Origin: Candidatus Kaiserbacteria bacterium
GTDB lineage: Bacteria; Patescibacteriota; Minisyncoccia; Phycocordibacterales; SBAW01
NCBI GenBank assembly: GCA_009691465.1
Contig: SICK01000002.1
Coordinates: 9,951-73,950 of the forward strand
DNA: 64,000 bases
Reading direction: 5' to 3'
This document shows positions 1 through 64,000 of this stretch, piece by piece; positions within the stretch are counted from its first letter, which is position 1; every line of letters begins with the position of its first letter. A program made the translations under genes and the position numbers. The notes below the pieces were generated by a model. The model was given only the letters and a program-made list of their open reading frames with translations, ran no database searches and was not told the DNA's origin.

Positions 1-313
1 CATTTTGCCCACTCAAAGCACCTCGCGCCGCAAGCAGGCGCAGAGCACTTAGGAGCCCAAAAACATCGGCAAGCACCAGCGGCGCGTCCACCTCGCCGCC
101 GGCCAGGTGCGCGATACTGCCGGGCAATAAGCCGGCGCGGCGCGCGGTCTCGTCGAGTTCCTCCTGCCACTCGGGCGCCGCGGAGCGGCCCAAAAAGACG
201 AGCGCGTGGGCTATCTTTTCTGCCTTAAGGTAGCAAAAATACCAGTCACTGCGTCCTTTAAAAAGGATTGATTGTAAAGCGAATTCGTGGAATTTTTTGC
301 TGTTGTCCGGCAT
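1..313 (-). CDS. hypothetical protein (3' part runs off window start)
   Basis: Minus-strand ORF beginning MPDNSKKFHEFALQSILFKGRSDWYF... with ATG at 311-313; open to position 1; not in supplied track because truncated. Confidence 0.35.
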   Translation of the reverse strand, partial: MPDNSKKFHEFALQSILFKGRSDWYFCYLKAEKIAHALVFLGRSAAPEWQEELDETARRAGLLPGSIAHLAGGEVDAPLVLADVFGLLSALRLLAARGALSGQN

Positions 314-446
314 AGTTTGTCCGAGAAAATGTCTCTCAATGTCTTTAACTTGTAAAGGAAATCTATCGGACAAGTGATGTCTTTGAGTATACCGTCGGAA
401 CGCTGGCATGCAAGTAAAAAAGTGTGCTCTAAAATAATGTTAGAAT

Positions 447-2651
447 GTGCGCATGTCCCGCAAGAACGGCAAGAAGGACGGGGGAAGCCCGTTTACCGCT
501 ATACCGCACGACACCCGTCGCGCGATTATTGTAGTTATTCTGGTCATCGCCGGACTCTTCCTGACCCTTGCGGCTTTTGACGCGGCGGGTATCGCCGGCA
601 GTGACGCCTACCGGCTCTTTGCGGCGCTCTTGGGGGTGGGCTACTTTCTGTTGCCGCTCCTGCTGTTTGTGCTCGCCGGCAACGCCCTGCGCGCCGAGCA
701 GAAAGGGTTTACCGCCGTCAAACTTATCTCGAGCGGACTTTTTTTTGTTGCGGGGCTGGGGTTTATCCAGGTGGTCTCTGGAAGGGGCGGGCTCTTAGGC
801 GGTGCCATCGCCGACCCGGCGGTCAAATACTTGGATGTCTACGCCTCGCTCATTGTACTCGGCGGACTCTCGCTGATTTCGTTGTTGCTGCTGCTTGAGG
901 GCCGCATCTCGCTGGAACCCTTTGTGGCGCTATACCGGGGCATCAAGAACCTAGTCGCGCGCCTGCGCGGCACACCCGCAGAAACAGAGCCAAAACTCGG
1001 CGGCTTCGGGCTTGATAATGACGAACCCTCCGTCGCTGAAGCTATGGAGGGCCAGGAGGAGGAAGATGAGGAAATTCCTATACGCACACCGCGTGCCGAA
1101 CCCGCGCGCGCGGGGATGCCGATGCAAACACTCAAGTCGCTGTTGGGCACTTACACGCCGCCGCCGCTCTCACTGCTGGAGCGCGACCGCGGCCGCCCCG
1201 GCGTGGGCGACATCAAGGGTAACGCCAACATCATCAAGCGCACCCTGCAGAACTTCGGTATCACGGTAGAGCTCGACGAGATTTCTATCGGCCCGAGCGT
1301 CACGCGCTATGCGGTCAAACCCGCCGAAGGCGTGCGCCTGCAAAAAATATTGACCCTGCAAAAAAATCTCGAGCTCGCGCTGTCTGCATCGTCGGTGCGC
1401 ATCGAGGCGCCCATACCGGGTAAGTCGCTGGTGGGGATTGAGGTCCCTAACTCATCTAAAGTAACCGTGGGGCTGGGCGCCATGCTCGACACGCCGGAGT
1501 TTACCGACTCGCACAAACCCTTGCTCATCGGGCTCGGGCGCGACATCGCGGGGGGTGCTTTGTTTGCGAACATCGCCCGGATGCCGCACGCGCTCATTGC
1601 CGGCGCCACCGGCTCGGGCAAGTCGGTCGCGATACACACCATCATCAACAGCTTGATATACCGCTGCGGGCCGCAGCAGTTGCGGTTTATTATGATAGAC
1701 CCGAAGCGCGTCGAGCTGACACTGTACCGCTCACTGCCGCACCTGCTGACCCCGGTCATCACCGACGCCAAGAAGGCCATCGCCGCCCTGCGCTGGGCCG
1801 GCAAAGAAATGGAGCGCCGGTACAATATTTTGGAGGAGAAGCGCGTCCGCGACGTCGAGTCGTATCACCAAAACATCCTCGCCCCCGCGCTTGAGCGGAT
1901 AAAAAAGAAAGGCGCTCCGGAAGAAGGTGAGCCGGTGCCCGAGGCGATGCCGTACATCGTCATCATCATCGACGAGCTCGCCGACATTATGTCGACCTAT
2001 CCCCGGGAGCTTGAGGCCGCAGTGGTACGGCTGGCCCAGATGTCGCGCGCGGTCGGTATACACCTTATCCTTTCTACCCAGCGCCCCAGCGTCAATGTCA
2101 TCACCGGGCTCATTAAAGCCAACATACCCGCACGCATCGCCTTGCAGGTCGCGTCGCAAATCGACTCCCGGACCATCCTCGACCAAGGCGGGGCCGAAAC
2201 CCTGTTAGGTGCCGGCGACATGCTCTACCTCTCGCCCGACATGAACAAGCCGGTGCGCTTGCAGAACGCCTATATTGGAGAAAAAGAAGTCAAAGCGGTG
2301 GTGGACTTTATTGCCAAAAACAACGAGCCCGAGCTGCCGGTAGAAATTACGCCGCCACAAAGAGGGGAGGATGGTGTGGGAGTCGGGACCGCAACCAGCG
2401 GCGGCTTTGATGACGAAGAGATCGATGACGACCTGTACGAAGCGGCGCAGAGCGCCGTACTTGAGGCAGGGAAGGCCTCGACCTCGTACTTGCAGCGAAA
2501 ACTGCGCGTCGGCTACGCGCGCGCAGCTCGGCTAATCGATATCCTCGAGGAGCGCGGCGTCATAGGCCCGGGTGATGGTGCCAAACCGCGCGATATCCTG
2601 GAAAAATCTTCTCCTGTCTCCCCCGCCCCCGTACATGAAGAAAACCTGTAG
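447..2651 (+). CDS. ftsK: DNA translocase FtsK/SpoIIIE
   Basis: N-terminal TM segments, Walker A GATGSGKS, Walker B IIIDELAD, C-terminal winged-helix gamma domain (YLQRKLRVGYARAARLIDILEERGVIG). Confidence 0.9.
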   Translation: MRMSRKNGKKDGGSPFTAIPHDTRRAIIVVILVIAGLFLTLAAFDAAGIAGSDAYRLFAALLGVGYFLLPLLLFVLAGNALRAEQKGFTAVKLISSGLFFVAGLGFIQVVSGRGGLLGGAIADPAVKYLDVYASLIVLGGLSLISLLLLLEGRISLEPFVALYRGIKNLVARLRGTPAETEPKLGGFGLDNDEPSVAEAMEGQEEEDEEIPIRTPRAEPARAGMPMQTLKSLLGTYTPPPLSLLERDRGRPGVGDIKGNANIIKRTLQNFGITVELDEISIGPSVTRYAVKPAEGVRLQKILTLQKNLELALSASSVRIEAPIPGKSLVGIEVPNSSKVTVGLGAMLDTPEFTDSHKPLLIGLGRDIAGGALFANIARMPHALIAGATGSGKSVAIHTIINSLIYRCGPQQLRFIMIDPKRVELTLYRSLPHLLTPVITDAKKAIAALRWAGKEMERRYNILEEKRVRDVESYHQNILAPALERIKKKGAPEEGEPVPEAMPYIVIIIDELADIMSTYPRELEAAVVRLAQMSRAVGIHLILSTQRPSVNVITGLIKANIPARIALQVASQIDSRTILDQGGAETLLGAGDMLYLSPDMNKPVRLQNAYIGEKEVKAVVDFIAKNNEPELPVEITPPQRGEDGVGVGTATSGGFDDEEIDDDLYEAAQSAVLEAGKASTSYLQRKLRVGYARAARLIDILEERGVIGPGDGAKPRDILEKSSPVSPAPVHEENL

Positions 2652-2684
2652 AAAGTTATCCACACCCCTGTTACACTGGGCCGC

Positions 2685-3023
2685 ATGCAGCGGGTGATTT
2701 TGATACTAGCCGCGGTCCTTATCATGGGCTACGGGCTGTTTGAAGCCCGCCGCCTGATCAGCGGGCCAGAGATTACCATCGACTCCCCCGTCGACGGCTC
2801 GGCAACTTCTACAAGCGCGGTGACCATCGCCGGCACGGCCCAAAACATCGCCTTTTTGACCATAAACGACGCTCCGGCCTACACAGATGAGGCGGGTAAA
2901 TTTGTGTACCGCTACTCCCCCCCTGCGGGGTATACTGTGGTCACCGTCGCGGCCACCGACCGGTTTGGTCGCCGGGCGTCGAAGTCGGTTTCTATTACTG
3001 TCGTAACCTATTGTCCTCTATAA
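2685..3023 (+). CDS. small secreted/membrane-anchored hypothetical protein
   Basis: N-terminal hydrophobic helix then Thr/Ser-rich beta-like domain; compact spacing between ftsK and recA. Confidence 0.45.
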   Translation: MQRVILILAAVLIMGYGLFEARRLISGPEITIDSPVDGSATSTSAVTIAGTAQNIAFLTINDAPAYTDEAGKFVYRYSPPAGYTVVTVAATDRFGRRASKSVSITVVTYCPL

Positions 3024-3032
3024 AAAGAATGT

Positions 3033-4127
<1,095 letters not shown>

Positions 4128-4399
4128 AGACACTCCGGCAACTACAAATACCGCGAGCGTAAGCTGTACCAGCGTGCTCGTGTGTGTGACTGCCGAAAGA
4201 GCAAAAGTGCCCAAGCCGTCGAGTCCGACGCGCGCCATATTGTCGAACACGCGGTGCACCCAAACCAGCTGGACCAGACCGTATAGTGAGAGAGCACAGA
4301 CATACAACTTGAGAGCCGTCGACGAGACGAGTTGTCGCGCAGTATAGACCGTCGCGACCGAGGCCATCACCTGCTGTTCGATTTTGCTTTGCATATAGG

Positions 4400-5011
4400 C
4401 TATAACGAGCTCTTATTGCTAATAGTTTCAAACACTTTTTTGAACTCCTTTTTGGCCCGATGGACCCTCGTCTTGACCGCACCCACAGAGAGCCCCTCTG
4501 CTTCGGCTATTTCCTCCTGCGTCTTCCCTTCTATAAAAAATAATGAGAGCGCGCGAGACATGGGCGCGGGCATCCGCGAGAGCACCGAAGCCACCAGGTC
4601 AATTACTTCTTTCTTTTCGAACTGCCGCAGATTGCGGTCGGGTATAAGCGCCCATATCTCCTCATCCAAACCCACTTCCCCACCACTGCGGCGCTTACGG
4701 CGCGCATAGTGCGTGAGCGCTGTGTTGATGAGGATACGGTAGCCCCACGATGAAAACTGCGCCCCTTCTACCGTCTTAAACTTGCCCGCGTTGAGGTAGA
4801 TCTTGGTAAAGGCCTCCTGCACCACGTCCTCGGCCGCCTCCTGCTCGCGCACGATACTCAATGCCTTGCGCAGGAACGGCTCTTCATACTTGCGCACAAG
4901 CAGGGCAAAGAGCGACGGGGTGTGTACCGACGCGAGCAGGACTTCTTCATCCCGCATCCCCTCCCCCTTCTCTTCCAGTGAGAGATACTCCATGGCCACA
5001 GGATATATCAT
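4400..5011 (-). CDS. RNA polymerase sigma-70 family (ECF-type) sigma factor
   Basis: Region 2 (AEDVVQEAFTKIY) and region 4 HTH (KTQEEIAEAEGLSVGAVKTRVHRAKKEF); about 200 aa. Confidence 0.8.
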   Translation of the reverse strand: MIYPVAMEYLSLEEKGEGMRDEEVLLASVHTPSLFALLVRKYEEPFLRKALSIVREQEAAEDVVQEAFTKIYLNAGKFKTVEGAQFSSWGYRILINTALTHYARRKRRSGGEVGLDEEIWALIPDRNLRQFEKKEVIDLVASVLSRMPAPMSRALSLFFIEGKTQEEIAEAEGLSVGAVKTRVHRAKKEFKKVFETISNKSSL

Positions 5012-5183
5012 GTACCGTTATATACAACCCGCGCTTGCGCGGTTTTGTTTCATCCCGTACAGTAGAAATATGTTCGGTACGCGCACCATTAGCCGCCTCA
5101 ACCTCCTTCTTAGAAGGGGTGGAGGCCTTGCGCGTTCTTAGGAAGAAATTTTCATAAGAACTCCCCAGCCCTCCACCCCCAAG

Positions 5184-5510
5184 GTGAGGGCTGGTTTCGT
5201 ACAGATAGTTCTTCGACAATCAACCAGGAGACGGATCGTGGCACACCATCGATCTACTAAACTCGCACTAAGCATCTATGCGGCACTCGAACAACGCCCC
5301 GAGGTCAGCAAAGTGTGTTGGGGAGGCGTAGGCCACTTCAAAGGAGCCACAACGCTCAAATTGCACAACGGCGTGCCGGGCCAAGTACTGGTGCAAGTGT
5401 GCGAGCCCGGCCGCTCGCAAAAAATCCACGCGTACACCAAAAACTGTGAGGTGACGCTCGCCGCAGCGCGTGACCTTGCCCGCCGTGAAAAGGTCAACGT
5501 CAACGGCTAA
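5184..5510 (+). CDS. hypothetical protein (GTG start; uncertain)
   Basis: 108-aa ORF followed by a clear rho-independent terminator; start lies inside a stem-loop; no recognisable domain. Confidence 0.35.
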   Translation: MRAGFVQIVLRQSTRRRIVAHHRSTKLALSIYAALEQRPEVSKVCWGGVGHFKGATTLKLHNGVPGQVLVQVCEPGRSQKIHAYTKNCEVTLAAARDLARREKVNVNG

Positions 5511-5528
5511 CCAAGAAGGAATACCGGG

Positions 5529-5560
5529 GCCGCGCATAACTTGCGCGGCTTTTTCTTTTT
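5529..5560 (+). terminator. rho-independent terminator
   Basis: 8-bp GC stem gccgcgca/tgcgcggc, 5-nt loop, followed by tttttcttttt. Confidence 0.55.
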
Positions 5561-5598
5561 GAGTACTATGTGAAGAAGCCTTCGGGCGATTTTTATTT

Positions 5599-6174
5599 GT
5601 GGCAATGCTCGAATACAACGAAATACTCAAAGGCCGAGTGATACTCGTGGGCGATGAGCCATACGAGGTCCTGGACGCGCACGTCTTCCGCAAGCAGCAA
5701 CGCAAGCCGGTCAACCAGACCAAGCTGCGCCACCTCATCACCGGCAAGGTGACCGAGCAGGCCTTCCACGTGTCGGAGAAGGTCCCCGAGGCCGACCTCT
5801 CGAACAAACAGGTCAAATATCTCTACACCAACAAAGGAGAGCGGTGGTTTTGCGCCGAGGCAAACCCTGCGGACCGCTTTATGCTCTCGGACGAAACCAT
5901 CGGCACGGGCGGGCAGTTTATGAAGCCCAACATGATAGTCGAGGCGCTCGTCTTCGACGAGAAGATAATCGGCGTAAAGCTCCCTATCAAAATGGATCTC
6001 AAAGTAACCGAAGCCCCGCCGGCGGTCAAAGGCAACACGGCGCAGGGCGGCTCTAAGATGATCACACTCGAAACGGGTACAGAACTTCAGGCTCCCCTCT
6101 TTATCAACGAAGGAGACGTCGTGCGCATCAACACCGAAACGGGAGAATACGTAGAAAGAGTAGACAAGAAGTAA
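5599..6174 (+). CDS. efp: elongation factor P
   Basis: Full-length EF-P three-domain architecture, 191 aa. Confidence 0.9.
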   Translation: MAMLEYNEILKGRVILVGDEPYEVLDAHVFRKQQRKPVNQTKLRHLITGKVTEQAFHVSEKVPEADLSNKQVKYLYTNKGERWFCAEANPADRFMLSDETIGTGGQFMKPNMIVEALVFDEKIIGVKLPIKMDLKVTEAPPAVKGNTAQGGSKMITLETGTELQAPLFINEGDVVRINTETGEYVERVDKK

Positions 6175-6178
6175 CGAA

Positions 6179-6278
6179 AAAGAAAAAGCATTTTTGGGAG
6201 TGTTTCGCAGGCCGACGGGCCGAGAAGCAGCAAATTTTCACCAGAAAATTATGCGACTCACAAAAATGCTTTTTCTTT
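6179..6278. terminator. 17-bp perfect inverted repeat (6179-6195 / 6262-6278) between convergent efp and rpsR; probable bidirectional terminator
   Basis: aaagaaaaagcattttt ... aaaaatgctttttcttt; arms A/T-rich at outer ends. Confidence 0.4.
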
Positions 6279-6283
6279 GGAGA

Positions 6284-6478
6284 CTACCTAACTATATACG
6301 GCAGGAGTGCCATAAAGCGCGCACGTTTGACGGCTTCGGCCAGCGCGCGCTGGTTGGGGGCGTTGAGGCCCGTGCGGCGGCGCGGCATAATTTTGCCGTG
6401 CGGATTGAGGAACTTCTTAAGAAGCTCCGTGTCTTTGTAATCAATATATTGAAACTGTGCTACGTATTCTTTTTTCAT
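6284..6478 (-). CDS. rpsR: 30S ribosomal protein S18
   Basis: [28 protein letters not shown]...ARFMALLPY signature. Confidence 0.9.
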
Positions 6479-6483
6479 AAAAA

Positions 6484-6924
6484 TTAAAACGGAATGTCGT
6501 CGGGATTAATATCTTCGGCCGGGTAGTCTATCGCCTCGTCTTTGCTCGCGGCCGCCACCGGCGCGGCTTCCGCTCCGCGCGGTGCCGCACCTTGCCCCGC
6601 CGCGCGCGGGCCAAACTGCACCACCTCGGCGATAATCTCGGTCTTGTATTGCTTGCCCTTCTCGCCCTCCCACGTGCGGGTCTTGAGCCGCCCTTCTACA
6701 TAGGCACTGCTACCCTTTTTGAGATACTGCGCACAGAGGTCGGCCAATTTGCCGAAGGTGACAACATTGTGGAACTCAACCTCCTCTTGTTTGGTGCCGT
6801 CTTGCTTTTTATAGACGCGGTTGGTCGCAAGGCCAAAAGAGCACACCTGGCCGCCGCTGGGGAGCGCGCGAGCCTCCGGGTCGCGGGTCAAGTTGCCGAA
6901 TATCATTACCTTGTTGAGATACAT
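6484..6924 (-). CDS. ssb: single-stranded DNA-binding protein
   Basis: OB-fold N-terminus, Gly/Ala-rich linker, acidic tail ending DDIPF. Confidence 0.9.
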
Positions 6925-6938
6925 ACAATAAGTATAGC

Positions 6939-7487
6939 TTAGCCGGTCAGGGCCTCAATCGATTTGTCGAGCTCGGCATCAGACACTTCGGCCGCTTTTT
7001 CAGGGGCCATCACCGGCTTCTCGATGGTCTTGCCTTCAAGCCGGTCAGAGGAGAACACCGCACGGCGAGGTGCCTGGGTGATGTCCTCGCGCACCGTTTG
7101 TATAAGGAGGTAGCGCAGAACTTCGTGGATACTGCGCAAGCCTTGCTCTATCGCGGGGATCATCTCGCGCTCGGTAGCAAATTTTATAAAGCCAAAGTAG
7201 CTCTCGAGGTACTTCTCGCGAGCACCGGCCTGGGCGCGCTCAACACGGTACGCGAGTGCTCGTTTGGTGGGGAACGTTTGTGAAATTATTTCCGCGTCAC
7301 CCAAGAGCGTGCGAATCTTCTCCAGCACTGCCGGCACCCCGTCCTCGCCTACTGTAGGGATAATATGAAAGCCCACCTCGTACACGGGGGTGGTGTTTTT
7401 GACCGCAGCCGGAGAACCGGCGTCAGTCGCTTGGGTAAAGCCCTCAACGGGCTGCGACGTTTCTGCCATACCCGAATACCTTACCAA
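6939..7487 (-). CDS. rpsF: 30S ribosomal protein S6 (with C-terminal extension)
   Basis: S6 core (YEVGFHI...RALAYRV) in classic rpsF-ssb-rpsR order. Confidence 0.85.
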   Translation of the reverse strand: MVRYSGMAETSQPVEGFTQATDAGSPAAVKNTTPVYEVGFHIIPTVGEDGVPAVLEKIRTLLGDAEIISQTFPTKRALAYRVERAQAGAREKYLESYFGFIKFATEREMIPAIEQGLRSIHEVLRYLLIQTVREDITQAPRRAVFSSDRLEGKTIEKPVMAPEKAAEVSDAELDKSIEALTG

Positions 7488-7494
7488 AGCCGCG

Positions 7495-8265
7495 CTAGCT
7501 TTGCAAGCTTGCCTCGCCCGCAGGCAGGCGGAAGATTTTTTGGGCGTTCGCCATTGTAGCCGCGGTGACCTCTTCTACAGGAACCCCTTTTACTTGGGCG
7601 ATTTTTATAGCCACGTATTCGACATACACCGGTTCGTTGCGCTTGCCGCGGAACGGGACGGGGGCTGCAAAGGGCGCGTCGGTTTCTATCAGCATTTTGT
7701 CGAGCGGACAGACACGAATGGAGTCGTCGTACATGTCGGTGTAGGTGATAGGCCCGGGGAATGACAAATAGCAGCCCAAGTCTAAAAACTTTTGCGCCAA
7801 CTCTCCCGACCCGGTAAAAAAGTGCATCACCACGGGCACTGCTATTGCAGTGTTTTGCAAAACACTAGAACAATCGTCATGTGCTTCCCTGCAATGGACG
7901 ATGAGTGGTTTTTGTACTTTATTGGCCAAAGTAATGTGCGCTAAAAAGTTTTCTTTTTGTGCCTCTGACCTCTCCACTCTAAAATAATCCAGCCCGCACT
8001 CCCCTATCGCAACGACTTTTGGGTCGCCCGCCAGCTCCTCGTATTTGTCGGCATCAAAAACCTCATCCTGCGTAGGATGCACCCCCACCGACGCCCACAA
8101 AAAGTCGTGTTGCTTGGCGAGCTCGAGCCCTTTGCGGCTCATGTCCAAATCGGTCCCTATCACCAAGGCGCCCATCCCCTTTTCCTCCATACGAGCAAGT
8201 ACCGCATCGCGGTCGGCGTCGTACTGCTCAAACTGCAGCTGACAGTGAGAGTCGAAGAGCCGCAT
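7495..8265 (-). CDS. tatD: TatD family metal-dependent hydrolase
   Basis: FDSHCQL N-terminus, conserved His/Asp metal ligands throughout TIM-barrel. Confidence 0.85.
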   Translation of the reverse strand: MRLFDSHCQLQFEQYDADRDAVLARMEEKGMGALVIGTDLDMSRKGLELAKQHDFLWASVGVHPTQDEVFDADKYEELAGDPKVVAIGECGLDYFRVERSEAQKENFLAHITLANKVQKPLIVHCREAHDDCSSVLQNTAIAVPVVMHFFTGSGELAQKFLDLGCYLSFPGPITYTDMYDDSIRVCPLDKMLIETDAPFAAPVPFRGKRNEPVYVEYVAIKIAQVKGVPVEEVTAATMANAQKIFRLPAGEASLQS

Positions 8266-9698
8266 TAGTCTTTACGCGGAAAGAGGTTTTCCGGCTTTTT
8301 GTTGGCCATGATTGCTTCGATTATCTTTTTTGATGTCTCGGGCATCAGGGGCTCGAGCATCTGGTCGATATACGCGAGCTCGGCAACCAGCTCGGCAATT
8401 ATCGTCTTACCCCTTTCGATATCCTCTTTAACCACTTTAAACGGCGCTTCCTCGGTTATTTTTTGGTCGAGCACGGATATTCTGCTCCAAACGTGCTCCG
8501 CCGCCTTGTTGCAATCATATACATCGAGTGCATCGGTAAACTCCTTAGGGAGTGTGCGCCATTCCAACTTGACCGGCTCGGTAAGATGTGTCTGCGCCAA
8601 CTGCATGATGCGCGCGGCGAGGTTGCCCAAGCCGTTGGCCAAGTCGGCGTTGTAGACCTCTTTAAACCGCTCAAGGGTAAAGTCGCTGTCGTCAAAGGGG
8701 TGCACGTGTCGGGCCAAAAAGTAACGTACCGCGTCTACCCCGTACTCATCGACGAGCGCAAGCGGCTCTATCACATTACCGAGCGACTTGGACATTTTTT
8801 GCCCGCCGCTCGTGATAAAGCCGTGGTAGACCACCTGGTCGGTGGTTTTTATGTCCGCCGACATCAGCATCGCCTGCCACATAATCGACTGAAACCGCAC
8901 CTGGTCCTTGCCGGCAACTTGCACCACCTCCCCTTCCTGCCAAAACTTTTTAAATTTCCCCTCCCCGTCCGAGGGCCAGCCCAAGGTCGATATGTAGTTG
9001 GTGAGCGCATCAAACCAGACGTACATGACCTGATCCTCATCGTCGGGCACGGGCACCCCCCAGGTCAGGCGCGCTTTCTCACGCGAGATACTAAAGTCCT
9101 CGAGCCCCTGCTGTACAAACTTGACCGCCTCCTCACGGCGCCAGCCGGGGCGTATTACGTCCTCTCGCTCCAGATACGCGAGCAACTGGTCCTGATAGGC
9201 GCTCAAACGAAAGAAATAATTCTCCTCTTCGATCTCGACCGGGGTCATGTTTGGGTGGTTGGGGCACTTGCCGTCGACGAGGTCCGAGTCGCGCAAAAAC
9301 ATCTCGTCCCCGACACAGTAGAGACCCTTGTATTTCTTTTTATAAATATCGCCTTTGGCGAGACAGCGCTTCCACAGCTCCTGCGCTGCGGCCACGTGCC
9401 CCGGGTCTGTGGTGCGGATAAAGGCGTCGTACGAGAGGTTGAGGCTGGTTTTGAGCTCCTGAAATCGGCTCGCGTAGTGGTCAACGTATTCCTCAACACT
9501 CTTGCCTTCTTTTTGGGCTGCTTGGAATATTTTTTGCCCGTGCTCGTCGGTCCCAGTATTAAAAAACACTTCTCTCCCCATAAGCCGCTGATAACGCGCG
9601 ATGATGTCGGCTTGTACTATCTCGAGCGCAAACCCGATGTGCGGGTCTGCGTTTACGTACGGGAGCGTCGTCGTGAGGTAAAAGTTTTTATTCGTCAT
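8265..9698 (-). CDS. metG: methionyl-tRNA synthetase
   Basis: HIGH-type motif (PHIGFA) and KMSKS; class I MetRS catalytic core. Confidence 0.9.
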   Translation of the reverse strand: MTNKNFYLTTTLPYVNADPHIGFALEIVQADIIARYQRLMGREVFFNTGTDEHGQKIFQAAQKEGKSVEEYVDHYASRFQELKTSLNLSYDAFIRTTDPGHVAAAQELWKRCLAKGDIYKKKYKGLYCVGDEMFLRDSDLVDGKCPNHPNMTPVEIEEENYFFRLSAYQDQLLAYLEREDVIRPGWRREEAVKFVQQGLEDFSISREKARLTWGVPVPDDEDQVMYVWFDALTNYISTLGWPSDGEGKFKKFWQEGEVVQVAGKDQVRFQSIMWQAMLMSADIKTTDQVVYHGFITSGGQKMSKSLGNVIEPLALVDEYGVDAVRYFLARHVHPFDDSDFTLERFKEVYNADLANGLGNLAARIMQLAQTHLTEPVKLEWRTLPKEFTDALDVYDCNKAAEHVWSRISVLDQKITEEAPFKVVKEDIERGKTIIAELVAELAYIDQMLEPLMPETSKKIIEAIMANKKPENLFPRKD

Positions 9699-10752
9699 TC
9701 TTGAGCGCCTGCGTTTTTCTGCGGTCTACGTCGGCGACGAACTCCTGTATGGCCGCCGCAATAGGTACCGAGAGCAATATCCCCAAGAACCCGGCGAGCT
9801 TTGCCCCGACGATGAGCGCGAGTATGACCAAGAGCGGCGGGACGCCCACCACTTTTTTGACCACCACCGGATATATCAGGTGTGCTTCAAACTGCTGTAC
9901 CACCAAGTAGAGCCCCGCCACCAGCAAGAGCGCGGTGACTCCCCCGTCGGAAAAAGCGATGGCGAGTGCCGGTATAGCGGCGAGTATCTGACCAAAGACG
10001 GGTATGAGCTCAAAGAGCCCCGCGATGACCGCCAACAACAGCGCGTTTGGTATACCCAATATCACGAGCCCTAAATACAGCAATACGCCCACAATGAGGC
10101 CCAGCACCATTTGCCCCTGCATCCACTTGCCTATTTTGTCTTGGGAGCGCTTCCAGAGATGCAGGACGTAGGCTTGCTCTTTGATGGGGGTCACTACGCG
10201 CAAAAAGTCGTCGACCCCGGTCTCTTGTACCGAAAAATAAAATGAGAAGACGATGATGAGGATAAACGAGGTGAGCCCGCCAAAAAAGGCCGACACCGTG
10301 GTAAACACCCCGCCCGTGGTGTCGGCCAGTGTGGTAGAAATGTTGCGCAACAGGTCGGCCGAGGATATCTGCTGTCCGATGTCTCCCCACGGCAAAAGCC
10401 CGTGTGTTGCATCGCTGATATTAAAACCGGAGAGCGTTTCGGGTAGGCGCGAGAGGAAGTTGGCCGCATCACCCAAGAGCGGCGGCACAAAGATAAGCAG
10501 AACGCTCAAAAATACCCCTGAGACCAAGAGGTACATGAGTATGACCCCGAGTATGCGGTTGACCCTGCGGCGGACAAAAAACTGTATCGCCGGCTCGATG
10601 GCCGAGGCGATGACGACCGCGGTGACGACGATGAGGAGAATGTCGCGCAACACCCACAACAGGGCCGCCAGACCCAAAAAGAGGAGCGTCTTTATAATGC
10701 TCCCCGAGGTGATATGGACGCTGATGTCTCTCCCCTTCTCCATAACCTCCAT
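9688..10752 (-). CDS. AI-2E family transporter (PerM/YhhT-like permease)
   Basis: Multi-TM permease; start set at internal Met (MEVMEKG) abutting glyS stop instead of the overlapping upstream Met. Confidence 0.75.
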   Translation of the reverse strand: MEVMEKGRDISVHITSGSIIKTLLFLGLAALLWVLRDILLIVVTAVVIASAIEPAIQFFVRRRVNRILGVILMYLLVSGVFLSVLLIFVPPLLGDAANFLSRLPETLSGFNISDATHGLLPWGDIGQQISSADLLRNISTTLADTTGGVFTTVSAFFGGLTSFILIIVFSFYFSVQETGVDDFLRVVTPIKEQAYVLHLWKRSQDKIGKWMQGQMVLGLIVGVLLYLGLVILGIPNALLLAVIAGLFELIPVFGQILAAIPALAIAFSDGGVTALLLVAGLYLVVQQFEAHLIYPVVVKKVVGVPPLLVILALIVGAKLAGFLGILLSVPIAAAIQEFVADVDRRKTQALKNDE

Positions 10753-10753
10753 A

Positions 10754-11995
10754 CTACACCCGTATGCGATTTTGTAGATATGCAGAGAGTTCTGCCACGG
10801 CGACTCGCTCCTGCTCGCCGCTGTCCCGGTCCCGGACAGTGACCGTGTCGAGCATCTCCGGAGTCTCGCCCAGCGTATCAAAGTCGATGGTGACACAGTA
10901 CGGCGTACCTATCTCGTCCTGCCGGCGGTAGCGCTTGCCGACGTTGCCGTTGTCGTCCCACATAATCTGCGGGATGTCTTTTTTGAGGTCGGTATAAATC
11001 TCGCGCGCCCTCTCCACCAGCTCGGGCTTGTTTTTGAGCAGGGGGAAGACGGCCGCTTTGATCGGGGCAATTGAGGGCTTGAGTTTGAGATACACGCGCT
11101 TCTCGCCGTTCTGCTCGTCCTCCGCATACGCGCTCGCAAGTACTGCAAGGAACGTGCGATCCACGCCGAATGACGGCTCAATAACATGCGGGGTTAGCTT
11201 CTCGTTCGTTTCGGGGTCCTGATACTTGAGCTCAACCGTTGAAGCCTTTTCGTGCGCAGAGAGGTCAAAGTCGGTTCGGTACGCCAGCCCATACAGCTCG
11301 CGACGCCCGAACGGAAAATCAAACTCAAAGTCGATAGTGCGTTTGCTATAGTGTGCTCGTTCGCCGTCCGGAACCTCAAGTTCGTGTACGCGCTTTTCAG
11401 GGATACCTATAGCCTTGTTAAACGCGTGTACGGCTCCTCGCCATTGCTCGAACGCTTCCTCCCACTCTTCGGGCCGGATAAAATATTCTATTTCCATCTG
11501 CTCGAGTTCCCGCACGCGGAAGATAAACTCACGCGGCGCTATTTCGTTGCGGAAGGCCTTCCCTATCTGGCCGATGCCGAACGGCAATTTTGGGTGGAAG
11601 GAGTCAACAATATTTTTAAAGTTTACAAAGATACCCCCCGCAGTTTCGGGCCGCAGGTATGCGACGGTTGCCTCTTCCCCCGCACCGACCGATGTTTCAA
11701 ACATCGTATTAAACATCGCTCCGTCGGCCATCGGGTCGGCAAAGCCCGCCACATGTCCGCTCGCCTCCCACGCTTTGGGGTTCATGATGATGGCCGCATC
11801 GATGCCGTACATATCATCGCGCCCATCCACAAACATGTTCCACCAAATATTTTTTATATTGTTTTTGAGCGCGACACCAAGTGGCCCATAGTCCCACGTG
11901 CCGGCGAGGCCGCCGTAGATTTCGGAGCCTTGATAGACAAAGCCGCGCCGTTTGCACAGCGAGACAATCTTTTCCATCAAATCAAGTTCGGCCAT
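10754..11995 (-). CDS. glyQS: glycyl-tRNA synthetase (dimeric class II)
   Basis: MAELDLMEKIVSLCKRRGFVYQGSEIYGG N-terminus typical of alpha2 GlyRS; class II motifs; start trimmed to MAELDL. Confidence 0.9.
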   Translation of the reverse strand: MAELDLMEKIVSLCKRRGFVYQGSEIYGGLAGTWDYGPLGVALKNNIKNIWWNMFVDGRDDMYGIDAAIIMNPKAWEASGHVAGFADPMADGAMFNTMFETSVGAGEEATVAYLRPETAGGIFVNFKNIVDSFHPKLPFGIGQIGKAFRNEIAPREFIFRVRELEQMEIEYFIRPEEWEEAFEQWRGAVHAFNKAIGIPEKRVHELEVPDGERAHYSKRTIDFEFDFPFGRRELYGLAYRTDFDLSAHEKASTVELKYQDPETNEKLTPHVIEPSFGVDRTFLAVLASAYAEDEQNGEKRVYLKLKPSIAPIKAAVFPLLKNKPELVERAREIYTDLKKDIPQIMWDDNGNVGKRYRRQDEIGTPYCVTIDFDTLGETPEMLDTVTVRDRDSGEQERVAVAELSAYLQNRIRV

Positions 11996-12005
11996 ATAGT
12001 TTGTT

Positions 12006-13928
12006 CTACTGTTTCGGCGCGACAATGTCCATACCCGCGACAAAGTCCGGCTCGGTAAGCCGCGTGGTGGGTGCGAGCGCTGTGGCCGACACGGCCGTCT
12101 GGGCAAAGCGGTCCGTACCCGAGAGCACCGCCGCGCCGGTCAATGCGGGCACCGTGCCCACTTGTGAGACGCTTGGGCTCAAGATGACCTGGAAGCTGCC
12201 CGTCTGCGCGGCCGAGCTGTAGCCCACCCCCGGCTTGATGTCCCCCACATTCCAGCGCACGGTGCGGCTGGCGGCCTCGTAGGTGATGTCAGACCCGGGC
12301 GCGGGCGCCACAAAGCTTACGTACGAAGGCAGTACCGCCGAGACGGTGGCGTTGCCGATAGTGTTGGACGAATTTTTAATCGTCCATACGACCGCGTAGG
12401 CCGTGGGAGACTCTGCGCGCGGCGGCAGGACCCCCGCGTTGGTAAAGGGCCCCGTGTTGTGGAGCGCCTGTGCGGTGAGCAAAGCGGCTGACGAGATAAC
12501 CAGCTGTGTATGTGCGCCCGAGGTGACCGCCTCGGGGACGCTCCCCTCGCCGGTGCGGGTGCCTTTGACCGCGAGCGTCAGGTCAATGGTCGGGTTTTGA
12601 TACACCACGCCGCCGGCCCCGGGAGCAAGGGTCGAGAACGAGAACGAGAGCGTCCCGCTGCCGCCCGGCGGCACTTGTGCAAGCGATGGATCCTGGGCGC
12701 TGGTCCACACCAGGCTCTGCGTGCTCGAGTCATAAAAGCCGCCGCTCGACTTGATAGAGGCAAGGTCGACCATGGGGCCCTCAAATTTGAGCCGCAGTTC
12801 TACATTGCTTACCGGGTCGCGCAGGTTGTTTTGCCAAAGGATATTGCCCTGCAACAATGTGCCCGCCGAGGCGGAGAGTTTTTCTCCCGACTTGCCGTCG
12901 ATAGCAATCGAGCCGGTGATAAACGGCCGGTGCACGGTAAGGCTCGCGGGCACCGAGAGGAAGGGTACGTCTATCTTGCCGGCGGTCTGGTCCTTGGTCG
13001 AGCCGGTAATAAACCGGAAGACCTTCTCATCGCCGTCCTGGCCGTCGACCCGACCCGTAACCCGCAGGACCTGGGTGACGCCCGGACTCATGGTCCCCAC
13101 CCGCCAGAGCGTCCCGCCGGAGTCGGCGTGCGGGGTGGTGCTGTCGACAGAAAAGCCGAACGGATACTGCCCCTGCACCACCACGTCTTGGACGGGTGAT
13201 TGCGAGTTGCTTTGCACGGTCACCGTCATCGAAAACGGCTGTCCGGCGATTATCTCGGCCGGTGCGTCCACCGACACCGACACCGGGGAGGAGCCGAGCG
13301 TCACCGCCACCGCACTCTCTTTGGTAAAGACGGCGTTGCTTGCCTCGACGCTGTACTCGAGCGATGCTTTTATAGTCTGGACCGAGCCCTCCGCGCCGTA
13401 AAAGACGGCCGAGCTGGTCAACTTTTGTTGTCGGCCGGAATCGAGCGTTCCGATAGAAACCCGCTCTTGGTTGAGCGCCTTCTGCGGGTTTTTAGGGTCG
13501 CGCGTGCCTTGCGGGTAGGTGATGATAAGGTCGGCCAGCTGCAGCTGCGCGGGGTTGTGGTTGGTAATGATGAACTGCAGCTGGGCCGCGGTGCCGCCGT
13601 CGATGAGCGCGGGCGCCACAATCTGCAGGTCGATGTTGTCGGAAGAAATGTAGTTGCCGCCGGTAAAAAAGAATACGGAGGCACCAATAGTCGCGAGTAC
13701 AAAAAAAACCGCCGACCCGATGAAGAACTTGGTCGCCAGCGCCATGCGCTCTTGCGGGGCCGAAAAGGCCGGCCGGACCGTGGTCGGCAGCGGCGTGTCC
13801 TCCCAGCGGGCCGGCGCATGCGCATCGGAGGGGTCGAGCGGCGCGCGTATATCGTGCGGCATATGCTCCTGCCCGCGCGAGTAGAGCTTATTTTTAAGCT
13901 CCTCCACCCCACTCTTATCCTCTTGCAT
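12006..13928 (-). CDS. large membrane-anchored surface protein with repeated beta-sandwich (DUF11/CARDB-like) domains
   Basis: Single N-terminal TM after an approximately 70-aa cytoplasmic segment; about 550-aa Thr/Ser/Val-rich extracellular repeats. Confidence 0.55.
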   Translation of the reverse strand: MQEDKSGVEELKNKLYSRGQEHMPHDIRAPLDPSDAHAPARWEDTPLPTTVRPAFSAPQERMALATKFFIGSAVFFVLATIGASVFFFTGGNYISSDNIDLQIVAPALIDGGTAAQLQFIITNHNPAQLQLADLIITYPQGTRDPKNPQKALNQERVSIGTLDSGRQQKLTSSAVFYGAEGSVQTIKASLEYSVEASNAVFTKESAVAVTLGSSPVSVSVDAPAEIIAGQPFSMTVTVQSNSQSPVQDVVVQGQYPFGFSVDSTTPHADSGGTLWRVGTMSPGVTQVLRVTGRVDGQDGDEKVFRFITGSTKDQTAGKIDVPFLSVPASLTVHRPFITGSIAIDGKSGEKLSASAGTLLQGNILWQNNLRDPVSNVELRLKFEGPMVDLASIKSSGGFYDSSTQSLVWTSAQDPSLAQVPPGGSGTLSFSFSTLAPGAGGVVYQNPTIDLTLAVKGTRTGEGSVPEAVTSGAHTQLVISSAALLTAQALHNTGPFTNAGVLPPRAESPTAYAVVWTIKNSSNTIGNATVSAVLPSYVSFVAPAPGSDITYEAASRTVRWNVGDIKPGVGYSSAAQTGSFQVILSPSVSQVGTVPALTGAAVLSGTDRFAQTAVSATALAPTTRLTEPDFVAGMDIVAPKQ

Positions 13929-13943
13929 CCCTATAGTATACCT

Positions 13944-14519
13944 CTACAGCCCCGTGGCTTGGAGGGACTCGTTGATGAGCTTTATGAGCAGTTTGCGGGA
14001 TGCGGCCGCTTCGGCGGCCAGCTCGGGGGTAAAGGCGTCTGTTTCGACAAAAGGGGCGAGCGTCGGGAGAGAAGGCAAGTAGCCCAAGTGGGCCAAAATG
14101 CGCAGTACCAGCACGCACTCGACACTGTCGGCGTTGTGCTCGGTGTGAGCCAGCGACTCAAACCCTTTACGAACGGTTTGGTAGAGTTCCGGCGTGTGTT
14201 CGGCCCCGAGCACCAAACGCAACAACAGGCGCGAGACTTGGCCGAGCCTTTTGCATTGAGCGGGGGTCGCACTGCAGTAGTCGCGCGACACTTCGTCGGC
14301 GCCCGTGAGCCGCCACTCGTTTTTGCCGCGCACAAACGTGTAGCGCCCGCGCGACAGCGTCTCGAGCCCGTAGCGCAACTTCGACGACTCGCGCCGCGCG
14401 CTGGTTGCTTTGGCGCGTACGAGCCCCAACTGCTCGGTCAGCACAAACACAAGCGTGTTGGCCTCGCCCACCCCGCGCTTGCCCAACACTATCCCTTCGG
14501 TGATATATTTTTCGTGCAT
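13944..14519 (-). CDS. recO: DNA repair protein RecO (short form)
   Basis: N-terminal OB-fold pattern (EGIVLGKRGVGEANTLVFVLTEQLGLVRAKATSARRESSKLR); no zinc-finger. Confidence 0.55.
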   Translation of the reverse strand: MHEKYITEGIVLGKRGVGEANTLVFVLTEQLGLVRAKATSARRESSKLRYGLETLSRGRYTFVRGKNEWRLTGADEVSRDYCSATPAQCKRLGQVSRLLLRLVLGAEHTPELYQTVRKGFESLAHTEHNADSVECVLVLRILAHLGYLPSLPTLAPFVETDAFTPELAAEAAASRKLLIKLINESLQATGL

Positions 14520-14541
14520 TATTTATAGTGAGCCTGTCGAA

Positions 14542-17500
14542 CTAGAGTCTCTCGAACGACACCGCCTCTTCTTCTTTGGTCTCCAGTGATATAAGACCGG
14601 TCGCCCCCATCAGCGCGTCGCGGTGCGCGCGGATAAATTCTGCATCCGGAGTTTTTATCAGCAGGCCCGGTCGGTCGGTCATCGAAAGTTTTGAGGTCTT
14701 GCGCCACTCTTGTATCGCACGCACCCACTCACGCAAAGTCCCCTCTTCTTTAAGTTCCGCAGTTAGTTCGATATCGAGCACTACCTCTTCTTGGAGGATC
14801 TGATCCTCCACAACTTCTTTGACGTTTACTTCGTCGGCGATGATTGTGCGGAGGCCCGCGTCTTTGGGAGCGCTCTTGGCGATGAGCTTTTGGAGCGGCT
14901 GGCGGATTTTGATGCCCGCCTTCTCGCGCGCCTGCAACCCCAACGAGCAGATAGAGCGTACCCGCGCCATATCGAGCGTAAGTGCGGCATCGACCGGCGC
15001 TGGTGCAGGCCAGACAGAAAGGTGCACGCTGATGGGGTCGCTTGCAGAGCGCATGCGACCATACAGATCCTCTGCAAAGAACGGCATCACCGGCGCCATC
15101 ACCTGTGCGAGCACTCTAAGCGCGTAGCGCAGGGTGGCAAGTGCGGCGTCTTTGTCGGGACCGTCGGTTTTAAACCGGTCGCGCGAGCGGCGGACGTACC
15201 AGGTTGAGAGGTCGTCTATAAAGTCCGCAAGCGGTCGCACCGCGAGGTCGAGCTCGTAGGTCTCGAAGCCTTTGGTTGAAGCCTCGACCGTTTCGGCCAG
15301 CCGAGACAGTATCCAACGATCAAGCACATGAGTAGGTGCAGGTTGTTCAGAAAAATAGTCTGGCCTGCCGGCCTCATGGGTCTTGGCCGAGACAGGAGAC
15401 CCGAGGACTTTTTTCTGGGCAACCTGCACCGGAGCAAACAGGTCATAAAAACTGCGCACGTTGTCGAGACGCATAATCAGTTTTTTGCTCACCTCATCCA
15501 CCCCTTTTTCCTGAAAGCGCAGGTCCTCGGCTTTGACCAAGGGCGACGACAGCAGATAGTACCGCAGCGCATCAGCGCCGTACTTTTCTACTACATCCAT
15601 CGGGTCGGGATAATTTTTAAGGCTCTTGCTCATCTTCTTTCCGTCCGCGGCGACGATAAGCCCGTTGACTATGACGTTTTTATACGGCGCGCGCCCAAAG
15701 AGCGCGGTGCCCAACACCATAAGCGAGTAGAACCACCCGCGCGTCTGGTCGAGCCCCTCGGCAATAAAGTCCGCCGGATAGCCTTTTTTGTTAAAGCCCA
15801 AAAACCCTTTCGGGTCGAAAGCGCCTTCTCTAAACGGGTAGTGATTGCTGGCAAACGGCATCGAGCCGGACTCAAACCAACAGTCAAAGACGTCGGGTAC
15901 CCGCACCCACTCGCCGTCGAGCGAGTTCCCCATCGCTACGTCGTCGATGTAGGGCCGGTGCAAGTCGAGTTCGTAGTCGCGGTTGTGCGGGTAGGGCGTA
16001 AACGGCACCTCGCACATGCCCGCGGTGCGCAGATAGCGGTCGTCGTTGTCGACACGGGACATAGTCTGCGCAATGCTGGCGCGCTTGGCGATATGTATCA
16101 GCTGATACGCCGGTCCTTGATGCGTCACGATGAGAACATTTTTTCCCGTGTATCGCTGCTCGATATCAAAGAGGAACTCCCCTATCCGGCGGCGCAGCAC
16201 TCGGTAGGTCTCGCCGCCTTCGGGACCCTTGTCCATGCGCTCGACAAACGAAGCATAAAAATCGCGATAGGCCTGTATCGGCCCGCCGTCAAAGCGGCCG
16301 AAGTCTACCTCGACCAGCCGCTCGTCGACCATGACCGCGCTTTCGGGCACGCCGAGCTCGCGAGCTACTATCGCGGCCGTCTCGCGCGTGCGCAGCAAGG
16401 GCGAGGTGATGATAAGGTCGATGGATTTCGATTTTAATTCGGCAGCGGTTGCGGCGGCCTGCAGACGCCCCGTTTCGGTGAGCGGGTTATGCGGGTCCCC
16501 TTTGTGGTCGGTGAGGTCTTTTGTGTTGTATATCGCCTGGCCGTGCCGCATCACAAAGTAGCGGTTGCCCGAACGGCGCACCATAGCAAGCAGGTCCAAC
16601 ACCGAGCCCGCCACCTTGAGCTCTTTGGTCTTTTGGTTGCGCCACACCGGCAAGGGCGCGCCCCAGTAGCGGCTGCGCGATATCGCCCAGTCGGGTGCGG
16701 ACTCCAAACCGTTGTTGAAGCGCCCCTTCCCCACATGCTCGGGGACCCAGCGTACCCGCGCGTTCTCACGCAGGAGTTTTGATTTAATATCAGAGACTTT
16801 TACAAACCATGAGTTGGCCGCCCAATTAAGCAGCGGCGTGTCACACCGCCAACAGTGCGGGTAGCTGTGCTTTATCTTTTCTTGCTTAAACAGCAGACCT
16901 TTTTCCTGCAGCCATGCGGCAATTTTTTCGTCGGTCTCGCGCGGGTTGCCTTTGGGTTTGACGGGCAGGCCCGCAAAATCTTTGACCTCCGGAGCGAACT
17001 TGCCCTCTTGGGTGACGTGCCGGATGAGCGAGATCTTGTGCTTTTGAGCAAGCGCGAGGTCGTCGGCGCCGAACGCGGGCGCGATGTGGACGATGCCGGT
17101 ACCGTCCTCGGCCGTCACAAACTCCGCCGCCCACACCTTGCGCTCGCCCGGGTAGTAGTCGAACGGGGCCTGATACTTCTTGCCCACGAGCTCGGTGCCT
17201 TTGTACCGCTGCACCACCTCGCCCTCTACCTTGCCCTCTGCGGCAATGACAAAGCCGCCGTCCGTCTTGACCTTCGTATATACAAAAGTGGGATTGACCG
17301 CGGCAGCGTTGTTGCCCGGCAATGACCATGCGGTCGTGGTCCAGATCAAAAGCGACGTGTCGGGCTCGTCGACCAAGCGCAACTTGACCGTGACCCCGAC
17401 GTCGTCGATGTCGAGGTAGCCCTGCGCAACCTCAAAGTTGCTGAGCGTCGTGCCGCAACGCGGGCAGTAGTGCATCGACTTAAAGCCCTCGTAGATCAGC

Positions 17501-18045
17501 TTTTTGTCGTACAGCGTCTTAAACGCCCACCACACCGACTCGGTGTAGGTCGGGTCCATGGTCTTGTAGTCCTGGTCCATGTCGGCCCAGCGGCCCAAGC
17601 GCGGGATGATGCGCTTCCAGTCCGAGACATCCTTCATGATAGAGACGCGCGCCGCGGCGTTGAACTTCTCTATCCCGTACTCCTCGATGTCCTTCTTGCC
17701 CTTGAGCCCGAGCTCCTTTTCTACCAGGTTCTCCACCGGCAAGCCGTGGCAGTCCCAGCCCCAGCGGCGTTGCACCCGATAGCCCTGCATCGTGCGGTAG
17801 CGCGGGATAGCATCCTTTATTGTTGAGGCGAGGATGTGGCCGTAGTGCGGCAGGCCGTTGGCGAACGGCGGGCCGTCGTAGAAGACGTACTCGCCCTTGG
17901 GCGCGTCTTTGGTGAGCGTTTGTTCAAAAATCTTCTCCTTATTCCAAAACTCCAAAACCTCTTCCTCGCGCGCAGCCAGAGGGCCCTTGGGCTTTTCGGC
18001 GTGGTGGTGGAGCTCCTCCCCGCCCTGTTTCCTATCGTCGACCAT
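14542..18045 (-). CDS. ileS: isoleucyl-tRNA synthetase with inserted histidine-phosphatase (PGAM-like) domain
   Basis: HYGH and KMSKS motifs, type-2 IleRS features (LHRPYIDDV); about 195-aa insertion (RHGQ...SPLLRTRETA...IVTHQGP) between RYWG-PLPVW and HRPYID segments. Confidence 0.9.
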   Translation of the reverse strand: MVDDRKQGGEELHHHAEKPKGPLAAREEEVLEFWNKEKIFEQTLTKDAPKGEYVFYDGPPFANGLPHYGHILASTIKDAIPRYRTMQGYRVQRRWGWDCHGLPVENLVEKELGLKGKKDIEEYGIEKFNAAARVSIMKDVSDWKRIIPRLGRWADMDQDYKTMDPTYTESVWWAFKTLYDKKLIYEGFKSMHYCPRCGTTLSNFEVAQGYLDIDDVGVTVKLRLVDEPDTSLLIWTTTAWSLPGNNAAAVNPTFVYTKVKTDGGFVIAAEGKVEGEVVQRYKGTELVGKKYQAPFDYYPGERKVWAAEFVTAEDGTGIVHIAPAFGADDLALAQKHKISLIRHVTQEGKFAPEVKDFAGLPVKPKGNPRETDEKIAAWLQEKGLLFKQEKIKHSYPHCWRCDTPLLNWAANSWFVKVSDIKSKLLRENARVRWVPEHVGKGRFNNGLESAPDWAISRSRYWGAPLPVWRNQKTKELKVAGSVLDLLAMVRRSGNRYFVMRHGQAIYNTKDLTDHKGDPHNPLTETGRLQAAATAAELKSKSIDLIITSPLLRTRETAAIVARELGVPESAVMVDERLVEVDFGRFDGGPIQAYRDFYASFVERMDKGPEGGETYRVLRRRIGEFLFDIEQRYTGKNVLIVTHQGPAYQLIHIAKRASIAQTMSRVDNDDRYLRTAGMCEVPFTPYPHNRDYELDLHRPYIDDVAMGNSLDGEWVRVPDVFDCWFESGSMPFASNHYPFREGAFDPKGFLGFNKKGYPADFIAEGLDQTRGWFYSLMVLGTALFGRAPYKNVIVNGLIVAADGKKMSKSLKNYPDPMDVVEKYGADALRYYLLSSPLVKAEDLRFQEKGVDEVSKKLIMRLDNVRSFYDLFAPVQVAQKKVLGSPVSAKTHEAGRPDYFSEQPAPTHVLDRWILSRLAETVEASTKGFETYELDLAVRPLADFIDDLSTWYVRRSRDRFKTDGPDKDAALATLRYALRVLAQVMAPVMPFFAEDLYGRMRSASDPISVHLSVWPAPAPVDAALTLDMARVRSICSLGLQAREKAGIKIRQPLQKLIAKSAPKDAGLRTIIADEVNVKEVVEDQILQEEVVLDIELTAELKEEGTLREWVRAIQEWRKTSKLSMTDRPGLLIKTPDAEFIRAHRDALMGATGLISLETKEEEAVSFERL

Positions 18046-18057
18046 ATAAAGAGCTTA

Positions 18058-19662
18058 CTACATCTCCTCCGGGGTCGGGATACCAAGGAGAGTGAGGCCT
18101 TCGGCGAGTGTGCGCTCGGCGGCGGCGGCGAGGAAGACGCCGTAGTGCTGATGCGGGCCGCCCAGCACCTTTTCTTGCGCATACCAGGAGTTGAAGGCCG
18201 CCGCGAGCTCGGTCAAATAAGTGGTCAGGTAGTGCGGCTCGAGTTCTACGGCGGCATACTCAACCGTCTCTGCATAGTGCACGAGCACGCGTTCCAGCAC
18301 GCTCGCGTGCTCGGGTGCGTCGGATTGACTGGGCGCAATGCCTTTGTCGCTGGCCGCGCGCAAGAGCGAGCGGGCACGCACCAGCGCGTATTGTACATAG
18401 GGCCCCGAGTCGCCCTCGAGCGACAGTGATTGTTCGGGATCGAAGAGGATATCTCTACCGCTCCCCGACTTGAGCACACTGTACTTGATCGCGCCGACTG
18501 CAATCTCTTGGGCAGTTTTTTCTTTATCAGCAAGTACGCGGTCCGCCATCTTTTCTTGCGCGTCTTTTTGCAAGTCTTCAAGTAGCGACTCGCCGGTGAT
18601 CACGTTGCCCAAGCGCGACGACATCTTGCCGGTCGTAAGTCTGAGAAATCCGTTAGCAACGTGGCGTAAGGTCTTGCCCGCCACTTTGTCGGGGAATATT
18701 TTCCCTATAGCGTCGAACACCACCCCAAAAAAATCCTTCTGCTCGCCGCCGGTGACGGTGAGCGATACATCAAAGTCCGGGTACGCCTTGCTCTTGAGGT
18801 CGAAGAGGCCGACCTCTTTTGCCTCATAGGTCGGGAGCCCACGCGAGTTAAGGAACACTCGCGTGTGCGCTCCTTTGTATACGACCGCGCCCTCGCTCTC
18901 TTCAAATACTTTTCCGATGTGGGCACGTACAATATCCGTGCCAAGAGGGCCGGATTCGCTCTCAAAAAATTCTGTATCAAATTTCGTACCCAGTCGCGCG
19001 CACAGCTCATCCAAATGTCGGCGCGACGTCGCTATCCCCTGCTCGCGCAAGTCGCTCCACTCGGCATTCGAGTGTTCGTAGAGCGCGGTGTTTATTGCAT
19101 CTATCTGCTCCTTACCGGACCCGTCTTCATATGCTGCGTTGCCTACCTTGTACGCTTCGCCGAGCGCTTTAATATCGTTTGGATCTCCCTTGGTTTGCGT
19201 GAGCCCCCACACGCCCTTGGCGACCGTGAGTCCTATGTCTGACGGGTAGTTGACCCGTTTTACATCAGCGCCGGTTTTCTGGAGCAACCTTGCAATTGAT
19301 TCGCCCAAAATATTGCCTATCAGGTTGCCAATATGGAGCGGCTTAAAAAGGTTGGGGCTCGTGTACTCGACCAGCACCGTCTTGCCTGCATACGGCTGCG
19401 CGATTACCTGCTCGCCCGGCAGCAGTGCCTCACGCGAGAGATAAAAGTTGATGAACTTCCCCGCGACCTCGATCTTCTCCACTCCCTCTACTTTGAGCTT
19501 AGCCGCAAACTCTTGGGGATCGAGCTTGTTGACCAGAGCGACATTACTCGAGTAGTCACCGTGGCTCATATCGCGCGGTCGCTCAACCGCGAATCGCGGT
19601 TGCCCTTCGGGGCCTTGGCGAAGTAGGGCCTCTCGGATAGCATCGTAAATCCTCTCCTTCAT
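18058..19662 (-). CDS. argS: arginyl-tRNA synthetase
   Basis: HIGN class I motif (KPLHIGNLIGNILG), C-terminal DALR-type anticodon-binding domain; start trimmed to MKERIYD just after upstream gene stop. Confidence 0.9.
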   Translation of the reverse strand: MKERIYDAIREALLRQGPEGQPRFAVERPRDMSHGDYSSNVALVNKLDPQEFAAKLKVEGVEKIEVAGKFINFYLSREALLPGEQVIAQPYAGKTVLVEYTSPNLFKPLHIGNLIGNILGESIARLLQKTGADVKRVNYPSDIGLTVAKGVWGLTQTKGDPNDIKALGEAYKVGNAAYEDGSGKEQIDAINTALYEHSNAEWSDLREQGIATSRRHLDELCARLGTKFDTEFFESESGPLGTDIVRAHIGKVFEESEGAVVYKGAHTRVFLNSRGLPTYEAKEVGLFDLKSKAYPDFDVSLTVTGGEQKDFFGVVFDAIGKIFPDKVAGKTLRHVANGFLRLTTGKMSSRLGNVITGESLLEDLQKDAQEKMADRVLADKEKTAQEIAVGAIKYSVLKSGSGRDILFDPEQSLSLEGDSGPYVQYALVRARSLLRAASDKGIAPSQSDAPEHASVLERVLVHYAETVEYAAVELEPHYLTTYLTELAAAFNSWYAQEKVLGGPHQHYGVFLAAAAERTLAEGLTLLGIPTPEEM

Positions 19663-19679
19663 ATCGTGCAGACTATCAT

Positions 19680-20786
19680 CTACAGCGTCCGTTGGGAAAG
19701 CGCCGGGGTCGAAGAGGCGCTGGTGACGGTAAATCCGATCCGGCCTATCAAAGCGCCGCTTGCGGTCTCCACATCGCAGCGCCACTCGCCGGGCACGAGC
19801 GCGCTTTTGATGCTAAAGCCCCGGTAGCCGTCCTCTCGCCCGCCTTGGATGGGGAACGAGACTCGGGAGCGCTGCTCCCACTCGCCGCCGGCGTTTTTGT
19901 ACTCCCACACATGGTAGATCGGCGTTGCAAGGTCGGCGGGGGCAAACACCGCCGAAAAGCACGCCGCCGTGCCGCTGCCCGAGGTGTACTGCACACCGGT
20001 CTCACGCCAAAACTGGTACCACGGTGCGCGTTCATAGAGCGCAAGGTAGGTGCTGTCGGAGCGGCGCAATACCGAGTGGTAGATCCCAATATCTTTGAGC
20101 GAGAGCGGCACCGGCGGTATGACATTGAGAAAATAGAGGAGATTAAAGATGCAGAATATCGCGCAGACAATGAGCGAGACTTCTTTGAGTTTTTTTGTGT
20201 CGGTACCACGAAACACCGCAAAGAACAGCAGCGACAAAAACCCTGCGATGGCAACCAAGCTCAAGATGCCGCTTAAGAGGAACGCAAGTGTGCCTATCGA
20301 GTGAGTGATAAAGATCGGCACCGCCACCAGCGCGTAAGAAAGCATCAAAAAGTAGTACGCTCCGACGTTGAAGCGCAACAGCGCGTAGCGGCTCCTAAAG
20401 TACTCGTTGCCGAAGACCATCAGGACAAGGATGCCAATAAAGACCGCACTGCCCGCCAAGGTCCCCGAGTGGCCGTAGAGCACCAAAAGGTTGCTGGCGA
20501 GACCACCGAAACAAAACTGCAGCATCAGGAGCATAAAGAGCGGCTCGGCATCATCCGGCCGGCCTGTCCCGAGCTTTGTCGAGGGGCGCCTACTCCGCAA
20601 GTTGAGCAAAATAATAAACGCGCCACCGATAAACAAATACGAAAGCAACAGGATGTTGTTGAAGATGCTGTCCGGCCGCTTGGCCACCCACAGGTCAAAC
20701 AAAAAGCCCACCGCCAAAGCCCCCACCCCGATATGGTGCTCATACTTCTCCCAAAACTTGAATATTGTGTGCCACAGGGCGTGCAT
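19680..20786 (-). CDS. polytopic membrane protein with C-terminal soluble domain, unknown function
   Basis: About 8 predicted TM helices then approximately 120-aa hydrophilic C-terminal domain. Confidence 0.5.
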   Translation of the reverse strand: MHALWHTIFKFWEKYEHHIGVGALAVGFLFDLWVAKRPDSIFNNILLLSYLFIGGAFIILLNLRSRRPSTKLGTGRPDDAEPLFMLLMLQFCFGGLASNLLVLYGHSGTLAGSAVFIGILVLMVFGNEYFRSRYALLRFNVGAYYFLMLSYALVAVPIFITHSIGTLAFLLSGILSLVAIAGFLSLLFFAVFRGTDTKKLKEVSLIVCAIFCIFNLLYFLNVIPPVPLSLKDIGIYHSVLRRSDSTYLALYERAPWYQFWRETGVQYTSGSGTAACFSAVFAPADLATPIYHVWEYKNAGGEWEQRSRVSFPIQGGREDGYRGFSIKSALVPGEWRCDVETASGALIGRIGFTVTSASSTPALSQRTL

Positions 20787-20790
20787 AGCG

Positions 20791-22095
20791 CTATACGAAC
20801 GAGTCGGGGATGGGGAATTTTTGAGCGAGCTCTTTTATTTCTTGGCGAATGGTATCGAGTTTGGATTGGTCATCTTTATTTTTCATCGCGTCGAGCATGA
20901 GCTCCGCCACCCGGGTACACTCCCCTTCTTTAAACCCGCGAGTGGTAATGGCCGGGGTGCCAAAGCGGATGCCCGATGGGTTAAACGGCGGCCGCGTATC
21001 ATCGGCGATAGCATTTTTGTTGAGCGTGATACCGACCGCGTTGAGCGTCTCCTCGGCGGCCTTGCCCTCGATACCCAAGCTCCCGAACACGTCGGCAAGA
21101 ATAAGATGGTTGCTCGTACCACCGGCGAGCATGCGTACGCCGCCTGCACGAAAGACTGTTTCCATCGCTTTGGCGTTCTTGAGTATCTGTGCGGCATAGG
21201 TTTTAAACGCCGGCTGCAGCGCCTCGCCAAACGCCACCGCTTTGGCGGCTATCTGATGCATGTGCGGCCCACCCTGAAAGCCCGGGAACACGGCACGGTC
21301 AATGAGCGTCGGCAGGTTTTCTATAGTTTTCTCCGGCGCTTTCATGGGGTTGGACACTACCCCTTTGGTCATGATGAGCCCGCCGCGCGGGCCCCGCAGC
21401 GTCTTGTGGGTCGTCGTGGTAACGATTTGGAACCCGTAGTCGAAGGGGTTCTTAGCAACCCCGCCGGCAATAAGCCCGGCGATATGCGCTACGTCGGCCA
21501 TGGCCACTGCACCCACCTCGTCGGCAATCGATTTTATCTGTGCCCAATCAAGCTCGCGCGGATAGGCAGAGAAGCCACCGAGGATCATTTTGGGCTTCTC
21601 GCGCACCGCGGTGGCGCGCATCTCGTCGTAGTCGATCTCGCCGGTTTCGACGTTTTTCATTTTGTAGCGCACAAAGTTGTAGAGCTTCGACATGTAGGTC
21701 ACGGGGTGCCCGTGGGTCAGATGCCCGCCGTGCCCAAGGTCCATGCCCATGATCGTGTCGCCCGGCTCCATCCACGCAAAGTACGCGGCGATGTTGGCGT
21801 TGGCCCCGCCGAGCGGTTGTACATTGGCGTGGTCGCACCCGAAGAGTTTTTTTGCCCGCTCGATCGCGAGCGTCTCTACCTCGTCAGTAAACTCTTGCCC
21901 GCCGTAGTAGCGCTTGCCCGGGTAGCCCTCGGAATATTTGTTGGTAAACACCGAGCCGTTTGCCTCGCGCACCGCGCGGCTGACATAATTTTCGGACGGA
22001 ATCAGCTCCAACCCCTCGGCCTCGCGCTGCTCCTCGCCCTGTAATGCTCCAAACACTTCTTTGTCCTGGCTTTCAATAGATTCGTAGAGATTCAT
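20791..22095 (-). CDS. glyA: serine hydroxymethyltransferase
   Basis: PLP-lysine region and full SHMT fold, 434 aa. Confidence 0.95.
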   Translation of the reverse strand: MNLYESIESQDKEVFGALQGEEQREAEGLELIPSENYVSRAVREANGSVFTNKYSEGYPGKRYYGGQEFTDEVETLAIERAKKLFGCDHANVQPLGGANANIAAYFAWMEPGDTIMGMDLGHGGHLTHGHPVTYMSKLYNFVRYKMKNVETGEIDYDEMRATAVREKPKMILGGFSAYPRELDWAQIKSIADEVGAVAMADVAHIAGLIAGGVAKNPFDYGFQIVTTTTHKTLRGPRGGLIMTKGVVSNPMKAPEKTIENLPTLIDRAVFPGFQGGPHMHQIAAKAVAFGEALQPAFKTYAAQILKNAKAMETVFRAGGVRMLAGGTSNHLILADVFGSLGIEGKAAEETLNAVGITLNKNAIADDTRPPFNPSGIRFGTPAITTRGFKEGECTRVAELMLDAMKNKDDQSKLDTIRQEIKELAQKFPIPDSFV

Positions 22096-22117
22096 AGTCG
22101 TTTAAACTAGTATAGCC

Positions 22118-23065
22118 TTATCCGTGGAGTTTTTTGTTGTAGCCGCCGGCCACCGTGAGTTCGGCCTTGATGCCTGCGTGCGGCTCGTAGCCCTCGAGCA
22201 GTACCATTTCGGGCTTAAAGTCCTCAAGCGAGTTGACGGTGCCATTGATACGCAGCGTGGGGAAAGGTTTTGGTTCGCGCGCAAGCTGCTCTTTGACCTG
22301 CTCGCGATGATTTTCGTACATATGAAAGTCGCCGAACGTATGGATGAACTCCCCCGGCTCTCTGCCGAGCACTTTGGCGATGATGACGGTCAGGAGCGCG
22401 TAGCTCGCGATGTTAAACGGCACACCGAGGAATATGTCCGCCGAGCGCTGGTAGAGCTGGAGACAAACTTTGCCGTGCTTGATGTTGACCTGGTACATAT
22501 TGTGACAGATAGGAAAGCGCGCCCCCTGCCCCGGTTTGGCCATCTTGTACATGTACTGCGGGTCCCATGAGGTCACCAGCGTGTTGTGGGCGTCGGGGTC
22601 CTTGTGCAACTCGTCTACCACCCAGCCGAGCTGGTCCACGGTCCGCCCGTCTTGCGCAGGCCATCTTCGCCACATCTCACCGTAGATATGCGGTAGCTCA
22701 CCGTTTACTTTTGCGAAGTCGGCGTCGTTTTTTATCTTCTCAATAAACTGCTCTTTAGTGAGTTCTCCCTGGTGCTTTTCGTTGTAGATCTTATACGGAT
22801 AGTCGTCCCAGATGTGCACGTTGTTGTCCACCAGATATTTTATATTGCTCTGTCCCGAAAGAAACCAGTACAACTCCTGCAAAACGCCGTTCCAATATAC
22901 TTTTTTGGTCGTCAGCAACGGAAAGCCCTGCGACAGATCAAAACGTATCTGTGCCCCAAACACGCTATAGGTTTTGACCCCCGTCCCGGAGTCCACCTGC
23001 TCCTCCCCCGCTTCAAGCGTCTGGCGCAAGAGGTCTAGGTACTGGGTCTCGGGGTGCTTGTCCAT
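22118..23065 (-). CDS. thyA: thymidylate synthase (ThyA type)
   Basis: Conserved ThyA motifs (LQLYQRSADIFLGVPFNIASYALL); start trimmed to MDKHPETQYL after dcd stop. Confidence 0.9.
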   Translation of the reverse strand: MDKHPETQYLDLLRQTLEAGEEQVDSGTGVKTYSVFGAQIRFDLSQGFPLLTTKKVYWNGVLQELYWFLSGQSNIKYLVDNNVHIWDDYPYKIYNEKHQGELTKEQFIEKIKNDADFAKVNGELPHIYGEMWRRWPAQDGRTVDQLGWVVDELHKDPDAHNTLVTSWDPQYMYKMAKPGQGARFPICHNMYQVNIKHGKVCLQLYQRSADIFLGVPFNIASYALLTVIIAKVLGREPGEFIHTFGDFHMYENHREQVKEQLAREPKPFPTLRINGTVNSLEDFKPEMVLLEGYEPHAGIKAELTVAGGYNKKLHG

Positions 23066-23069
23066 AGTA

Positions 23070-23633
23070 TTACTTCTTAGATTTTTTGGCCGCCTTTTTT
23101 TCAGGTACGTAGTGCTTCCAATTGTCTTTTGCAAACCGGCCGACATCTTTATAGTTTTGGCGCGGAGGCGATGACAGCCCGGAGAAGGTCAGCTGGGCTA
23201 TTTTCATCCCGGGCCGGAGCACTATGGGAATATTATTCTGATTGGTTATCTCGAGCGTGATGTTGAGAAAGTGACCCGGGTTCACGATTCCGGCCGTGTT
23301 GTGGATCATAAGCCCCACGCGCGCCAAAGAGGACTTGCCGGAGAGTTGTATAAGATAGTGGTCCGAGCCGAAAAAGTCTTTGGACGTGCCCAACACCGAG
23401 ATGCCGGGACGCAGGATGAACTCCTGGCCGTCTTTGAGCTTAAGCTCGGTAGTCTTGGCAAATATCTTTTTTTGCGGGTCTATCACCACCGCGGTATACG
23501 CGTCGTTGAGCAAAAAAATGTTGCCGAGCAGGATGTCGTAGCTCGCCGGCCCCAGCCGCGACTCGTCGAACGGCCTCATGACAATGTTGCCGTTTTTAAC
23601 CTCCTTCAAAATATCGGTGTCTGAAAGAAACAT
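23070..23633 (-). CDS. dcd: dCTP deaminase (possibly bifunctional dCTP deaminase/dUTPase)
   Basis: dUTPase-fold Dcd family pattern; start trimmed to MFLSDTDILKE after CYTH gene stop. Confidence 0.85.
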   Translation of the reverse strand: MFLSDTDILKEVKNGNIVMRPFDESRLGPASYDILLGNIFLLNDAYTAVVIDPQKKIFAKTTELKLKDGQEFILRPGISVLGTSKDFFGSDHYLIQLSGKSSLARVGLMIHNTAGIVNPGHFLNITLEITNQNNIPIVLRPGMKIAQLTFSGLSSPPRQNYKDVGRFAKDNWKHYVPEKKAAKKSKK

Positions 23634-23634
23634 A

Positions 23635-24309
23635 TTATTGTATGGTAAATATTTTATCCGTCCCGTAATACTCGGGCCAATGCGCATTGTAATGCGCAAA
23701 CATCCGCTCGAGCCGCTCCTGCTGCAACTCTTCGACCCCGCACTCCTGCATAAGCGCCGCGATACGCTCCCGGGCGGCCGCAACCTCTTCCTCCGTGCCG
23801 ACCACCATTTCGAACTCTGCAAGCCAGCCGTAGCCGGCGTTGCGGTCGAGGCAGACGGTCGTATCTTTAAACGCGTACTCCTCGCGCTCGCGCGACCACT
23901 TGGCCTGGTAGCGAAACCCGGCGCTGATGAGGATCTGGTCGAGTTGCTCGAGGGTCAAGTCTACCCGCTCTTCAAACTCCATGCGCGCCACCCCGTTGGC
24001 GCTACTGTCGGTCCCCACCGATGCTTTGACCACCAACAACACCTCGCCGTCCTTGTTGCGTGTGCGGACCGACGACTGTGTCGCACGCAGCGCAAGGTCG
24101 ACAAGTACTTCGTGCAACTTCGGCGACAGATGGCCTTCTATTTTTTTAACCAACGCCTCAAGCGTACCTCCGGTAAAATAGTGATTGAGCTGTTTGTTTT
24201 TTGAGGTGCACTTCGAGCGAGGGTCGAGCGTGCGTATTTTATTGCGCAGTATTTCTGCTTGTTCGGAACTTCCCAAAAGCGATTTAACCTCTACCTCGTA
24301 CTGCTGCAT
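23635..24309 (-). CDS. CYTH-domain protein (triphosphate tunnel metalloenzyme)
   Basis: N-terminal EVEVK (ExExK) CYTH signature; 224 aa; first gene of CYTH-dcd-thyA-glyA block. Confidence 0.7.
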   Translation of the reverse strand: MQQYEVEVKSLLGSSEQAEILRNKIRTLDPRSKCTSKNKQLNHYFTGGTLEALVKKIEGHLSPKLHEVLVDLALRATQSSVRTRNKDGEVLLVVKASVGTDSSANGVARMEFEERVDLTLEQLDQILISAGFRYQAKWSREREEYAFKDTTVCLDRNAGYGWLAEFEMVVGTEEEVAAARERIAALMQECGVEELQQERLERMFAHYNAHWPEYYGTDKIFTIQ

Positions 24310-24385
24310 AGCCCTATCCTAGCGCGCCGCTCTCTGGGGGCCCTGGGGATAAAAGGTGGATAAGGCACCATGCTATAGTCGCCCC

Positions 24386-24892
24386 ATGGAGTCAAAGCGC
24401 CCTACCGTCAGTATGATAGTCGCGATAGGCCAGAACCGGGTCATCGGCAAGGGCAATACCCTGCTATGGCACCTCCCCGACGACCTTAAACACTTTAAGC
24501 ATCTCACGGTGGGCCACCCGTGCATTATGGGCCGGCGGACCTTTGAGTCTATTGTAGCGATGCTTAAAAAACCTCTCCCGGGCCGGACAAACATCGTGGT
24601 GACCCGTGACACTGACTGGCACTATGACGGAGTCATGGTGGCCCACTCGCTTGAAGAAGCGTTGCAAAAAGCAAAAGAGATAGATACCGAAGAAGTGTTC
24701 GTCATCGGCGGCGCACAACTATATGCGGCTGCACTGCCGTACACGGACCGCCTCTACGTGACAGAGATCGACGACACCAAAGACGGTGATGCGTTTTTCC
24801 CCGAGTACGAAGACCTATTCACTAAAAAAACTGCAGAAGAACCCCGTGAGCATGAGGGCCTGAAGTACCGCTGGGTAGTGTTAGAAAAATAA
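24386..24892 (+). CDS. folA: dihydrofolate reductase
   Basis: MIVAIGQNRVIGKGNTLLWHLPDDLKHFKHLT... DHFR signature; exact start (24356/24386/24416) uncertain. Confidence 0.85.
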   Translation: MESKRPTVSMIVAIGQNRVIGKGNTLLWHLPDDLKHFKHLTVGHPCIMGRRTFESIVAMLKKPLPGRTNIVVTRDTDWHYDGVMVAHSLEEALQKAKEIDTEEVFVIGGAQLYAAALPYTDRLYVTEIDDTKDGDAFFPEYEDLFTKKTAEEPREHEGLKYRWVVLEK

Positions 24893-24923
24893 AAAGGCCC
24901 GGGATTGCTCCCGAGCCGATACC

Positions 24924-25322
24924 TTACTGAAGCACCGATTCTGCGACGACTCGCAGATAGCGGGGGCGATTGCGTTTGTTGGGCCCGAGGAGCTCCTCGG
25001 CCATTTCGGGGCAGTTGTGGAAGTATTTGACGATCGCCGTATACTCCGCAGGCAACAACTCAGCGCCCCAAAACTTGCTCCGGCACCAGGGTGAGAGCAC
25101 CTCCGACGTAGGGCGCAACAACACGCGCCATAGCAACGTCATCCGCGCCTCCGCGTGGACATAGTCCGCCGGGATAATTAGAAACGCCAGGACTGCCTCT
25201 GCCACGGTCCCCTGGCAAGAGATCAACTGGACCGCCCGATTGAGCTCCCGCTGGTCCCAGATATTTTTTTGACGCAACTCATACACAACCTGTGCAGTCT
25301 GTGCCGCCAAACTCTTCGTCAT
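24924..25322 (-). CDS. hypothetical protein (occupies the position where rplA would be expected)
   Basis: 132-aa ORF downstream of rplK with no similarity I can recognise to L1. Confidence 0.4.
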   Translation of the reverse strand: MTKSLAAQTAQVVYELRQKNIWDQRELNRAVQLISCQGTVAEAVLAFLIIPADYVHAEARMTLLWRVLLRPTSEVLSPWCRSKFWGAELLPAEYTAIVKYFHNCPEMAEELLGPNKRNRPRYLRVVAESVLQ

Positions 25323-25413
25323 AGTGGCTCCGCTTGTTTACCGTTTTTTTACGCGGTTGCTACAAAACGCAAAACGCCACTGGTACTGACCAGTGACGTT
25401 TATAACACAAAAA

Positions 25414-25836
25414 TTATTTTACGTCCACTCCCATCGAGCGGGCAGAACCGGCGATGATGCGCATGGCTTCATCAATGCTGTGCGCGTTGAGGTCGGGCAT
25501 TTTCTTTTCTGCTATCTCGCGTACCTGTGCCTTGGTGATGATACCCACCTTGGAGGTGTTGGGCTTGCCGCTTCCCTTTTCTTTGCCGATGGCTTTGAGG
25601 ATAAGCGATGATGCGGGAGGAGTTTTGAGTATAAAGTCGTATGAGCGGTCCTCATAGACGGTGATCTCTGCGGGGACAAGGTCGCCCGCCATACCCTTTG
25701 ACGCCTCATTGAACTTCTTTACAAATTCGCCGATGTTGATGCCGGCGGGCCCAAGCACCTGGCCCATGGCCGGAGTAAGGGTGGCTTTGCCGCCCTGGGC
25801 GATGATCTTTATTTTTTTGGTTACTTTCTTAGCCAT
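25414..25836 (-). CDS. rplK: 50S ribosomal protein L11
   Basis: Full L11 sequence pattern ([21 protein letters not shown]). Confidence 0.95.
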
Positions 25837-25855
25837 ATAAGTTGAGAGACAGTAG

Positions 25856-26407
25856 TTATATCCTTTTTACCTGGAGGAAATCAAGCTCTACCGGCGTTTC
25901 GCGGCCGAACATCGCCACCAGCACTTTGACCTTGCCGCGACTCTCGTCCACCTCGCCCACTTTGCCGTCGAGGTCCTTAAACGGCCCATCGACGATAGTG
26001 ACCGCGTCGCCCACTGCCATATCGATAGCATGTTTGACCGAGCCTTCGACCGCCTGCATGCGGCCCAGGAGCGTATCCACCTCGTCTTGTCGCAGCGGCA
26101 CCGGGTTGACCCCCGAGCCCACAAAGCCGGTCACGCGGGGCGTGTTGCGCACGATGTACCACGACTGGTCGTCCACGATCATTTCTACCAGCACATAGCC
26201 GGGGTAGACTTTTTCCTCCTCCTCTACGCGCCGACCGCCTTTGATTTTGATGGTGCGCTCGGTAGGCACCACTACTTGGAAGATCTTGTCGGTGATGCCG
26301 AGCGACTCGATGCGCTGGCGCAAGTTGCGCGCCACCGCGTTTTCATAGCCCGCATAGGTGTGTATCGCGTACCATGCTCTGCCAACAGAAGTATCTTGTT
26401 TGGCCAT
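25856..26407 (-). CDS. nusG: transcription termination/antitermination factor NusG
   Basis: NGN domain ([14 protein letters not shown]) and C-terminal KOW. Confidence 0.9.
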
Positions 26408-26412
26408 AGAGA

Positions 26413-26595
26413 TTAAATGATGTTTTTAATGACCGCGGAGAAAAGGTAATCGAGCAGGCCCAGATAGAGCGCGGTACCAAGCGATATCGCTATAACCACG
26501 ATGGTGTACATAATAGTAAGCCGGCGACTGGGCCAGCTGACGTGCTTCATCTCGGCGCGAACATCCCTAAAGTAATTGGTGATACTCATGGTCAA
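26413..26595 (-). CDS. secE: preprotein translocase subunit SecE
   Basis: 60-aa single-TM protein directly upstream of nusG. Confidence 0.8.
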   Translation of the reverse strand: MTMSITNYFRDVRAEMKHVSWPSRRLTIMYTIVVIAISLGTALYLGLLDYLFSAVIKNII

Positions 26596-26616
26596 AAATA
26601 GCTTGTTTCTCCTAAG

Positions 26617-26640
26617 AAAAAACCCCTCTCGGGGTCTTTT
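26617..26640 (-). terminator. rho-independent terminator after the SIMPL-domain gene
   Basis: accccgagaggggt hairpin followed by T6 on minus strand. Confidence 0.5.
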
Positions 26641-26676
26641 CTCTATACTACTCCTAAGTTTTTAGGGAGTCAACTC

Positions 26677-27459
26677 CTACCGGATTTCGTAGGTTACGGA
26701 CACATTCGAAGTGACTTTGTTCTGACCCACGGATATCTCGGGGGCCGCCGGTGCGGGAGCTATGGAGTCTGCCGTTGCCATACCCATGCCCTTGGCATAA
26801 TAGATCGGGCCACCGTTGTTCTCGTTGAAGGACACAACACGCACCAGCTTGACGCCGAGCTGCTTGGCGAGTTCGTCGGCCTTGCCCTTGGCATCGGCAA
26901 TGGCTTTGCCGCGCGCTTCGTCCTGCATCTTGTTCGGATCATCGAACGTAAAGTTGAGTCCCGACACTTCGGTCGCACCCTTGCCGCCGACACCGGTCAG
27001 GAGGTCGCCGGCTTTGGCCGTGTCACGCGCTTTGACGCTCGTGGTTTGGCGCACTTCGTAGCCGCTCAATACTTGCTTGCCACCCGGGCAGTAGCCGTTG
27101 GTGCAGACCTGCTGGACATAGTCGTATTGCGGGTTGACCGAGTAGTCGGTGGTTTGTATATCTTTTTTATCAATGCCGGCATCGGTAAGGTACTTGGTAA
27201 CCGCATTTATTTTTGCCGTGGCATCTTCTTGTGCCGCAGCGACGGTCGCTTTTTTGGACGAGACCGAGAAGCTAAACGTTGCAATGTCGGCGACGGCAAA
27301 CGCCTCACCATAGCCACTGACGCTGATAGTGTTGGTCGGCTGTACACCGGAGCCTATGTAGCGCAGACCCATCAGGGTACCAAACGACTGCAGACCCAAA
27401 AATACGATTAATGCGACTACGGCCCACTTGACCACCCCACCTTCAAATAATTCTTTCAT
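26677..27459 (-). CDS. SIMPL/DUF541-domain periplasmic protein
   Basis: N-terminal TM/signal, DUF541-like pattern. Confidence 0.65.
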   Translation of the reverse strand: MKELFEGGVVKWAVVALIVFLGLQSFGTLMGLRYIGSGVQPTNTISVSGYGEAFAVADIATFSFSVSSKKATVAAAQEDATAKINAVTKYLTDAGIDKKDIQTTDYSVNPQYDYVQQVCTNGYCPGGKQVLSGYEVRQTTSVKARDTAKAGDLLTGVGGKGATEVSGLNFTFDDPNKMQDEARGKAIADAKGKADELAKQLGVKLVRVVSFNENNGGPIYYAKGMGMATADSIAPAPAAPEISVGQNKVTSNVSVTYEIR

Positions 27460-27476
27460 ACGATGTTCAGACGGCC

Positions 27477-28157
27477 CTATAGGGCGTTTATTACGGCCAT
27501 AAACTGCTCATACGGCAGTGCTCCGGAGATAGGTACTTGCTTGCCTTTGCCGTACACGATGGTAAATGGCGTGCCGTTGCCGCCGTTTTGTTGTGCCTCG
27601 GCGGCGTCTTGGTCGACACGCTTGCTTGCCGCTCCCGACGCGACGCAAGTACTAAACTTTGTTTTATCCGCACCAAACTGCACCGCCAGTTGTGCATAAT
27701 AGGCATCACTCATTTTGCTCTGGTCGGCGAATATTGCATCGGAAAACTTCCAAAATCCGTCGTTGCCGAGCTGCTCAAAGATGCACTCCGAGGCTATTGC
27801 CGCCGGCTTTGCATTGGGATGGATAGACTCGAGCGGCAGGTGGCGGTAGACCCATGCGATGTTGCCGTTGCTCTCCGAAACAATCTGTTTGAGTGTAGGA
27901 TCTACGCGCGAACAGAACGGGCACTGGAAGTCGGAGTACTCGATGAGCACAACGGGGGCGCTCGGCGAACCGATGATATGGTCGTCTACCGAGGGCGCGC
28001 GTACGTGGGTCTCTACGGCCGGTACATCCCCCGCTGCCGCAACGCCTTGCACGGTTGTTGGATTGGCATTCGTAAAGACGATAGCGGCGGCGATAATAAC
28101 GCCCGCGATAATGATAGCAATAGAGGGAGAGATTTCGAGCGGTTTAGTTTCTGACAT
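27477..28157 (-). CDS. DsbA-family thiol:disulfide oxidoreductase
   Basis: N-terminal TM anchor, thioredoxin-fold CPFC active site. Confidence 0.7.
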   Translation of the reverse strand: MSETKPLEISPSIAIIIAGVIIAAAIVFTNANPTTVQGVAAAGDVPAVETHVRAPSVDDHIIGSPSAPVVLIEYSDFQCPFCSRVDPTLKQIVSESNGNIAWVYRHLPLESIHPNAKPAAIASECIFEQLGNDGFWKFSDAIFADQSKMSDAYYAQLAVQFGADKTKFSTCVASGAASKRVDQDAAEAQQNGGNGTPFTIVYGKGKQVPISGALPYEQFMAVINAL

Positions 28158-28172
28158 GCGGCAATTGTACTA

Positions 28173-28586
28173 CTACTTCTGCGCGCGGAGCAAATCGCGG
28201 ATTTCTTCAAGCAGGCGCTCCTGCGCGGGCTTTTCGTACGGAGGGGTCTCCTTTTCTTCCCCGCGTACAAACAGGCGCTCGCGCGCGACGGACAGCGCCT
28301 TAAAGACGGCAAATATCGCGAGTGATACCACCAAAAAGTTGAAGAGTGCCTGCAAAAACGCGCCGTACTTAATGACCACTCCCGCGCCGGCGCTCCAAGC
28401 GAGTGTTTTGAGGTCAACGTTGTTAGTGAGCACACCCAAGACCGGCATGATGATGTCGGACACGAGCGAGTTAACGACACCGCTAAAAGAGGTGCCGATG
28501 ATAACCGCAATAGCGAGCTCGAGCGCATTGCCCTTGATGGCAAAGCGTCTGAACTCCGAAAAAAATCCTTTAGTGCGATGCAGCAT
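28173..28586 (-). CDS. mscL: large-conductance mechanosensitive channel
   Basis: MscL TM1 signature (ALELAIAVIIGTSFSGVVNSLVSDIIMP). Confidence 0.9.
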   Translation of the reverse strand: MLHRTKGFFSEFRRFAIKGNALELAIAVIIGTSFSGVVNSLVSDIIMPVLGVLTNNVDLKTLAWSAGAGVVIKYGAFLQALFNFLVVSLAIFAVFKALSVARERLFVRGEEKETPPYEKPAQERLLEEIRDLLRAQK

Positions 28587-28588
28587 AA

Positions 28589-29014
28589 TTATTTTTGTTG
28601 GAGCTTTTCGATGTCCTGCATGAGCTTCATGAGCCCCCCGCGGATTTCTACCAGTGTTTTGTGGTCCTCGGTCTCGCGGACATCGTCCTCTTCTGTCTCT
28701 TCCTGTATCTCTTCGACATCCTCCTGAATCTCGTCCACATCCTCTTGAATTTCCTCGATGTCTTCCTGGATTTCGTCGATGTCAGCGGCTTGCTCGTTGA
28801 TGGTCATCTGGATAAATATAGCCAAGTATATCGCCTCGAGCGACACCAGGGTGGTCAGCACCAGCAGCATCCGATCCACTTCGACAAACCCTGTCCATAC
28901 CGAAATAAAACTCGCGACAAAGACGAGCGTGTGCACGACAATAGATTGGGGCGAACCGACCCAGCGGGTGACCGCCAAGGCAGAACGCTTGATGTTGTGT
29001 CTGTGTTCCTTCAT
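28589..29014 (-). CDS. DUF1003-family membrane protein with acidic EIQED tandem repeats
   Basis: Two TM helices then DIDEIQEDIEEIQEDVDEIQEDVEEIQEE; start set at MKEHRHN because the longer TTG-start ORF would overlap tRNA-His. Confidence 0.55.
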   Translation of the reverse strand: MKEHRHNIKRSALAVTRWVGSPQSIVVHTLVFVASFISVWTGFVEVDRMLLVLTTLVSLEAIYLAIFIQMTINEQAADIDEIQEDIEEIQEDVDEIQEDVEEIQEETEEDDVRETEDHKTLVEIRGGLMKLMQDIEKLQQK

Positions 29015-29017
29015 GGG

Positions 29018-29091
29018 GGTGGACGATGGGGCTCGAACCCACGACCGCCGGTACCACAAACCGGAGCTCTACCAGCTGAGCTACGTCCACC
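29018..29091 (-). tRNA. tRNA-His (anticodon GTG) with encoded G-1
   Basis: Cloverleaf parsed by hand: G-1 pairs with C73, anticodon loop TTGTGGT, T-loop TTCGAGC. Confidence 0.85.
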
Positions 29092-29117
29092 GTGCGTTTT
29101 TTATACCACACATTGCT

Positions 29118-29603
29118 TTAAACGTGTATCTTTTTACGTTCTTCGGGATAGTGGTGAATCGTATGGTGACAGTTATGACACAACCAAACTAAGTTTTTCA
29201 GCGTATTGTTCTTTCGATTCTGATCAATGTGATGGACCGCCAACACTCTCTTGTCCTCGATGTTGCAGCGCTTACAGATGGGTGGCACTTTGTTGCGCAA
29301 AAGCACACTCCGATATGCGTATAAGCCATTCTTGTAATTGGGATGTTCAGTGCCATGAAAATGAGAGTTTCTCCATTTTGTTTGGCAGGATTTCGAACAA
29401 AAAAATTTTCCGCTCTTTGAACGTTTTATCTGGGTTGGCTTTTTGTATGTTTCTGCCTGACAAAAATCACAATACTTTAACTCTCTAGTCCGGGCATCTG
29501 CATAATGACAAGGCTTAGAGCAGTAATTACCTTGACCACGTGCGACATAAAACGGCTTTGTCTGAAACCCCTTGCCGCATTTTTTACATATTCTAGCTAG
29601 CAC
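29118..29603 (-). CDS. HNH homing-type endonuclease with zinc ribbon
   Basis: HNH core (VHHIDQNRKNNTLKNLVWLCHNCHHTIH) plus CxxC pairs; lower GC than flanks; 26 bp upstream of tRNA-His on same strand. Confidence 0.8.
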   Translation of the reverse strand: MLARICKKCGKGFQTKPFYVARGQGNYCSKPCHYADARTRELKYCDFCQAETYKKPTQIKRSKSGKFFCSKSCQTKWRNSHFHGTEHPNYKNGLYAYRSVLLRNKVPPICKRCNIEDKRVLAVHHIDQNRKNNTLKNLVWLCHNCHHTIHHYPEERKKIHV

Positions 29604-29673
29604 CTATACATGATGGGTCAAATCTAAGCATGAGTAAATACACAAATCAGTGGATATTCAGAAACTTGTGTAT

Positions 29674-30645
29674 TTACCGTATGGCTCGCTGCGAGGAGAC
29701 ATAAGCGAGCGATACAAACACCAATCCGATGAGCCCGGTGATTGCCTCCGGCACATGCACTACAATGCCCACCAACATCGAGAGTCCAAGTCCCAAAATA
29801 GCCCAGTGTGCACCGTGTTCTAGGTAGCGTAGCGTATCCAGGGTTTTTTTGCGGACCAAGTAGACAGTACATGCGCGGACAAAGTAAGTGCCGATGCCAA
29901 GACCCACAAAGATAATGGGAATAGCCGACGTAAGGGCGAAGGCGCCGACCACACCATCGAGCGAGAAGGCCGAGTCGAGAATATTGAGATATATAAACAA
30001 CACCGCGCCCCCGCCCACCACCGAGCCTGCTTTGATGTCGAGAGTTGAGGTGATGCCTTGCATCACCACGAAGGTCAAAAGGCCGATTGAGCCCGCGGCA
30101 AGCACTTGCGCCTGACTATCCGCAAAATACGAGAGCCCCAGCAGTACCGCCAATGCAATAGCAAGCTCTATGGCCTCTACCCTGCCCCAGCGCACGAGGT
30201 GGCGCTCTATCCACGCTATCCAGTGCACGCGCTTGCCGACATCGAAAAAATATTTGAGCGCAACCATAAGAAGGAAGATACCGCCGAAGGCGTTGATAGC
30301 GTGCGAGGCGCCGGCGAGGAGCGCCGCGTAAGCATCGGGGTTTTCAAACGCGAGCCGCGCGGCCGCCACGGGCGATATCCACGCGGCGAGGCCGACGATG
30401 ATGGCCGGCAAAATAAGCCGCGTGCCAAAGACGGCTATAAAAATCCCCCAGGTCAAAAAGCGCCGCTGCCAACGCTCGCTCATTTGCCCCAAGACCTTGG
30501 CGTTGACGACCGCGTTGTCGAAGGAGAGGGTGACTTCCAAAATAGAAAGTAGCGCCGCGAGCAGGAATGCCCCTACGCCACCCCAGTAGTACACCGCCCC
30601 GAGTGCAAGCAAAGAAACCAACACCGGCCCCACAAAAATCCGCAT
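29674..30645 (-). CDS. TerC/DUF475-family integral membrane protein
   Basis: Multi-TM with LSFDNAVVNA motif typical of DUF475/TerC; start trimmed to MRIFVGPV. Confidence 0.6.
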   Translation of the reverse strand: MRIFVGPVLVSLLALGAVYYWGGVGAFLLAALLSILEVTLSFDNAVVNAKVLGQMSERWQRRFLTWGIFIAVFGTRLILPAIIVGLAAWISPVAAARLAFENPDAYAALLAGASHAINAFGGIFLLMVALKYFFDVGKRVHWIAWIERHLVRWGRVEAIELAIALAVLLGLSYFADSQAQVLAAGSIGLLTFVVMQGITSTLDIKAGSVVGGGAVLFIYLNILDSAFSLDGVVGAFALTSAIPIIFVGLGIGTYFVRACTVYLVRKKTLDTLRYLEHGAHWAILGLGLSMLVGIVVHVPEAITGLIGLVFVSLAYVSSQRAIR

Positions 30646-30703
30646 GGCGTTATTGTAACAGAAATGAAAAAGGCTCCCCTTACGATTGGATGAGGGCTTG
30701 CGG

Positions 30704-31819
30704 TTAGCCTGTTTCGTACCGCAGGTACATGCCTGCAACGAACGCAAGCAGTGCCGAGAGGAGAAGCGTCAGAAGTGTCTCAGGGGCACCCCCGCCCGCT
30801 CCTGTGTTCGGAACGTTTGGAACGTCGATTGATACTCCCAATACTGCTCCTGTAACCTCCGGTGTTGGTGAGATGGAGGCGGGAGTTATAGATACAGGAA
30901 CGATTACGGCCGCGCCTCCTCCACCACTGCCGGTTGCGACGGGAGGTCCGTTGCCGCCGCCTCCCGGAGAAGGCGGCGCGACTGGAGCCGGCGTGCTAGT
31001 GGACGAAGAAGTAGCAACCGTTCCCGTAAGAGTGCCAACGGATGAGGTGGCGACCGTCCCTGTAAGCGAGCCCGAAACACTGGAGGCTGCACACGTTGCT
31101 TTGGTGATGTGCGTATTATTTAACGTAACGGCGCCGTTTCTTGCCAGAAGCCTCCCTACAACCGTTGAGCCCCCGTTATCGGTAATGGAGGAAAGGGCTA
31201 GTATACTCCCCTTAAAATCGGAACCCGTTCCGAGTGTCGCAGAACTACCAACCTGCCAAAAAACACGGCACGCCTGCGCGCCGTTTATCAGGGTCACATG
31301 GCTCGCCGATGCCGTTATGAGCGTAGAGGCCGCCTTGAAGATAAAGACTGCGTCGGGGTCGCCCTGTGCGTCGAGCGTGACTGTGCCGGTGATTCCAAAG
31401 GTACCGTCAGCCGAGTCATACACACCGGCAAGTTTGACGGTCCCGCCGAGCTCCGTGGACACTGTGGAGACCGGAGTTTGCCCGGCAGCGTTGTTGTAGG
31501 CCGTGGTGAGGTCGTTTTGTGCTGTAGTCAATAAGCCTGGGTTATTTCCTGCGACACCCGCGGGGCCGGTGGCATCTACTGCGTATATCGTGCCCATGAC
31601 TTCTCCTGTCGTTAATCCGGCATAACTACTACCGGCTGATGGGCTCAAACCCACATCACCATTGATCACGCTTGGGCCGGTATTCGTAACTGCCGACCCG
31701 GCCAGCACGACAAAACCATCGGCCGTGCCGAGGTTTACTGTAGTCGCAGCCATAGCCAACGGGGCCATGCCCAAAATAAAGGCAGCAGCTACTATAGCTA
31801 CTGATGAGGAAATTTTCAT
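30704..31819 (-). CDS. secreted DUF3494 (ice-binding-like) protein with C-terminal sorting-signal-like tail
   Basis: Signal peptide; TADGFVVLAGSAVTNTG...INGDVGLSP matches IBP/DUF3494 family; ends VPNTG-G-rich-APET + 18-aa hydrophobic helix + RYETG. Confidence 0.6.
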   Translation of the reverse strand: MKISSSVAIVAAAFILGMAPLAMAATTVNLGTADGFVVLAGSAVTNTGPSVINGDVGLSPSAGSSYAGLTTGEVMGTIYAVDATGPAGVAGNNPGLLTTAQNDLTTAYNNAAGQTPVSTVSTELGGTVKLAGVYDSADGTFGITGTVTLDAQGDPDAVFIFKAASTLITASASHVTLINGAQACRVFWQVGSSATLGTGSDFKGSILALSSITDNGGSTVVGRLLARNGAVTLNNTHITKATCAASSVSGSLTGTVATSSVGTLTGTVATSSSTSTPAPVAPPSPGGGGNGPPVATGSGGGGAAVIVPVSITPASISPTPEVTGAVLGVSIDVPNVPNTGAGGGAPETLLTLLLSALLAFVAGMYLRYETG

Positions 31820-31981
31820 AACTCGAACCTAATAGTGTAAAGCGGCGATAATGAAGTCACGGTGTGCTCCTCATGAGTAGGAGGCGGCCCCGATGAATTA
31901 AAATGAAGTTACGATGTGCCGAGCATCGGACGAAGTGAGAACCTCTCAATATGTTAACTCTTGAGCGATCGTACTCGGTTG

Positions 31982-32449
31982 CTATATTTCTTTAATGATT
32001 TTCCACTTCGCCATTCCCAACCCACTTGCATCGTCGCCCACCTGCTTTACATAATATTTTCCACCCTCAAAGAAGACACCGTACCAAGAGAAAGAATCCC
32101 AACTCACACATGCCAATCCTGGTTTTATAACAGTCGGCTCTTTTTCAAACACTGCTCCCGCATCAACCTTCTTTATCCACTCGTCGTTTAAATTTTGCTG
32201 ATTCAGTTCCTTGCAATCATTTCGTACTTGAATGTCCGCAGTTTTCACGCTGCCATTTGGTAAGTTGAGAGTTATTCTTGCGTTGTTGAAATTATCGTCT
32301 ACTTTTGATCCAATATCCCACCTCACGCTTGTGGTTTTCTGTGCAGGCTGTTTTTGCATCATGTAATACACGCCACCGCCAATGACCGCTACTCCGACCA
32401 CGATCATGAGTAATAACCCCAGCGACATGAAACCCCTTTGGTAATTCAT
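31982..32449 (-). CDS. hypothetical membrane-anchored protein (AT-rich gene)
   Basis: N-terminal TM then Asn/Lys-rich domain; markedly lower GC than genome. Confidence 0.45.
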   Translation of the reverse strand: MNYQRGFMSLGLLLMIVVGVAVIGGGVYYMMQKQPAQKTTSVRWDIGSKVDDNFNNARITLNLPNGSVKTADIQVRNDCKELNQQNLNDEWIKKVDAGAVFEKEPTVIKPGLACVSWDSFSWYGVFFEGGKYYVKQVGDDASGLGMAKWKIIKEI

Positions 32450-32644
32450 AGCGGCATAGTACCACCTTTTTTGGTTAGAACCGCCTCTTAGACGCTAGAA
32501 AAACGTTACTGTTAAATGCCTTTTTGGGTTAGGTGGTTCTAATACGTCTCATCCTGGGTTTGCGTAGATCTGCGATGTTAGAACCGCTGAAAATACCGCT
32601 CCCTGCGGCTAGAATCTAGAAAAACACAATTAAATCTTCTTCGG

Positions 32645-32728
32645 TGCCCGGGAGAGGACTCGAACCTCCACGCCCGTAAGGGCTTATCCACCTCAAGGAT
32701 AAATGTCTACCAGTTTCAACACCCGGGC
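32645..32728 (-). tRNA. tRNA-Leu (anticodon GAG), long variable arm
   Basis: Hand-parsed: acceptor GCCCGGG, anticodon loop TTGAGGT, variable arm CCCTTACGGGCG, T-loop GTTCGAGTC. Confidence 0.85.
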
Positions 32729-32733
32729 ATGGG

Positions 32734-33438
32734 TTATAACTGCTCGCCTACTATACTAAGCATTTTTTGTATTTTCAACCGCTTACGCGGCAAGTGCATA
32801 CTGTTCTTTCTGTAGTACATTCTTCGCAACAAAATAAGCGATTCTTTTTTTGCGTACTTGAGCTGATATATCGTGCGCGCTTTCCCCTTCCCAGTAACAT
32901 GGCCTTCTATACCTGCCTGTCTGCGGATCTCATCGCGCAACCAGACAATATGAACTTTGCTGGCTGACCCAAAAACCGTGTAAAACATATAACTAGAGCG
33001 CCAGCGCGGATCCCAATAGGAATAGGTGCATCCGTCCCCATCAAGATGCCCGCGCAAAAAGTCAAAAAAGTATGTATCCGGAATCTTTAGGCTTCCAATG
33101 ACCTTGCTTTTATTTGGCATGAGCCCAATCTCTAAAAGAAAGTTGTAGAGGGTGACATTGCCGAATTGAATTCTTGGGCACAGATTTCCGTCATAGCCAG
33201 AACGGGTATAACCTATGGCGGATTTTAAATTAAAAGCTTTTTTAGCATTCTCCAGCTGCACTATATCTTTTGAGACCAGCGTGATATGCCGACCATCACC
33301 GGAAAGGCAGCCATCGGTGACTAAAAGGCCAATCCCATACGCAAGCTCCGCTGACCACACAGGCGGAGGTTTTGGTTTTGGTCCCCTCTTCCCCATCTTA
33401 ATTAGTATACCAAACCTCAAGTATATAGCGTCTACCAA
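32734..33438 (-). CDS. LAGLIDADG homing endonuclease (two-motif)
   Basis: LAYGIGLLVTDGC and FLRGHLDGDG motifs; AT-rich; stop codon 5 nt from tRNA-Leu 5' end; true start may be MGKRGPK (33396). Confidence 0.75.
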   Translation of the reverse strand: MVDAIYLRFGILIKMGKRGPKPKPPPVWSAELAYGIGLLVTDGCLSGDGRHITLVSKDIVQLENAKKAFNLKSAIGYTRSGYDGNLCPRIQFGNVTLYNFLLEIGLMPNKSKVIGSLKIPDTYFFDFLRGHLDGDGCTYSYWDPRWRSSYMFYTVFGSASKVHIVWLRDEIRRQAGIEGHVTGKGKARTIYQLKYAKKESLILLRRMYYRKNSMHLPRKRLKIQKMLSIVGEQL

Positions 33439-33490
33439 TTATCCACAAAAAGAAAACCGGAGTTTTGCTCCGGCCTCTTTTCTTTTTAAA

Positions 33491-33970
33491 TTACTCCGTT
33501 GCGGCAACCTCGGCAACAACCGGCTCTACCGGAGCAGGAGCTTGGTTGGTGTCGGTCTTGCGACCACGCTGGTCGACCGAAAGGCTGCGGCGCATGGCGC
33601 GTTTGACCTCACTGGCGGCCTTGCGGCGGATAAAGTAGAGCTTGGCGCGGCGGGTGCGGGTGCGGCGCAAGACCTCGACTTCGTCTATCATCGGCGAGTA
33701 CAGGGGAAAGATCTTTTCTACCCCGACACCCGAGGACACCTTGCGGACCGTAAACATCGCGCCCGGCTCGGTGCCGTGTTTGACCGCGAGTATGGTGCCT
33801 TCAAACGCCTGTTTGCGGATGTTTTTGGTGGTGAGCTCTTTCTTGTTGGCTTGTTTCGCCTTTTTAAGCTCGACGATGTTCTGCCAGACGCGCACGACAT
33901 CGCCCGCACGCAGGCCCAAGGCTGCGCGCGCTTGCATGTTGACCGGAGAGGTGATGACGGACGATTTCAT
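33491..33970 (-). CDS. rplS: 50S ribosomal protein L19 (with C-terminal extension)
   Basis: L19 core pattern (GDVVRVWQNIVE...FEGTILAVKH...FTVRKVSSGVGVEKIFPLYSP). Confidence 0.85.
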   Translation of the reverse strand: MKSSVITSPVNMQARAALGLRAGDVVRVWQNIVELKKAKQANKKELTTKNIRKQAFEGTILAVKHGTEPGAMFTVRKVSSGVGVEKIFPLYSPMIDEVEVLRRTRTRRAKLYFIRRKAASEVKRAMRRSLSVDQRGRKTDTNQAPAPVEPVVAEVAATE

Positions 33971-33993
33971 GACTTACGGAATGTAGCACAGGG

Positions 33994-34683
33994 CTACGCT
34001 TTTCGCAATTCTGCCTCGGCCGCGACGAAGTCCGGCGGCAGGGGGGCCAGAAAGGTCATCTCACGCCCGGAGGGGTGCGCAATAGTAATAGAGTACGCGT
34101 GGAGCGCGAGGCGCTTGAATCCGAACATAGGAGGCCGTTGGGGTGCGTAAAGTTGGTCGCACACAATCGGGTGCTGTATCGCGGCGCAGTGCACGCGGAT
34201 CTGGTGGGTGCGCCCGGTCTTGGGGAACGCTTCTATATATGCGGCACCCTGCCCGCTTGCACTCTGCTCGGTCGAAGTATTGCTCAAGCGCTTCCAGGTG
34301 GTCGAGGCCGCGCGCTGTACTCCGTGGGGGCGCGTGGCCGAGCGGGGCCCGCGCCCGCCGCGCGCAGAGCCGATGGGCCGCTCTATCACTCCCCTTTCTT
34401 CTTTGAGCGCGCCGTACACGAACGCGCGGTATATCTTTTTTATTTCCCGGTTCTGGAATTGCTCTTTTAAAAACGCGTGCGCCTCTGCTGTTTTGGCCAC
34501 TACCAACACACCCGAGGTCTCGCGGTCGATGCGGTGTACAAAATGATGTTCCTGATATTTTTTATCCAACCAATGCGAAAGGGCCGGGTAGTCGTGCTTG
34601 CCGTCCGGGTAGACGATCATCCCGGAGGGTTTGTTGACGACCACCAGCATATCGTCTTCAAATAAAATGGTGGGCTCTTCCAT
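33994..34683 (-). CDS. RluA-family pseudouridine synthase
   Basis: Catalytic HRIDRETSGVLV motif. Confidence 0.8.
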   Translation of the reverse strand: MEEPTILFEDDMLVVVNKPSGMIVYPDGKHDYPALSHWLDKKYQEHHFVHRIDRETSGVLVVAKTAEAHAFLKEQFQNREIKKIYRAFVYGALKEERGVIERPIGSARGGRGPRSATRPHGVQRAASTTWKRLSNTSTEQSASGQGAAYIEAFPKTGRTHQIRVHCAAIQHPIVCDQLYAPQRPPMFGFKRLALHAYSITIAHPSGREMTFLAPLPPDFVAAEAELRKA

Positions 34684-34684
34684 G

Positions 34685-34757
34685 TGGGCGCTGCAGGACT
34701 CGAACCTGCGACCATCCCGGTGTAAACGGGGTGCTCTACCAACTGAGCTAAGCGCCC
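34685..34757 (-). tRNA. tRNA-Val (anticodon TAC)
   Basis: Hand-parsed cloverleaf; anticodon loop TTTACAC. Confidence 0.85.
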
Positions 34758-34758
34758 G

Positions 34759-34830
34759 TGCCCTCGGTAGGAATCGAACCTACATTCGCGGCTTAGAAGT
34801 CCGCTGTTCTATCCATTGAACTACAAGGGC
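34759..34830 (-). tRNA. tRNA-Arg (anticodon TCT)
   Basis: Hand-parsed cloverleaf; anticodon loop CTTCTAA; 1 nt from tRNA-Val. Confidence 0.8.
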
Positions 34831-34841
34831 GAATGCCCTAT

Positions 34842-35456
34842 TCAAAACCAGGGCAGCAGGTGCCAGTGCACCATAGCATATATGATACCAAGTATCACCA
34901 GCGCCACGCCGAACCACGCCAGGTATTGCTTGATGATATCGAGCGCGTGCCGTCCGTAGCGGATAGACAGGTAGACCACCAACCCCATGCGCAAGGCCCG
35001 GCCGAGCGTGTACCCGGCGATAAACGGCACAAACGGCGCGCCCAAAAACCCGCCCGCATAAATAAACACCTTGTCGGGGATCGGGGTAAACGACGCGATT
35101 GCCATGCCGACAAACGCCCCGTTTTGGATGAATACTTGTGCTCGTGCAAAAGCATCCTGCAGTCCGTACAGCGCCAACAGCGGCTCTCCAAATTGTTGAA
35201 AAAGAAATCCACCGACATAGTAGCCGACCGCCGCCCCTAGGACCGAAAACACTATCGCCACCGGCAGGTACTGGCGCCAGCGTGCGGGCTGGGCCAGGGC
35301 AAAAGCGACCAAGTATATCTCGGGTGCTAGGGGGAAGAAGAGTGCATCGGCAAACGCCAGGCCGCCCAGCCACGCGAGCGCGTGCGGCTTGTGCGTGTGC
35401 TCGACAAACCACGCCCACGACCGCATATGCCACTCGTGTATCAAGTGCCAGCTCAT
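34842..35456 (-). CDS. DedA/YqaA-family membrane protein
   Basis: Multi-TM with conserved G-rich motif (FTPIPDKVFIYAGG); start trimmed to MSWHLIHEW. Confidence 0.6.
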   Translation of the reverse strand: MSWHLIHEWHMRSWAWFVEHTHKPHALAWLGGLAFADALFFPLAPEIYLVAFALAQPARWRQYLPVAIVFSVLGAAVGYYVGGFLFQQFGEPLLALYGLQDAFARAQVFIQNGAFVGMAIASFTPIPDKVFIYAGGFLGAPFVPFIAGYTLGRALRMGLVVYLSIRYGRHALDIIKQYLAWFGVALVILGIIYAMVHWHLLPWF

Positions 35457-35457
35457 A

Positions 35458-35784
35458 TTATTTGACGCGCTCGCCGGGAGCGCCCGTGGTTTCAAACAAA
35501 GCAAAAGGAGTATCCCCGCCGCCCACGGCAAGCAGCATCGCCTGGCTCTCGAGCCCCATCATGGTGCGGGGTGCAAGATTGGTGACAAAGGGGTAGCGCT
35601 TCCCCACCAATGCTTGCGGGTCAGGAAAATATTTTGCGATGCCGGAGAGCACTTGGCGCTCCTCGGTTCCAAAATTAACACGCAGCTTAAGCAGCTTGTC
35701 GCTGCCCTCTATCGGTTCGGCTGACAACACTTCACCGATCTGTATCTCGACTTTTTTAAAATCATCTAACGATATTGGTTCCAT
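35458..35784 (-). CDS. tRNA-binding (EMAP/Myf-like, CsaA-type) domain protein
   Basis: Pattern FKKVEIQIGEVLSAEPIEGSDKLLKLRVNFG...GIAKYF typical of tRNA-binding OB domain. Confidence 0.65.
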   Translation of the reverse strand: MEPISLDDFKKVEIQIGEVLSAEPIEGSDKLLKLRVNFGTEERQVLSGIAKYFPDPQALVGKRYPFVTNLAPRTMMGLESQAMLLAVGGGDTPFALFETTGAPGERVK

Positions 35785-35785
35785 A

Positions 35786-36199
35786 TTATTTTTTTATAGT
35801 ATCAAGAAAACTTTGTAATATCAGCGCCGCCGCCGATGCGTCGAGGTCGGTGTGGATGGGATTCTGTTTGCGGGAGCCCTCAGTGGGGGTAAACTGCCGC
35901 GCGGCAGCCGCACTGCTAAACAGCTCGTTTTGGTAGTGCACCGGCAGTTGTGTCAGTTCGGCTATGTCTTTTTTAAACTGCTCTATGTCCTCCATCACGG
36001 GGTTGCGCTCTCCGGCAAAGTTGCGCGACTCGCCCAACACTATCTCCCCTACCCCCTGCGCTTTTACTATATCGACGACCTCCTGCAAGGCGTGCGGTCC
36101 GGCTTTGACGACCCCGTGCGGAAACGCGACCGAGCCCGTCTCGTCCGAAACGGCAACGCCGATATGTTTTGTCCCGTAATCTATCCCCAAGTACCGCAT
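35786..36199 (-). CDS. ruvX: Holliday-junction resolvase-like / pre-16S rRNA nuclease YqgF (RuvX)
   Basis: MRYLGIDYGTKHIGVAVSD N-terminus; start trimmed from the long 249-aa ORF. Confidence 0.8.
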   Translation of the reverse strand: MRYLGIDYGTKHIGVAVSDETGSVAFPHGVVKAGPHALQEVVDIVKAQGVGEIVLGESRNFAGERNPVMEDIEQFKKDIAELTQLPVHYQNELFSSAAAARQFTPTEGSRKQNPIHTDLDASAAALILQSFLDTIKK

Positions 36200-36221
36200 T
36201 GGTGTAGCATAACAAATATAC

Positions 36222-36306
36222 GGAGGGGTGGCAGAGTGGTCTAACGCACCGCACTTGAAATGCGGCGTGCCGCAAGGCACCGTGAGTTCGAATCTCACCC
36301 CCTCCG
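36222..36306 (+). tRNA. tRNA-Ser (anticodon TGA), long variable arm
   Basis: Hand-parsed: acceptor GGAGGGG/CCCCTCC, anticodon loop CTTGAAA, variable arm CGTGCCGCAAGGCACC. Confidence 0.85.
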
Positions 36307-36331
36307 CAGATTGTAGCGGTATAATACCTCC

Positions 36332-36796
36332 ATGGCAGAAGACTCCGGCATTTCGTGGAGCGTGGACACACACGAGCATCATGACCACAGCACCGACTGG
36401 TACTGGGGGCTGGGGCTCATCGCCCTTGCAGGCGCGGGGCTTGCGCTGTTTTTCGGCAACGCGCTCTTTGCGGTTATCATCGCCATGAGCGCCGGCTCTA
36501 TCGGTGTCTTGGCTATACGCGGCCCCCGCGAGCACACCGTGCGCTTAAGCGAGCGCGGCGTATCACTCGACGGCACGGTCTACCGGTGGGACGGGATAGA
36601 CTCTTTTTGGATAGAGGACGGCGGAGAGCCGCGCCTACTGATCTCGACCAAGGGCCTGCTCCATCCGCAGCTGGTTATCCCTCTGGGAGACAAAACGCGC
36701 GCCATGAGCGTACGCAACTACCTGCGCCGCCATGCAGCAGAGGAAGAACAGCATGCCCACTTGGGCGAGCATCTCGCGGAGATGTTCGGACTTTAA
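36332..36796 (+). CDS. hypothetical membrane protein
   Basis: His/Asp-rich N-terminus, two TM helices, soluble C-terminal domain. Confidence 0.5.
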   Translation: MAEDSGISWSVDTHEHHDHSTDWYWGLGLIALAGAGLALFFGNALFAVIIAMSAGSIGVLAIRGPREHTVRLSERGVSLDGTVYRWDGIDSFWIEDGGEPRLLISTKGLLHPQLVIPLGDKTRAMSVRNYLRRHAAEEEQHAHLGEHLAEMFGL

Positions 36797-36829
36797 ATAA
36801 ACAGCAAAGCAGTTTGCTTTTTCAACCTA

Positions 36830-36923
36830 GTGCAGGATACTTGAATTAGTGCGAACCAGCTTCCGTGCCGCCGAAGGCGGCGCAAACCCCCCGCAGAAAA
36901 TGCAGGCGGCGAAGCCGCACCGC
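36830..36923. repeat. IR-L: left copy of a 94-bp PERFECT inverted repeat
   Basis: gtgcaggatacttgaattagtgcgaaccagcttccgtgccgccgaaggcggcgcaaaccccccgcagaaaatgcaggcggcgaagccgcaccgc; its exact reverse complement is at 37878-37971; contains GAA-loop hairpins. Confidence 0.9.
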
Positions 36924-36992
36924 TGACAATATCAAATTTTTCTTTGGCGGACTAGGTTAGAGCGCGCAAAGCGCGCACAACTGCTCTTTGAT

Positions 36993-37769
36993 TTATTGGG
37001 TTATCGTCAATGTCCCCGATGCTGGAGACGCATATGGTACTGCGGCAACTACATGATATGTACCGGACGTAAGGCCATTCGGAAAAATATCTGTATGCAA
37101 CAGGGACGATTTAGAGATTTTGACGGACCAACGACCATTCACAACAGACACATGCTCATCGTTGAAGAGAACAGTTGGTTTTGGCGGAGCATAATCAATG
37201 CTGATCAAAATCTCTCTAACGCCTGAAGCTGTACCGGTAATGGTGGGTTCAGCGGAAGAACTGGTGAGTGAACCAGCATCAATGCTTATGGATGGCTGGG
37301 CAACTATTGTAAGCGTCCCTGAAGCGAGAACTTTGGTTCCACTAGCGTCTGATACGCTCACTCCGTAAGTCCCAGCAGAAAGTGCAGAAAAGCCAGGGAA
37401 GTCGGCGTAATCAACGGGATATGACCAACGGCCATTTACCACTTTTACCAAAGTACTGGGATGGCGATTATCTGGGTTAATGGCAATTATCTTTCCCGTC
37501 TGATCAGTCATCGTCAGAGCTACACTAACTTGACCTGTATTCGCGGCCGTCCCAGTAATTATGGGCTGTACGGTTGAAGAATTGAGAGAAGCCGAGTCAA
37601 TTGTTGCGGATGGCGCACTAGATGGCTGTGTCGCTTGTTGCTGAATTTCTGTGGTTGAAGAAGTCGCAGGCACACTTGGTTTCTGCGACATAGCCCACCA
37701 CGCGACTGCCCCGCCAATAATGACGACAAGTCCAACTATGAGCCACACATTTGCAAATCCTCGATTCAT
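36993..37769 (-). CDS. secreted tandem beta-sandwich (Ig-like) repeat protein, enclosed by the 94-bp IRs
   Basis: N-terminal TM/signal; two internally repeated approximately 90-aa Thr/Ser-rich modules; lower GC. Confidence 0.55.
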   Translation of the reverse strand: MNRGFANVWLIVGLVVIIGGAVAWWAMSQKPSVPATSSTTEIQQQATQPSSAPSATIDSASLNSSTVQPIITGTAANTGQVSVALTMTDQTGKIIAINPDNRHPSTLVKVVNGRWSYPVDYADFPGFSALSAGTYGVSVSDASGTKVLASGTLTIVAQPSISIDAGSLTSSSAEPTITGTASGVREILISIDYAPPKPTVLFNDEHVSVVNGRWSVKISKSSLLHTDIFPNGLTSGTYHVVAAVPYASPASGTLTITQ

Positions 37770-37877
37770 AAAATTAGTAATGAGTTAATAAATAAATTGT
37801 ATGCCTAAAATTTTCTTTTTCCCGAATTCAAATATGGTTCGTGCCGATGTTTTTCCGGGCTCCTTGGCGGTTTTCGA

Positions 37878-37971
37878 GCGGTGCGGCTTCGCCGCCTGCA
37901 TTTTCTGCGGGGGGTTTGCGCCGCCTTCGGCGGCACGGAAGCTGGTTCGCACTAATTCAAGTATCCTGCAC
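37878..37971. repeat. IR-R: right copy of the 94-bp perfect inverted repeat
   Basis: Exact reverse complement of 36830-36923 (verified base by base); identity stops at both ends. Confidence 0.9.
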
Positions 37972-38050
37972 CAAGTAGGAAATTGCAAGGAAGAGCTCGC
38001 CGCCGCGCACTGCGTTTTGGGGCTGAATTCAAATTGGCGATTTCGCATTC
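37972..38050 (-). pseudogene. diverged inverted copy of the serine-recombinase 3' end plus tRNA-Arg acceptor end (attachment-site-like remnant)
   Basis: Reverse complement aligns with 39470-39570 (gcgaaatcgccaatttgaattc..., gcggcggcgagctc..ccttgcaatttcctayttggtgc) with a 19-nt gap; encodes RNRQFEFSPKTQCAAASSSLQFPTWC vs recombinase C-terminus RNRQFEFEAKPQYARAAAPCAAASSTLQFPIWC; diverges exactly after ttggtgc. Confidence 0.6.
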
Positions 38051-38100
38051 GGGAAAAAGAAAACTTTTTGGCATTCCATTAAAAATAACTACTACGAAAT

Positions 38101-39579
38101 ATGAAATATGTACTTTACGCTAGAAAGTCCACCGAGGAAGATGACCGACAAGTCCTAAGTATTCAAGCTCAGCTTGCTGAGCTTTCTTCGTATTCCGCCA
38201 AAGAAAAATTTGATATTGTCGCCTCGTTTTACGAGGCGAAAACCGCAAAAGAGCCCGGGCGAACTGTGTTCGCAGAAATGCTGTCATTCATCGAAGCTGG
38301 GAAAGCAGACGGAATCATATCTTGGCACCCCGATAGATTGGCAAGAAATTCAGTTGATGGTGGCAAGATAATCCACATGGTAGATCGCGGCTTGATTCGT
38401 TCCCTCAAATTTCCGACCCACTGGTTTGAACCAACGCCGCAAGGACTATTCATGCTGAACATTGCTTTCGGACAAAGTAAGTACTTCTCCGACAATTTGC
38501 GAGAGAATGTGAAGCGCGGACTACGACAAAAGATACGGAACGGCGTATGGCCCGGCTGGGCTCCGGTGGGATATCTGAACAATCCTAAGACAAGAGGAAT
38601 CGACGTGGACAATACCAACGCTCCCAAAGTGAAAAAACTATTCGAACTGTATTCCACCGGAGCCTACACGCTAAAATCTCTCGCAAATTGGTGCACGGAA
38701 CAACACCTCAAAACGAACGCTGGCAATTCAATATCACTAAGCAATGTTCAGCATATTCTCTCAAATCCGTTCTACACCGGACTGATGAGATACAAGTCGG
38801 AAATCTTTGAGGGAACCCACGAGCCGGTTCTGACAAAGAAACTTTTTGACCAAGTACAGGAAGTGATGTCGAAACGCGGCAAGGTACACGAAACCAAGAG
38901 GCACAGCTTCGCGTTTCTCGGCCTAATGAAGTGCGCCTCGTGCGGTGCAAGCATCACCGCGCAATATGCGAAAGGAAATGGTGGCATCTACACCTACTAT
39001 CGCTACACAAAAAAACGAGGCGTGTGTACCGAGAAATATCTGCGTGAAGATGTGCTTGAAACACAAATCAAATCGTTCCTACAAAAAGTTTCTTTATCGA
39101 GCCAAGACACGCAGAAAGTTTTGGCGGCGTTGGAACAGGACGAAGCGCAGGAGAAAGAGGAAGCAAGGGCAGAAGCAGAAAACCTAAAAGCGGAACTCGC
39201 AACGCTGGACAACCAATTAGAAAAGTTGCTCAACCTCTATCTTGCTGACGCGCTATCCACAGCAGAATACGCCGCTAAAAAGAATACCCTCATATCTCAA
39301 AAAGTGCGAATCGAGGAGAAAATCACCGACATCGAACAAAGGGGCGTGTCTTGGCTCGAACCGGCTCGTGAATTCGTTTTATCCTTGAATCAAGCCGCGA
39401 ATCTGCTTTCCCACAATGACTTGAGCGGAATGACAGCATTTCTGAAAAACATCGGCGCGAACCATTCTCTGCGAAATCGCCAATTTGAATTCGAGGCCAA
39501 ACCGCAGTACGCGCGAGCCGCCGCGCCCTGCGCGGCGGCGAGCTCCACCTTGCAATTTCCTATTTGGTGCTCCCGGTAG
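38101..39579 (+). CDS. large serine recombinase (resolvase/invertase-type catalytic domain + recombinase domain + zinc ribbon + coiled coil)
   Basis: YARKSTEEDDRQ catalytic-Ser motif, CASCGA zinc ribbon, Glu/Lys-rich coiled coil; AT-rich relative to genome; last 15 nt overlap tRNA-Arg 3' end. Confidence 0.85.
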   Translation: MKYVLYARKSTEEDDRQVLSIQAQLAELSSYSAKEKFDIVASFYEAKTAKEPGRTVFAEMLSFIEAGKADGIISWHPDRLARNSVDGGKIIHMVDRGLIRSLKFPTHWFEPTPQGLFMLNIAFGQSKYFSDNLRENVKRGLRQKIRNGVWPGWAPVGYLNNPKTRGIDVDNTNAPKVKKLFELYSTGAYTLKSLANWCTEQHLKTNAGNSISLSNVQHILSNPFYTGLMRYKSEIFEGTHEPVLTKKLFDQVQEVMSKRGKVHETKRHSFAFLGLMKCASCGASITAQYAKGNGGIYTYYRYTKKRGVCTEKYLREDVLETQIKSFLQKVSLSSQDTQKVLAALEQDEAQEKEEARAEAENLKAELATLDNQLEKLLNLYLADALSTAEYAAKKNTLISQKVRIEEKITDIEQRGVSWLEPAREFVLSLNQAANLLSHNDLSGMTAFLKNIGANHSLRNRQFEFEAKPQYARAAAPCAAASSTLQFPIWCSR

Positions 39580-39639
39580 GAATCGAACCTACATCATATC
39601 CTCCGCAAGGATACGTCCTATCCATTGAACGACGGGAGC
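39565..39639 (-). tRNA. tRNA-Arg (anticodon GCG) with encoded CCA
   Basis: Hand-parsed: GCTCCCG acceptor, anticodon loop TTGCGGA, T-loop TTCGATT, 3' ACCA encoded; convergently overlapped by recombinase stop. Confidence 0.8.
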
Positions 39640-39682
39640 CTTAAACCCTGAAAGCTTACAGGGTTTAGCTTGTTTGGGCAAA

Positions 39683-42600
39683 CTAGATTTCGAGGAAACT
39701 CGGCAGAATGCTCACCGATTTTTGTAGAGGGCTCCCGCTGTCGCAGGTCAGAGTAAAGGTGGTGCGTTTGCTGATGGTCTGCGACAGGGTGCCGTTGAGT
39801 GAGCTGGAGAGTACTCCTGCAGCGGTCGAAGAGAGCGTACAGGCGGTGCCGCTTACCCCGCCGCTCCATACCACGGTGATGGTGCCGCGGCGGCGTACCC
39901 GGCTGGGGGTGACCGACAGCGAGAGTTCGGCAGAGGGTGCGTTGATGCAGGCAGAGCCACCGGTGGGGCAGGTCTGGCCCGCAGAGCAGTTGGTCAGGGT
40001 GGCGCCCGAGCAGGAGTCCACCGTCTTGGTGTTGTCGCCCGAGCAGGTGGCATTGTGCAGACAACCGGCCGTCAGTTTGACCCCACAGGCGCTGCTGCTG
40101 TATGAGAGCGAGGTGACCCCGTGCTGGGTAGAAGCGGCGTAGCTCGAGCTCAATCCCATGCTCGTGCGCGTGATATCCATGGTCTGCCCGATTGACACCA
40201 GACCCGCATGTACGGCGGCCTTGCCCACCGCAGAGTCCCAAGTGTAGCTGCCGTTGGCGGTGCCGTTGCCTCCCCAGATGCTTCCAGATGCAGTACCAAT
40301 CACCGTGATGGGTGTGTAGGCAGAGGGGTGGTCGGTAGCGCAGGTGTCGGCGGCGTCGTTGTCGGTGATGGTAAGCGTTGCCGCCGCGTTGCCGGAAATG
40401 GTGTACCCGTTAGGTGAGTTGAGCGTCAGGACGGCAGTCTCGTTCCCCTCGGCTGTCGTGTCGTCGACCGGTGTGAGCGTTACGATGATCGTGCTCTGCC
40501 CGGGCATAAAGGTAACGCGTGCGCTGGACGGATAGTCGATATAGCCGCCGGCGAGCGTGTAGTCGGTGTTGTTCGTCGCACTGCCGGTGATATCAATATA
40601 CACACCAAGAGGAGAGCTATTGGAACCGCCGCGTGTGACGGTATAGGTGCCGGTGGTCGAGGGTTCTCCAGGGCTGCCCGCGGCAGAGATAGAGATGGTG
40701 TTAGCAGGCGGAGGCGTCCCACCGCCGCTGACGTTTACATTGGCGTTGCAGCTGCTGGAGCCCGAGCTGTTGGTGAGCGTGATAGTAAAGGGTACGGCAA
40801 CGGTACTGCCGGTGCTGTTGGTGATGTTGCCGGAGGAGTAGCTGGTGAGGGTTGCGGGGGTTACTGTTTGGGAGTCGACGCAGTTAACTCCGCTGACTTG
40901 GTTCTGATGGCAGACCAGCGTGGCGCCGGTGGCGGCACCACCCACGTTACTCCAACTAAAGGTGGTATTGTTGCCGCTGCTAATCGAGGTAGGGCTCGGG
41001 GAGAGGCTGGAGTTGCCGCTGACCATGCAGTTGGGGGCGGACGAATTGTTTTGATTATTTTGGGTGCAGGTATTACTGCCCGAGTTGTAGGTGTATCCGC
41101 TCTGTGCATTACAGCTGGGGTAGGTACCGGGGCAATTGGCGGGGCACACCGCCGCTCCTTGTGTAGTAAACGCGCCGGTTGCCTGGTTGCTGTAGGTCCA
41201 CGTACCTAATGCGTTGGTGTTGGCCGCATGCACCCACCAGGTATAGGCGGTGCCGGGGTTGAGGTTACTAAAGGTCATGCTGGTCCCCGTGGTGTTGTCG
41301 TTGATGCAGGTGGCGTTGTCGCTGTAGAGCACCCAGTTTGCACCGATGGCCGGGCAGCCGGCGGTGGGCTTGGGGGTGAGGCGTATGGGGTAGAGGTTGG
41401 TGTTGTAGGCGACAGAGCTCCACGTGCCCGAGCAGGTGGTGGAGTTGCTGCACGAACTTGCGGTGATGTTGGGTGGGGGGAGCGGGGTAAAGTTGTGTGA
41501 TGAAGGAGAGCTCCATCCGCCCGCGTTGTACGCATGCACCCACCAGGTGTAGGCGGTACCCGTGCTCAAATTGTTGAAGGTCATGTTGGTGCCGGAGTTG
41601 GTATCGTGGACGCAGGTGGCGTTGTCGCTGAAGGTCGACCACCCCGAGCCGATAGCTGAACAGCCGCCGGACGGTTTGGGAGTAAGGCGCACGGGGTAGA
41701 GTGTTGCTCCGCTCACCGAGCCCCACACCCCGGTGCAGGTGCCGCCGATGCAGTAGCTGGCGGTGACGTTTGGAGCAGCAGGAATGGGGACTGAAATGGT
41801 CACCGGGATAGACATAGTTGCAGAGCCTACCGGGCCACTGCAAGTAAGGCTGTAGGTAGTGTTGCTGGTGGGGTACACGGTGGTGGAGTTAAGGAGCCCC
41901 GAGCCGCCAAAGTTGGAGCTGGCGGAGTCAAACTGATTTTTAGTCCCGCCGTAGTTGTCGTAGCCGCCACAGGGGCCAAAAGGCGTCCAGTACCAGGAAC
42001 AATACACCGCCCTGAATTCTTCGTAATCCTGGCAGGCCCACTCAAGTACTAGCGCCCCGCCGCTTGCCACAGTGGGGTTAGAGCCGGTAGAGCCGGGCGA
42101 ATAGGAGTGGCTTTCCGCCGCTTGACGGGCGCTGTAGCAGTTAGCTCCCGACCCGAGGGCGACGTATGTATACCCCTCGGCTGGTGCGTAGGTGTTGGGG
42201 CAGTAGTAGCCTCCGCCCTCGCCGCCGTCATACTCGGCCGGACCAACATAGGGCCCTAGTTCTTCGCCCGCGGGGTTGATGGTCTGTAGCGTATAGGCCG
42301 TTTTCCCCGCCGTAGAGCCGGCAGGATGGGCGCTAAAGACGGCCATGATGGCAGCACTATTATTGCCAGTGGCCCAGTTGTTACAGCCGGGCGCGCTAGT
42401 AAACGGTGTTTGATCAAGTTCCCCCTTACCCCAAGGGCCTGTTTTGCAGCCTTGCGGCCGCGGAGAGCCGTTAGAGCCGCTCCCCACTTGATTCCACGGC
42501 GAATTGACATTATAGCCGGGGACGCCCTGTTGGGTGCCCAGCCAGGTAGCGGCCGTTTGTGATTGGTCGATAACACTCAAAGACCCGAGGCTCTTTTCCA

Positions 42601-42700
42601 GCCCGCCTTGGCTGATAAAGATTGCTGCAAAGAGGAGGAGCGCCACGCCGCCGCATCGTGCGGCCAAAAAGCGCAGCTCTTCAGGAGTAAGCGGTCGCAT
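39683..42700 (-). CDS. giant membrane-anchored Cys/Gly/Ser/Thr/Asn-rich surface protein (Fn3-like repeats, Calx-beta-like and LCCL-like domains)
   Basis: N-terminal anchor (LLLFAAIFI); two approximately 100-aa repeats each ending TAYTWWVHA; Calx-beta-like segment (...TLTITDND); LCCL-like segment (...AAVHAGL...); start trimmed to MRPLTPEEL because upstream codon is TTG. Confidence 0.7.
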   Translation of the reverse strand: MRPLTPEELRFLAARCGGVALLLFAAIFISQGGLEKSLGSLSVIDQSQTAATWLGTQQGVPGYNVNSPWNQVGSGSNGSPRPQGCKTGPWGKGELDQTPFTSAPGCNNWATGNNSAAIMAVFSAHPAGSTAGKTAYTLQTINPAGEELGPYVGPAEYDGGEGGGYYCPNTYAPAEGYTYVALGSGANCYSARQAAESHSYSPGSTGSNPTVASGGALVLEWACQDYEEFRAVYCSWYWTPFGPCGGYDNYGGTKNQFDSASSNFGGSGLLNSTTVYPTSNTTYSLTCSGPVGSATMSIPVTISVPIPAAPNVTASYCIGGTCTGVWGSVSGATLYPVRLTPKPSGGCSAIGSGWSTFSDNATCVHDTNSGTNMTFNNLSTGTAYTWWVHAYNAGGWSSPSSHNFTPLPPPNITASSCSNSTTCSGTWSSVAYNTNLYPIRLTPKPTAGCPAIGANWVLYSDNATCINDNTTGTSMTFSNLNPGTAYTWWVHAANTNALGTWTYSNQATGAFTTQGAAVCPANCPGTYPSCNAQSGYTYNSGSNTCTQNNQNNSSAPNCMVSGNSSLSPSPTSISSGNNTTFSWSNVGGAATGATLVCHQNQVSGVNCVDSQTVTPATLTSYSSGNITNSTGSTVAVPFTITLTNSSGSSSCNANVNVSGGGTPPPANTISISAAGSPGEPSTTGTYTVTRGGSNSSPLGVYIDITGSATNNTDYTLAGGYIDYPSSARVTFMPGQSTIIVTLTPVDDTTAEGNETAVLTLNSPNGYTISGNAAATLTITDNDAADTCATDHPSAYTPITVIGTASGSIWGGNGTANGSYTWDSAVGKAAVHAGLVSIGQTMDITRTSMGLSSSYAASTQHGVTSLSYSSSACGVKLTAGCLHNATCSGDNTKTVDSCSGATLTNCSAGQTCPTGGSACINAPSAELSLSVTPSRVRRRGTITVVWSGGVSGTACTLSSTAAGVLSSSLNGTLSQTISKRTTFTLTCDSGSPLQKSVSILPSFLEI

Positions 42701-42751
42701 GCGTCCATTGTACCTCCCAATACAGAAGGCAAAGTCAATTCTCCACAACTA

Positions 42752-42780
42752 TCCTCTCGGTAGGAATCGAGCCTGCATCG
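42752..42780 (-). pseudogene. tRNA 3'-end fragment (T-arm + acceptor 3' strand only)
   Basis: ctcggtaggaatcgagcctgcat resembles the T-arm/acceptor 3' half of the Arg tRNAs (ggtaggaatcgaacctacat) but no 5' half or anticodon arm can be folded. Confidence 0.35.
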
Positions 42781-42866
42781 CATGGATGGTGCGTCGCGGT
42801 CAGGACTTATCCACGTATTGAATATAGGTCTATATCCACTGTAGATAATTCCTATATAATGAACTT

Positions 42867-43562
42867 ATGGCTGGCGTGCGCTACCCCGAAAAGACGAAGC
42901 AAAAAGCGCTGGAGCTGGTACAGTTAGGTAAAACTTACGCCCAAATTCAAACAAATCTCGCAATCCCTAAAAGCACCCTCTCTGTATGGGTCAACCAACT
43001 TGGAAAGAGGCCCGACCGAACCCGGCAGCTAGCTCACCTACGTGTCGCAAGAATAGCCTCTGCAGCAGCCCTCCGGCGTAGCAAAGACTCTCGTATCGCC
43101 CAAGCCACCCTTGTTGCTACTCAACTTGCCGGCGTAACTCCAATCGACAGAAAGGAAGTCGGGAAAGCCTTACTCGCAATGCTATATTGGGCGGAGGGCG
43201 GCAAACAAGATGGAAATATGAAGTTCACAAATACGGACCCGAACCTGGTGGTATTTTTTATTACTTTGCTGCGCAAACAGTACGCCGTGGACGAGAAACG
43301 TCTCCATGTCGCTTTACAATTACACTCCTACCACCGATCGAAAGATGAGCTTAATTTTTGGTCAAAAATACTACATATACCCGTATCACAGTTTTGGAAA
43401 ATCTATAGAAAACCGCGCGGTGGGCGTAGAACATACCGGAGGAATTCCCATGGAATTTGTAACTTGCACTATGCCTCAAGTTCTATCCAGCGCGAACTCA
43501 TAGCTCTCGGTCGCGAGCTCGCATTAAAAATCAGACCCGAAAATGCAGCCGCACTAAATTAG
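42867..43562 (+). CDS. LAGLIDADG-family homing endonuclease with N-terminal HTH
   Basis: LAMLYWAEGGK motif (LAGLIDADG_3-like single motif), N-terminal HTH (TYAQIQTNLAIPKSTLSVW); AT-rich; stop 18 nt before tRNA-Arg(CCG). Confidence 0.65.
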   Translation: MAGVRYPEKTKQKALELVQLGKTYAQIQTNLAIPKSTLSVWVNQLGKRPDRTRQLAHLRVARIASAAALRRSKDSRIAQATLVATQLAGVTPIDRKEVGKALLAMLYWAEGGKQDGNMKFTNTDPNLVVFFITLLRKQYAVDEKRLHVALQLHSYHRSKDELNFWSKILHIPVSQFWKIYRKPRGGRRTYRRNSHGICNLHYASSSIQRELIALGRELALKIRPENAAALN

Positions 43563-43580
43563 TGCTATCTTTCTTAAATT

Positions 43581-43652
43581 GCCCTCGTAGCTCAACGGAT
43601 AGAGCGCAGGCCTCCGAAGCCTGAAATCGAGGTTCGATTCCTCGCGGGGGCA
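43581..43652 (+). tRNA. tRNA-Arg (anticodon CCG)
   Basis: Hand-parsed: acceptor GCCCTCG, anticodon loop CTCCGAA, T-loop TTCGATT. Confidence 0.85.
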
Positions 43653-43658
43653 CAAATA

Positions 43659-43904
43659 TTACTTCGTAGAGAGGGCTTTGGCGACTTTTGCTTTGCGGCG
43701 TGCAGCGGTATTTTTGGTCATGAGTCCCCGCTTCATCGCTTTGTCGATCGCTTGGTAGGCCGCTGCTATCGCTTTGGTATCCCCTTTTTGGGCCAGACGC
43801 ACGCCCTTAAGCGCAAGGCTCAAAGCTTTTTTGCGCGCGTCATTAAAAGCCTTCTTGCGCAGTCCCGCGCGATGGGCTTTCTTGGCGGATGTGGTGATAG
43901 CCAT
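43659..43904 (-). CDS. rpsT: 30S ribosomal protein S20
   Basis: MAITTSAKKAHRAGLRKKAFNDARKKAL... S20 pattern. Confidence 0.9.
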   Translation of the reverse strand: MAITTSAKKAHRAGLRKKAFNDARKKALSLALKGVRLAQKGDTKAIAAAYQAIDKAMKRGLMTKNTAARRKAKVAKALSTK

Positions 43905-43932
43905 ACAGGAGCGATACTACTATACTAAGTGC

Positions 43933-44520
43933 ATGATAGGCAAGCTCACGGGTGTGTTGTCCGGGCCTCCGCAAGACGGCGTGGTGCTGGTCGATGTGCA
44001 GGGTGTGGGCTACTGCGTACGAGTCCCGCTTGCGTTGCTGCTCGCCGAAGGCTCTCCGGTCTCCTTATATATACATACCGCTGTGCGCGAGGACGCCATC
44101 GACCTCTACGGATTTTTGTACGAGGAGGAGCTCGCCTTCTTTCGTCAGTTGATGAGCGTATCCGGTGTGGGCCCCAAGACCGCCCTGTCTATTATGAGCG
44201 TGGGCGAGCCGGCGGCGCTTAAGCGCGCCATTGCGGCGGGCGATGCGGCGGCCCTGCACAAAGTGTTTGGGATAGGGCGCAAGAGCGCCGAGCGACTGGT
44301 GGTCGAGTTGCGCGACAAAGTGCTCTTGGGCCGACACGCACCCACTGCAGCTGCACCAGGAACAGAAGGCGATGCTGAAGTTATCGAAGCCTTAATGGCA
44401 CTCGGCTACAGCGCGCAAGAATGCCGCAAAGTCCTGCGCGACCTCGGAGCGAGCGAAGGGGGCATCAAGGACCGGCTCGGGGCGGCTCTGCGCAGGCTCG
44501 GCTCCCCCACTCACGCATGA
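43933..44520 (+). CDS. ruvA: Holliday junction DNA helicase RuvA
   Basis: MIGKLTG...VDVQGVGYCVRVP OB domain, HhH motifs; start trimmed from long ORF. Confidence 0.85.
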   Translation: MIGKLTGVLSGPPQDGVVLVDVQGVGYCVRVPLALLLAEGSPVSLYIHTAVREDAIDLYGFLYEEELAFFRQLMSVSGVGPKTALSIMSVGEPAALKRAIAAGDAAALHKVFGIGRKSAERLVVELRDKVLLGRHAPTAAAPGTEGDAEVIEALMALGYSAQECRKVLRDLGASEGGIKDRLGAALRRLGSPTHA

Positions 44521-45785
44521 TAGGACTTTTACGCAAGATTATTCCGGCGCCGCTCTTGAGCGCCTACCATTTGGTGCTTGCCCACGCAGGCGCAGTGGTA
44601 TATCGCTTCCCCTCTCGCGAGCTCGTGGTAGTCGCGGTCACGGGCACCAAGGGCAAATCGACCACGGTCGAGCTTGTTGCGGAACTCTTGCGCGTCAGCG
44701 GCAAAAAAACTGCCTCTGCAAGCACTATCCGTTTTTGCATCGACGGCGTGTGCGAGCGCAATCTCTACAAGATGACCATGCCGGGGCGGTTTTTCTTGCA
44801 GCGGTTTTTGCGGCGCGCTGTTGATGCCGGTTGCACGCATGTGGTCGTCGAAATGACCAGCGAGGGCGCGCTCCAGCACCGGCACAAAGGGGTCGAACTG
44901 AATGCGCTGGTGTTTACCAACCTCCAACCCGAACACCTTGAGCGCCACGGCGGGATGGAGGGGTATGCGGCGGCCAAACTCTCGCTGGCCGAGCACGTGG
45001 CCAACTCCCCCAAGCGCCCGCGCATTATCGTTGCAAACAGTGATGACAAATACGGGCAGAAGTTTTTGGAAATCGAGGCCGACCTCAAAGCCCCCTACTC
45101 GCTTGCAGACGCCGAGCCGTACAACACCGATGACAAGAACGTGCGCTTTGTGTGGCGCGGCGAGCTCTTTACGGTGCCACTGCCCGGAGTATTTAATGTA
45201 TACAACTGCCTGGCGGCTCTTACGCTCGGCGATGCGCTTGGTCTAAAAAAAGACGACATGAAGCGCGCGCTCGAACACCTGCCGCCTATCGCAGGCCGAC
45301 AAGAGCGTGTCGAGTGCGGGCAACCCTTTGCCGTTGTGGTCGACTATGCGCACACCCCCGACTCTTTGCGTGCGCTGTTTGAAGCATATACTTCGACTAC
45401 GCTCAGCACAGGTAAAAATAAAAGAATTATTGCGGTCATCGGCTCTACCGGCGGTGGGCGCGACACCTGGAACCGCCCCGAAAAAGGCAAGATTGCCGAG
45501 CAATACTGCGACGTCGTCTATATAGCCAACGAGGATCCCTACGACGAAGACCCGCAGCAAATTCTCACCGCCATCGCCAAGGGATTTAGTATCAAAACAC
45601 CGCATCTCACGCTTGACCGCCGAGCGGCCATCGCCGCGGCGCTCAAAGAAGCACGCGAGGGTGACGCGATATTAATCACCGGCAAGGGCACCGACCCGTA
45701 CATCATGGGCCCCCGTGGCTCCAAACAGGTGTGGAGCGATGCAGGGGTGGCGGGAGAAGAGCTGAAAAAGTTGGGATACAATTAA
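44517..45785 (+). CDS. Mur ligase family protein (MurE/MurF-like)
   Basis: VTGTKGKST P-loop, Mur ligase central and C-terminal domains; start at MIGLLRK overlapping ruvA stop (ATGA). Confidence 0.7.
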   Translation: MIGLLRKIIPAPLLSAYHLVLAHAGAVVYRFPSRELVVVAVTGTKGKSTTVELVAELLRVSGKKTASASTIRFCIDGVCERNLYKMTMPGRFFLQRFLRRAVDAGCTHVVVEMTSEGALQHRHKGVELNALVFTNLQPEHLERHGGMEGYAAAKLSLAEHVANSPKRPRIIVANSDDKYGQKFLEIEADLKAPYSLADAEPYNTDDKNVRFVWRGELFTVPLPGVFNVYNCLAALTLGDALGLKKDDMKRALEHLPPIAGRQERVECGQPFAVVVDYAHTPDSLRALFEAYTSTTLSTGKNKRIIAVIGSTGGGRDTWNRPEKGKIAEQYCDVVYIANEDPYDEDPQQILTAIAKGFSIKTPHLTLDRRAAIAAALKEAREGDAILITGKGTDPYIMGPRGSKQVWSDAGVAGEELKKLGYN

Positions 45786-45788
45786 GGT

Positions 45789-45995
45789 ATGGCAGACGAA
45801 CCAGCTCCGGGGGGACATTACGACATCCTCTTTTTTGTAGGCGGCATACTTTTGGTGCTCGTTGCGCTGTGGTACTACAACGGCGGGCCACAAAAAGCTG
45901 ACCTGCGAGGGCTCTTCTTGGCACCACCTGCTCCGGTGGGCACCGGTAATGCCTACGGACCAACGCCCGGCGCCACCACCACACAAAACCACTAA
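45789..45995 (+). CDS. small hypothetical membrane protein
   Basis: 68 aa, one TM helix, tightly spaced after the Mur ligase gene. Confidence 0.35.
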   Translation: MADEPAPGGHYDILFFVGGILLVLVALWYYNGGPQKADLRGLFLAPPAPVGTGNAYGPTPGATTTQNH

Positions 45996-45998
45996 CCT

Positions 45999-46397
45999 AT
46001 GCTCAACCCCTTCCCCGACCTGTTGGTGTTCTCCTTCTTTGGCCCTACCTTAATCCGCGTTGCCGTAGCGCTCGCTTTTTTCTACATCGCGTACGGGCAG
46101 TCGATGCGCCGGCACGAGATAGCGCAGATGGAGTTCCCCGTAGTTGGGCGCAGCGCGCGCATCACCGCACTGTCGGCCGCATTTTTTGTGCTGGTCGGCG
46201 GCATGCTCTTTTTGGGCTATCACACGCAAGTCGCCGCTATCCTTGCACTGCTCGGGCTCATTAAATGTCTGGTCCTAACAAAATGGTATCCGCGCCTCAT
46301 GCCCATCGACCGCACCGCGCTCGTCCTTCTTATAGTCATGTGCCTCTCGCTCCTGATTTCCGGAGCCGGAGCCTACGCCTTCGACCTACCGCTGTAA
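45999..46397 (+). CDS. hypothetical 4-TM membrane protein
   Basis: 132 aa, four hydrophobic helices. Confidence 0.45.
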   Translation: MLNPFPDLLVFSFFGPTLIRVAVALAFFYIAYGQSMRRHEIAQMEFPVVGRSARITALSAAFFVLVGGMLFLGYHTQVAAILALLGLIKCLVLTKWYPRLMPIDRTALVLLIVMCLSLLISGAGAYAFDLPL

Positions 46398-46435
46398 GCT
46401 TTAAAATAGAGCGCTATTTTGATATAGTGCGGTCA

Positions 46436-46508
46436 AGCGCCCATAGCTCAGTTGGTAGAGCGGCTCCCTTTTAAGGAGATGGTCCTTGGTTCGAATCCAA
46501 GTGGGCGC
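46436..46508 (+). tRNA. tRNA-Lys (anticodon TTT)
   Basis: Hand-parsed: acceptor GCGCCCA, anticodon loop CTTTTAA, T-loop TTCGAAT. Confidence 0.85.
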
Positions 46509-46509
46509 A

Positions 46510-47058
46510 CTAGAGTTTTAATGCAAAGCGTTCTAGGAGGAGCTCCAGCTCCCCCGCGCCGCGGTGAGAGTCGTGGTAGAGGCGCACCAGCTCGCGAGAG
46601 AGGCCAATGTCTTTCATCGCACGAGCCTTCCAACACATCAGGCCCGCGACCATTTCGGCTTTTTCTCCCGCACCAAACGCACGCATGAGCCCCAACCAAA
46701 GGTTTTTCTTATCTTTTTTCCCCAGCGCTTCGGCCACGCCAAAGTTATCAAAACGATACTCTTTCTTCTCCGCTTTCTCTATCTCTATCTTGGCACCCGC
46801 TTTTTTAAGCGCCTCTGTTTCGGCCTTGAGCAACTTTTCTTCTACAAAAATAAAAGTGTGCGGCGACTCGGCCAACACTTCCAATAAATCCAAAAACTCC
46901 TCGCCGCGCTCACTGTTCAAAGCACCCTCGAGCACAAAGGTTTGGTTACCTCCAAAAAGCGCGGTGGTCGACGCCATAGACACCAGCTCCTCGCTCGTGA
47001 TCTCGGTCCACTTGAGCTCCTCGCCTTGTGCAGATTTTCCAACAACAGCTTTTATCAT
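46510..47058 (-). CDS. short DNA polymerase III delta subunit-like protein (HolA C-terminal-like)
   Basis: Weak pattern similarity to HolA C-terminal helical domain; sits directly upstream of polA; identity tentative. Confidence 0.4.
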   Translation of the reverse strand: MIKAVVGKSAQGEELKWTEITSEELVSMASTTALFGGNQTFVLEGALNSERGEEFLDLLEVLAESPHTFIFVEEKLLKAETEALKKAGAKIEIEKAEKKEYRFDNFGVAEALGKKDKKNLWLGLMRAFGAGEKAEMVAGLMCWKARAMKDIGLSRELVRLYHDSHRGAGELELLLERFALKL

Positions 47059-47081
47059 ATTTTTCTTGCCCCGTTAGAAGT

Positions 47082-49445
47082 TTACTTTCTAATGGGGTTC
47101 ATCTCGCCCCAATTTTTACCGGCTTTGCCCTCGACCATAATGGGCACTCCGCGGAGCTTTTCTTGCGGGACCACATTCTCCATTATCTCTTGTATCTTGG
47201 GCGCGTACTCTCCTACTTTGTTTTCTTTGATTTCAAACACCAACTCGTCGTGTACCTGCAACAAGAGTATATCCGGATAGTGTTTGTCTATCTCTATCAT
47301 AGCGAGCTTGATGAGGTCAGCGGAGGTGCCTTGGAGCGGAGCATTGATAGCCATGCGCTCGGCCGAGGCACGCACGTAGGGTATCGCTGATTTGATACCG
47401 TCGAAGTACCGTCGGCGGCCAAACAGCGTCTCGGTGTAGCCTTTCTTGGCGGCTTCCCCTTTTATTTCCTCAAGATAGTCGGCCAGGCGCGGGAAGGTCG
47501 CGAGGTATTGGTTATAAAACTCCTGCGCCTCTTTGCGATTGGTGTTTAAAGATTGTTGGAGTGCGAGGACCCCCATGCCGTAGAGCAGGCCAAAGTTGAT
47601 GACCTTGGCTCGCCGGCGCATTTCGTAGGTGACGTCCGCGGCCTGCACACCGAACACTCTCGAGGCTACCTCGGTATGTACGTCGCGCCCGTTCTTAAAT
47701 ATCTCAATAAGGCTTTTATCGCCGCTTAAGACCGCCGCCAGCCGCAGTTCTATCTGGCTGTAGTCGAACGACACCAACTCCATCCCACGGCTTGCCACAA
47801 ACGCATGGCGGATGCGCCGGCCCAAGTCGGATTTGATGGGGATGTTCTGCAAATTGGGGTCGAGCGAGGCCATGCGGCCGGTGGCCGCACCTATTTGCAG
47901 GTAGCGGGTGTGCACGCGGTTGTGTTTGTCGAGTAAGGCCGGGAGCGCGTCGATGTAGGTGCCCAGCAGTTTTGAGAGCTCGCGGTAGGCCAAAATGTCT
48001 TTGATGATGGGATGCTCGCCCGCGAGTTTTTGGAGCTCCGACTCTTTGGTCGAGCGCGCTCCGCCCGCGGTTTTCTTTTTTGTCGCGAGCCCGAGCTTGT
48101 CAAAGAGTACCTCGCCCAGTTGTTTGGGCGACGATACATTAAACTCCCCACCGGCGGCTTTGTATATGCGTTTGGCTATTGCGTCGAGCTCTTTGGTGTA
48201 CTCGCGCGACAGTTCTTTAAGAAAGTCTTTATCTACTTCGATACCGCGCTGCTCCATGCGACGCAGCACCGGTGAGAGCGGCAACTCTATCTGTTCGTAT
48301 ACAAACCCCAGTTCTTTTTCTTTAATCTGTTTCTCTAAGTTCTGTAAAGCCTCATCAAACTCCTCCGACTTACCCATGCGCACAATATCGTCGAGTGCGG
48401 GTTCTGAAATAGTGCTATCGAGCACCGAGACAGCGACCTGTGCGCGGTGGAACAGCTCCGGCGCAACTGCTGCACCAAAAAGCCCGTCTCCGGCCGGTGC
48501 TGCTATATCCGACTCCATCACCCCCAATATTTTCTTTACGCGCGGCACGAGCCCTTTAAACTCAAATTCGGCCAGCATATCGAGCGCTCGCTTACTGTCG
48601 GTGCCCTCGCGCCAACTACGCGTCGGCAGTACAAATGCAACCGGCGCATCACGCCTGATGGTGGCCAAGAGCTTGCTAAACTCGGCTTCTTCTTTGCCCT
48701 TTTTTACCAACTCGACAAAACGTTTTTGTACCCCGGTCTTTTCGGCAACTTTTTCTACTCCGTCTTTTTGTATGGCCCCAAACAGGAGTTTGAGCGACGG
48801 GTAGTGCTGGAGCAGTTTGAGTGCGCTCCCCTCGCCTACTCCCATCACCCCCTTGATATTGTCCGAGGCGTCGCCTGCTATGCCCTTGAGGTCGGGTACT
48901 GCGGCGGGACCAAAACCGTAGCGCTCCACCACCTTCGTCTCGTCATACAGCAAGGTGTCGTTGAGCCCTTTGCCGAACGTAAACACCTGCACGCGCTCGC
49001 CTTCTATAAGCTGTAGCGCGTCCTTGTCGCCGGAGGCGATTATCACTTCCAGATCTTTTTTCTTTTTGACCTGCTCAACAATAGTGCCGATCACATCGTC
49101 CGCCTCAAACTCTTTGGCCGAGTACACCGATATACCAAAGGCCTCGAGCACCTCGGGCGCGCGCTTAAGCTGCTCGACAAGCGCATCGTCGGTTTTTTGT
49201 CGCGTGCCTTTGTACTCTTTGTAGACCGCATCGCGGAAGGTGTCTCCGGGCAGGTCGATGGCCGCGACGATGTAGTCGGGCCCGAGGTCGTTGATTATTT
49301 TGACCAGCATCGACAGCAGGCCATAGAGCCCGCCGGTCGGCATCCCCTTGCTCGAGCTGAACTCCGGCAAGGCATGGTACGCACGGTGGAGTATCGCGTG
49401 GGTGTCGAGTATTACGAGCCGCTTTTTAGAGGTCGTTTTAACCAT
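47082..49445 (-). CDS. polA: DNA polymerase I (5'-3' exonuclease + polymerase domains)
   Basis: 5'-nuclease N-terminus, family A polymerase motifs A/B/C (DYSQIELR, RRRAKVINFGLLYG, QVHDEL). Confidence 0.9.
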   Translation of the reverse strand: MVKTTSKKRLVILDTHAILHRAYHALPEFSSSKGMPTGGLYGLLSMLVKIINDLGPDYIVAAIDLPGDTFRDAVYKEYKGTRQKTDDALVEQLKRAPEVLEAFGISVYSAKEFEADDVIGTIVEQVKKKKDLEVIIASGDKDALQLIEGERVQVFTFGKGLNDTLLYDETKVVERYGFGPAAVPDLKGIAGDASDNIKGVMGVGEGSALKLLQHYPSLKLLFGAIQKDGVEKVAEKTGVQKRFVELVKKGKEEAEFSKLLATIRRDAPVAFVLPTRSWREGTDSKRALDMLAEFEFKGLVPRVKKILGVMESDIAAPAGDGLFGAAVAPELFHRAQVAVSVLDSTISEPALDDIVRMGKSEEFDEALQNLEKQIKEKELGFVYEQIELPLSPVLRRMEQRGIEVDKDFLKELSREYTKELDAIAKRIYKAAGGEFNVSSPKQLGEVLFDKLGLATKKKTAGGARSTKESELQKLAGEHPIIKDILAYRELSKLLGTYIDALPALLDKHNRVHTRYLQIGAATGRMASLDPNLQNIPIKSDLGRRIRHAFVASRGMELVSFDYSQIELRLAAVLSGDKSLIEIFKNGRDVHTEVASRVFGVQAADVTYEMRRRAKVINFGLLYGMGVLALQQSLNTNRKEAQEFYNQYLATFPRLADYLEEIKGEAAKKGYTETLFGRRRYFDGIKSAIPYVRASAERMAINAPLQGTSADLIKLAMIEIDKHYPDILLLQVHDELVFEIKENKVGEYAPKIQEIMENVVPQEKLRGVPIMVEGKAGKNWGEMNPIRK

Positions 49446-49497
49446 GAGGCCATTCTAACCCGACGCTTCGGTCGGGTCCCCGACCAGGGCGTCGGGG

Positions 49498-49965
49498 CTA
49501 CTTTTCCATTTGGACGTACCGCTCCCCTTCTGCGGCTCCGTCAGAGGAAAAAAGGATATTGAGATCGGGTGTAGGGAGCGCCTTGCCCAGCCGCTCGGGC
49601 CACTCTACCACCACCAACACGGACGGGTCGTTCAAAAATTGCTCGGGTTTGAGCGCTGCAAACTCCTCGGGCTTTTCCAGCCGATATGCGTCGATATGCA
49701 CGAGCCACTTAAACCGGCGCGGCACGCCGAAAGCATTGAGCCCTTCCGGCATGGCATATTTTTTCATCAGCACGTACGTGGGGCTCTGCAGTGTCTCGCG
49801 GATGCCGAACTGCCGAGCCAGTTGTTGTACAAAAGTGGTCTTGCCCGCGCCGAGCTCGCCGCGCAGCCCGAGCACCACCGCTTTGGTGTTGTTGCGGTCG
49901 AGTGCCAAGGTCGCCGTGACATTGCGGACAAACTCGGGCAATTGGGCCAGCAACACTTTTTGCAT
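49498..49965 (-). CDS. tsaE: tRNA threonylcarbamoyladenosine biosynthesis protein TsaE
   Basis: P-loop GELGAGKTTFV, approximately 155 aa. Confidence 0.8.
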   Translation of the reverse strand: MQKVLLAQLPEFVRNVTATLALDRNNTKAVVLGLRGELGAGKTTFVQQLARQFGIRETLQSPTYVLMKKYAMPEGLNAFGVPRRFKWLVHIDAYRLEKPEEFAALKPEQFLNDPSVLVVVEWPERLGKALPTPDLNILFSSDGAAEGERYVQMEK

Positions 49966-49976
49966 ATATGCTTATA

Positions 49977-50033
49977 TGTTCAAAACCGCGACAAATCGAA
50001 AGCAAGCTTTCGTTTGCTCGGCTCATTTGAACA
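49977..50033. promoter_or_regulatory. nested palindrome in the tsaE/pilB divergent intergenic region (candidate operator)
   Basis: tgttcaaa (49977-84) ... cgaaagcaagctttcg (49997-50012) ... tttgaaca (50026-33). Confidence 0.3.
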
Positions 50034-50060
50034 TGCGGTACACTATACCTTATATAGGGT

Positions 50061-51740
50061 ATGGTGACCTTTAACGACCAAGAAGAGGACAAGCGCATCG
50101 AATTTCTCCGCAAGAGAGAGGAGGAGGAACTTGCGCAGGTGCTCTCGCAAAAGTACGGCGTCGAGTACGTCGACTTAACCCTCGTTGCGGTCAACGTCGA
50201 CGCCCTGCGGCTCATATCCGAGCAGGATGCCAAAGCAACCGAGGCGGTGGCGTTCGGCCATGTGGGCAAAAAAGTGAGCGTGGCGGTACGCGCGCCCGAG
50301 CATCCCAAAGTCAAAGCCCTGGTCAACAAGCTGCAGGACGCCGGATACGAAGTGACGCTCTACATGTGTTCGCAGGAGTCGCTCAAGCGTGCCTACCAGC
50401 GTTACGCCGACCTCTCCTACGCGCAAGAAACCAAAGCGGGCGTCTTTGAGCTCTCGGGCGAGGAGCTCGAGCAGTTGTTGAGCAAGGTCACAAGCCTCGA
50501 GGACATAGGCAAACTTATACAGGAGGCAGTGGAGCTCAAGCGCGCGTACCGTATCACCCGTATTTTGGAAATCATTCTTGCCGGGGCGCTCGCCACCAAC
50601 GCATCGGACGTACACTTCGAGCCCGAAGACGCGGCGGTGCGTCTGCGCTACCGGCTCGACGGCGTACTCATCGATGTGCTGACCTTCGACCACGAAACCT
50701 ACCGGCTCGCGCTCTCGCGGCTCAAACTGCTGTCGGGACTCAAACTCAACATAGCCGGCGAGGCGCAGGATGGGCGGTTTTCCATAAAACTCAAGGGCTC
50801 CGAGATAGAGCTGCGCACTTCTATCCTCCCCGGCAATTATGCCGAAACGTTGGTCTTGCGCGTCCTCAACCCCAAATCAATAGGCGTGCCGCTCGAAGAG
50901 CTGGGCTTTGGAGAAAAGCTGCTCGCGCACTTGTATAAAGAAATCGCCAAGCCCAACGGTATGATTTTGACCACCGGCCCCACCGGCTCGGGCAAAACGA
51001 CGACGCTCTACGCGTTTTTGCGCAAGATAAACTCGCCGGAGACAAAGATAATCACCATCGAAGACCCTATCGAGTACCACCTGCAAGGCCTGGTGCAAAC
51101 ACAGGTCGACAAAAAAAATTACACCTTTGCCAACGGCCTGCGCTCGGCTCTGCGGCAGGACCCGGACATCATCATGGTCGGAGAAATCCGCGACAGCGAG
51201 GTGGCACAGACCGCTATCAACGCCGCACTTACCGGACACTTGGTCTTTTCGACACTCCACACCAACGACGCGGCGGGCTCGTTCCCCCGGCTTATTGACC
51301 TCGGCATAGACGAGAAGGTTATTTCATCCGCGGTCAACGCCGCGCTCGCCCAGCGCCTGGTGCGCAAGCTGTGCGAAAAGTGCAAGGTCGAAGGTGTCCC
51401 GACCGAAGACGAACAGAAAGTTATTGATAAATATCTCGGCACGCTGGTCGACAAGGCGCTCGCCCCGGCAGAGACCAAAAAAATATGGCGCGCCAAAGAA
51501 GGCGGTTGCGAAGCGTGTCACGGCCGCGGCTACAAAGGCCGCATGGGTATCTACGAAGCGGTGTTTATGGACACGGCCATCGAGACTATTCTGCGCAGCA
51601 AGCCGAGCGAGCGCGAGATATACACGGCGGCGCGCCCGCAAGGGATACCGAGCATGCAGGAGGACGGCATCATCAAAGTTTTGCGCGGATTGACCTCGAT
51701 GGATGAGCTCCGGCGGGTCGTCGACTTGGACACAAATTAA
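50061..51740 (+). CDS. pilB: type IV pilus assembly / type II secretion ATPase (PilB/GspE family)
   Basis: GspII_E N-terminal domain, Walker A GPTGSGKTTT, Asp/His boxes, tetracysteine zinc motif. Confidence 0.85.
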   Translation: MVTFNDQEEDKRIEFLRKREEEELAQVLSQKYGVEYVDLTLVAVNVDALRLISEQDAKATEAVAFGHVGKKVSVAVRAPEHPKVKALVNKLQDAGYEVTLYMCSQESLKRAYQRYADLSYAQETKAGVFELSGEELEQLLSKVTSLEDIGKLIQEAVELKRAYRITRILEIILAGALATNASDVHFEPEDAAVRLRYRLDGVLIDVLTFDHETYRLALSRLKLLSGLKLNIAGEAQDGRFSIKLKGSEIELRTSILPGNYAETLVLRVLNPKSIGVPLEELGFGEKLLAHLYKEIAKPNGMILTTGPTGSGKTTTLYAFLRKINSPETKIITIEDPIEYHLQGLVQTQVDKKNYTFANGLRSALRQDPDIIMVGEIRDSEVAQTAINAALTGHLVFSTLHTNDAAGSFPRLIDLGIDEKVISSAVNAALAQRLVRKLCEKCKVEGVPTEDEQKVIDKYLGTLVDKALAPAETKKIWRAKEGGCEACHGRGYKGRMGIYEAVFMDTAIETILRSKPSEREIYTAARPQGIPSMQEDGIIKVLRGLTSMDELRRVVDLDTN

Positions 51741-51742
51741 AA

Positions 51743-51770
51743 AAACCGCAACGTTGCGTGCGGGTTTCTT
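51743..51770 (+). terminator. rho-independent terminator after pilB
   Basis: aaccgcaacgttgcgtgcgggtttctt: GC stem with following T-run. Confidence 0.45.
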
Positions 51771-52016
51771 AAGAGTAGAGTACGGAGAGGTTCGGAAGAG
51801 TATACCACCAAGCAATACACATCTTCGCAAGCGAAGAAGCGGAAGAAATGTCTAAGGATAGCTCTCGCGGCTAGTGAGTAAACAAAAGGCCAGAGCGTCC
51901 TCGACAAGATTCCAAGCAGGTTAATGCGGTATTGCTTGAGGGTATACTTTTCCCAACAAAAAACGCGCCTACGGCGCAAACTGCTACTGACTGTATCCTA
52001 GCATAGTATAAATTTA

Positions 52017-53018
52017 ATGTCAAGCCCCGACGAACCTGCAGTATTTTTGGACGCTACGCTCCGACCCGCAACCTGGGACGAGTATGTGGGGCAGGAGGTC
52101 ATCAAAAACAACCTCCATATCCTTATTGCGGCGGCCAAGGAGCGTGCCTCCCCTCCTGAACACATCCTCTTTTATGGCCCCCCGGGCCTCGGCAAGACCA
52201 CTCTGGCACACCTTATAGCCCGCGAGCTCGGGGGTACCTTGCGCAGCACCTCGGGCCCGGCTATCGAACGGGTGGGCGACCTTGCCGCCCTGCTGACCAA
52301 CATGGGCCCGGGCGACATCCTCTTTATCGACGAGATCCACCGGCTGTCCCGTAGCATCGAGGAGGTCCTCTACCCTGCGATGGAGTCGGGTGTTTTAAAT
52401 ATCATCATCGGCAAGGGCCCTAGCGCACGTACTATAGAGCTCCCTTTGCCGCCTTTTACCCTCATCGCCGCCACCACGCGCGTGGCAGACCTCTCGGCGC
52501 CGCTGCGGTCGCGTTTCTCCGGGGGCACCTTCCGGCTCGAGTTCTACAGCGAGGCTGACATCGCCCAGATAGTAAAGCGCTCGGCAAAGATATTGGGCGT
52601 CGAGGTAGACAAAGAGGGTATTACAGAAATAGCGAAGCGCAGTCGTGCAACGCCGCGCACCGCCAACTACCTGCTGAAACGCGCGCGCGACTATGCGCAG
52701 CTCAAGCGCGCCCCTCTCTCCGCAGAATTGGTTAATGAGTCGCTCGGCATGCTCGAGGTGGATGAGCTCGGCCTCACGCCGCTCGACCGCAAACTCCTTA
52801 CGGTTTTGATAGACCGATTCAACGGCGGCCCGGCTGGCGTCAACGCGCTCGCGGCAGCGCTCGCAGAAGAACCGACGACGGTAAGTGAAGTCCACGAACC
52901 GTTCCTCCTCCAACTCGGTCTCATCGAGCGTACCCAGCGCGGCCGCGTCGCAACAAAAAAAGCCTACGAACATCTTGGCAAAACTCCCCCATCAGATTTG
53001 AACGAGCGGCTTTTGTAG
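52017..53018 (+). CDS. ruvB: Holliday junction DNA helicase RuvB
   Basis: AAA+ Walker A GPPGLGKTT, sensor motifs, C-terminal winged helix. Confidence 0.95.
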   Translation: MSSPDEPAVFLDATLRPATWDEYVGQEVIKNNLHILIAAAKERASPPEHILFYGPPGLGKTTLAHLIARELGGTLRSTSGPAIERVGDLAALLTNMGPGDILFIDEIHRLSRSIEEVLYPAMESGVLNIIIGKGPSARTIELPLPPFTLIAATTRVADLSAPLRSRFSGGTFRLEFYSEADIAQIVKRSAKILGVEVDKEGITEIAKRSRATPRTANYLLKRARDYAQLKRAPLSAELVNESLGMLEVDELGLTPLDRKLLTVLIDRFNGGPAGVNALAAALAEEPTTVSEVHEPFLLQLGLIERTQRGRVATKKAYEHLGKTPPSDLNERLL

Positions 53019-53032
53019 AGTAATCTCTACCC

Positions 53033-53563
53033 ATGGCAGGACACAGCAAGTGGGCAAAGCTCAAGCACGTCAAAGGCAAGACCGACGCCCAGAAGTCAAA
53101 ACTATTTTCGAAACTCGTGCGGTTTATTACGGTCGAGGTCAAAAAGGCCAAAGGTGACAAAAATGCTCCCGGGGTACGTACTGCCGTGGAGAAAGCGCGC
53201 GCGGCTAATATGCCACTGGATAATATCGAACGCGCATTAATCAAAGCGTCAGGCGAAGGAGCCGAACTCGAGACGGTAATCTACGAAGCATACGGCCCCG
53301 GTGGCTGTGCGTTGGTGATCGAAGCGTATACGGACAACCGCAACCGCACCGTGCAAGAGCTCAAACATCTCTTAAGCTTGCATGGCGGCAGCCTTGCGAA
53401 CCCGGGTGCGGCGATGTGGGCCTTCCAAAAGAACGCCGAGGGTAAGTTGGAGGCCATGTCCCCCATCGAGCTCTCCGACGAAGACGCACAAAAAATGGCC
53501 GAACTCTTCGACGCGCTCGAGGAGCACGACGACATCAACGAAATTTATACGAGCGCGGCATAA
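53033..53563 (+). CDS. YebC/PmpR-family transcriptional regulator (short form)
   Basis: MAGHSKWAKLKHVKG N-terminus diagnostic for YebC family; 176 aa. Confidence 0.8.
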   Translation: MAGHSKWAKLKHVKGKTDAQKSKLFSKLVRFITVEVKKAKGDKNAPGVRTAVEKARAANMPLDNIERALIKASGEGAELETVIYEAYGPGGCALVIEAYTDNRNRTVQELKHLLSLHGGSLANPGAAMWAFQKNAEGKLEAMSPIELSDEDAQKMAELFDALEEHDDINEIYTSAA

Positions 53564-53565
53564 CT

Positions 53566-54039
53566 ATGCGTGTACTTGCTTTTGATCCCGGGTACGAGCG
53601 CTTGGGCGCCGCAGTGCTCGAGAAAGAAAACGGCAAGAAAGAAATACTTCTGCACTCCGAGTGCATCCGCACATCGGCCAAGCTCGATTTTTCTAAACGC
53701 CTCATGGAGCTGGGCGCCGCAGCTGAAGCTTTAATAAAAAAGTGGAAGCCCGATGCGGTTGCACTGGAAGAGGTTTTTTTTGAAAAGAACGCCAAGACCG
53801 CCATGCAGGTAGCCGAGGTCCGGGGTGCCTTGGCCTATATCGCCGCCTCAAAAGGCCTTGTGGTACATCACTATACGCCCGGCGAGGTCAAGATAGCCGT
53901 GACCGGCTACGGTCGCGCCAGCAAGGCTGACATATTGCTTATGGTGCCTAAATTGCTCGCCCTCCCCCCTCGGGTGAGGCTTGACGACGAGGTGGATGCT
54001 ATTGCGGTGGGGATTACCTGCCTTGCGTCGGTCCGATAA
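53566..54039 (+). CDS. ruvC: crossover junction endodeoxyribonuclease RuvC
   Basis: MRVLAFDPGYERLGAAV RNase H-fold N-terminus with catalytic Asp/Glu. Confidence 0.85.
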   Translation: MRVLAFDPGYERLGAAVLEKENGKKEILLHSECIRTSAKLDFSKRLMELGAAAEALIKKWKPDAVALEEVFFEKNAKTAMQVAEVRGALAYIAASKGLVVHHYTPGEVKIAVTGYGRASKADILLMVPKLLALPPRVRLDDEVDAIAVGITCLASVR

Positions 54040-54099
54040 ATTGATATAACACCAGTGTTACCTGGATATTTTGTGCATTATTAAGTAGTCGACTGACGT

Positions 54100-54228
54100 A
54101 TGACCGAGGAGTTTGAGCGCGACGAGTTTTTGCTCGATGAGCCCGAAACAGAGGACGTCGACACCGACGCTCCTGAAGAGGAAGAGGAGGAAGTCGAGGA
54201 CCCCGCAGCTGAAGACGAAGAGCTATAA
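54100..54228 (+). CDS. small highly acidic peptide (42 aa), below ORF-track threshold
   Basis: ATG...TAA ORF MTEEFERDEFLLDEPETEDVDTDAPEEEEEEVEDPAAEDEEL followed directly by a strong terminator. Confidence 0.3.
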   Translation: MTEEFERDEFLLDEPETEDVDTDAPEEEEEEVEDPAAEDEEL

Positions 54229-54230
54229 GA

Positions 54231-54258
54231 AAAAACCCCGCTTAGTCGCGGGGTTTTT
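54231..54258. terminator. bidirectional rho-independent terminator between acidic ORF and tyrS
   Basis: aaaaa ccccgc ttagtc gcgggg ttttt. Confidence 0.6.
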
Positions 54259-55431
54259 CTATGTAACTTTCAAAAACCGGTGCTTGCCGATACGAATCGT
54301 ATCGTTTTGGATTTCCGCATCGATGCTGTCAATTTTTTGACCGGTCGTAACCGAGGAGACCGCGCCTTGGGCGACCAGACGGCGCAGTTCGCTCGTGGAG
54401 ACATCACTTACTATGTCGCGCAACTTGCCGCTTGCAACCGTGGGCGCATCCTCCGGCGCGCCGCCTTCGCTAAACGTGTTTACCCAATCAGTTTCTGCCT
54501 TTTGTGCCACATCAACCCCGTGATACATCGTTACCAGTTCGCGCGCGAGACGCATCTTGGCCTCTTTTGGGTGGCCTTGCAGGATAGTTTTAATCTCCTG
54601 CAGGGGTACGCGCGTACAAAGCTCAAAATATGTTTTGACCTGCCCGTCACCCATGCTCATGACCTTGCCGTACATGTCCCCCGCCGGCGCAGTAAGGTTG
54701 ATGACGTTGCCCTTGCTCGAGCTCATCTTGGTCCCGTCGAGTCCGTCGATCAGCGGATTGAGTACGACGTTCTGCGGTTCCTGCCCGAAGTGCTGCTGCA
54801 TCGGCCGGCCCGCAAGCACATTAAACTTTTGGTCCGTCCCGCCGAGCTCTACATCCGCCTTTATTGCGACCGAGTCGTAGCCCTGCATTAAAGGGTAGAG
54901 CAACTCGCGCAACGAAACGCGTTTACCCGCAGACAAACGTCCCGCAATATTGTCCCGCGCGATAAAGTCTGCGACAGAAAAGAGGTCCGCATGCTCGCCG
55001 ATCTGGCGATAGTTGAGTGGTTTGAGCCACTCGCTGTTGTAGCGCATCTCGACCTGTGACATATCCAAAATTTTTCCCGCCTGATCAAAATAGGTTTTCT
55101 TATTCTTCTCAATAATTTCCTGTTCGAGCATCGGGCGCTCGGCGTCCTTGTCCGACGTGTCACCGATGACGGCGGTAAAGTCCCCTACAATCAACACCAC
55201 CTGATGCCCCAGCTCTTGGAAGTCGCGCAACTTCAAGAGCGGGATTGAGCGCCCGATATGCAGGTCCGGCGAGGTCGGGTCGATCCCCAGTTTGACGCGC
55301 AAGCGCCTGCCGGAGAACAACTTCTTGCGCAAATCATCTTTAATTATTACTTCAGAGACACCGCGAGAGAGGAGGGCGTCTACTTTACCCTCGTCGGTAA
55401 GCACTTTCGGGGTACGGCTAAAAAATCCCAT
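54259..55431 (-). CDS. tyrS: tyrosyl-tRNA synthetase
   Basis: HIGH-type motif (DLHIGRSIP), KMSSS (KMSKS-like), C-terminal S4 domain; start trimmed to MGFFSRTPKV. Confidence 0.9.
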   Translation of the reverse strand: MGFFSRTPKVLTDEGKVDALLSRGVSEVIIKDDLRKKLFSGRRLRVKLGIDPTSPDLHIGRSIPLLKLRDFQELGHQVVLIVGDFTAVIGDTSDKDAERPMLEQEIIEKNKKTYFDQAGKILDMSQVEMRYNSEWLKPLNYRQIGEHADLFSVADFIARDNIAGRLSAGKRVSLRELLYPLMQGYDSVAIKADVELGGTDQKFNVLAGRPMQQHFGQEPQNVVLNPLIDGLDGTKMSSSKGNVINLTAPAGDMYGKVMSMGDGQVKTYFELCTRVPLQEIKTILQGHPKEAKMRLARELVTMYHGVDVAQKAETDWVNTFSEGGAPEDAPTVASGKLRDIVSDVSTSELRRLVAQGAVSSVTTGQKIDSIDAEIQNDTIRIGKHRFLKVT

Positions 55432-55450
55432 ACTTGATATACTACTACCC

Positions 55451-57676
<2,226 letters not shown>

Positions 57677-57683
57677 AAAATCC

Positions 57684-58781
57684 CTAACGGTTCATCGGCA
57701 TTGCTAAATACAGGAAGGAGTCGTCGCTTGCGTCTTTGATGAGCATAGCTTTACCGGGGCCGTTGGAGTGCAGGCGTACCGAGTCGCCCCCCACCGCCTG
57801 CAGGCTGTCGGCGAGGTACCGGCCGTTAAAGGACACCGCGACCGAGTCGCCTTCCACCGCCGCTTTGACTGTGGATATTTGCTCGCCGACGTCGGGGTTG
57901 CGCGACGTAAGCAACATGGCTTTTTTAGCGGGCTCTATCGCCAATGAAACCTGCGCAAATTTGTCGGCAAAAACCGAAAGTGACTTAAGTGCCGTCGCCA
58001 TATCCTCGCGCAACACCACCGCCTCGGTGGTAAATGTTTTGGGGAGTATCTGGCGGTAGTTGGGGAAGGTGCCGTCCAAAAGTCTGCTGGTGTAGTACGT
58101 GCCGTCGGTCTGGGTAGAAAGTTGGTTGTCGTTGTAATAAAACTCCACGTCGCCCCCTACCCCTTCGAGTATGCGCATAAGCTCGGCGGCGTTGCGCGCC
58201 GGCAGCAGCATCTCCGGCACCGTGCCGCCCGAGCGCAGGGGGATCTGCTTCTCCGCAAGCCGGAAGGAGTCCGTCGCCACCGCAGTGAGTTTGCCGGCGT
58301 TGCCGTACAACAAAACACTTTGGAGCTCGGGTTTTATAGCCGAGAGTGACGCACAATACGCGACCGAGTGGATGGCGCGCACAAAGTCGGCCGCCTTAAC
58401 CGTAAACGATTTTTCTGCCGACACCCGCGGCAAGACCGGGAAGTCCTCATGCGGCAGTGTTTTGATAGATGCCGAAGCGCGTTCCGTCTCAATTTTAAAA
58501 ACCTCGCCCACCAACTGCGCCGACACTGTCTTGCCGCGGGTGTTGCTCAAAAATCCGGCCAGAACCGCTGCAGGTACCGCTACCACCCCTCCGTTTACAA
58601 CTTTTGCCGGAATAACTATCTCTACCCCACACTCAAGATTTGTTGCACGGATAGTAAGGCGGCTCCCTTCAAGAGTAAGTAATACACAACTAAGCACTGG
58701 TAAATTTGCTTTACGTTCAACAAACCGGGCCGCAGTAGCCGCTGCATTTTTTAGAGTTTCGAGTTGAGTTTCAAATTTCAT
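57684..58781 (-). CDS. dnaN: DNA polymerase III beta sliding clamp
   Basis: Three-domain beta clamp, 365 aa, immediately downstream of dnaA. Confidence 0.9.
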   Translation of the reverse strand: MKFETQLETLKNAAATAARFVERKANLPVLSCVLLTLEGSRLTIRATNLECGVEIVIPAKVVNGGVVAVPAAVLAGFLSNTRGKTVSAQLVGEVFKIETERASASIKTLPHEDFPVLPRVSAEKSFTVKAADFVRAIHSVAYCASLSAIKPELQSVLLYGNAGKLTAVATDSFRLAEKQIPLRSGGTVPEMLLPARNAAELMRILEGVGGDVEFYYNDNQLSTQTDGTYYTSRLLDGTFPNYRQILPKTFTTEAVVLREDMATALKSLSVFADKFAQVSLAIEPAKKAMLLTSRNPDVGEQISTVKAAVEGDSVAVSFNGRYLADSLQAVGGDSVRLHSNGPGKAMLIKDASDDSFLYLAMPMNR

Positions 58782-58903
58782 AACTACTCTTTATTAAAGA
58801 CTATTACTACTATTAGGGCTGTGGATTGTGGAAAAGTCATTTTTATTGTTGTAGGGCTTGGTGGTTTCGTTAAGGTGTTATACACACTACTGTGGACAAA
58901 AAA
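58782..58903. promoter_or_regulatory. AT-rich dnaA-dnaN intergenic region with DnaA-box-like 9-mers (oriC candidate)
   Basis: tgtggattg (58820-28), tgtggaaaa (58827-35), tgtggacaa (58891-99) match TGTGGATAA at 7-8/9; local AT enrichment. Confidence 0.45.
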
Positions 58904-60244
58904 TTATTTCAACATCATACGGATCTGATGTAACTCATTACTCAACACACTATCCCCACGAAGATCATTCTTTATTTTGTCGCAGGAGTGGATAACGGTT
59001 GTGTGGTCGCGGCCACCCAATTTCTCCCCAATAGTAGGGAACGAAATTCTAAAGTCCTCACGCAAAAGGAACATAATAACCTGCCGCGGCCGGACCACCT
59101 CTTTGCGCCGTGTCTTTTCGTAGATACTCCCCTCTTCGACCCCATAGAAGTTGGCGATGGTTTTGACCACCTCCTGCACTGAAACCGCCTTCTTTTGTAT
59201 GCCTCCGGCGCCGCGCAGGAGCGTCTTGGCGTCGTTTACGGTGAGCGGTTGGCCCCGCATCTCAAACTGGATCATAAGCGTGTTTAAAGCGCCCTCAAGC
59301 TCGCGTACATTGCCTTCGATGGTGGTGGCCAAATATTCAAGCACCTCGTCGGCAAGGATAAAGTTATGCGCCGCGGCCTTGGACCTGATGATAGCAAGGC
59401 GCGACTGGTGGTCGGGAGGGGTGACCGACACTATCATCCCGGCGCTAAAACGCGACTTAAGGCGGTCCTCAAGATTTTGGATGACGTTGGGGTGTTGGTC
59501 ACTCGAAAATACCAACTGCTTGTTGGCATCATGGAGGTAGTTGAAGAGGTGGAAGAATTCTTCTTTGATCTTGTCGCGTCCTGCAAGAAACTGCACATCA
59601 TCCATGATAAGCAGGTCGTACTGACGGTACTTTTCTTTAAAACTCTGTACTTTTCCCGCCTGGAGGCTGGAAACGTAGTCCATGGAAAACTTTTCTGACG
59701 TGACATAGTACACCTTACGTTCGGGGGCACTGACGCGGAAGTGGTTGCCGATGGCTTGGATAAGGTGAGTTTTACCCAGACCGGTGGGGCCGTAGACCAG
59801 GAGGGGGTTGTAGGCAATACCCGGCTTACGCACGACCGCCTGCGCGGCCGCGTGGGCAAGCTCGTTGAACGGCCCCACCACAAAGGTGCTAAAGGTAAAC
59901 CGCGGGTTGAGGTTGCTTTTTTGGTGCACCGCCTCGAGCGGCAGCTCGCCGACCGGCGGAGGGACTTGGCGAGTCTCCTCGTTAGAGCGTTTTGGCCCGC
60001 GAGAGATGACATATTCGACCGTCCGCACAGACTCCGAGAGGGTGCGCAACGACCGCAAGATGTCTTTATGGAACTTAGTGGAGAGCCAGTCCCGGGCAAA
60101 TTGCGACGGCACACCCAAGGAGACGGTACCATCCTCTACCCTGACGATATGGGTGTCTTTAAACCACGTATTAAAGTTGGGTTTGGATATACTAAGCTCC
60201 AGTTCGACGAGCGTATTCTCCCAAAGTTCTTTTGTGGTAGTCAT
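58904..60244 (-). CDS. dnaA: chromosomal replication initiator DnaA
   Basis: AAA+ Walker A GPTGLGKTHL, DnaA signature, C-terminal HTH; start trimmed to MTTTKELW. Confidence 0.9.
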   Translation of the reverse strand: MTTTKELWENTLVELELSISKPNFNTWFKDTHIVRVEDGTVSLGVPSQFARDWLSTKFHKDILRSLRTLSESVRTVEYVISRGPKRSNEETRQVPPPVGELPLEAVHQKSNLNPRFTFSTFVVGPFNELAHAAAQAVVRKPGIAYNPLLVYGPTGLGKTHLIQAIGNHFRVSAPERKVYYVTSEKFSMDYVSSLQAGKVQSFKEKYRQYDLLIMDDVQFLAGRDKIKEEFFHLFNYLHDANKQLVFSSDQHPNVIQNLEDRLKSRFSAGMIVSVTPPDHQSRLAIIRSKAAAHNFILADEVLEYLATTIEGNVRELEGALNTLMIQFEMRGQPLTVNDAKTLLRGAGGIQKKAVSVQEVVKTIANFYGVEEGSIYEKTRRKEVVRPRQVIMFLLREDFRISFPTIGEKLGGRDHTTVIHSCDKIKNDLRGDSVLSNELHQIRMMLK

Positions 60245-60320
60245 GGAGTGGTACAAGCGGTACACACCACTGTACGCGAGGCCGCTCCCGCCGTCAAAAA
60301 CGGCAAAAAGGTGTTCATCT

Positions 60321-60341
60321 TGTGGACAATCTGTGGATAGA
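60321..60341. promoter_or_regulatory. two DnaA-box-like 9-mers in the dnaA/rpmH divergent promoter region
   Basis: tgtggacaa (60321-29) and tgtggatag (60333-41). Confidence 0.4.
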
Positions 60342-60354
60342 GTATATTTGACAC

Positions 60355-60489
60355 ATGTCACAAACGTACCAACCAAAAAAACGCAAACGAGCAAGGAGCC
60401 ATGGGTTTTTGAAGCGCTCGGCCACCGCCGGAGGCAAAAAGACCATGCTGCGCCGCCGCCGCAAGGGGCGCGCAACAATAGCTCACTAG
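60355..60489 (+). CDS. rpmH: 50S ribosomal protein L34 (below ORF-track threshold)
   Basis: Translated by hand: [44 protein letters not shown]; canonical position upstream of rnpA. Confidence 0.85.
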
Positions 60490-60492
60490 CGC

Positions 60493-60789
60493 ATGCTCCC
60501 AAAACACAAGCGGCTTACCGCGGCGGAGGTTCGTGAGATACTAAAGAGCGGCCGCTCGGCGCGCTCGTCTACCTTGTCGGCTAAATATGTTCCCTCCCCT
60601 TCCGCCCGTGCGGCGGTTGTGGTGAGTAAAAAAGTGGCCAAGACCGCCGTGCTGCGCAACAAACTGCGCCGCGCCGCGTACGACGCGCTCGGTCCCCTAC
60701 TCCCCGCACAAAAAAACATCGTACTCTTTCTGCATAAGCCCGCGCTTGATATACATGAACTAACATCCCTATGTTCCAAACTTTCCTAG
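60493..60789 (+). CDS. rnpA: ribonuclease P protein component
   Basis: Basic approximately 100-aa protein in rpmH-rnpA-yidC order. Confidence 0.8.
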   Translation: MLPKHKRLTAAEVREILKSGRSARSSTLSAKYVPSPSARAAVVVSKKVAKTAVLRNKLRRAAYDALGPLLPAQKNIVLFLHKPALDIHELTSLCSKLS

Positions 60790-61484
60790 TACAACCTATC
60801 TACAACGCGTTTGTCGCGCTGGTCGGCATCATGCCGCACGGTGATGCCGGGCTCGCCATAGTCACACTTACCGTCATTATGCGATTGGTACTCTATCCGG
60901 TCTTTACGGCATCTATCCGCACCCAGATGGGTATGGCGGCGATGCAAGGCGAGTTGGATACACTTAAAGAAAAGTTTAAAGACGACAAAGAAGCCGCCGC
61001 AAAAGGGCAGCTTGCACTGTTTAAGAAATACAAAGTCAATCCGCTCGCGGGCTTTGGCGCGCTCTTTATCCAACTGGCCGTCATCATCGCCCTGTATTTT
61101 GCGCTCTTTAGAGAAGGATTTCCTGTCATCAACCCAAACTTGCTCTACTCGTTCGTACACGTGCCCGCAATAGTCTCAACGAGTTTCTTCGGGATTGTCG
61201 ACTTGCTTACGCCGCGGCATGTCCTGTTGGCGGCTATTGTCGGGCTGACGCAATACCTTGCCATTCGGCTGACCCTTGCCCGCACGCCCGCCCCCGCGGC
61301 GGCGGCACCGGAGAAGCTGGCGGCGCACCGGATGCAACAGGGTATGATGCTCTACTTTATGCCGCTCCTGATGGCGGTTACCTCGTACTATTTTGCCGCG
61401 GCGGTGGGGCTGTACTTTGTTGCCGGTAACATATTTTCGCTCGGACAGGAGTGGCACATACGCCGCCAGCAGTTGCAGAAGTAG
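60771..61484 (+). CDS. yidC: membrane protein insertase YidC (short form)
   Basis: YidC/Oxa1 core TM pattern; 237 aa. Confidence 0.85.
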   Translation: MFQTFLVQPIYNAFVALVGIMPHGDAGLAIVTLTVIMRLVLYPVFTASIRTQMGMAAMQGELDTLKEKFKDDKEAAAKGQLALFKKYKVNPLAGFGALFIQLAVIIALYFALFREGFPVINPNLLYSFVHVPAIVSTSFFGIVDLLTPRHVLLAAIVGLTQYLAIRLTLARTPAPAAAAPEKLAAHRMQQGMMLYFMPLLMAVTSYYFAAAVGLYFVAGNIFSLGQEWHIRRQQLQK

Positions 61485-61490
61485 CGGTAG

Positions 61491-61973
61491 ATGGGGTATG
61501 GTATCCCCATGCTGCCGCTCGATTTAAAATCTTTTATCACCGAGCTGCTCTCACTCCTTGACGTCGTCACCGACTCCATCGAGGTAAAAACCGGGCATCG
61601 CACCCTGGTTGTGGTTGCCTCAAGCGACTCTGCCCGCCTCATAGGGCAGGGCGGAGAGCACTTGCGCTCGCTCAACATGGTCGCGCGGCGCCTGGTAGAG
61701 GCAAAACATGGAGAAGAGGCGGCCAACTTTCTTATCGACGTCAACGGCTACCACGAATCACAGATGGAGAAGGTCCGCGCCGGCGCACGCATGCTGGCCC
61801 AGCGCGCGCGGCTGTTTAAGCATGATGTCGAGCTCGAACCCATGAGCGCGTATGAACGCTTGGTAGTACACGAGCTTTTTGCCGAGGATCCGGAGATAAA
61901 GACCGAATCGGCGGGCGAGGGCAAGTTCCGCCATATTGTCCTCAAATACAAAGACAGCGCACTCGCGTCTTAA
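61491..61973 (+). CDS. jag: Jag/SpoIIIJ-associated KH + R3H RNA-binding protein
   Basis: KH GxxG (LIGQGGEHLRSL) and R3H (ERLVVHELF) motifs. Confidence 0.8.
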   Translation: MGYGIPMLPLDLKSFITELLSLLDVVTDSIEVKTGHRTLVVVASSDSARLIGQGGEHLRSLNMVARRLVEAKHGEEAANFLIDVNGYHESQMEKVRAGARMLAQRARLFKHDVELEPMSAYERLVVHELFAEDPEIKTESAGEGKFRHIVLKYKDSALAS

Positions 61974-62028
61974 GTAACGTTAGTTGCCCAGCCGCACCCG
62001 TCTCGCCTATTGCGAGCCGAGGCGGACG

Positions 62029-62060
62029 CCCCAGAGGCTGCGGTCGTCTTTTTTTATAAA
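62029..62060. repeat. copy A of 32-bp exact direct repeat (doubles as terminator-like hairpin + T7 after jag)
   Basis: ccccagaggctgcggtcgtctttttttataaa; minus-strand reading with flank encodes FIKKDDRSLWGVRLGSQ*, i.e. the C-terminus of the TolB-like protein. Confidence 0.8.
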
Positions 62061-62083
62061 ATTGTTTTGAAATACAAATAAAA

Positions 62084-62116
62084 TAAGCCCCGCCGTTTAT
62101 CGGCGAGGCTTTTGTT
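62084..62116. terminator. bidirectional rho-independent terminator
   Basis: gccccgccg tttat cggcgaggc hairpin followed by T-run on + strand and by T-rich run on - strand. Confidence 0.5.
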
Positions 62117-62134
62117 TTTAGACCCAAGGATCTG

Positions 62135-62584
62135 TTAGAACAGTTTAGTTGCTCCGTGGAGCAGATCGGCGATGTGCCGGTGTCCCTTAGAACGGAGATA
62201 CTTGGCCGCGTTTCGAGCCAAAAACTTCGCAGTGAGGCAAACACCTTTGTAGAAGCTGGCCTTGTGCGAGTTGTTGAGACTGCGATAGCGCCGACCCAGG
62301 TGTTCGATCGGCGAAACCGGTGCTCGAGGGCCCGAAAATATTCCAAGTACTACCGCCGCCCAAGGGCTGAGTATCATGAGACCAAAGCCCCAGAAGAAGC
62401 CTTTCAAGGCGTAGGCAGGGTCTGCGGATGCCATCGGCATCGTAAGTGTGTAGATAAGCAGTCCGGCAAAAAATACTGCCGAGCCGCACACCAGAGCGCG
62501 CTTAAGATTGATAGCACCTCGCAGTACACCGATTACCAAGATGATGACCGGCAAGACTACAAGGAAGATTCCTAGAATACTCAT
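62135..62584 (-). CDS. hypothetical 3-4 TM membrane protein (bracketed by direct repeats A and B)
   Basis: 149 aa, hydrophobic N-terminal two-thirds, basic C-terminal tail. Confidence 0.5.
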   Translation of the reverse strand: MSILGIFLVVLPVIILVIGVLRGAINLKRALVCGSAVFFAGLLIYTLTMPMASADPAYALKGFFWGFGLMILSPWAAVVLGIFSGPRAPVSPIEHLGRRYRSLNNSHKASFYKGVCLTAKFLARNAAKYLRSKGHRHIADLLHGATKLF

Positions 62585-62694
62585 TTTTCCTCCATGAGTG
62601 TTAGGGTTCAGTTCGAAGAACAGTCTCGCTGTCCACTATACTCTAAATAGGGCTATTTGTCAATAGCCCACCAAAATAACCTTACGTAAAGCCT

Positions 62695-63939
62695 TTATTG
62701 CCCAAGTCTCACCCCCCAGAGGCTGCGGTCGTCTTTTTTTATAAACAACAGGTATTGGTCGTCGGGCGATACCGCAAGCGAGAGGATGTCGGAGGGAACT
62801 CCGCCGTCACCACTGCCAGGAGTTGCAACAATTACCGATTGTTGAGCTTGTAGATTATAGCCGAAGATGCTGTCGTTGAAACTTGTGGCTCCTTGATGCC
62901 AAGAGTCCAGGTATGTCGGCGGAGCGTACGAAAGAGGCCGTGCGCAGTAAACAACAAAGGCTGCACTGGGGCTCCAGACACATTTCTCCGGATATGGGTC
63001 GAAGGAGACGGGCATATTAAGCCCCGTCTTTATATTGCGGACGTATGTAGAAACCCCTTGACCGGTGGCGGGAGCCGTTTGATAGATTAAGTAAGTAAAA
63101 GTTGAATTAGCAATAGCGGTGAGACCTTCTGCATACAAAAGCGGAGAAACCGACCCACTAGAGATGTTGACCGAAAAGAGTACCCCCGGCACTCCGGCAG
63201 AGGATTTAGTGTAGAGCAGTACGGTTGGAGCGGAGGGCCAGGAGATGATGAGTTGGGAGAGCGGGAGTGAGAAGAGTTTTTTAGGAGCACTGCCGTCGGC
63301 AAAGGCGGTATAGCCGTCTGCGCCCGAGGCGCCGCGCAAAAGATATACCATATTCTTTCCGTCGGGAGAAAAAGCGGCCCCCGTGATACCATCGGGCAAA
63401 AACCGTGCCCGCGAAGTCACTTGCTTGGTGGTGGTTGAGACACTAAAAGTCAATGAGAGTGTTTTTATAACTCCGTTGTCGACGTAGCGCAGTAGCGCGG
63501 TGCGTCCTCCTGCTGCCCAGAGCGCCTCGCTGATGCCGGGTATCGTGATGTTGGAAGCCCCGCGGCCCACCGCACCCGGAACGTCTATAGCAAAGTCAGT
63601 GACGTGGGCGTTATCCTGCGCAATGTAGCGCACGAGCGTGGTGGTCGGCTGCGTGGTCTGTATGAACGTGGCGGCCACTACGGGGCCCGTGGCTATTTTA
63701 AATATGGTTTGGGTGCTAGGGGTAGATTGATTGGTCGGCGTACCGGTGTTGTTGGTAGTGCCTGTTCCCCCTCCCCCATCGGGCGTCACTGATACGGTGG
63801 TGTTCCCGCCGCCGGTGGTGTCTCCTTGTGTCGCGGGTGTTGGTGTAGAACCGGAGAAGAAGAAAAACCATACAAACAAGCCAGCTACTACAGTCCCGAC
63901 AATTATGATTCCGATAATAGTGGGTGTAAATCTAGGCAT
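62695..63939 (-). CDS. membrane-anchored TolB-like beta-propeller (PD40-repeat) protein
   Basis: N-terminal TM, Thr/Gly-rich linker, PD40-like repeats (FSPDGKNMVYLL, SPDDQYLLFIKKDD). Confidence 0.6.
   Translation of the reverse strand: MPRFTPTIIGIIIVGTVVAGLFVWFFFFSGSTPTPATQGDTTGGGNTTVSVTPDGGGGTGTTNNTGTPTNQSTPSTQTIFKIATGPVVAATFIQTTQPTTTLVRYIAQDNAHVTDFAIDVPGAVGRGASNITIPGISEALWAAGGRTALLRYVDNGVIKTLSLTFSVSTTTKQVTSRARFLPDGITGAAFSPDGKNMVYLLRGASGADGYTAFADGSAPKKLFSLPLSQLIISWPSAPTVLLYTKSSAGVPGVLFSVNISSGSVSPLLYAEGLTAIANSTFTYLIYQTAPATGQGVSTYVRNIKTGLNMPVSFDPYPEKCVWSPSAAFVVYCARPLSYAPPTYLDSWHQGATSFNDSIFGYNLQAQQSVIVATPGSGDGGVPSDILSLAVSPDDQYLLFIKKDDRSLWGVRLGQ
62714..62745. repeat. copy B of the 32-bp exact direct repeat (here it is the 3' coding end of the TolB-like gene)
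   Basis: Identical to 62029-62060; flanks differ at nucleotide level but encode the same peptide. Confidence 0.8.
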
Positions 63940-64000
63940 GGTGTTTATATTATCGCCAATAAGAACAGACGAGCACTGTTTTTCCTGAGTTTCCCACCAC

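Follow-up and report, generated by a model that had tools for sequence, protein, structure and literature searches.

A stretch of 64,000 nt from Candidatus Kaiserbacteria (the window, to whose numbering all positions refer) codes for an isoleucyl-tRNA synthetase (IleRS) that carries a second enzyme domain in frame. Judged by its sequence and by a structure model, the inserted segment is a complete histidine phosphatase of branch 1 (PF00300). In the Paceibacteria sequences compared, this architecture is clade-wide and recurrent, not a one-off. We regard the protein as a probable bifunctional enzyme, IleRS plus phosphatase, whose linkage to tRNA charging has been selected, and assign this reading a probability of about 0.6. 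The features discussed are listed in Table 1.

Table 1. Features of the ileS::His_Phos locus and of the encoded protein.
Feature	Positions	Strand	Remarks
recO	13944..14519	-	downstream of ileS; Pfam RecO_N and RecO_C
ileS::His_Phos	14542..18045	-	1167 aa, single ORF; TIGR00392 match; identical to NCBI EXS62_00770 (Candidatus Kaiserbacteria)
IleRS N-terminal part, aa 1-487	16585..18045	-	first Rossmann half, CP1 editing domain, CP2; Pfam tRNA-synt_1 aa 30-487
Inserted segment, aa 488-692	15970..16584	-	193 net extra residues compared with insert-free P0213
Pfam His_Phos_1 match, aa 497-659	16069..16557	-	E 2.9e-35, 122.1 bits (cut-off 21.7)
RHG motif (R500, H501, G502)	16540..16548	-	H501 is the predicted phospho-acceptor nucleophile; R and H invariant in 119/119 homologues
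R552, second phosphate-binding Arg	16390..16392	-	in SPLLRTRET; invariant in 119/119 homologues
Cap segment, aa 577-613	16207..16317	-	ends in GGET; E612 (16210-16212) is the predicted proton donor
H642, second catalytic His	16120..16122	-	in VTHQGP; conserved in 118/119 homologues
C-terminal junction and degenerate zinc knuckle, aa 680-728	15862..16008	-	sequence VPFTPYPHNRDYELDLHRPYIDDVAMGNSLDGEWVRVPDVFDCWFESGS
IleRS C-terminal part	14545..15861	-	second Rossmann half with KMSKS, SC fold, anticodon-binding domain, DUF5915 C-terminal domain
argS (ArgRS)	18058..19785	-	12 nt upstream of ileS; Pfam matches

The reading frame of ileS::His_Phos, the only IleRS gene in the window, runs without stop codon or frameshift. 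The whole protein scores 842.3 bits against the NCBIfam model TIGR00392 (ileS; cut-off 621.4). Pfam tRNA-synt_1 is split into two stretches, and His_Phos_1 lies between them. The N-terminal part ends with WAISRSRYWGAPLPVW and the helix GSVLDLL. Both class I signature motifs were checked by translation: HIGH is represented by HYGH (aa 67-70, 17836-17847), and KMSKS is found at aa 804-808 (15622-15636). Among 80 sequences, H67, G69, K804, M805, S806 and K807 show no variation, and H70 almost none. The CP1 editing motifs WTTTAWSLPGN and GTGIVHIAP are present, as are Pfam Anticodon_1 (aa 909-1054, E 7.5e-30) and DUF5915 (aa 1088-1155, E 5.7e-11), and the folds closest to that of the full-length model belong to type-2 and eukaryotic IleRS. 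By these matches and motifs, the protein is a complete type-2 IleRS with HYGH, KMSKS, the editing and anticodon-binding domains and the DUF5915 tail intact. The resistant forms MupA and MupB were considered and rejected (642 and 664 bits, respectively; cut-off 1900).

The insert was delimited against P0213, the closest insert-free relative. From WAISRSRYWG to DCWFESG, the window protein has 275 aa and P0213 has 82 aa. The initial annotation, which had already described an in-frame, complete histidine phosphatase domain within IleRS, had estimated about 195 extra residues at 15976-16563; its limits are within 6-21 nt of those given in Table 1. In the full-length model, pLDDT is 89-96 across aa 490-660. 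The segment is located in the zinc-knuckle loop of IleRS, which we take to belong to the CP3 region. A short zinc-binding connector had been expected at this place, and a CxxC...CxC knuckle between WxISRxR and DxWFxSG is indeed present in the insert-free proteins P0213, L002 and L004. Such a knuckle is not a defining feature of the IleRS family in general. In 119/119 insert-bearing proteins, none of the four Cys ligands is left, their places being taken by N, T, N/D, L/M and others. At the junctions, P686 is invariant, while H687, N688 and RSGN are nearly invariant.

The match to His_Phos_1 is found in the whole protein (E 9.6e-34) as well as with the excised segment alone (Table 1), the search by which the domain assignment was to be checked, and lies far outside what chance would produce. 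An AF2 model of the domain (pLDDT 86.5, pTM 0.86) was compared with solved structures using Foldseek, giving TM 0.73-0.74 to 4ij6, 1h2e and 1ebb, and TM 0.73-0.78 with probability 1.00 to 4ij6, 1fzt, 1h2e and 2a6p. The catalytic signatures RHG, SPLLRTRET and VTHQGP, named in the initial annotation, were confirmed by translation and are conserved among 119 homologues. Its mention of an Arg-rich loop holds for R552, which is conserved, but not for R554, which is variable. The homologues fall into two forms. In the 77 long forms, E612 is retained in all but one. The short forms (42/119, 35%) lack about 30 aa of the cap segment together with the Glu, a loss that apparently occurred several times independently. 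Even these short forms show no or almost no variation at R500, H501, R552 and H642 (42/42). The phosphatase domain is apparently active.

The term "PGAM-like", also used in the initial annotation, is correct at the level of the superfamily only. The equivalog models for phosphoglycerate mutase are all missed by far (NF038349, 81-85 bits, cut-off 225; TIGR01258, 19.5, cut-off 81.7; NF010713, 19.3, cut-off 305). By these scores, the domain is no phosphoglycerate mutase. Its nearest relatives are the small-substrate phosphatases PspA, PhoE, CobC, GpgP and TIGAR. Assignments as PspA (55-60 bits, cut-off 350), CobC (TIGR03162, 81-86 bits, cut-off 162.9) and SixA (38.5 bits, cut-off 74.5) were also rejected at the equivalog level.

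The insert is widespread in Paceibacteria. We collected 118 independently assembled homologues (59-71% identity), and a survey of IleRS from the candidate phyla radiation (CPR), as had been suggested, revealed colinear copies in 138 or more species-level genomes of Paceibacteria. All of the 80 inspected GTDB loci have the order ileS-N, insert, ileS-C. The insert evolves faster than the IleRS core (mean identity 50% vs 70%). In a neighbor-joining (NJ) tree, the insert-free P0213, with an IleRS that is 74% identical overall, is nested among insert-bearing sequences. No His_Phos gene was found within 6 kb of P0213, and no remnant of one was found in a small ORF between argS and ileS at its loci. 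IleRS can thus do without the phosphatase domain. An NJ tree of the domains has a star-like shape with little resolution, and gene fragments may be among its "free" representatives, so that it was used only qualitatively. A search with the insert and its flanks returned proteins of up to 480 aa, several of them on long contigs, which would suggest a split IleRS gene. This reading was dropped, as the assemblies concerned are frameshifted and error-prone, with thyA also being split.

The gene neighborhood points to the origin of the insert. Upstream of ileS, argS is found in 52 of 80 related loci, and recO is found downstream in 65 of 80. In sister lineages, close free-standing homologues of the domain (P0025, P0034, P0023 and P0031) are encoded directly downstream of argS in all four places examined, with a gap between a 4-nt overlap and +10 nt. 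In three of these, an insert-free ileS with a Cys-bearing knuckle is located further downstream. Since the free-standing gene directly follows argS and is accompanied in three of four cases by an insert-free ileS, the neighboring gene was probably internalized. The pattern is complementary: no second His_Phos was found within 5 kb on either side at any of the 80 insert-bearing loci. We infer that an operon neighbor was taken into ileS, the Cys ligands of the knuckle probably decaying afterwards.

The phosphatase has also been joined to tRNA enzymes elsewhere. In other lineages, copies with intact catalytic residues are found at four or more IleRS positions, including in tandem; pairwise alignments place the insertions at points A, A', B and C. 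Additional hosts are ValRS (four copies), ArgRS (a C-terminal copy) and TsaC (in four clusters). Nearly all complete copies that stand in tandem, at multiple sites or in fusion with ValRS, ArgRS or TsaC retain the full residue set R-H-N-R-E-H. The exceptions are the first domain of P0350, which has Gln for Glu, and two copies in which the Asn is replaced. As these intact copies recur at several IleRS positions and in several hosts, the linkage was probably selected. Among the neighbors of the copies elsewhere are genes for PPi- or NMP-producing enzymes: cca and tgt adjoin TsaC::His_Phos, and the more distant P0042 has a Ham1 ITPase (4-nt overlap), TilS and an HD_3 nucleotidase as neighbors. 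Another tRNA enzyme gene found next to phosphatase copies is truD.

For the bifunctional enzyme, we propose the following mechanism, which is the usual one in the histidine phosphatase family. R500, R552 and H642 would hold the terminal phosphoryl group of the substrate, which would be attacked by H501 to form a phospho-histidine intermediate. E612 would protonate the leaving group, and water would then release Pi. The IleRS part would still charge tRNA-Ile, and the physical linkage to tRNA-charging enzymes would be selected rather than accidental. As a tentative guess, the substrate may be a small phosphorylated by-product of reactions that convert ATP to AMP and PPi, namely PPi, AMP or another nucleotide monophosphate. 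To our knowledge, branch 1 has no established PPi-hydrolysing activity, and nothing relevant was found when the literature was searched for PPi hydrolysis by branch-1 phosphatases. No Ppa-like ORF was detected in the 64-kb window with E. coli Ppa as the query. The roles suggested in the initial annotation, action on aminoacyl-adenylate or on nucleotide by-products, or regulation, are speculative. The aminoacyl-adenylate is an unlikely substrate for histidine phosphatase chemistry because it has no terminal phosphomonoester. We further speculate, rating this wider idea as rather unlikely, that class-I aminoacyl-tRNA synthetases (aaRSs) of Paceibacteria have a built-in second activity that serves charging. 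This may be a phosphohydrolase that acts in cis and clears products such as PPi or AMP on site, or one that heals phosphorylated tRNA 3' ends, and it may have been recruited independently at several IleRS positions and in ValRS, ArgRS and TsaC.

The strongest alternative is that the domain is a housekeeping phosphatase of the PhoE/PspA/CobC type unrelated to aminoacylation. In a streamlined genome, it might simply have been fused to a large, essential and constitutively expressed neighbor, so that any coupling would be a matter of expression and stoichiometry alone. CPR genomes fuse genes promiscuously, and fusion alone is thus weak evidence for coupling: TsaC is fused to at least seven unrelated small enzymes (including Ogt, TruB, LigT-like, AAG, GNAT and Nudix), and IleRS loops also host a GNAT, a RAYT-like transposase domain and a P-loop kinase-like domain (one relative, P0305, has both His_Phos and GNAT). 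It also fits that the close relative P0213 has neither an insert nor a nearby His_Phos, that the insert evolves faster than its host, that the insertion points in the window protein are in loops of low pLDDT and variable length, and that the closest solved relatives are all small-metabolite enzymes. The loss of cap and Glu in the short forms also weakens our main reading. However, domains are inserted in frame inside a host protein much more rarely than they are joined to it by read-through fusion, and yet this one domain family is seen at four or more IleRS positions, with tandem copies and fusions to ValRS, ArgRS and TsaC in addition. The close free-standing form directly follows argS in all places examined, and the near-invariant junction residues (RSGN and P686-H-N) suggest a fixed docking geometry. 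We consider such an autonomous passenger clearly less probable than a selected linkage.

A much less probable function is the healing of tRNA ends, with the domain removing a 2'- or 3'-phosphate, or pyrophosphate, from a damaged or toxin-modified tRNA 3' end before charging. All hosts of the fusion are tRNA enzymes, as are many of the neighbors (cca, tgt, truD and TilS). The recurrent loss of the cap with retention of the phosphate pocket would make the site accessible to a macromolecule; SixA is a cap-less histidine phosphatase that may be compared with the short forms. One IleRS with both a phosphatase and a P-loop kinase-like insert recalls the kinase-phosphatase enzymes of RNA repair, although these matches are weak. 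Against this, the phosphatase of the window protein is of the long type with a cap, as is typical for small-substrate enzymes, and the 3' end of tRNA is not what TsaC acts on. Charge and pI, compared between inserted and free-standing domains as a hint of nucleic-acid binding, are unremarkable (mean net charge of the inserts -0.3, pI about 7.4).

It is very improbable that the domain is a pseudo-enzyme which stands in for the lost zinc knuckle (in CP3 folding or stability) or serves as a docking platform, with catalysis being irrelevant. The loss of zinc ligands in every insert-bearing protein, the absence of cap and proton donor in about a third of the homologues, and the strong conservation of the junctions would be compatible with such a role. 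A purely structural role, however, would not keep the nucleophile and the phosphate pocket, which persist even in the short forms, nor the full catalytic set that nearly all complete copies elsewhere retain.

The readings as a chimeric assembly, an intein, an intron or a mobile element can be discarded; against an intein or intron, the initial annotation had already argued from the continuous reading frame. The "PHN" at the C-terminal junction only superficially resembles the terminal His-Asn of inteins. The ORF is continuous, the same colinear architecture recurs in at least 80 independent assemblies and in 118 protein clusters, there is no break in GC content at either junction, a Pfam search returned no Hint, intein or endonuclease domain, the insert starts with MVRRSGN, the residue after HN is variable (R, A, K, E or T) with no conserved Cys, Ser or Thr, and the fold of the insert is that of His_Phos.

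Synthetases are among the best-studied enzymes, and appended domains are well known. It is unusual that a complete, apparently active and unrelated enzyme is nested in the catalytic domain, and the present one is retained in hundreds of species. Should phosphatase and aminoacylation prove to be kinetically coupled, this would show how the ultra-small CPR cells make up for housekeeping functions that they lack by building them into essential enzymes, and a phosphohydrolase serving charging would be a new kind of aaRS accessory activity. If there is no coupling, the protein is still a clean natural case of domain insertion from an operon neighbor and an example of a protein domain replacing a zinc knuckle. 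It would also provide a map of permissive IleRS loops that is useful for protein engineering, and a lineage marker for Paceibacteria.

Searches of the literature for IleRS-phosphatase fusions, CPR aaRS insertions and GNAT-IleRS returned no description of such a protein, in line with the initial annotation, and a curated model of IleRS with His_Phos did not turn up in the NCBIfam scan. Known systems resemble it in parts. The full-length model is best matched by type-2 IleRS structures such as IleRS2 from Priestia megaterium (8c8v, Foldseek E 5e-66) and IleRS from Thermus thermophilus (1ile, E 2.6e-51). These share with the window protein HYGH, KMSKS, CP1 editing, the anticodon-binding domain and a DUF5915-type C-terminus. 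The window protein differs from them by the approximately 193 extra residues, an enzyme domain in the loop from WxISRxRxWGxPxP to HRPYID, and from its insert-free relatives by the lack of the CxxC...CxC zinc knuckle.

The structural relatives of the inserted domain are branch-1 phosphatases that act on small substrates: the phosphoserine phosphatase PspA (4ij5/4ij6), PhoE/YhfR (1ebb, 1h2e), CobC (6nru, 6e4b), GpgP Rv2419c (4pz9), the riboflavin-pathway HFP (9mmh) and TIGAR (3e9c). They have the RHG...R...E...H set, the size and the cap topology in common with the domain (TM 0.66-0.78, approximately 2.4-3 Å rmsd), but identity is merely 23-28%, and all NCBIfam equivalog cut-offs are missed. Unlike these relatives, the domain is nested within another enzyme.

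A curated precedent for an IleRS with an unrelated enzyme domain is NF040702 (ileS_w_GNAT). The window protein is not a member (333 bits, cut-off 1999) and has a phosphatase instead of an acetyltransferase. Branch-1 histidine phosphatases are joined to nucleic-acid or nucleotide enzymes in the Mycobacterium RNase H/acid phosphatase Rv2228c (NF005567), in MutT1 (Nudix plus His_Phos, NF052459) and in PFK-2/FBPase-2. NF005567 is the best phosphatase-type NCBIfam match of the insert (99.5 bits), far below its cut-off of 326. The fusions in Rv2228c, MutT1 and PFK-2/FBPase-2 are end-to-end, whereas the phosphatase of the window protein is nested inside the catalytic domain of its host.

The ileS gene in the window encodes a protein of 1167 aa, without stop codons or frameshifts, that is identical to an NCBI entry (hypothetical protein EXS62_00770, Candidatus Kaiserbacteria bacterium). 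It scores 842 bits against TIGR00392 (ileS; cut-off 621). In Pfam, the tRNA-synt_1 match is in two stretches with His_Phos_1 (E 9.6e-34) in between; Anticodon_1 and DUF5915 follow C-terminally. The initial annotation had described an in-frame histidine-phosphatase insert. This holds: the excised segment alone matches His_Phos_1 with E 2.9e-35, and translation confirmed all claimed motifs. At the sequence level, the analysis demonstrates that an intact IleRS and an intact histidine-phosphatase module are combined in one protein. In a full-length AF2 model, the insert has a pLDDT of 89-96. Values are below 50 at the most conserved IleRS motifs (aa 97-103; 453-464, WAISRSRYWG; 718-728, DCWFESGS), probably due to a shallow alignment of low diversity.

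Features of the window and of the IleRS protein (positions in nt of the window or in aa)
Feature	Window (nt)	Protein (aa)	Strand	Remark
ileS	14542-18045		-	
Insert	15970-16584	~488-692		
His_Phos_1 match		497-659		
RHG		500-502		phosphatase motif
SPLLRTRET				phosphatase motif, includes R552
GGET				phosphatase motif, includes E612
VTHQGP				phosphatase motif, includes H642
HYGH, KMSKS				synthetase motifs
Site B loop		729-756		low-confidence variable loop
Site C loop		871-905		low-confidence variable loop; pLDDT <50 over 882-899
ORF of 369 aa	15328-16437		+	overlaps ileS
DUF11 protein	12006-13928			640 aa
recO	13944-14519			
argS	18058-19785			
DUF2914 protein	19683-20786		-	upstream of argS
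glyA (SHMT)	20794-22095		-	upstream of argS
thyA	22121-23146		-	upstream of argS
CYTH (triphosphate tunnel metalloenzyme)	23638-24309		-	upstream of argS
tRNA-Val(TAC)	34684-34757		-	abuts tRNA-Arg(TCT), zero spacer
tRNA-Arg(TCT)	34758-34830		-	abuts tRNA-Val(TAC)

The insert was delimited against P0213, the sole insert-free protein among the best 120 homologs (74% identical overall). The compared span is 82 aa in P0213 (WAISRSRYWGAPLPVWRCKKCKAVEVVGSIEELRIKTGALPRDKRGEVDLHRPYIDSLSWLCACGGMAQRVPDVFDCWFESG), with its CxxC...CxC knuckle intact, and 275 aa in the window protein; the boundaries and a net excess of 193 residues follow from this pairwise comparison. The region probably corresponds to CP3 of ValRS and IleRS structures. 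All four knuckle Cys positions are occupied by other residues in 119/119 insert-bearing sequences. The knuckle is intact in the insert-free IleRS of two further loci (L002 and L004).

The initial annotation had raised an assembly chimera as a possible refutation. GC content is continuous over both junctions, and the architecture recurs in many independent assemblies: PF00300 is found in 119 of the 120 best database matches (59-71% identical, the identical entry counted). GTDB species genomes were scanned for the junction motif [LI]D[LP]HRP[YF]ID. It occurs in at least 138 of them, including Kaiser-, Adler-, Zambryski-, Nomura-, Taylor- and Wolfebacteria and Paceibacterota. In all 80 loci kept, ileS-N, insert and ileS-C are colinear; argS precedes ileS in 52 of them and recO follows it in 65, and the gene order in the window agrees. 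An intein was rejected, as it had been initially, since a Hint domain is absent and "PHN" is followed by varying residues. Short "fragments" from the first search were rejected as split IleRS; they stem from error-prone assemblies in which frameshifts broke up the gene calls. Long plus-strand ORFs across ileS are shadow ORFs of this 60% GC gene, and no evidence was seen for their being genes.

An alignment of 119 insert-bearing proteins shows R500, H501 and R552 in every sequence and H642 in all but one (118). Of the 77 long forms, 76, among them the window protein, retain E612, the family's proton donor. The 42 short forms have lost this Glu along with ~30 residues that make up the cap (roughly aa 580-611); their R-H-R-H pocket is still invariant. 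In an NJ tree computed from the IleRS core without support values, the short forms fall in separate places, which suggests repeated deletion of the cap. Conservation is lower in the insert (mean identity 50%) than in the core (70%). The domain model of the insert (pLDDT 86.5, pTM 0.86) superposes on small-substrate phosphatases with TM 0.66-0.78 (PspA 4ij6; riboflavin-pathway HFP 9mmh; GpgP 4pz9 and 6s2q; PhoE 1h2e and 1ebb; CobC 6e4b; TIGAR), and a sequence search against solved structures agrees. The NCBIfam equivalog models dPGM, PspA, CobC and SixA all score far under cut-off. Of the label "PGAM-like", superfamily membership is thus retained, but the insert is not a phosphoglycerate mutase and matches none of the tested equivalog specificities.

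The insert alone was scored against 1.84 billion cluster representatives, with 17,081 matches at E <= 1e-3. IleRS flanks were present in 88/140 (those of the top-150 representatives that were new). Architectures were mapped by motif and pairwise alignment. The domain is found singly at site A (before HRPYID), as in the window protein; as tandem pairs there (P0247, P0279, P0298, P0303); at site A together with site C, which lies between the SC fold and the anticodon domain (P0317, P0331, P0339); at sites B and C but not A (P0314), with B located between DxWFxSG and strand beta-4; and at site A' (after HRPYID) plus B (P0350). Four copies occur in a ValRS (P0218), and four clusters are TsaC::His_Phos fusions. 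R-H-N-R-E-H is kept in almost every complete copy; the first domain of P0350 has Gln for Glu, and Asn is replaced in two copies. These architectures show that the phosphatase was recruited recurrently. P0218 is a partial ValRS (NF004349, 411 bits) followed by its four tandem domains; R-H-R-E-H is kept in the three complete copies (Asn is Ala in copy 3), and the fourth is truncated.

Four close free-standing homologs (35-37% identical to the insert) are all encoded directly downstream of argS. In Staskawiczbacteria (L002 and L003), P0025 begins 5 nt past argS, with an insert-free 958-aa ileS and recO further downstream. P0034 (L004) lies in the order argS, small ORF, His_Phos, ileS (961 aa, starting 10 nt after His_Phos), small ORF, recO. 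At L007 and L008, P0023 and the argS stop share 4 nt, and ileS comes next; P0031 (L094) starts 10 nt past argS. A second His_Phos was found in 0/80 insert-bearing loci within 5 kb, and no further one anywhere in the window. Because of this complementary pattern, we consider that a free-standing phosphatase gene beside argS was probably internalized into ileS. P0349, an ArgRS with C-terminal His_Phos, is the plain read-through version of this association. P0213 sits among insert-bearing sequences, beside short forms, in the NJ tree without support values. It has no His_Phos within 6 kb and is insert-free; IleRS can therefore do without the domain, and either possession of the domain is unstable or ileS genes recombine across lineages.

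At the P0213 loci (L090, 7723-11086; L091, 7393-9734), a reverse transcriptase gene (RVT_1) adjoins a CLIPPER/DUF11-like surface-protein gene, and L091 also has a bAvd accessory gene; the arrangement resembles a diversity-generating retroelement. The DUF11 protein in the window is at the equivalent place. A nucleotide and one-carbon cluster similar to that upstream of argS is found at L001 and L089. As listed, the argS GTG start gives a ~100-nt overlap with the upstream ORF (19662-19785, minus strand). The Pfam N-terminal domain of ArgRS starts only at aa 43, and the true start is probably Met at ~aa 42 (MKERIYDAIREALL). The window has eight tRNA genes in total.

CPR genomes fuse genes promiscuously, which calls for caution in reading the fusion. 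TsaC partners in CPR are Ogt (the commonest), TruB, LigT-like (2',5'-ligase/CPDase-like), AAG (3-methyladenine glycosylase), GNAT, Nudix and His_Phos; in patescibacterial TsaC (Sua5/YrdC domain, P0358-P0474), the fused small enzymes sit C-terminally. IleRS loops have other guests: GNAT, a RAYT/IS200-like domain (P0305) and a P-loop kinase-like domain (P0347). P0305 is a partial IleRS with three in-frame foreign domains (aa 316-492, 676-867, 921-1065): an IS200/RAYT-like Y1 transposase domain within CP1 (Pfam Y1_Tnp 7e-12; NCBIfam REP_Tyr_transpos 81 bits, cut-off 80), His_Phos at site A and a GNAT acetyltransferase at site B. The names CP core, CP1, CP2 and CP3 follow PMC11685878. A Y1_Tnp gene is found two genes upstream of argS in L007 and L008. 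P0347 has His_Phos at site A and a ~185-aa insert at site B (aa 726-910), which scores 28.9 bits against AAA_18, just below the cut-off of 29.4, with weak PDB matches to APS kinase, shikimate kinase and Pnkp1. A kinase and phosphatase pair inside one aaRS would be intriguing, and these scores hint at it faintly.

The reaction common to hosts and neighbors is ATP (or NTP) to NMP + PPi. It is carried out by the hosts IleRS, ValRS, ArgRS and TsaC, and cca and tgt beside TsaC::His_Phos are neighbors of this type. That fusion (L092, 1964-3292) also adjoins a queuosine-salvage gene and truD. Further neighbors of the NMP + PPi type are found beside the more distant P0042: TilS, an HD_3 nucleotidase and a Ham1 ITPase, the last translationally coupled. 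We tentatively propose, with a probability of about 0.35, that the module clears PPi or NMP-type by-products. Whatever the substrate, the module probably uses the family's phosphohistidine chemistry at H501, where E612 would act as the general acid, and the physical linkage of the phosphatase to tRNA-charging enzymes is probably under selection. An autonomous housekeeping phosphatase, coupled to IleRS through expression only, is a somewhat less probable alternative. tRNA 3'-end healing would fit associations centered on tRNA and the apparently recurrent opening of the cap; we consider it improbable. A purely structural role is very improbable, as the pocket is invariant.

No paper mentioning a His_Phos-IleRS fusion was found in the searched literature, and their NCBI annotation reads "class I tRNA ligase family protein" or "hypothetical". 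GNAT-bearing IleRS has a curated NCBIfam exception model, whereas none for the His_Phos-bearing form came up in the scan of the window protein. Appended or inserted domains are a known feature of aaRSs; unusual here are the nature of the guest, a complete and conserved enzyme, its nesting inside the catalytic domain, and its repeated recruitment.

Follow-up and report, generated by a model that had tools for sequence, protein, structure and literature searches.

Putative mobile nuclease-gene cassettes anchored on specific tRNA genes in Patescibacteria

Why should three nuclease genes in one bacterial genome each lie directly 5′ of a tRNA gene, on the same strand? The question arises in a 64,000 nt stretch of DNA (hereafter the window) from Candidatus Kaiserbacteria bacterium (GTDB lineage Bacteria; Patescibacteriota; Minisyncoccia; Phycocordibacterales; SBAW01), which corresponds to positions 9,951-73,950 of the forward strand of contig SICK01000002.1, assembly GCA_009691465.1. 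The original prediction, made from this DNA alone, was that free-standing homing endonuclease genes use tRNA genes as invariant anchors. Genes for tRNAs were called in the window with ARAGORN and Rfam, and the loci were compared with those of more than 100 related genomes. With a probability of about 0.7, we read the genes as three independent selfish cassettes of the free-standing homing type, each with one tRNA: an HNH gene with tRNA-His, a LAGLIDADG gene with tRNA-Leu(GAG), and a gene for an HTH protein of unclassified C-terminal domain with tRNA-Arg(CCG).

Nuclease genes and their tRNA partners

The open reading frames at 29118-29603 (minus), 32734-33438 (minus) and 42867-43562 (plus) are present as predicted, separated from tRNA-His, tRNA-Leu and tRNA-Arg by 26, 5 and 18 nt respectively, and each shares the strand of its tRNA. 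The genes are as follows.

29014..29091, minus: tRNA-His(GTG), "type A" allele with D-arm GTAGCTCAGCTGGTAGAGC (ARAGORN, Rfam)
29118..29603, minus: ORF1, HNH nuclease of 161 aa with two N-terminal four-cysteine modules, GC 41.4%
32643..32728, minus: tRNA-Leu(GAG), complete, with variant D-loop and anticodon stem (ARAGORN, Rfam)
32734..33396, minus: ORF2, two-motif LAGLIDADG nuclease of 220 aa, GC 45.6%
33491..33970, minus: rplS (ribosomal protein L19), which generally lies upstream of the ORF2 cassette
38101..39579, plus: large serine recombinase with Resolvase, Recombinase and Zn_ribbon_recom domains
39565..39639, minus: tRNA-Arg(GCG), its 3′ end overlapped by 15 nt by the opposite-strand recombinase gene
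42867..43562, plus: ORF3, presumed nuclease of unclassified fold, with an N-terminal HTH, a long helix and a C-terminal domain containing LLAMLYWAEGGK, GC 48.7%
43581..43653, plus: tRNA-Arg(CCG) (ARAGORN, Rfam)

The sequence supports the HNH class first proposed for ORF1, and the gene is intact: it matches phrog_1271 (E 1.7e-19), and the HH..N..N..CHNCH..H residues and the Zn cysteines are invariant in 23 homologues. The two-motif LAGLIDADG class of ORF2 is likewise supported, the profile of the protein matching PDB 2dch (a putative homing endonuclease by annotation; E 2.6e-6) and also I-CreI variants; the acidic residues in both motifs are invariant in the family. Its start had been placed at 33438. 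The most likely start is instead the ATG at 33396, because the public annotation and all homologues begin there, and the TTG at 33438 falls within the ORF2 promoter region. ORF3 had been called a single-motif LAGLIDADG enzyme; that class is not established, because the support consists of motif resemblance and weak Foldseek matches.

All three genes do have the low GC noted at the outset, although the window itself stands at 55.7% rather than 60%. Across genomes, cassette GC lies a constant 8-9 points below that of the host (slope about 0.8, r 0.73-0.87). As the offset tracks host GC, the low values do not indicate recent import; the tracking speaks against long-range transfer as a frequent event and would suit long residence, or exchange between similar hosts only.

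Pairing of family and tRNA is strict. Relatives of ORF2 are followed by tRNA-Leu(GAG) in 76 of the 76 loci having downstream sequence, and an ORF2 paralogue adjoins tRNA-Leu(CAG). HNH relatives sit on tRNA-His, with distant ones on tRNA-Ser(TGA). Those of ORF3 adjoin tRNA-Arg(CCG) at identities of at least 51%, tRNA-Arg(GCG) at 40-50%, and tRNA-Ile or tRNA-Val when more distant. Within each family across Paceibacteria the tRNA partner and the orientation are constant, with a distance of 0-46 nt; recurrence in well over 100 independent loci means that the pairing is not due to chance. The LAGLIDADG gene lies downstream of rplS in 75 of 80 loci (rplS is lacking in L014, L048 and L066), and its constant partner is the tRNA, not rplS. 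The notion of tRNA anchors therefore holds as regards partner, orientation and distance; "invariant" does not describe the tRNA genes, whose pairwise identity averages 0.75-0.85 among close relatives. We see no sign of an arms race at tRNA-Leu(GAG), since in the same genomes tRNA-Val and tRNA-Arg(TCT) vary at least as much.

The serine recombinase had also been noted as overlapping a fourth tRNA. The overlap is real, but the recombinase belongs to an integrative element distinct from the nuclease cassettes and lies at the other end of its tRNA, on the opposite strand. Elements of this kind use tRNAs as landmarks too (38101-39639 is the example in the window), and elsewhere (L017, L022, L044, L068, L073, L077 and L095) recombinase homologues adjoin tRNA-Leu(GAG) at its 3′ end, so one might suppose that integrase-driven islands with tRNA attachment sites carry the nuclease genes as cargo. 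We consider this very improbable. The recombinases lie at the tRNA 3′ end in the opposite orientation, are unrelated to the nucleases, and come and go independently of them, whereas the cassettes are single-gene units of 0.6-0.8 kb on the tRNA 5′ side; allele comparisons revealed no att-type direct repeats at the nuclease cassettes.

Occupied and empty alleles

Polymorphism was assessed in 28 close relatives, anchored on rplS and chosen independently of nuclease content. The tRNA-Leu alleles comprised 4 intact cassettes, 2 decayed ones and about 19 empty sites; among the tRNA-His alleles 4 were HNH-occupied and 14 HNH-free. Every cassette is thus found in some of the close relatives and missing in others, and the comparison of synteny that had been proposed yielded empty and occupied alleles, decayed copies and clean insertion boundaries. 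Loci L092 and L087 align collinearly (82-90% identity) but for a break exactly at the LAGLIDADG cassette, where one has 758 nt and the other 6 nt. At tRNA-His, L093 and L106 are collinear at 91-92.5% identity, and 670 nt containing the HNH gene and a type-A tRNA-His stand in place of 101 nt. The HNH block therefore consists of the ORF plus its own tRNA-His allele, swapped in for the resident one. "Type C" is the usual tRNA-His allele in close relatives without the HNH gene; other types occur in 4 of 5 loci with the gene and 3 of 14 without it (p 0.038), a weak comparison of loci that are not phylogenetically independent.

Signals flanking ORF1 and ORF3 were read directly.

29100..29108, minus: TGgTATAAA, candidate extended −10 for tRNA-His, 8 nt 5′ of the tRNA, within the 26-nt gap
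29633..29657, minus: region upstream of ORF1, with DnaA-box-like ATATCCAC (29657-29650) and −35-like TTTACT (29638-29633)
42807..42860, plus: region upstream of ORF3, with TTATCCAC (42807-42814), TATCCAC (42833-42839) and TATAAT (42855-42860, 6 nt 5′ of the ATG)
43563..43571, plus: TGcTATCTT, candidate extended −10 for tRNA-Arg(CCG), 9 nt 5′ of the tRNA

The candidate promoter region in the tRNA-His gap carries a block, AATGTGTGGTATAAAA, in common with the closest HNH loci, L093 and L103. Upstream of the gene itself, other HNH loci have TTTACT, a 16-17 nt spacing and then TAAAAT or TATAAT, placed 7-9 nt 5′ of the start codon; in the window ORF1 has a weak −10 (CATCAT). The motifs upstream of ORF3 are kept among its homologues, and alignment of this region to tRNA alleles gave no tRNA-like copy. 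Loci L109-L119 carry TGnTAtCtT at the same distance from the tRNA as the candidate −10 of tRNA-Arg(CCG).

The tRNA-Leu cassette

The LAGLIDADG cassette has the most elaborate architecture, with the following elements in addition to ORF2.

32750..32778, minus: predicted tRNA-Leu promoter in the last 17 ORF2 codons, TTGAAA (32778-32773), 17 nt, TATAGT (32755-32750); promoter scan 10/12
33404..33412, minus: TGgTATACT, extended −10 of ORF2, 7 nt 5′ of the ATG (direct reading)
33415..33446, minus: copy of the tRNA-Leu(GAG) 5′ half, comprising the D-arm and the 5′ strand and loop of the anticodon stem and ending just past the GAG anticodon, gtggataattggtagacgctatatacttgagg (alignment)
33447..33477, minus: Rho-independent terminator, GAGGCCGGAG-CAAAA-CTCCGGTTTT plus T-run, directly after rplS

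In empty alleles the terminator is absent and about 13 nt separate the rplS stop codon from the tRNA. The inserted block is thus a terminator, a tRNA-Leu 5′-half copy with promoter, and the ORF, placed within this spacer of about 13 nt. As there is no room for a promoter after rplS, tRNA-Leu is presumably co-transcribed with rplS in the empty allele. In the occupied one the terminator should sever this link, and the predicted sigma-70 promoter in the last 17 nuclease codons would drive tRNA-Leu. Transcription of the tRNA from inside the nuclease gene had been anticipated, and for tRNA-Leu the sequence supports it, the predicted promoter being preserved in the nucleotides themselves: of 57 loci, 50 use TTG for the Leu, 51 use AAA for the Lys and 41 use ATA for the Ile, and the variable codon preceding Ile ends in T in about 81% regardless of the amino acid. 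The cassettes thus appear, from their predicted signals, to take over transcription of the adjoining tRNA. With the terminator upstream and the tRNA promoter inside the nuclease gene, simple gene loss would silence an essential tRNA.

A TATAAT-like box lies 6-10 nt 5′ of the start codon in most of 84 LAGLIDADG loci; the spacing of 7 nt in the window implies a leaderless or near-leaderless mRNA. The tRNA-half consensus AATTGGTAgACGCTATtacCTTGAGg occurs in 71 of the 84 and aligns to tRNA-Leu alleles with a median z of 9.2, in the sense orientation every time; one locus (L070) retains the entire 5′ half. The copy covers roughly −12 to −45 of the ORF2 promoter. It is probably the trace of an ancestral insertion in the anticodon loop, and may now act as both promoter and enzyme binding site. 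Edgell, Derbyshire and Belfort are said to have described in 2004 autorepression by I-TevI at an operator resembling its homing site. The overlap of a presumed target-like sequence with the nuclease promoter is, as judged from the DNA, reminiscent of that arrangement.

The point at which the copy stops, in the anticodon loop, is the classical intron position, and LAGLIDADG genes are typical intron passengers; moreover, a preprint cited in PMC12641178 is described there as reporting group I introns in Patescibacteria tRNA genes. The nuclease genes might then lie within tRNA introns (group I or archaeal-type) and be spliced out. The downstream tRNAs are complete, however, with both acceptor strands present, most upstream copies lack the acceptor strand, and group I and II intron models gave no matches to positions 28000-44500 even at E ≤1. 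On the grounds of the complete tRNAs and the lack of intron-model matches we rejected a present-day intron structure, and the explanation as a whole is highly unlikely; an intron origin of the LAGLIDADG cassette is possible as past history.

The half copy also bears on whether the genes are passive hitch-hikers, spread by transformation and homologous recombination through conserved flanks (rplS, tRNAs), with nucleases directed at phage or plasmid DNA or foreign tRNA genes. Such flanks exist, defence contexts often hold nuclease genes, and no mechanism of immunity is evident for a nuclease targeting tRNA genes. Yet the half copy indicates the tRNA-Leu gene as the site of action, and, without sequence-specific targeting, it is hard to see how each family or subfamily would keep so strictly to one tRNA in differing neighbourhoods. 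We regard passive spread as unlikely.

Decayed cassettes are informative. In L105 the terminator and the last 17 ORF codons are all that remains, while in L098 the last 23 codons are left, together with part of the tRNA-half copy and a GIY-YIG gene (Pfam E 3.9e-17); the promoter tail is the part that survives in both. The LAGLIDADG and L19 proteins show no correlation in pairwise identity (2485 pairs, Spearman −0.04). Nuclease divergence therefore appears uncoupled from that of the host, although fast saturation may account for part of the flat identity of about 56%.

These results bear on the proposal that the nucleases are domesticated host genes, with an ancient, vertically inherited role tied to the tRNA (regulating transcription, or protecting or repairing the tRNA gene) and often lost in reduced genomes. 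Their position is constant, conservation of the proteins is strong and every copy is full-length, and GC follows the host; the tRNA promoter in the LAGLIDADG gene and the tRNA-like sequence over its own promoter could both serve regulation. Against this, the genes are missing from most close relatives, where rplS, tRNA-Leu and tRNA-His follow one another compactly instead; decayed copies retain the promoter tail alone, and in L098 a GIY-YIG gene has taken the place of the LAGLIDADG gene. The same type of site is used by three or four unrelated nuclease families, protein divergence appears uncoupled from the host, and among characterised genes those closest to ORF2 come from phages; ORF2 is about 30% identical to genes of Staphylococcus phages whose annotation reads intron-encoded or "DOD" homing endonuclease. 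Domestication is thus also improbable, and the data support the view that all three genes behave as mobile or selfish cassettes anchored on specific tRNA genes.

Proposed homing and known systems

Homing requires two alleles within one cell. On the selfish-cassette reading, these would meet once DNA had been taken up, or where a cell carries several copies of its chromosome; the nuclease would cut the empty or sensitive allele in or beside the tRNA gene, and repair templated by the occupied copy would insert the cassette, much as in the intron-less homing of the Seg and Mob enzymes of phage T4. A tRNA-Leu allele matching the upstream half copy is found at 0 of 5 occupied and 10 of 19 empty loci (p 0.053), again a weak comparison of loci that are not phylogenetically independent. 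About 12 of 76 occupied loci retain CTACC/GGTAG, the common anticodon stem, which counts against this reading as regards avoidance of self-cutting.

The T4 enzymes SegE, SegF, SegG and MobE cut near, not at, the point of insertion; flanks are co-converted, and the carrier is protected by differences in target sequence. All three features are proposed here by analogy. Their intron-less homing is summarised in PMC2330249 and PMC2988022. As in the present loci, the nuclease gene lies between conserved genes and is present or absent among close relatives. The LAGLIDADG cassette differs in having a tRNA promoter, a 5′-half copy of the target gene and a predicted effect on expression of its neighbour.

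A tRNA-flanking niche for homing endonucleases had been thought undescribed. There is precedent in T4 SegB, a free-standing GIY-YIG homing endonuclease in a tRNA gene cluster (PMC2330249, PMC13096335), which cuts inside tRNA genes at a 27-bp site that includes the T-psi-C motif and is preferentially inherited with co-conversion of the tRNA region, tRNA alleles included (PMC2330249). Both systems lodge free-standing nuclease genes at tRNA genes, and the HNH unit, which brings its own tRNA-His allele, recalls the co-conversion. SegB, however, is a phage enzyme of one family, acting in co-infection with relaxed specificity for many tRNAs, whereas the cassettes described here reside in cellular chromosomes of Patescibacteria, come from at least three unrelated families, each with a single tRNA identity as its partner, and lie directly 5′ of the tRNA on the same strand, supplying its predicted promoter.

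Within the same host phylum, I-ShaI and other LAGLIDADG enzymes occur in insertions of CPR rRNA genes, at the same position in distant hosts and with a patchy distribution interpreted as homing (PMC11270868). ORF2 shares their superfamily, site-specific recurrence and patchiness. Those enzymes are mostly single-domain and encoded inside self-splicing or intervening sequences in rRNA genes; ORF2, in contrast, is a two-motif, free-standing gene that lies outside the RNA gene and has a terminator and promoters of its own.

Proteins encoded beside the tRNA genes

Protein names and locus tags assign the window to a Candidatus Kaiserbacteria genome. Eight tRNA genes were located in it by ARAGORN and Rfam alike. 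Three ORFs sit immediately 5′ of a tRNA gene on the same strand, and their predicted coordinates and gaps of 26, 5 and 18 nt check out:

29118-29603, minus strand: ORF1, HNH gene, 26 nt before tRNA-His (29014-29091, minus)
32734-33396, minus strand: ORF2, LAGLIDADG gene, downstream of rplS (ribosomal protein L19) and 5 nt before tRNA-Leu(GAG) (32643-32728, minus)
42867-43562, plus strand: ORF3, HTH protein gene, 18 nt before tRNA-Arg(CCG) (43581-43653, plus)

The description of the ORFs as AT-rich also stands (41-49% GC); the surrounding window is 55.7% GC, not 60%.

ORF1 was correctly identified as an HNH endonuclease. It matches phrog_1271 (E 1.7e-19), and C109, C112, H123, H124, D126, N132, N136, C141, H142, N143, C144, H145 and H149 are invariant in 23 homologues, as are two N-terminal four-cysteine modules. 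The protein thus has both the catalytic motif and the zinc-binding cysteines of the HNH (beta-beta-alpha-Me) nucleases, with Pfam HNH and HNH_3 scoring below their curated cut-offs. About 1,100 homologues were detected. Tandem pairs of HNH paralogues, 41-50% identical to ORF1, precede a single tRNA-His in two related loci (L023 12035-12993; L059 4226-5205). In another HNH subfamily (L081, L105, L008) the reading frame enters the tRNA-His gene by 15 nt, and the 5′ end of the tRNA therefore encodes the last codons of the nuclease.

ORF2 carries two acidic-ended LAGLIDADG helices (GLLVTDGcLS and FLRGhFDGDG), whose residues D28, D119 and D121 do not vary among 24 homologues. The family profile matches a putative homing endonuclease of known structure (PDB 2dch_X, E 2.6e-6) and variants of I-CreI; the sequence alone reaches only E 0.044, and Pfam LAGLIDADG_3 is precomputed on many homologues. 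Both motifs and profile place ORF2 in the LAGLIDADG family, of which about 3,500 homologues were detected. The predicted gene keeps its family and loses its start: translation most likely begins at the ATG at 33396, giving 220 residues, and not at the TTG at 33438. The catalytic residues are intact in both the HNH and the LAGLIDADG families.

The nearest annotated relatives of ORF2 are Staphylococcus phage genes labelled as intron-encoded or ‘DOD’ homing endonucleases, and group I introns have reportedly been described in tRNA genes of Patescibacteria in a preprint. An endonuclease encoded in a group I, group II or archaeal tRNA intron was nevertheless rejected here, because Rfam intron models gave no match in window 28000-44500 and the downstream tRNAs are complete. 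LAGLIDADG enzymes are known in CPR rRNA introns (PMC11270868). Searches of a paper library turned up no account of free-standing nuclease genes lying 5′ of tRNA genes in cellular genomes, of a tRNA promoter inside a gene of this kind, or of a copy of a tRNA half.

ORF3 had been called a single-motif LAGLIDADG enzyme, an assignment we do not retain. The protein begins with an HTH of the transposase/Sleeping-Beauty type; a long helix follows, and the C-terminal domain, which is conserved, has an LLAMLYWAEGxK segment resembling a LAGLIDADG helix. Pfam scans of 29 plus 40 family members returned HTH families only, besides one LAGLIDADG_3 match at E 0.1; the hits of PDB profile searches were confined to the HTH, and hhalign against the ORF2 family gave a probability of 0.2. 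In the AF2 model (pLDDT 87) the C-terminal domain has the order a-b-b-a-b-a-b-b-a, compared with alpha-beta-beta-alpha-beta-beta-alpha for the LAGLIDADG fold. Foldseek against the PDB placed no LAGLIDADG structure in the top 50. Viral models yielded weak matches (E 0.05-0.3, probability about 0.96, rmsd 3.4-4 across some 110 residues), both to large terminases and to proteins that carry a LAGLIDADG or homing-endonuclease name. Sequence and profile similarity thus do not place ORF3 in the LAGLIDADG family, and in view of these searches we regard it as a presumed nuclease whose fold is unclassified. The nuclease fold of the C-terminal domain, if it is one, may be new or very divergent. The family comprises 5,029 cluster representatives (50%-identity clusters) at E ≤1e-3; a search for phage relatives found none.

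Pairing with tRNA genes and cassette polymorphism

Scanning species-representative genomes with the ORF2 family identified relatives encoded in at least 552 species. Of the fetched loci, 76 extend far enough downstream, and in every one of them tRNA-Leu(GAG) follows the LAGLIDADG gene on the same strand after 0-46 nt; a paralogue (46% identical) adjoins tRNA-Leu(CAG). HNH relatives precede tRNA-His, and more distant ones tRNA-Ser(TGA). Relatives of ORF3 with at least 51% identity lie between tRNA-Arg(GCG) and tRNA-Arg(CCG), immediately before the latter; those at 40-50% identity precede tRNA-Arg(GCG), and distant ones tRNA-Ile(TAT) or tRNA-Val(GAC). Close members of the nuclease families were thus on the same tRNA genes in every locus examined, which agrees with the suggestion that tRNA genes act as anchors. 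In 75 of 80 loci the LAGLIDADG gene has rplS as its upstream neighbour, and the loci lacking rplS retain the gene-tRNA pair; the tRNA is therefore the anchor. At tRNA-Arg(TCT), a 104-residue ORF showing the pattern CxxC...CxxCH extends 11 nt into the tRNA gene (L047 ~9002 and two other loci). It has only a weak Pfam HNH match (E 0.004) and may represent yet another tRNA-specific nuclease family.

A nuclease-blind sample of 28 metagenomic contigs from close relatives was fetched with the L19 protein of the window (72-94% identical). The LAGLIDADG gene is intact in four and lacking in about 19; the HNH gene is present in four and absent from 14. In alleles without a cassette (the nuclease gene plus attached elements), about 13 nt separate the rplS stop codon from tRNA-Leu, and tRNA-His often follows some 30 nt further on. 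Two contigs carry decayed alleles. L105 retains the terminator and the last 17 LAGLIDADG codons. In L098 part of the upstream element and the last 23 LAGLIDADG codons survive, and a GIY-YIG gene is present. The GIY-YIG ORF (77 residues, ~3190-3560, Pfam E 3.9e-17) lies between rplS and tRNA-Leu in place of the LAGLIDADG gene, and is therefore a fourth nuclease family in the same niche.

Pairs of close relatives delimit the cassettes precisely. L092 and L087 are collinear over more than 5 kb at 82-90% DNA identity, and a block of 758 nt in one against 6 nt in the other is exactly the LAGLIDADG cassette. Similarly, L093 and L106 are collinear at 91-92.5%, with 670 nt in L093 (the HNH gene plus one tRNA-His allele, type A) for 101 nt in L106 (a spacer plus the other allele, type C). 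The synteny comparison proposed with the original prediction therefore yields occupied and empty alleles at one site, for both tRNA-Leu and tRNA-His, as expected of homing endonuclease genes. A drop in DNA identity at the cassette edges was rejected as proof of replacement, since most pairs are comparable only in the strongly constrained rplS flank. Two relatives have tRNA-Leu(GAG) in inverted orientation with respect to rplS (L102 3964-4048; L125 1212-1296), which suggests local inversions at the site.

LAGLIDADG protein identity is about 56% regardless of L19 identity (2,485 pairs, Spearman -0.04; a few pairs are affected by an artefact from a paralogue in L037). The cassettes thus show a cycle of gain, decay and loss, and their distribution is uncoupled from host phylogeny, with the caveat that their GC tracks that of the host at a slope of about 0.8, lying a constant 8-9 points below it in 99-100% of loci. 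Recent import as the cause of the low GC was rejected, as the offset is constant and follows the host, and this tracking speaks against frequent long-range transfer. The cassettes are discrete, polymorphic, tRNA-specific single-gene units prone to decay.

The low-GC zone around ORF2 continues downstream across a 155-residue ORF (31982-32449, minus; within window 31850-32450), for which no Pfam family and no homologue in 80 related loci were found. This stretch between tRNA-Leu and tRNA-His probably represents further DNA that was acquired recently or evolves fast.

Cassette anatomy and predicted tRNA promoters

Between rplS and tRNA-Leu, occupied alleles share the following elements, in order:

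33477-33447: rho-independent terminator, the first element after rplS
second, after the terminator: conserved element AATTGGTAgACGCTATtacCTTGAGg, present in 71 of 84 loci
abutting this element: TATAAT box, often TGnTATAAT, 6-10 nt before the start codon
last 17 codons of the ORF (RKRLKIEKMLSIVGEQL): tail promoter TTGAAA-17-TATAGT, ending 21 nt before the tRNA

The spacing of the TATAAT box implies a leaderless or near-leaderless LAGLIDADG mRNA. The element AATTGGTAgACGCTATtacCTTGAGg repeats tRNA-Leu(GAG) in sense orientation, beginning at the D-arm and ending shortly after the anticodon (median z 9.2 against tRNA-Leu alleles), and the whole 5′ half of the tRNA is kept in L070. Comparing each element with its own downstream tRNA gave a weak signal (median z 1.3), owing to divergence between the copy and the resident tRNAs; alignment to the allele panel was used instead. 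Upstream of the HNH and ORF3 genes, local alignment to tRNA allele panels found no tRNA-like copy, sense or antisense. The reading of TTATCCAC as an antisense D-arm was rejected along with other tRNA-like copies, with median z of 1.0 (HNH) and -0.15 (ORF3) versus 9.2 for LAGLIDADG.

In the LAGLIDADG tail, the leucine codon of the -35 box is TTG in 50 of 57 loci, other leucine codons of the same tail being mixed, and its lysine codon is AAA in 51. The isoleucine codon of the -10 box is ATA in 41, and the variable codon before it ends in T in ~81% whatever the amino acid. This nucleotide pattern cannot be explained by the protein alone. The promoter-bearing tail is also exactly the part kept by both decayed cassettes. 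We infer that empty alleles transcribe tRNA-Leu together with rplS; in occupied ones the terminator would insulate the tRNA, and its transcription would be driven from inside the nuclease gene. The proposal that tRNAs are transcribed from within the nuclease genes thus finds a counterpart, for tRNA-Leu, in the predicted promoter of the ORF2 tail. Conserved boxes also lie 8-9 nt before the tRNA in HNH (TGnTATAAA) and ORF3 (TGnTAtCtT) cassettes.

A DnaA-box-like motif, T[TA]ATCCAC(A), precedes the promoters in each of the three unrelated nuclease families, at varying distance from the -10 box:

29650-29657, 42807-42814 and 42833-42839 in the window
upstream of the LAGLIDADG gene in L010, L037, L038, L059 and others

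It is present in 25 of 137 upstream regions versus 30 of 5000 random windows; tRNA genes in general do not have it upstream.

tRNA alleles, proposed spread and neighbouring elements

The tRNA-Leu allele matching the upstream copy is found in 10 of 19 empty and none of five occupied alleles (p 0.053), and the HNH gene accompanies non-type-C tRNA-His (p 0.038). As regards immunity, these associations are suggestive only. An arms race at tRNA-Leu(GAG) is not supported, its diversity (0.82-0.83) being similar to that of tRNA-Val(TAC) (0.85) and tRNA-Arg(TCT) (0.82); among the tRNAs compared in close relatives, tRNA-His alone is lower (0.75).

We infer a homing-type mechanism, in which the nuclease would cleave an empty or sensitive allele, repair from the occupied copy would spread the cassette, and allele differences would make the carrier immune. 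A precedent for such spread is T4 SegB, whose cuts fall within tRNA genes and bring about co-conversion of the tRNA cluster (PMC2330249). The copy of the tRNA half may be the trace of an original insertion into the anticodon loop and, by analogy with I-TevI, may now serve as both promoter and enzyme operator.

Taken jointly, these features would define a large, as yet undescribed class of ‘promoter-capturing’ tRNA-gene parasites in Patescibacteria, a reading to which we give roughly two chances in five. Several unrelated nuclease families would home onto single tRNA genes. The terminator would sever the tRNA from its native operon, leaving the promoter in the nuclease coding sequence as the sole source of tRNA transcription, an addiction in which a decaying cassette must keep its tail. 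The LAGLIDADG tRNA-half copy would be an operator for self-sensing and repression, and the HNH cassette would bring a replacement tRNA allele resistant to its own nuclease.

Judged by sequence, the LAGLIDADG cassette appears to swap the expression signals of an essential tRNA for its own in-frame ones, a form of selfish-gene entrenchment. The family sizes and consistent placement would make tRNA genes a major habitat of selfish nucleases across an entire bacterial phylum. The cassettes account for many ‘hypothetical proteins’ beside tRNAs in candidate-phyla genomes and warn that tRNA alleles can move horizontally along with a nuclease. They also offer a pool of compact enzymes, presumably with long recognition sites specific to tRNA genes.

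A further element of the window is located at a tRNA 3′ end:

38101-39579: serine recombinase, overlapping the 3′ end of tRNA-Arg(GCG) at 39565-39579, on the opposite strand

The overlap with a fourth tRNA had been noted correctly; the gene is a separate integrase-type element and not part of the 5′ series. Its Resolvase, Recombinase and zinc-ribbon domains (Pfam E 2.6e-21, 4e-17 and 2.9e-9) all score above curated cut-offs, and its match to phrog_95 (integrase, E 2.3e-79) likewise identifies a large serine recombinase. In L017, L022, L044, L068, L073, L077 and L095, homologues converge on tRNA-Leu(GAG), stopping at its 3′ end or a few nt inside the gene. One tRNA can thus bear a nuclease cassette at its 5′ end and an integrase element at its 3′ end. 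Pieces of the 5′ and 3′ parts of the recombinase gene are repeated in inverted orientation upstream (36819-38047 versus 38191-39570), among them arms of 106 nt (96% complementarity) and 47 nt (89%). A partial copy that was rearranged or inverted might explain them, as might att-related repeats or a fault in the assembly. The same neighbourhoods also contain reverse-transcriptase genes: one of 428 residues lies 83 nt upstream of tRNA-His (L001 ~17700-19000), and an RVT_1 and bAvd pair, a pairing typical of diversity-generating retroelements, sits beside rpsT and the tRNA-Arg pair (L122-L124 ~7186-8562).

Follow-up and report, generated by a model that had tools for sequence, protein, structure and literature searches.

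In the window, i.e. the whole stretch of 64,000 nucleotides from a Candidatus Kaiserbacteria contig analysed here, a large serine recombinase (LSR) gene running into a tRNA gene is preceded by two long inverted repeats that enclose another gene, which raises the question of what these repeats are and which DNA, if any, the recombinase turns around. A preliminary description of the locus offered two readings, an invertible surface-antigen cassette and nested attachment-site scars of a tRNA-targeting element. The explanation considered probable here is that the locus is an integrated two-module tRNA element, that inversion of the recombinase module by its own integrase would act as a switch, and that the copy in the window is locked.

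Architecture of the element in the window

The arms of the repeat, 36830-36923 (+ strand) and 37878-37971 (- strand), are exact reverse complements over 94 nt (100%), as first described, and inverted complementarity amounts to 96% over 106 nt (36819-36924 with 37877-37982). An inverted match of 94 nt is far beyond chance. A collapsed or chimeric repeat, a concern raised at the outset, would be in keeping with the many related contigs that end at or within such arms and indicate that these repeats are hard to assemble. However, two Logan k=31 contigs derived from the reads of run SRR8561390 match the window at 100% identity: L162 equals 36895-37906, covering the entire inner segment with 29-30 nt of either arm, and L001 equals 37942-40228, which takes in the outermost 30 nt of the right arm, the recombinase gene and the tRNA. 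Because all four arm junctions are reproduced in read-derived contigs, the repeat is not an assembler artefact. Moreover, the same design recurs in dozens of assemblies produced by different groups with different assemblers, including elements with non-identical arms, and the probability of an artefact is practically negligible.

The integrated element occupies 36830-39570 (2.74 kb) and has tRNA-Arg(GCG) as its integration target (39565-39639, - strand; 63 bits). G+C content is 46-49% over roughly 36900-39560 and 57-66% in the flanks, a composition different from that of the host that bears out the low G+C first remarked for the recombinase gene. Only two genes, cargo and recombinase, are present within the element, and no other copy of it was found in the 64-kb window. 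In the nomenclature used here, Q and P are the attachment-site arms, O is the core, and S1, S2 and S3 are the left end, internal junction and right end. The Q arm is the attP arm that follows the 3' end of the recombinase gene when the element is circular, and the P arm corresponds to the final ~100 nt of that gene. From left to right, the element is arranged as host.O.Q - cargo - rc(Q).O.rc(P) - promoter region - recombinase - P.O.tRNA.

To the left of S1, the host flank carries a hairpin (36802-36825) that is the terminator of the upstream gene. The attL-like S1 (host flank.GTGC.Q arm) has its 4-nt shared core GTGC at 36830-36833 (+ strand), and the left Q arm (IR-A left arm, 36830-36923) starts there; the IR-A right arm (37878-37971) is the second, inverted copy of Q. 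S2, the junction rc(Q).core.rc(P), has its core at 37968-37971 on the - strand, read as GCAC on the + strand, and leads into the IR-B left arm (37968-38047, - strand), in which the 3' end of the recombinase gene is repeated in inverted form. The corresponding P arm at the recombinase 3' end (IR-B right arm, 39470-39570, + strand) provides the tRNA with its discriminator base and CCA, and the core of S3 (P.GTGC.tRNA), the right end, lies at 39567-39570. That the 3' part of the recombinase gene recurs as a diverged, inverted copy which stops at the tRNA terminus had been noted in the preliminary description, and both the copy and its boundary hold, the copy starting at GCACCAA. It has suffered a 21-nt deletion, by which one hairpin strand is gone, and ~8 substitutions.

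The recombinase (38101-39579, + strand; 492 aa), initially described as an LSR overlapping tRNA-Arg(GCG), is indeed full length, with all LSR domains present and a full-length match to relatives. Pfam matches are to PF00239 (Resolvase; E = 2.6e-21, residues 4-150), PF07508 (Recombinase; E = 4e-17) and PF13408 (Zn_ribbon_recom; E = 2.9e-09); the serine-nucleophile motif YARKST lies at residues 6-11. A charged heptad-like stretch visible in the translation at residues ~335-420 is a candidate for the coiled coil that, in LSRs, is inserted in the zinc-ribbon domain and imposes attP x attB directionality. Its nearest solved relatives are SPbeta SprA and the A118 integrase. The stop codon falls within the tRNA gene, giving the integrated protein the C-terminus ...WCSR*, and reading through the Q arm instead would continue as ...WCRILELVRT.... 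Because the tail beyond the core varies from 2 to 96 residues among relatives, a functional role for it is doubtful. Inside the ORF, a 'core' hairpin, TCGCCTCGT TTT ACGAGGCGA (38219-38239, + strand; fold z = -2.5), lies between segment a (38191-38220) and segment b (38237-38258); among 149 related genes, 95 have a perfect stem of at least 7 bp, with codon-level compensatory variants. A prophage integrase is not supported, as this is a two-gene element without adjoining phage genes, and no relatives were found in IMG/VR with close-relative patterns.

Between the arms, the expected 258-aa ORF is present (36993-37769, - strand), and an identical gene is found on the Logan contig. The protein had been described as secreted and Ig-like. 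It has a hydrophobic N-terminus and no Pfam family match, and the Ig-like label is weakly supported, by remote homologues with Big_13 or TIG Ig-like domains. The upstream region of the cargo gene (37765-37832, - strand) is 75% identical, in inverted orientation, to that of the recombinase gene (38042-38105). The two genes are divergently arranged with related 5' regions, here and in relatives, and no sigma-70 consensus promoter was found for either of them.

Short inverted copies of recombinase segments, absent like the upstream match from the preliminary description, sit just inside the 94-bp arms, all on the - strand. The 30-nt adaptor a' (36925-36954), a 97% copy of recombinase nt 91-120 (38191-38220), abuts the distal arm, and its position and orientation are constant in 55/55 related loci. 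At the other side lie 3f' (37834-37855), an inverted copy of 39444-39465, and b' (37855-37876), an inverted copy of 38237-38258, which abuts the proximal arm here and in relatives. In the cargo module, the Q palindrome between a' and b' occupies a position equivalent to that of the core hairpin between a and b.

Attachment sites and integration at tRNA genes

When the left half of S3 is fused to the right half of S1, the product is identical to the reverse complement of S2; this holds in 13 elements. The internal junction S2 is thus a complete attP in inverted orientation, the 94-bp repeat being, by the same comparison, the Q arm in two copies and the diverged copy the P arm in two copies. S1, S2 and S3 have in common only a core of 3-6 nt (GTGC in the window), and the family-wide intersection of the shared blocks is two bases equivalent to tRNA positions 71-72. 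Crossover is therefore placed, by inference, at acceptor-stem positions 71-72 of tRNA-Arg(GCG), and the family target would be the last two acceptor-stem base pairs of tRNA genes, the 3' end of which (discriminator base and CCA) is rebuilt by the P arm. L098 has an empty site that agrees with the flanks of the sister element L002. Q and P, at the two outer ends, do not form an inverted repeat with each other; each repeat pairs an outer end with the internal site. An IS or MITE with terminal inverted repeats was ruled out, the ends being unlike and sharing only the 4-nt core.

About a hundred related loci with the same architecture were found in public CPR assemblies. In 89 loci, a tRNA gene of the opposite strand directly adjoins the 3' end of the recombinase gene, 27 tRNA species being involved; the recombinase gene is bracketed by repeats in 87 of 108 complete loci, and a repeat-bracketed single-gene cargo of varied function occurs in 55 loci. 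The arms are 90-100% identical within an element and only ~80% identical between elements whose recombinases are 80-92% identical, and arms of 90-100% identity in the same architecture are found even in elements whose recombinases are 40-55% identical to that of the window. No description of this element family was found in the literature searched; it is large, belongs mainly to CPR/Patescibacteria and is apparently undescribed. Tandem arrays show that the unit of integration is the entire two-module element. Four arrays (L119, L123, L145 and L033) contain hybrid junctions P'.O.Q, so an element arm can occupy one half of the target site. In L033, the tRNA-distal element looks younger, which suggests that integration can target the left end as well.

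These data bear on the second of the initial readings. Attachment sites of a tRNA-targeting element are supported by the shared core GTGC and, for the sister element, by the empty site; 'scars' is the wrong word for them, because the inverted internal attP and near-identical arms are kept in relatives down to ~40% protein identity. That the internal site and repeats are functionless leftovers of nested or successive tRNA integrations is distinctly unlikely. Nested and tandem insertions are known in the family; a', b', 3f' and the promoter copy resemble remnants of recombinase genes; and the internal P arm of the window is decayed, from a lineage unlike that of the recombinase's own 3' end. Yet the architecture, near-identical arms included, is preserved across such divergent recombinases, the hairpins of both arms are maintained by compensatory stem variants, and flipped recombinase modules (see below) indicate that the sites, or at least the repeats, are in use.

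The hairpins also raise the possibility that the repeats work chiefly in single-stranded nucleic acids, either as outward terminators insulating the modules or by folding single-stranded DNA, whereby the internal site would pair with the joined ends. Single-stranded folding has parallels in the folded attP of phage CTX and in the internal complementary region of DIRS retroelements. At its inner end, the left Q arm forms a terminator-like hairpin with a T-run on the - strand (36923 to 36906), matched in the right arm by a terminator-like hairpin on the + strand (37878-37895), so that both outward-facing strands carry one; the P arm also scores as terminator-like. The GC-rich hairpins of both arms retain their structure with many different stems, and S2 is exactly complementary to the joined element ends. 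However, ~30 nt suffice for a terminator, whereas near-identity extends here over ~100 nt and takes in the part to which the recombinase binds. Serine recombinases act on duplex sites, in which they cleave both strands, and a folded single-stranded circle, once recombined, would leave hairpin-capped chromosome ends. No evidence was found for a single-stranded stage, and a main role of this kind is very unlikely.

Orientation of the two modules

The first of the initial readings, a phase-variable cassette in which the LSR would invert the 954 bp enclosed by the 94-bp repeats and thereby vary expression of a secreted protein, draws on the perfect repeat with an adjoining recombinase gene, on the hydrophobic N-terminus and Ig-like remote homologues of the cargo, and on the fact that identical arms prevent a short-read graph from fixing the orientation of the inner segment. 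Among relatives, however, the cargo has the standard orientation in 55/55 scorable loci (0/55 flipped), more than 15 of which have arms diverged by 3-8% and are therefore unambiguously assembled. If the cargo flipped at ~7%, the rate of the recombinase module, the chance of 0/55 would be ~0.02, an approximate value as some loci are redundant. The upstream region of the cargo gene and the outward-facing terminator-like hairpins lie inside or at the repeats and would travel with the cargo, so a flip would not switch it on or off. The relatives' cargo genes are also unrelated to one another, encoding a dehydrogenase, signal peptidase, methyltransferase, nucleotidyltransferase and others, mostly enzymes rather than surface proteins. 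The surface-antigen reading is thus not supported and highly improbable; from these comparisons, the cargo module is a swappable single-gene cassette of fixed orientation.

The recombinase module, on the other hand, is the only one of the two found in both orientations. L086 and L089 share one element (100% identity over 1605 nt), its tRNA-Val location and the adjoining flank (98.8%), but have the recombinase module in opposite orientations, each arm moving with its own polymorphisms. In this pair, the one that is informative on the point, the crossover can be placed only within the outer ~34 nt of the 101-nt arm, and RecA-dependent recombination therefore stays compatible with it. L074 and L058 are likewise the same element at tRNA-Thr in opposite orientations. 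In L106 and L139, the order recombinase-P.O.Q-b'-3f'-promoter-cargo-a'-rc(Q) corresponds to the flipped relative orientation. Several decayed derivatives add to this; L081 and L096 arose by deletion, and L081 can be derived only from the flipped state. The flipped contigs all stop near the other arm. The recombinase-linked inversion foreseen in the preliminary description is accordingly found for the recombinase module in relatives, but not for the segment between the 94-bp repeats. In run SRR8561390, a flipped recombinase module was not detectable at contig level, L001 being unbranched through the S2 and S3 cores.

These arrangements could also arise if the element were a ~2.7-kb circle resembling the yeast 2-micron plasmid, with the cargo and recombinase regions set apart by two inverted ~200-bp copies of attP, isomerising and integrating through either attP, so that 'flipped' loci would be alternative integration products. 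Opening such a circle at one attP gives exactly the map of the integrated element, L106 and L139, with both contig ends inside arms, could be circles of the other isomer, and full two-module units integrate in tandem arrays. Against this, neither a circular contig nor an attP junction continuous with the standard cargo orientation was found. Random use of the two attP copies predicts that about half of the insertions have both modules reversed, whereas 89 loci are standard, 7 have the tRNA upstream, and the cargo is never reversed relative to the host flank. L081, moreover, stems from a state in which the recombinase alone was flipped. A circle of this type is therefore unlikely.

In the preferred explanation, inversion takes place within the integrated element. 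The right end, P.O.tRNA, would still present a tRNA half-site. It and the internal attP would thus be inverted partners of an attP x attB-like kind, which the integrase alone could invert, with both site types regenerated in the product. No tRNA half-site is available at the left end, and this would account for the fixed cargo. Recombinase and tRNA genes point towards each other in the common orientation, and in the flipped one the recombinase gene would lie downstream of the tRNA in the same direction; inversion may then be a self-limiting on/off switch for the recombinase, its role in expression being inferred from this arrangement. Canonical LSRs such as phiC31 and Bxb1 are not known to recombine attP with attR, so the proposed attP x attB-like inversion is an assumption. 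Crossover at the core alone does not account for the near-identity of the arms over ~100 nt. In the window, the recombinase module has probably become fixed in the common orientation, because the internal P arm has lost one hairpin strand; this arm being degenerate, the copy may be inactive.

Relation to known systems and significance

The element is closest in its enzyme to known LSR elements (A118, SPbeta SprA, phiC31, Bxb1; TnpX, TndX), with which it shares the catalytic resolvase, recombinase and zinc-ribbon domains with an inserted helical region, a core common to attL, attR and attP, an integrase gene beside attP, and a compositionally distinct insertion. Unlike these, it enters many different tRNA genes at their 3' end, crossing over within the acceptor stem. 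It is just 2.7 kb long, has one cargo gene, lacks a candidate directionality factor and retains a complete inverted attP when integrated. Studied serine integrases use about 25 bp per half-site, whereas the arms here are conserved over ~100 nt with hairpins.

As in Hin/hix, Gin/gix, Cin and Pin, a serine recombinase is encoded within or beside DNA that inverted sites delimit; the invertible segment of Hin contains the gene for the recombinase, and both orientations occur in nature, as here. Those invertases are ~190 aa long, act on 26-bp sites with a Fis-bound enhancer, and switch a promoter or tail-fibre or flagellin genes, whereas here an LSR is present, the sites are att-site arms bordering a mobile element, and the visible effect is the orientation of the recombinase relative to the tRNA gene. 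A Hin/Gin-type switch was ruled out by a 492-aa protein with LSR domains rather than ~190 aa with a C-terminal helix-turn-helix. Switching of genes at the borders is at odds with a self-contained cargo of invariant orientation (55/55), and the occurrence of both orientations that marks a phase-variable inverton is seen in relatives for the recombinase module, not for the 94-bp-repeat segment (0/55).

The 2-micron plasmid (FLP, 599-bp inverted repeats) is similar in that repeats with a central recombination site split a small element, that one of the two unique regions encodes the recombinase, and that two isomers exist. It differs in its tyrosine recombinase, autonomous replication and equimolar isomers, the element here being integrated with one isomer predominant. 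Integron cassettes likewise place single, promoter-proximal, diverse genes in a standard frame beside a site-specific recombinase; here there is no tyrosine IntI, attI or attC, and each element has one cassette with its own upstream region. An integron was ruled out, the sole recombinase being a serine recombinase. In myxophage Mx8 intP and similar genes, the recombinase ORF also crosses the crossover point and integration alters the C-terminus, but Mx8 IntP is a tyrosine integrase without an internal inverted attP.

A further, tentative possibility is that a self-inverting integrase module gated against a strong tRNA promoter, together with an exchangeable one-gene slot, constitutes an integron-like platform in CPR bacteria. 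In that reading, which is doubtful, an inverted attP beside an attB-competent attR would allow inversion without a directionality factor.

The family would add to known integrative elements a compact design in which an integrase gene that flips and a slot for one gene are combined with an inverted attP inside the element and with insertion at the acceptor-stem end of many tRNAs. As serine integrases are major tools for genome engineering, an arm tolerated in half of the target and inversion that may proceed without a directionality factor would be of practical interest. For CPR biology, such elements would be a common source of small accessory genes, account for recurrent assembly breaks beside tRNA genes, and might drive rearrangements between tRNA loci.

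Anatomy of the element at tRNA-Arg(gcg)

The two 94-nt segments of the preliminary description (36830-36923 and 37878-37971) are exact reverse complements, as stated there, and match at 96% over 106 nt. They enclose a 258-aa ORF on the minus strand (36993-37769), and to the right of the repeats lies a 492-aa ORF on the plus strand (38101-39579) with Resolvase, Recombinase and Zn_ribbon_recom domains. Its product is a member of the large serine recombinases (LSRs), with SPbeta SprA and the A118 integrase as closest solved structures. The overlap reported between this gene and tRNA-Arg(gcg) (39565-39639, minus strand) was borne out and consists of the last codons of the ORF, and the reported diverged inverted copy of the recombinase 3' end (39470-39570) was found at 37968-38047, beginning GCACCAA. 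G+C is 46-49% over about 36900-39560, compared with 57-66% outside.

At the left end of the element (S1), host DNA ending in AACCTA is followed by the shared core GTGC and AGGATACTTG; at the right end (S3), CCTATTTG is followed by GTGC, TCCCGG and then the tRNA; and at the internal junction (S2), read as its reverse complement, CCTACTTG is followed by GTGC and AGGATACTTG. S2 therefore consists of the left half of S3 and the right half of S1, and is the attachment site (attP) expected from excision, kept inside the element and inverted. Its P arm is the recombinase 3' end and its Q arm the other arm of the site: the 94-bp repeat consists of the Q arms of S1 and S2, and the "diverged copy" is P at S2, the partner of P at S3. 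The circular junction of the element is predicted to read CCTATTTGGTGCAGGATACTTG, where the internal site instead reads CCTACTTGGTGC, and the empty site of this locus is predicted to read TTTTTCAACCTAGTGCTCCCGGTAGG. Just inside the Q arms, the module holding the 258-aa gene (the cargo) carries short adaptors that are inverted copies of recombinase segments, namely a' (36925-36954, from 38191-38220), b' (37855-37876, from 38237-38258) and 3f' (37834-37855, from 39444-39465); the sequence upstream of the cargo (37765-37832) likewise copies, inverted, that upstream of the recombinase (38042-38105). That the 94-bp arm might be a structured RNA or tRNA-like gene was considered and dropped, since an Rfam search of 34000-42000 (E <= 10) gave no match in the repeats, with only tRNAs above threshold.

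An assembly artefact, named earlier as a possible source of the repeats, is ruled out by k=31 contigs built in Logan from the reads of run SRR8561390, which match the window at 100% (L162 over 36895-37906 and L001 over 37942-40228). Both end about 30 nt inside an arm, as a true inverted repeat predicts for a de Bruijn graph. L001 crosses both cores unbranched, so the flipped form is not detectable in this run. The recombinase, for which truncation had been envisaged, is full length and 92% identical to that of a sister element, L002. The internal P arm has about 8 substitutions and has lost 21 nt, and with them one strand of the arm hairpin; 89% identity is retained in the proximal 47 nt. In L086 (a metagenomic locus) and L003 the arms are intact. 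The internal P arm of the present element resembles the L086 lineage, and the 3' end of the recombinase itself matches L002; with P arms of two lineages, the window element looks recombinant.

Other features were observed nearby. The window (34684-34830) and related genomes (L002:858-4009, L098:2941-3096, L003:7465-11524) differ in how the genes for tRNA-Leu(gag), Val(tac), Arg(tct), Ser(tga) and Arg(gcg) are ordered and oriented; tRNA-Val and tRNA-Arg(tct) have no spacer in the window and are convergent with a 9-nt gap in L098. A resident attP could, as a side effect, give rise to rearrangements between tRNA 3' ends. Two ORFs of low GC, each about 230 aa long, are neighbours of tRNA-Leu(gag) (32734-33438, minus strand, no family) and tRNA-Arg(ccg) (42867-43562, plus strand, weak HTH_23 match); these, too, may be small genes of mobile or homing type associated with tRNAs. 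Immediately past the tRNA, a 1021-aa repeat protein with internal DNA repeats and fn3, LCCL and Calx-beta matches (39683-42748, minus strand) is host-encoded, with high GC, and outside the element. Among the related loci, a 298-nt perfect inverted repeat lies near an element or tRNA gene (L143:1425-1722 and 4510-4807), and a 186-nt perfect one surrounds about 1.48 kb beside tRNA-Leu(gag) (L003:11629-11814 and 13292-13476) and may be a second element.

Relatives, target site and arrays

Related loci were collected from a one-genome-per-species scan (80 loci) and a metagenome scan (another 80), nearly all in Patescibacteria/CPR assemblies; a scan of IMG/VR gave no close relative. Inverted repeats of 50-400 nt and 85-100% identity bracket the recombinase in 87 of the 108 loci that hold the whole gene and upstream sequence, and in 55 loci a second pair abuts the first and encloses 0.55-1.7 kb. 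Base-by-base comparison of 13 elements, in which the conserved TTGC of the P arm served as reference point for positions, revealed the same logic of three sites as in the window. The identity blocks common to these sites intersect at two bases, tRNA acceptor-stem positions 71-72. Elements of the window's subfamily have GC here and those of the Ser-tRNA subfamily GG, with AG seen once; the tRNA receives its discriminator base and CCA from the P arm. An empty site for L002 is found in L098, where tRNA-Arg(tct) and tRNA-Val stand face to face, 9 nt apart, and the L002 element is positioned exactly between them.

Tandem arrays at L119, L123, L145 and L033 read [rc(P')-recombinase'-P'].O.[Q-cargo-rc(Q)].O.[rc(P)-recombinase-P].O.tRNA, with O the core and rc the reverse complement. 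They show that complete two-module units integrate, and that a site can be a target when one of its sides is an element arm. Each array holds two elements of different subfamilies at a single tRNA; in L033, a 4.7-kb cargo lies between 292-nt perfect repeats, and the tRNA-distal element seems younger than the proximal one. Complete two-module elements also lie, not at a tRNA, but at about codon 120-130 of another relative's recombinase gene (L068:4034-8553, L060:508-5616), from which it appears that one subfamily may target the recombinase genes of competitors.

Each arm has a GC-rich hairpin 25-60 nt from the core, conserved in structure with stems that vary between elements. About 21-27 nt from the core, the Q arm also has a conserved TCGAAC(C), a motif that resembles the T-loop part of the tRNA arm but is placed about 7 nt farther out than it. 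A further hairpin lies within the recombinase ORF between segments a and b (38219-38239 in the window), with a perfect stem of at least 7 bp in 95 of 149 genes, upheld by matched codon changes (for example S-F-Y-E, S-L-C-E, S-F-Q-E, S-F-E-E). In about 95 related loci its stem is a perfect 7-9 bp over codons A-S-F/L-x-E-A, with paired synonymous and non-synonymous changes (such as TCG..CGA, TCC..GGA, TCT..AGA), exactly at the a/b breakpoint of cargo adaptors and decayed derivatives. The recombinase frame is open for at least 47 nt beyond the core in 38/38 elements, and through the whole Q arm in 25. Coding selection on the Q arm was considered and set aside, the open frame being ascribed to a conserved, putative binding-site sequence followed by the GC-rich hairpins; because these explain it, and because the b' frame differs between subfamilies, a functional long isoform is not proposed.

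An inverting recombinase module and a cargo cassette

In the common orientation (89 loci, 27 tRNA species in total), the 3' end of the recombinase gene adjoins an opposite-strand tRNA gene, and in 7 loci a tRNA lies just upstream on the recombinase's own strand. The clearest pair, L086 and L089, comes from two metagenomes and shares 1605 nt at 100% (left arm, upstream region and recombinase), together with tRNA-Val(cac) and host flank at 98.8%; this tRNA follows the recombinase 3' end in L086 and precedes the upstream region in L089. The element arms differ at four or five positions, some of them compensatory in the arm hairpin, and each arm moved with its own module side, which places the exchange in the outer ~34 nt or at the core. 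Opposite orientations of one element are also found at tRNA-Thr(tgt) (L074 and L058), a same-strand tRNA lies just upstream of the recombinase in L098 and L096 (truncated in the latter), and L106 and L139, counted apart from the 7 loci, have a flipped relative module orientation (recombinase-P.O.Q-b'-3f'-upstream'-cargo(+)-a'-rc(Q)). Only recombinase codons 1-54 are left in L081, fused to cargo adaptors, which requires inversion followed by deletion between the then-direct b and b' copies. Recombinases are 5'-truncated in 2/7 tRNA-upstream loci (L036, L157); there, a same-strand tRNA-Ser(gga) and a further 22 nt run directly into the recombinase at about nt 108-115 (L157:15-200, L036:5535-5700), so that the catalytic serine is lost, and downstream of the junction L157 is 99.9% identical to the intact L115. 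The earlier suggestion of recombinase-linked inversion is thus, on these alignments, well supported for the recombinase module in relatives, but not for the cargo segment to which it had been applied.

The 55 loci that could be scored all have a' next to the distal arm, in inverted orientation with respect to the recombinase, and b' next to the proximal arm; a flipped cargo module was found in 0/55, for which the probability would be about 0.02 at the recombinase module's rate (redundant loci included). The arms differ by 3-8% in more than 15 of these loci, so that their assembly is unambiguous. Moreover, the cargo upstream region lies inside the repeats, and the Q arm has a hairpin and then a T-run at its inner end, with a terminator-like score on the cargo-leaving strand on both sides; inversion would therefore have no effect on cargo expression. 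No sigma-70 consensus promoter was found for cargo or recombinase. Cargo genes are mutually unrelated across relatives (a short-chain dehydrogenase, signal peptidase S26, a MazG/deoxyribosyltransferase protein, a methyltransferase, a nucleotidyltransferase and several small secreted or membrane proteins). The window cargo has no Pfam family and remote homologues with Big_13 or TIG domains; exact-protein look-up gave no match for the 258-aa product or the upstream 154-aa ORF, and the cargo matched only when a shorter start was used. The cargo proteins of the window, L003, L012, L018, L020, L108 and L149, several of them different in other respects, have a similar N-terminus, M-N-(Q)-K/R-G-F-A/S-N-I and then a hydrophobic stretch, reminiscent of an export or anchor signal in common. 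Taken on gene content and orientation, the cargo module is a cassette and not a switch, and the phase-variable surface antigen proposed earlier is not upheld.

The cargo module looks like a derivative of the recombinase module opened elsewhere, as its 3f' and upstream copy meet just as they would after loss of a P.O.rc(P) palindrome, and the Q palindrome sits between a' and b', the place equivalent to the recombinase-ORF hairpin. Adaptors on average match the recombinase of their own element better (66.7 identical bases against 38.9); a claim of strict concerted evolution was softened, as only 12-18 of 38 elements have their own recombinase as best match.

A possible mechanism and its place among known systems

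RecA-dependent exchange could account for the flips of the recombinase module, and the L086/L089 crossover interval is compatible with it. However, the two repeat pairs are similar in length and identity, yet a single module flips, which disfavours plain homologous recombination and favours site choice. S2 is a full attP and S3 keeps the tRNA half-site; hybrid sites of this kind can be targets, as the tandem arrays show, and the outer side of S1 is nothing but arbitrary host DNA. An integrase confined to attP x attB-type reactions could therefore invert the S2-S3 segment. Each inversion would restore the two site types with no need for a directionality factor, for which the element has no room. 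Canonical serine integrases are not known to recombine attP with attR. A model of independent units, each module with its own circle and a palindromic attP, was rejected as a general one because the core dinucleotide is non-palindromic (GG or AG) in many relatives, allowing only inversion between inverted sites; it is chemically possible for the GC subfamily, including the window.

The purpose of inversion is hypothetical. The recombinase gene converges on the tRNA gene in the common orientation and lies downstream of it, codirectional, in the flipped one. If read-through from the tRNA promoter raised recombinase expression in flipped modules, the return to the common orientation would be fast and switching on slow, which would yield the observed bias towards a single orientation.

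The element works like tRNA-inserted integrative elements, its flipping module like a Hin-type segment carrying its own recombinase, and its map is similar to that of a 2-micron plasmid linearised at one of its repeats; it lacks the features that define small-invertase switches, integrons, TIR transposons and prophages. Full-text literature searches found no description of the two-module architecture. The architecture itself is certain, and would appear from these comparisons to be an undescribed form of the known LSR/integrative-element type.
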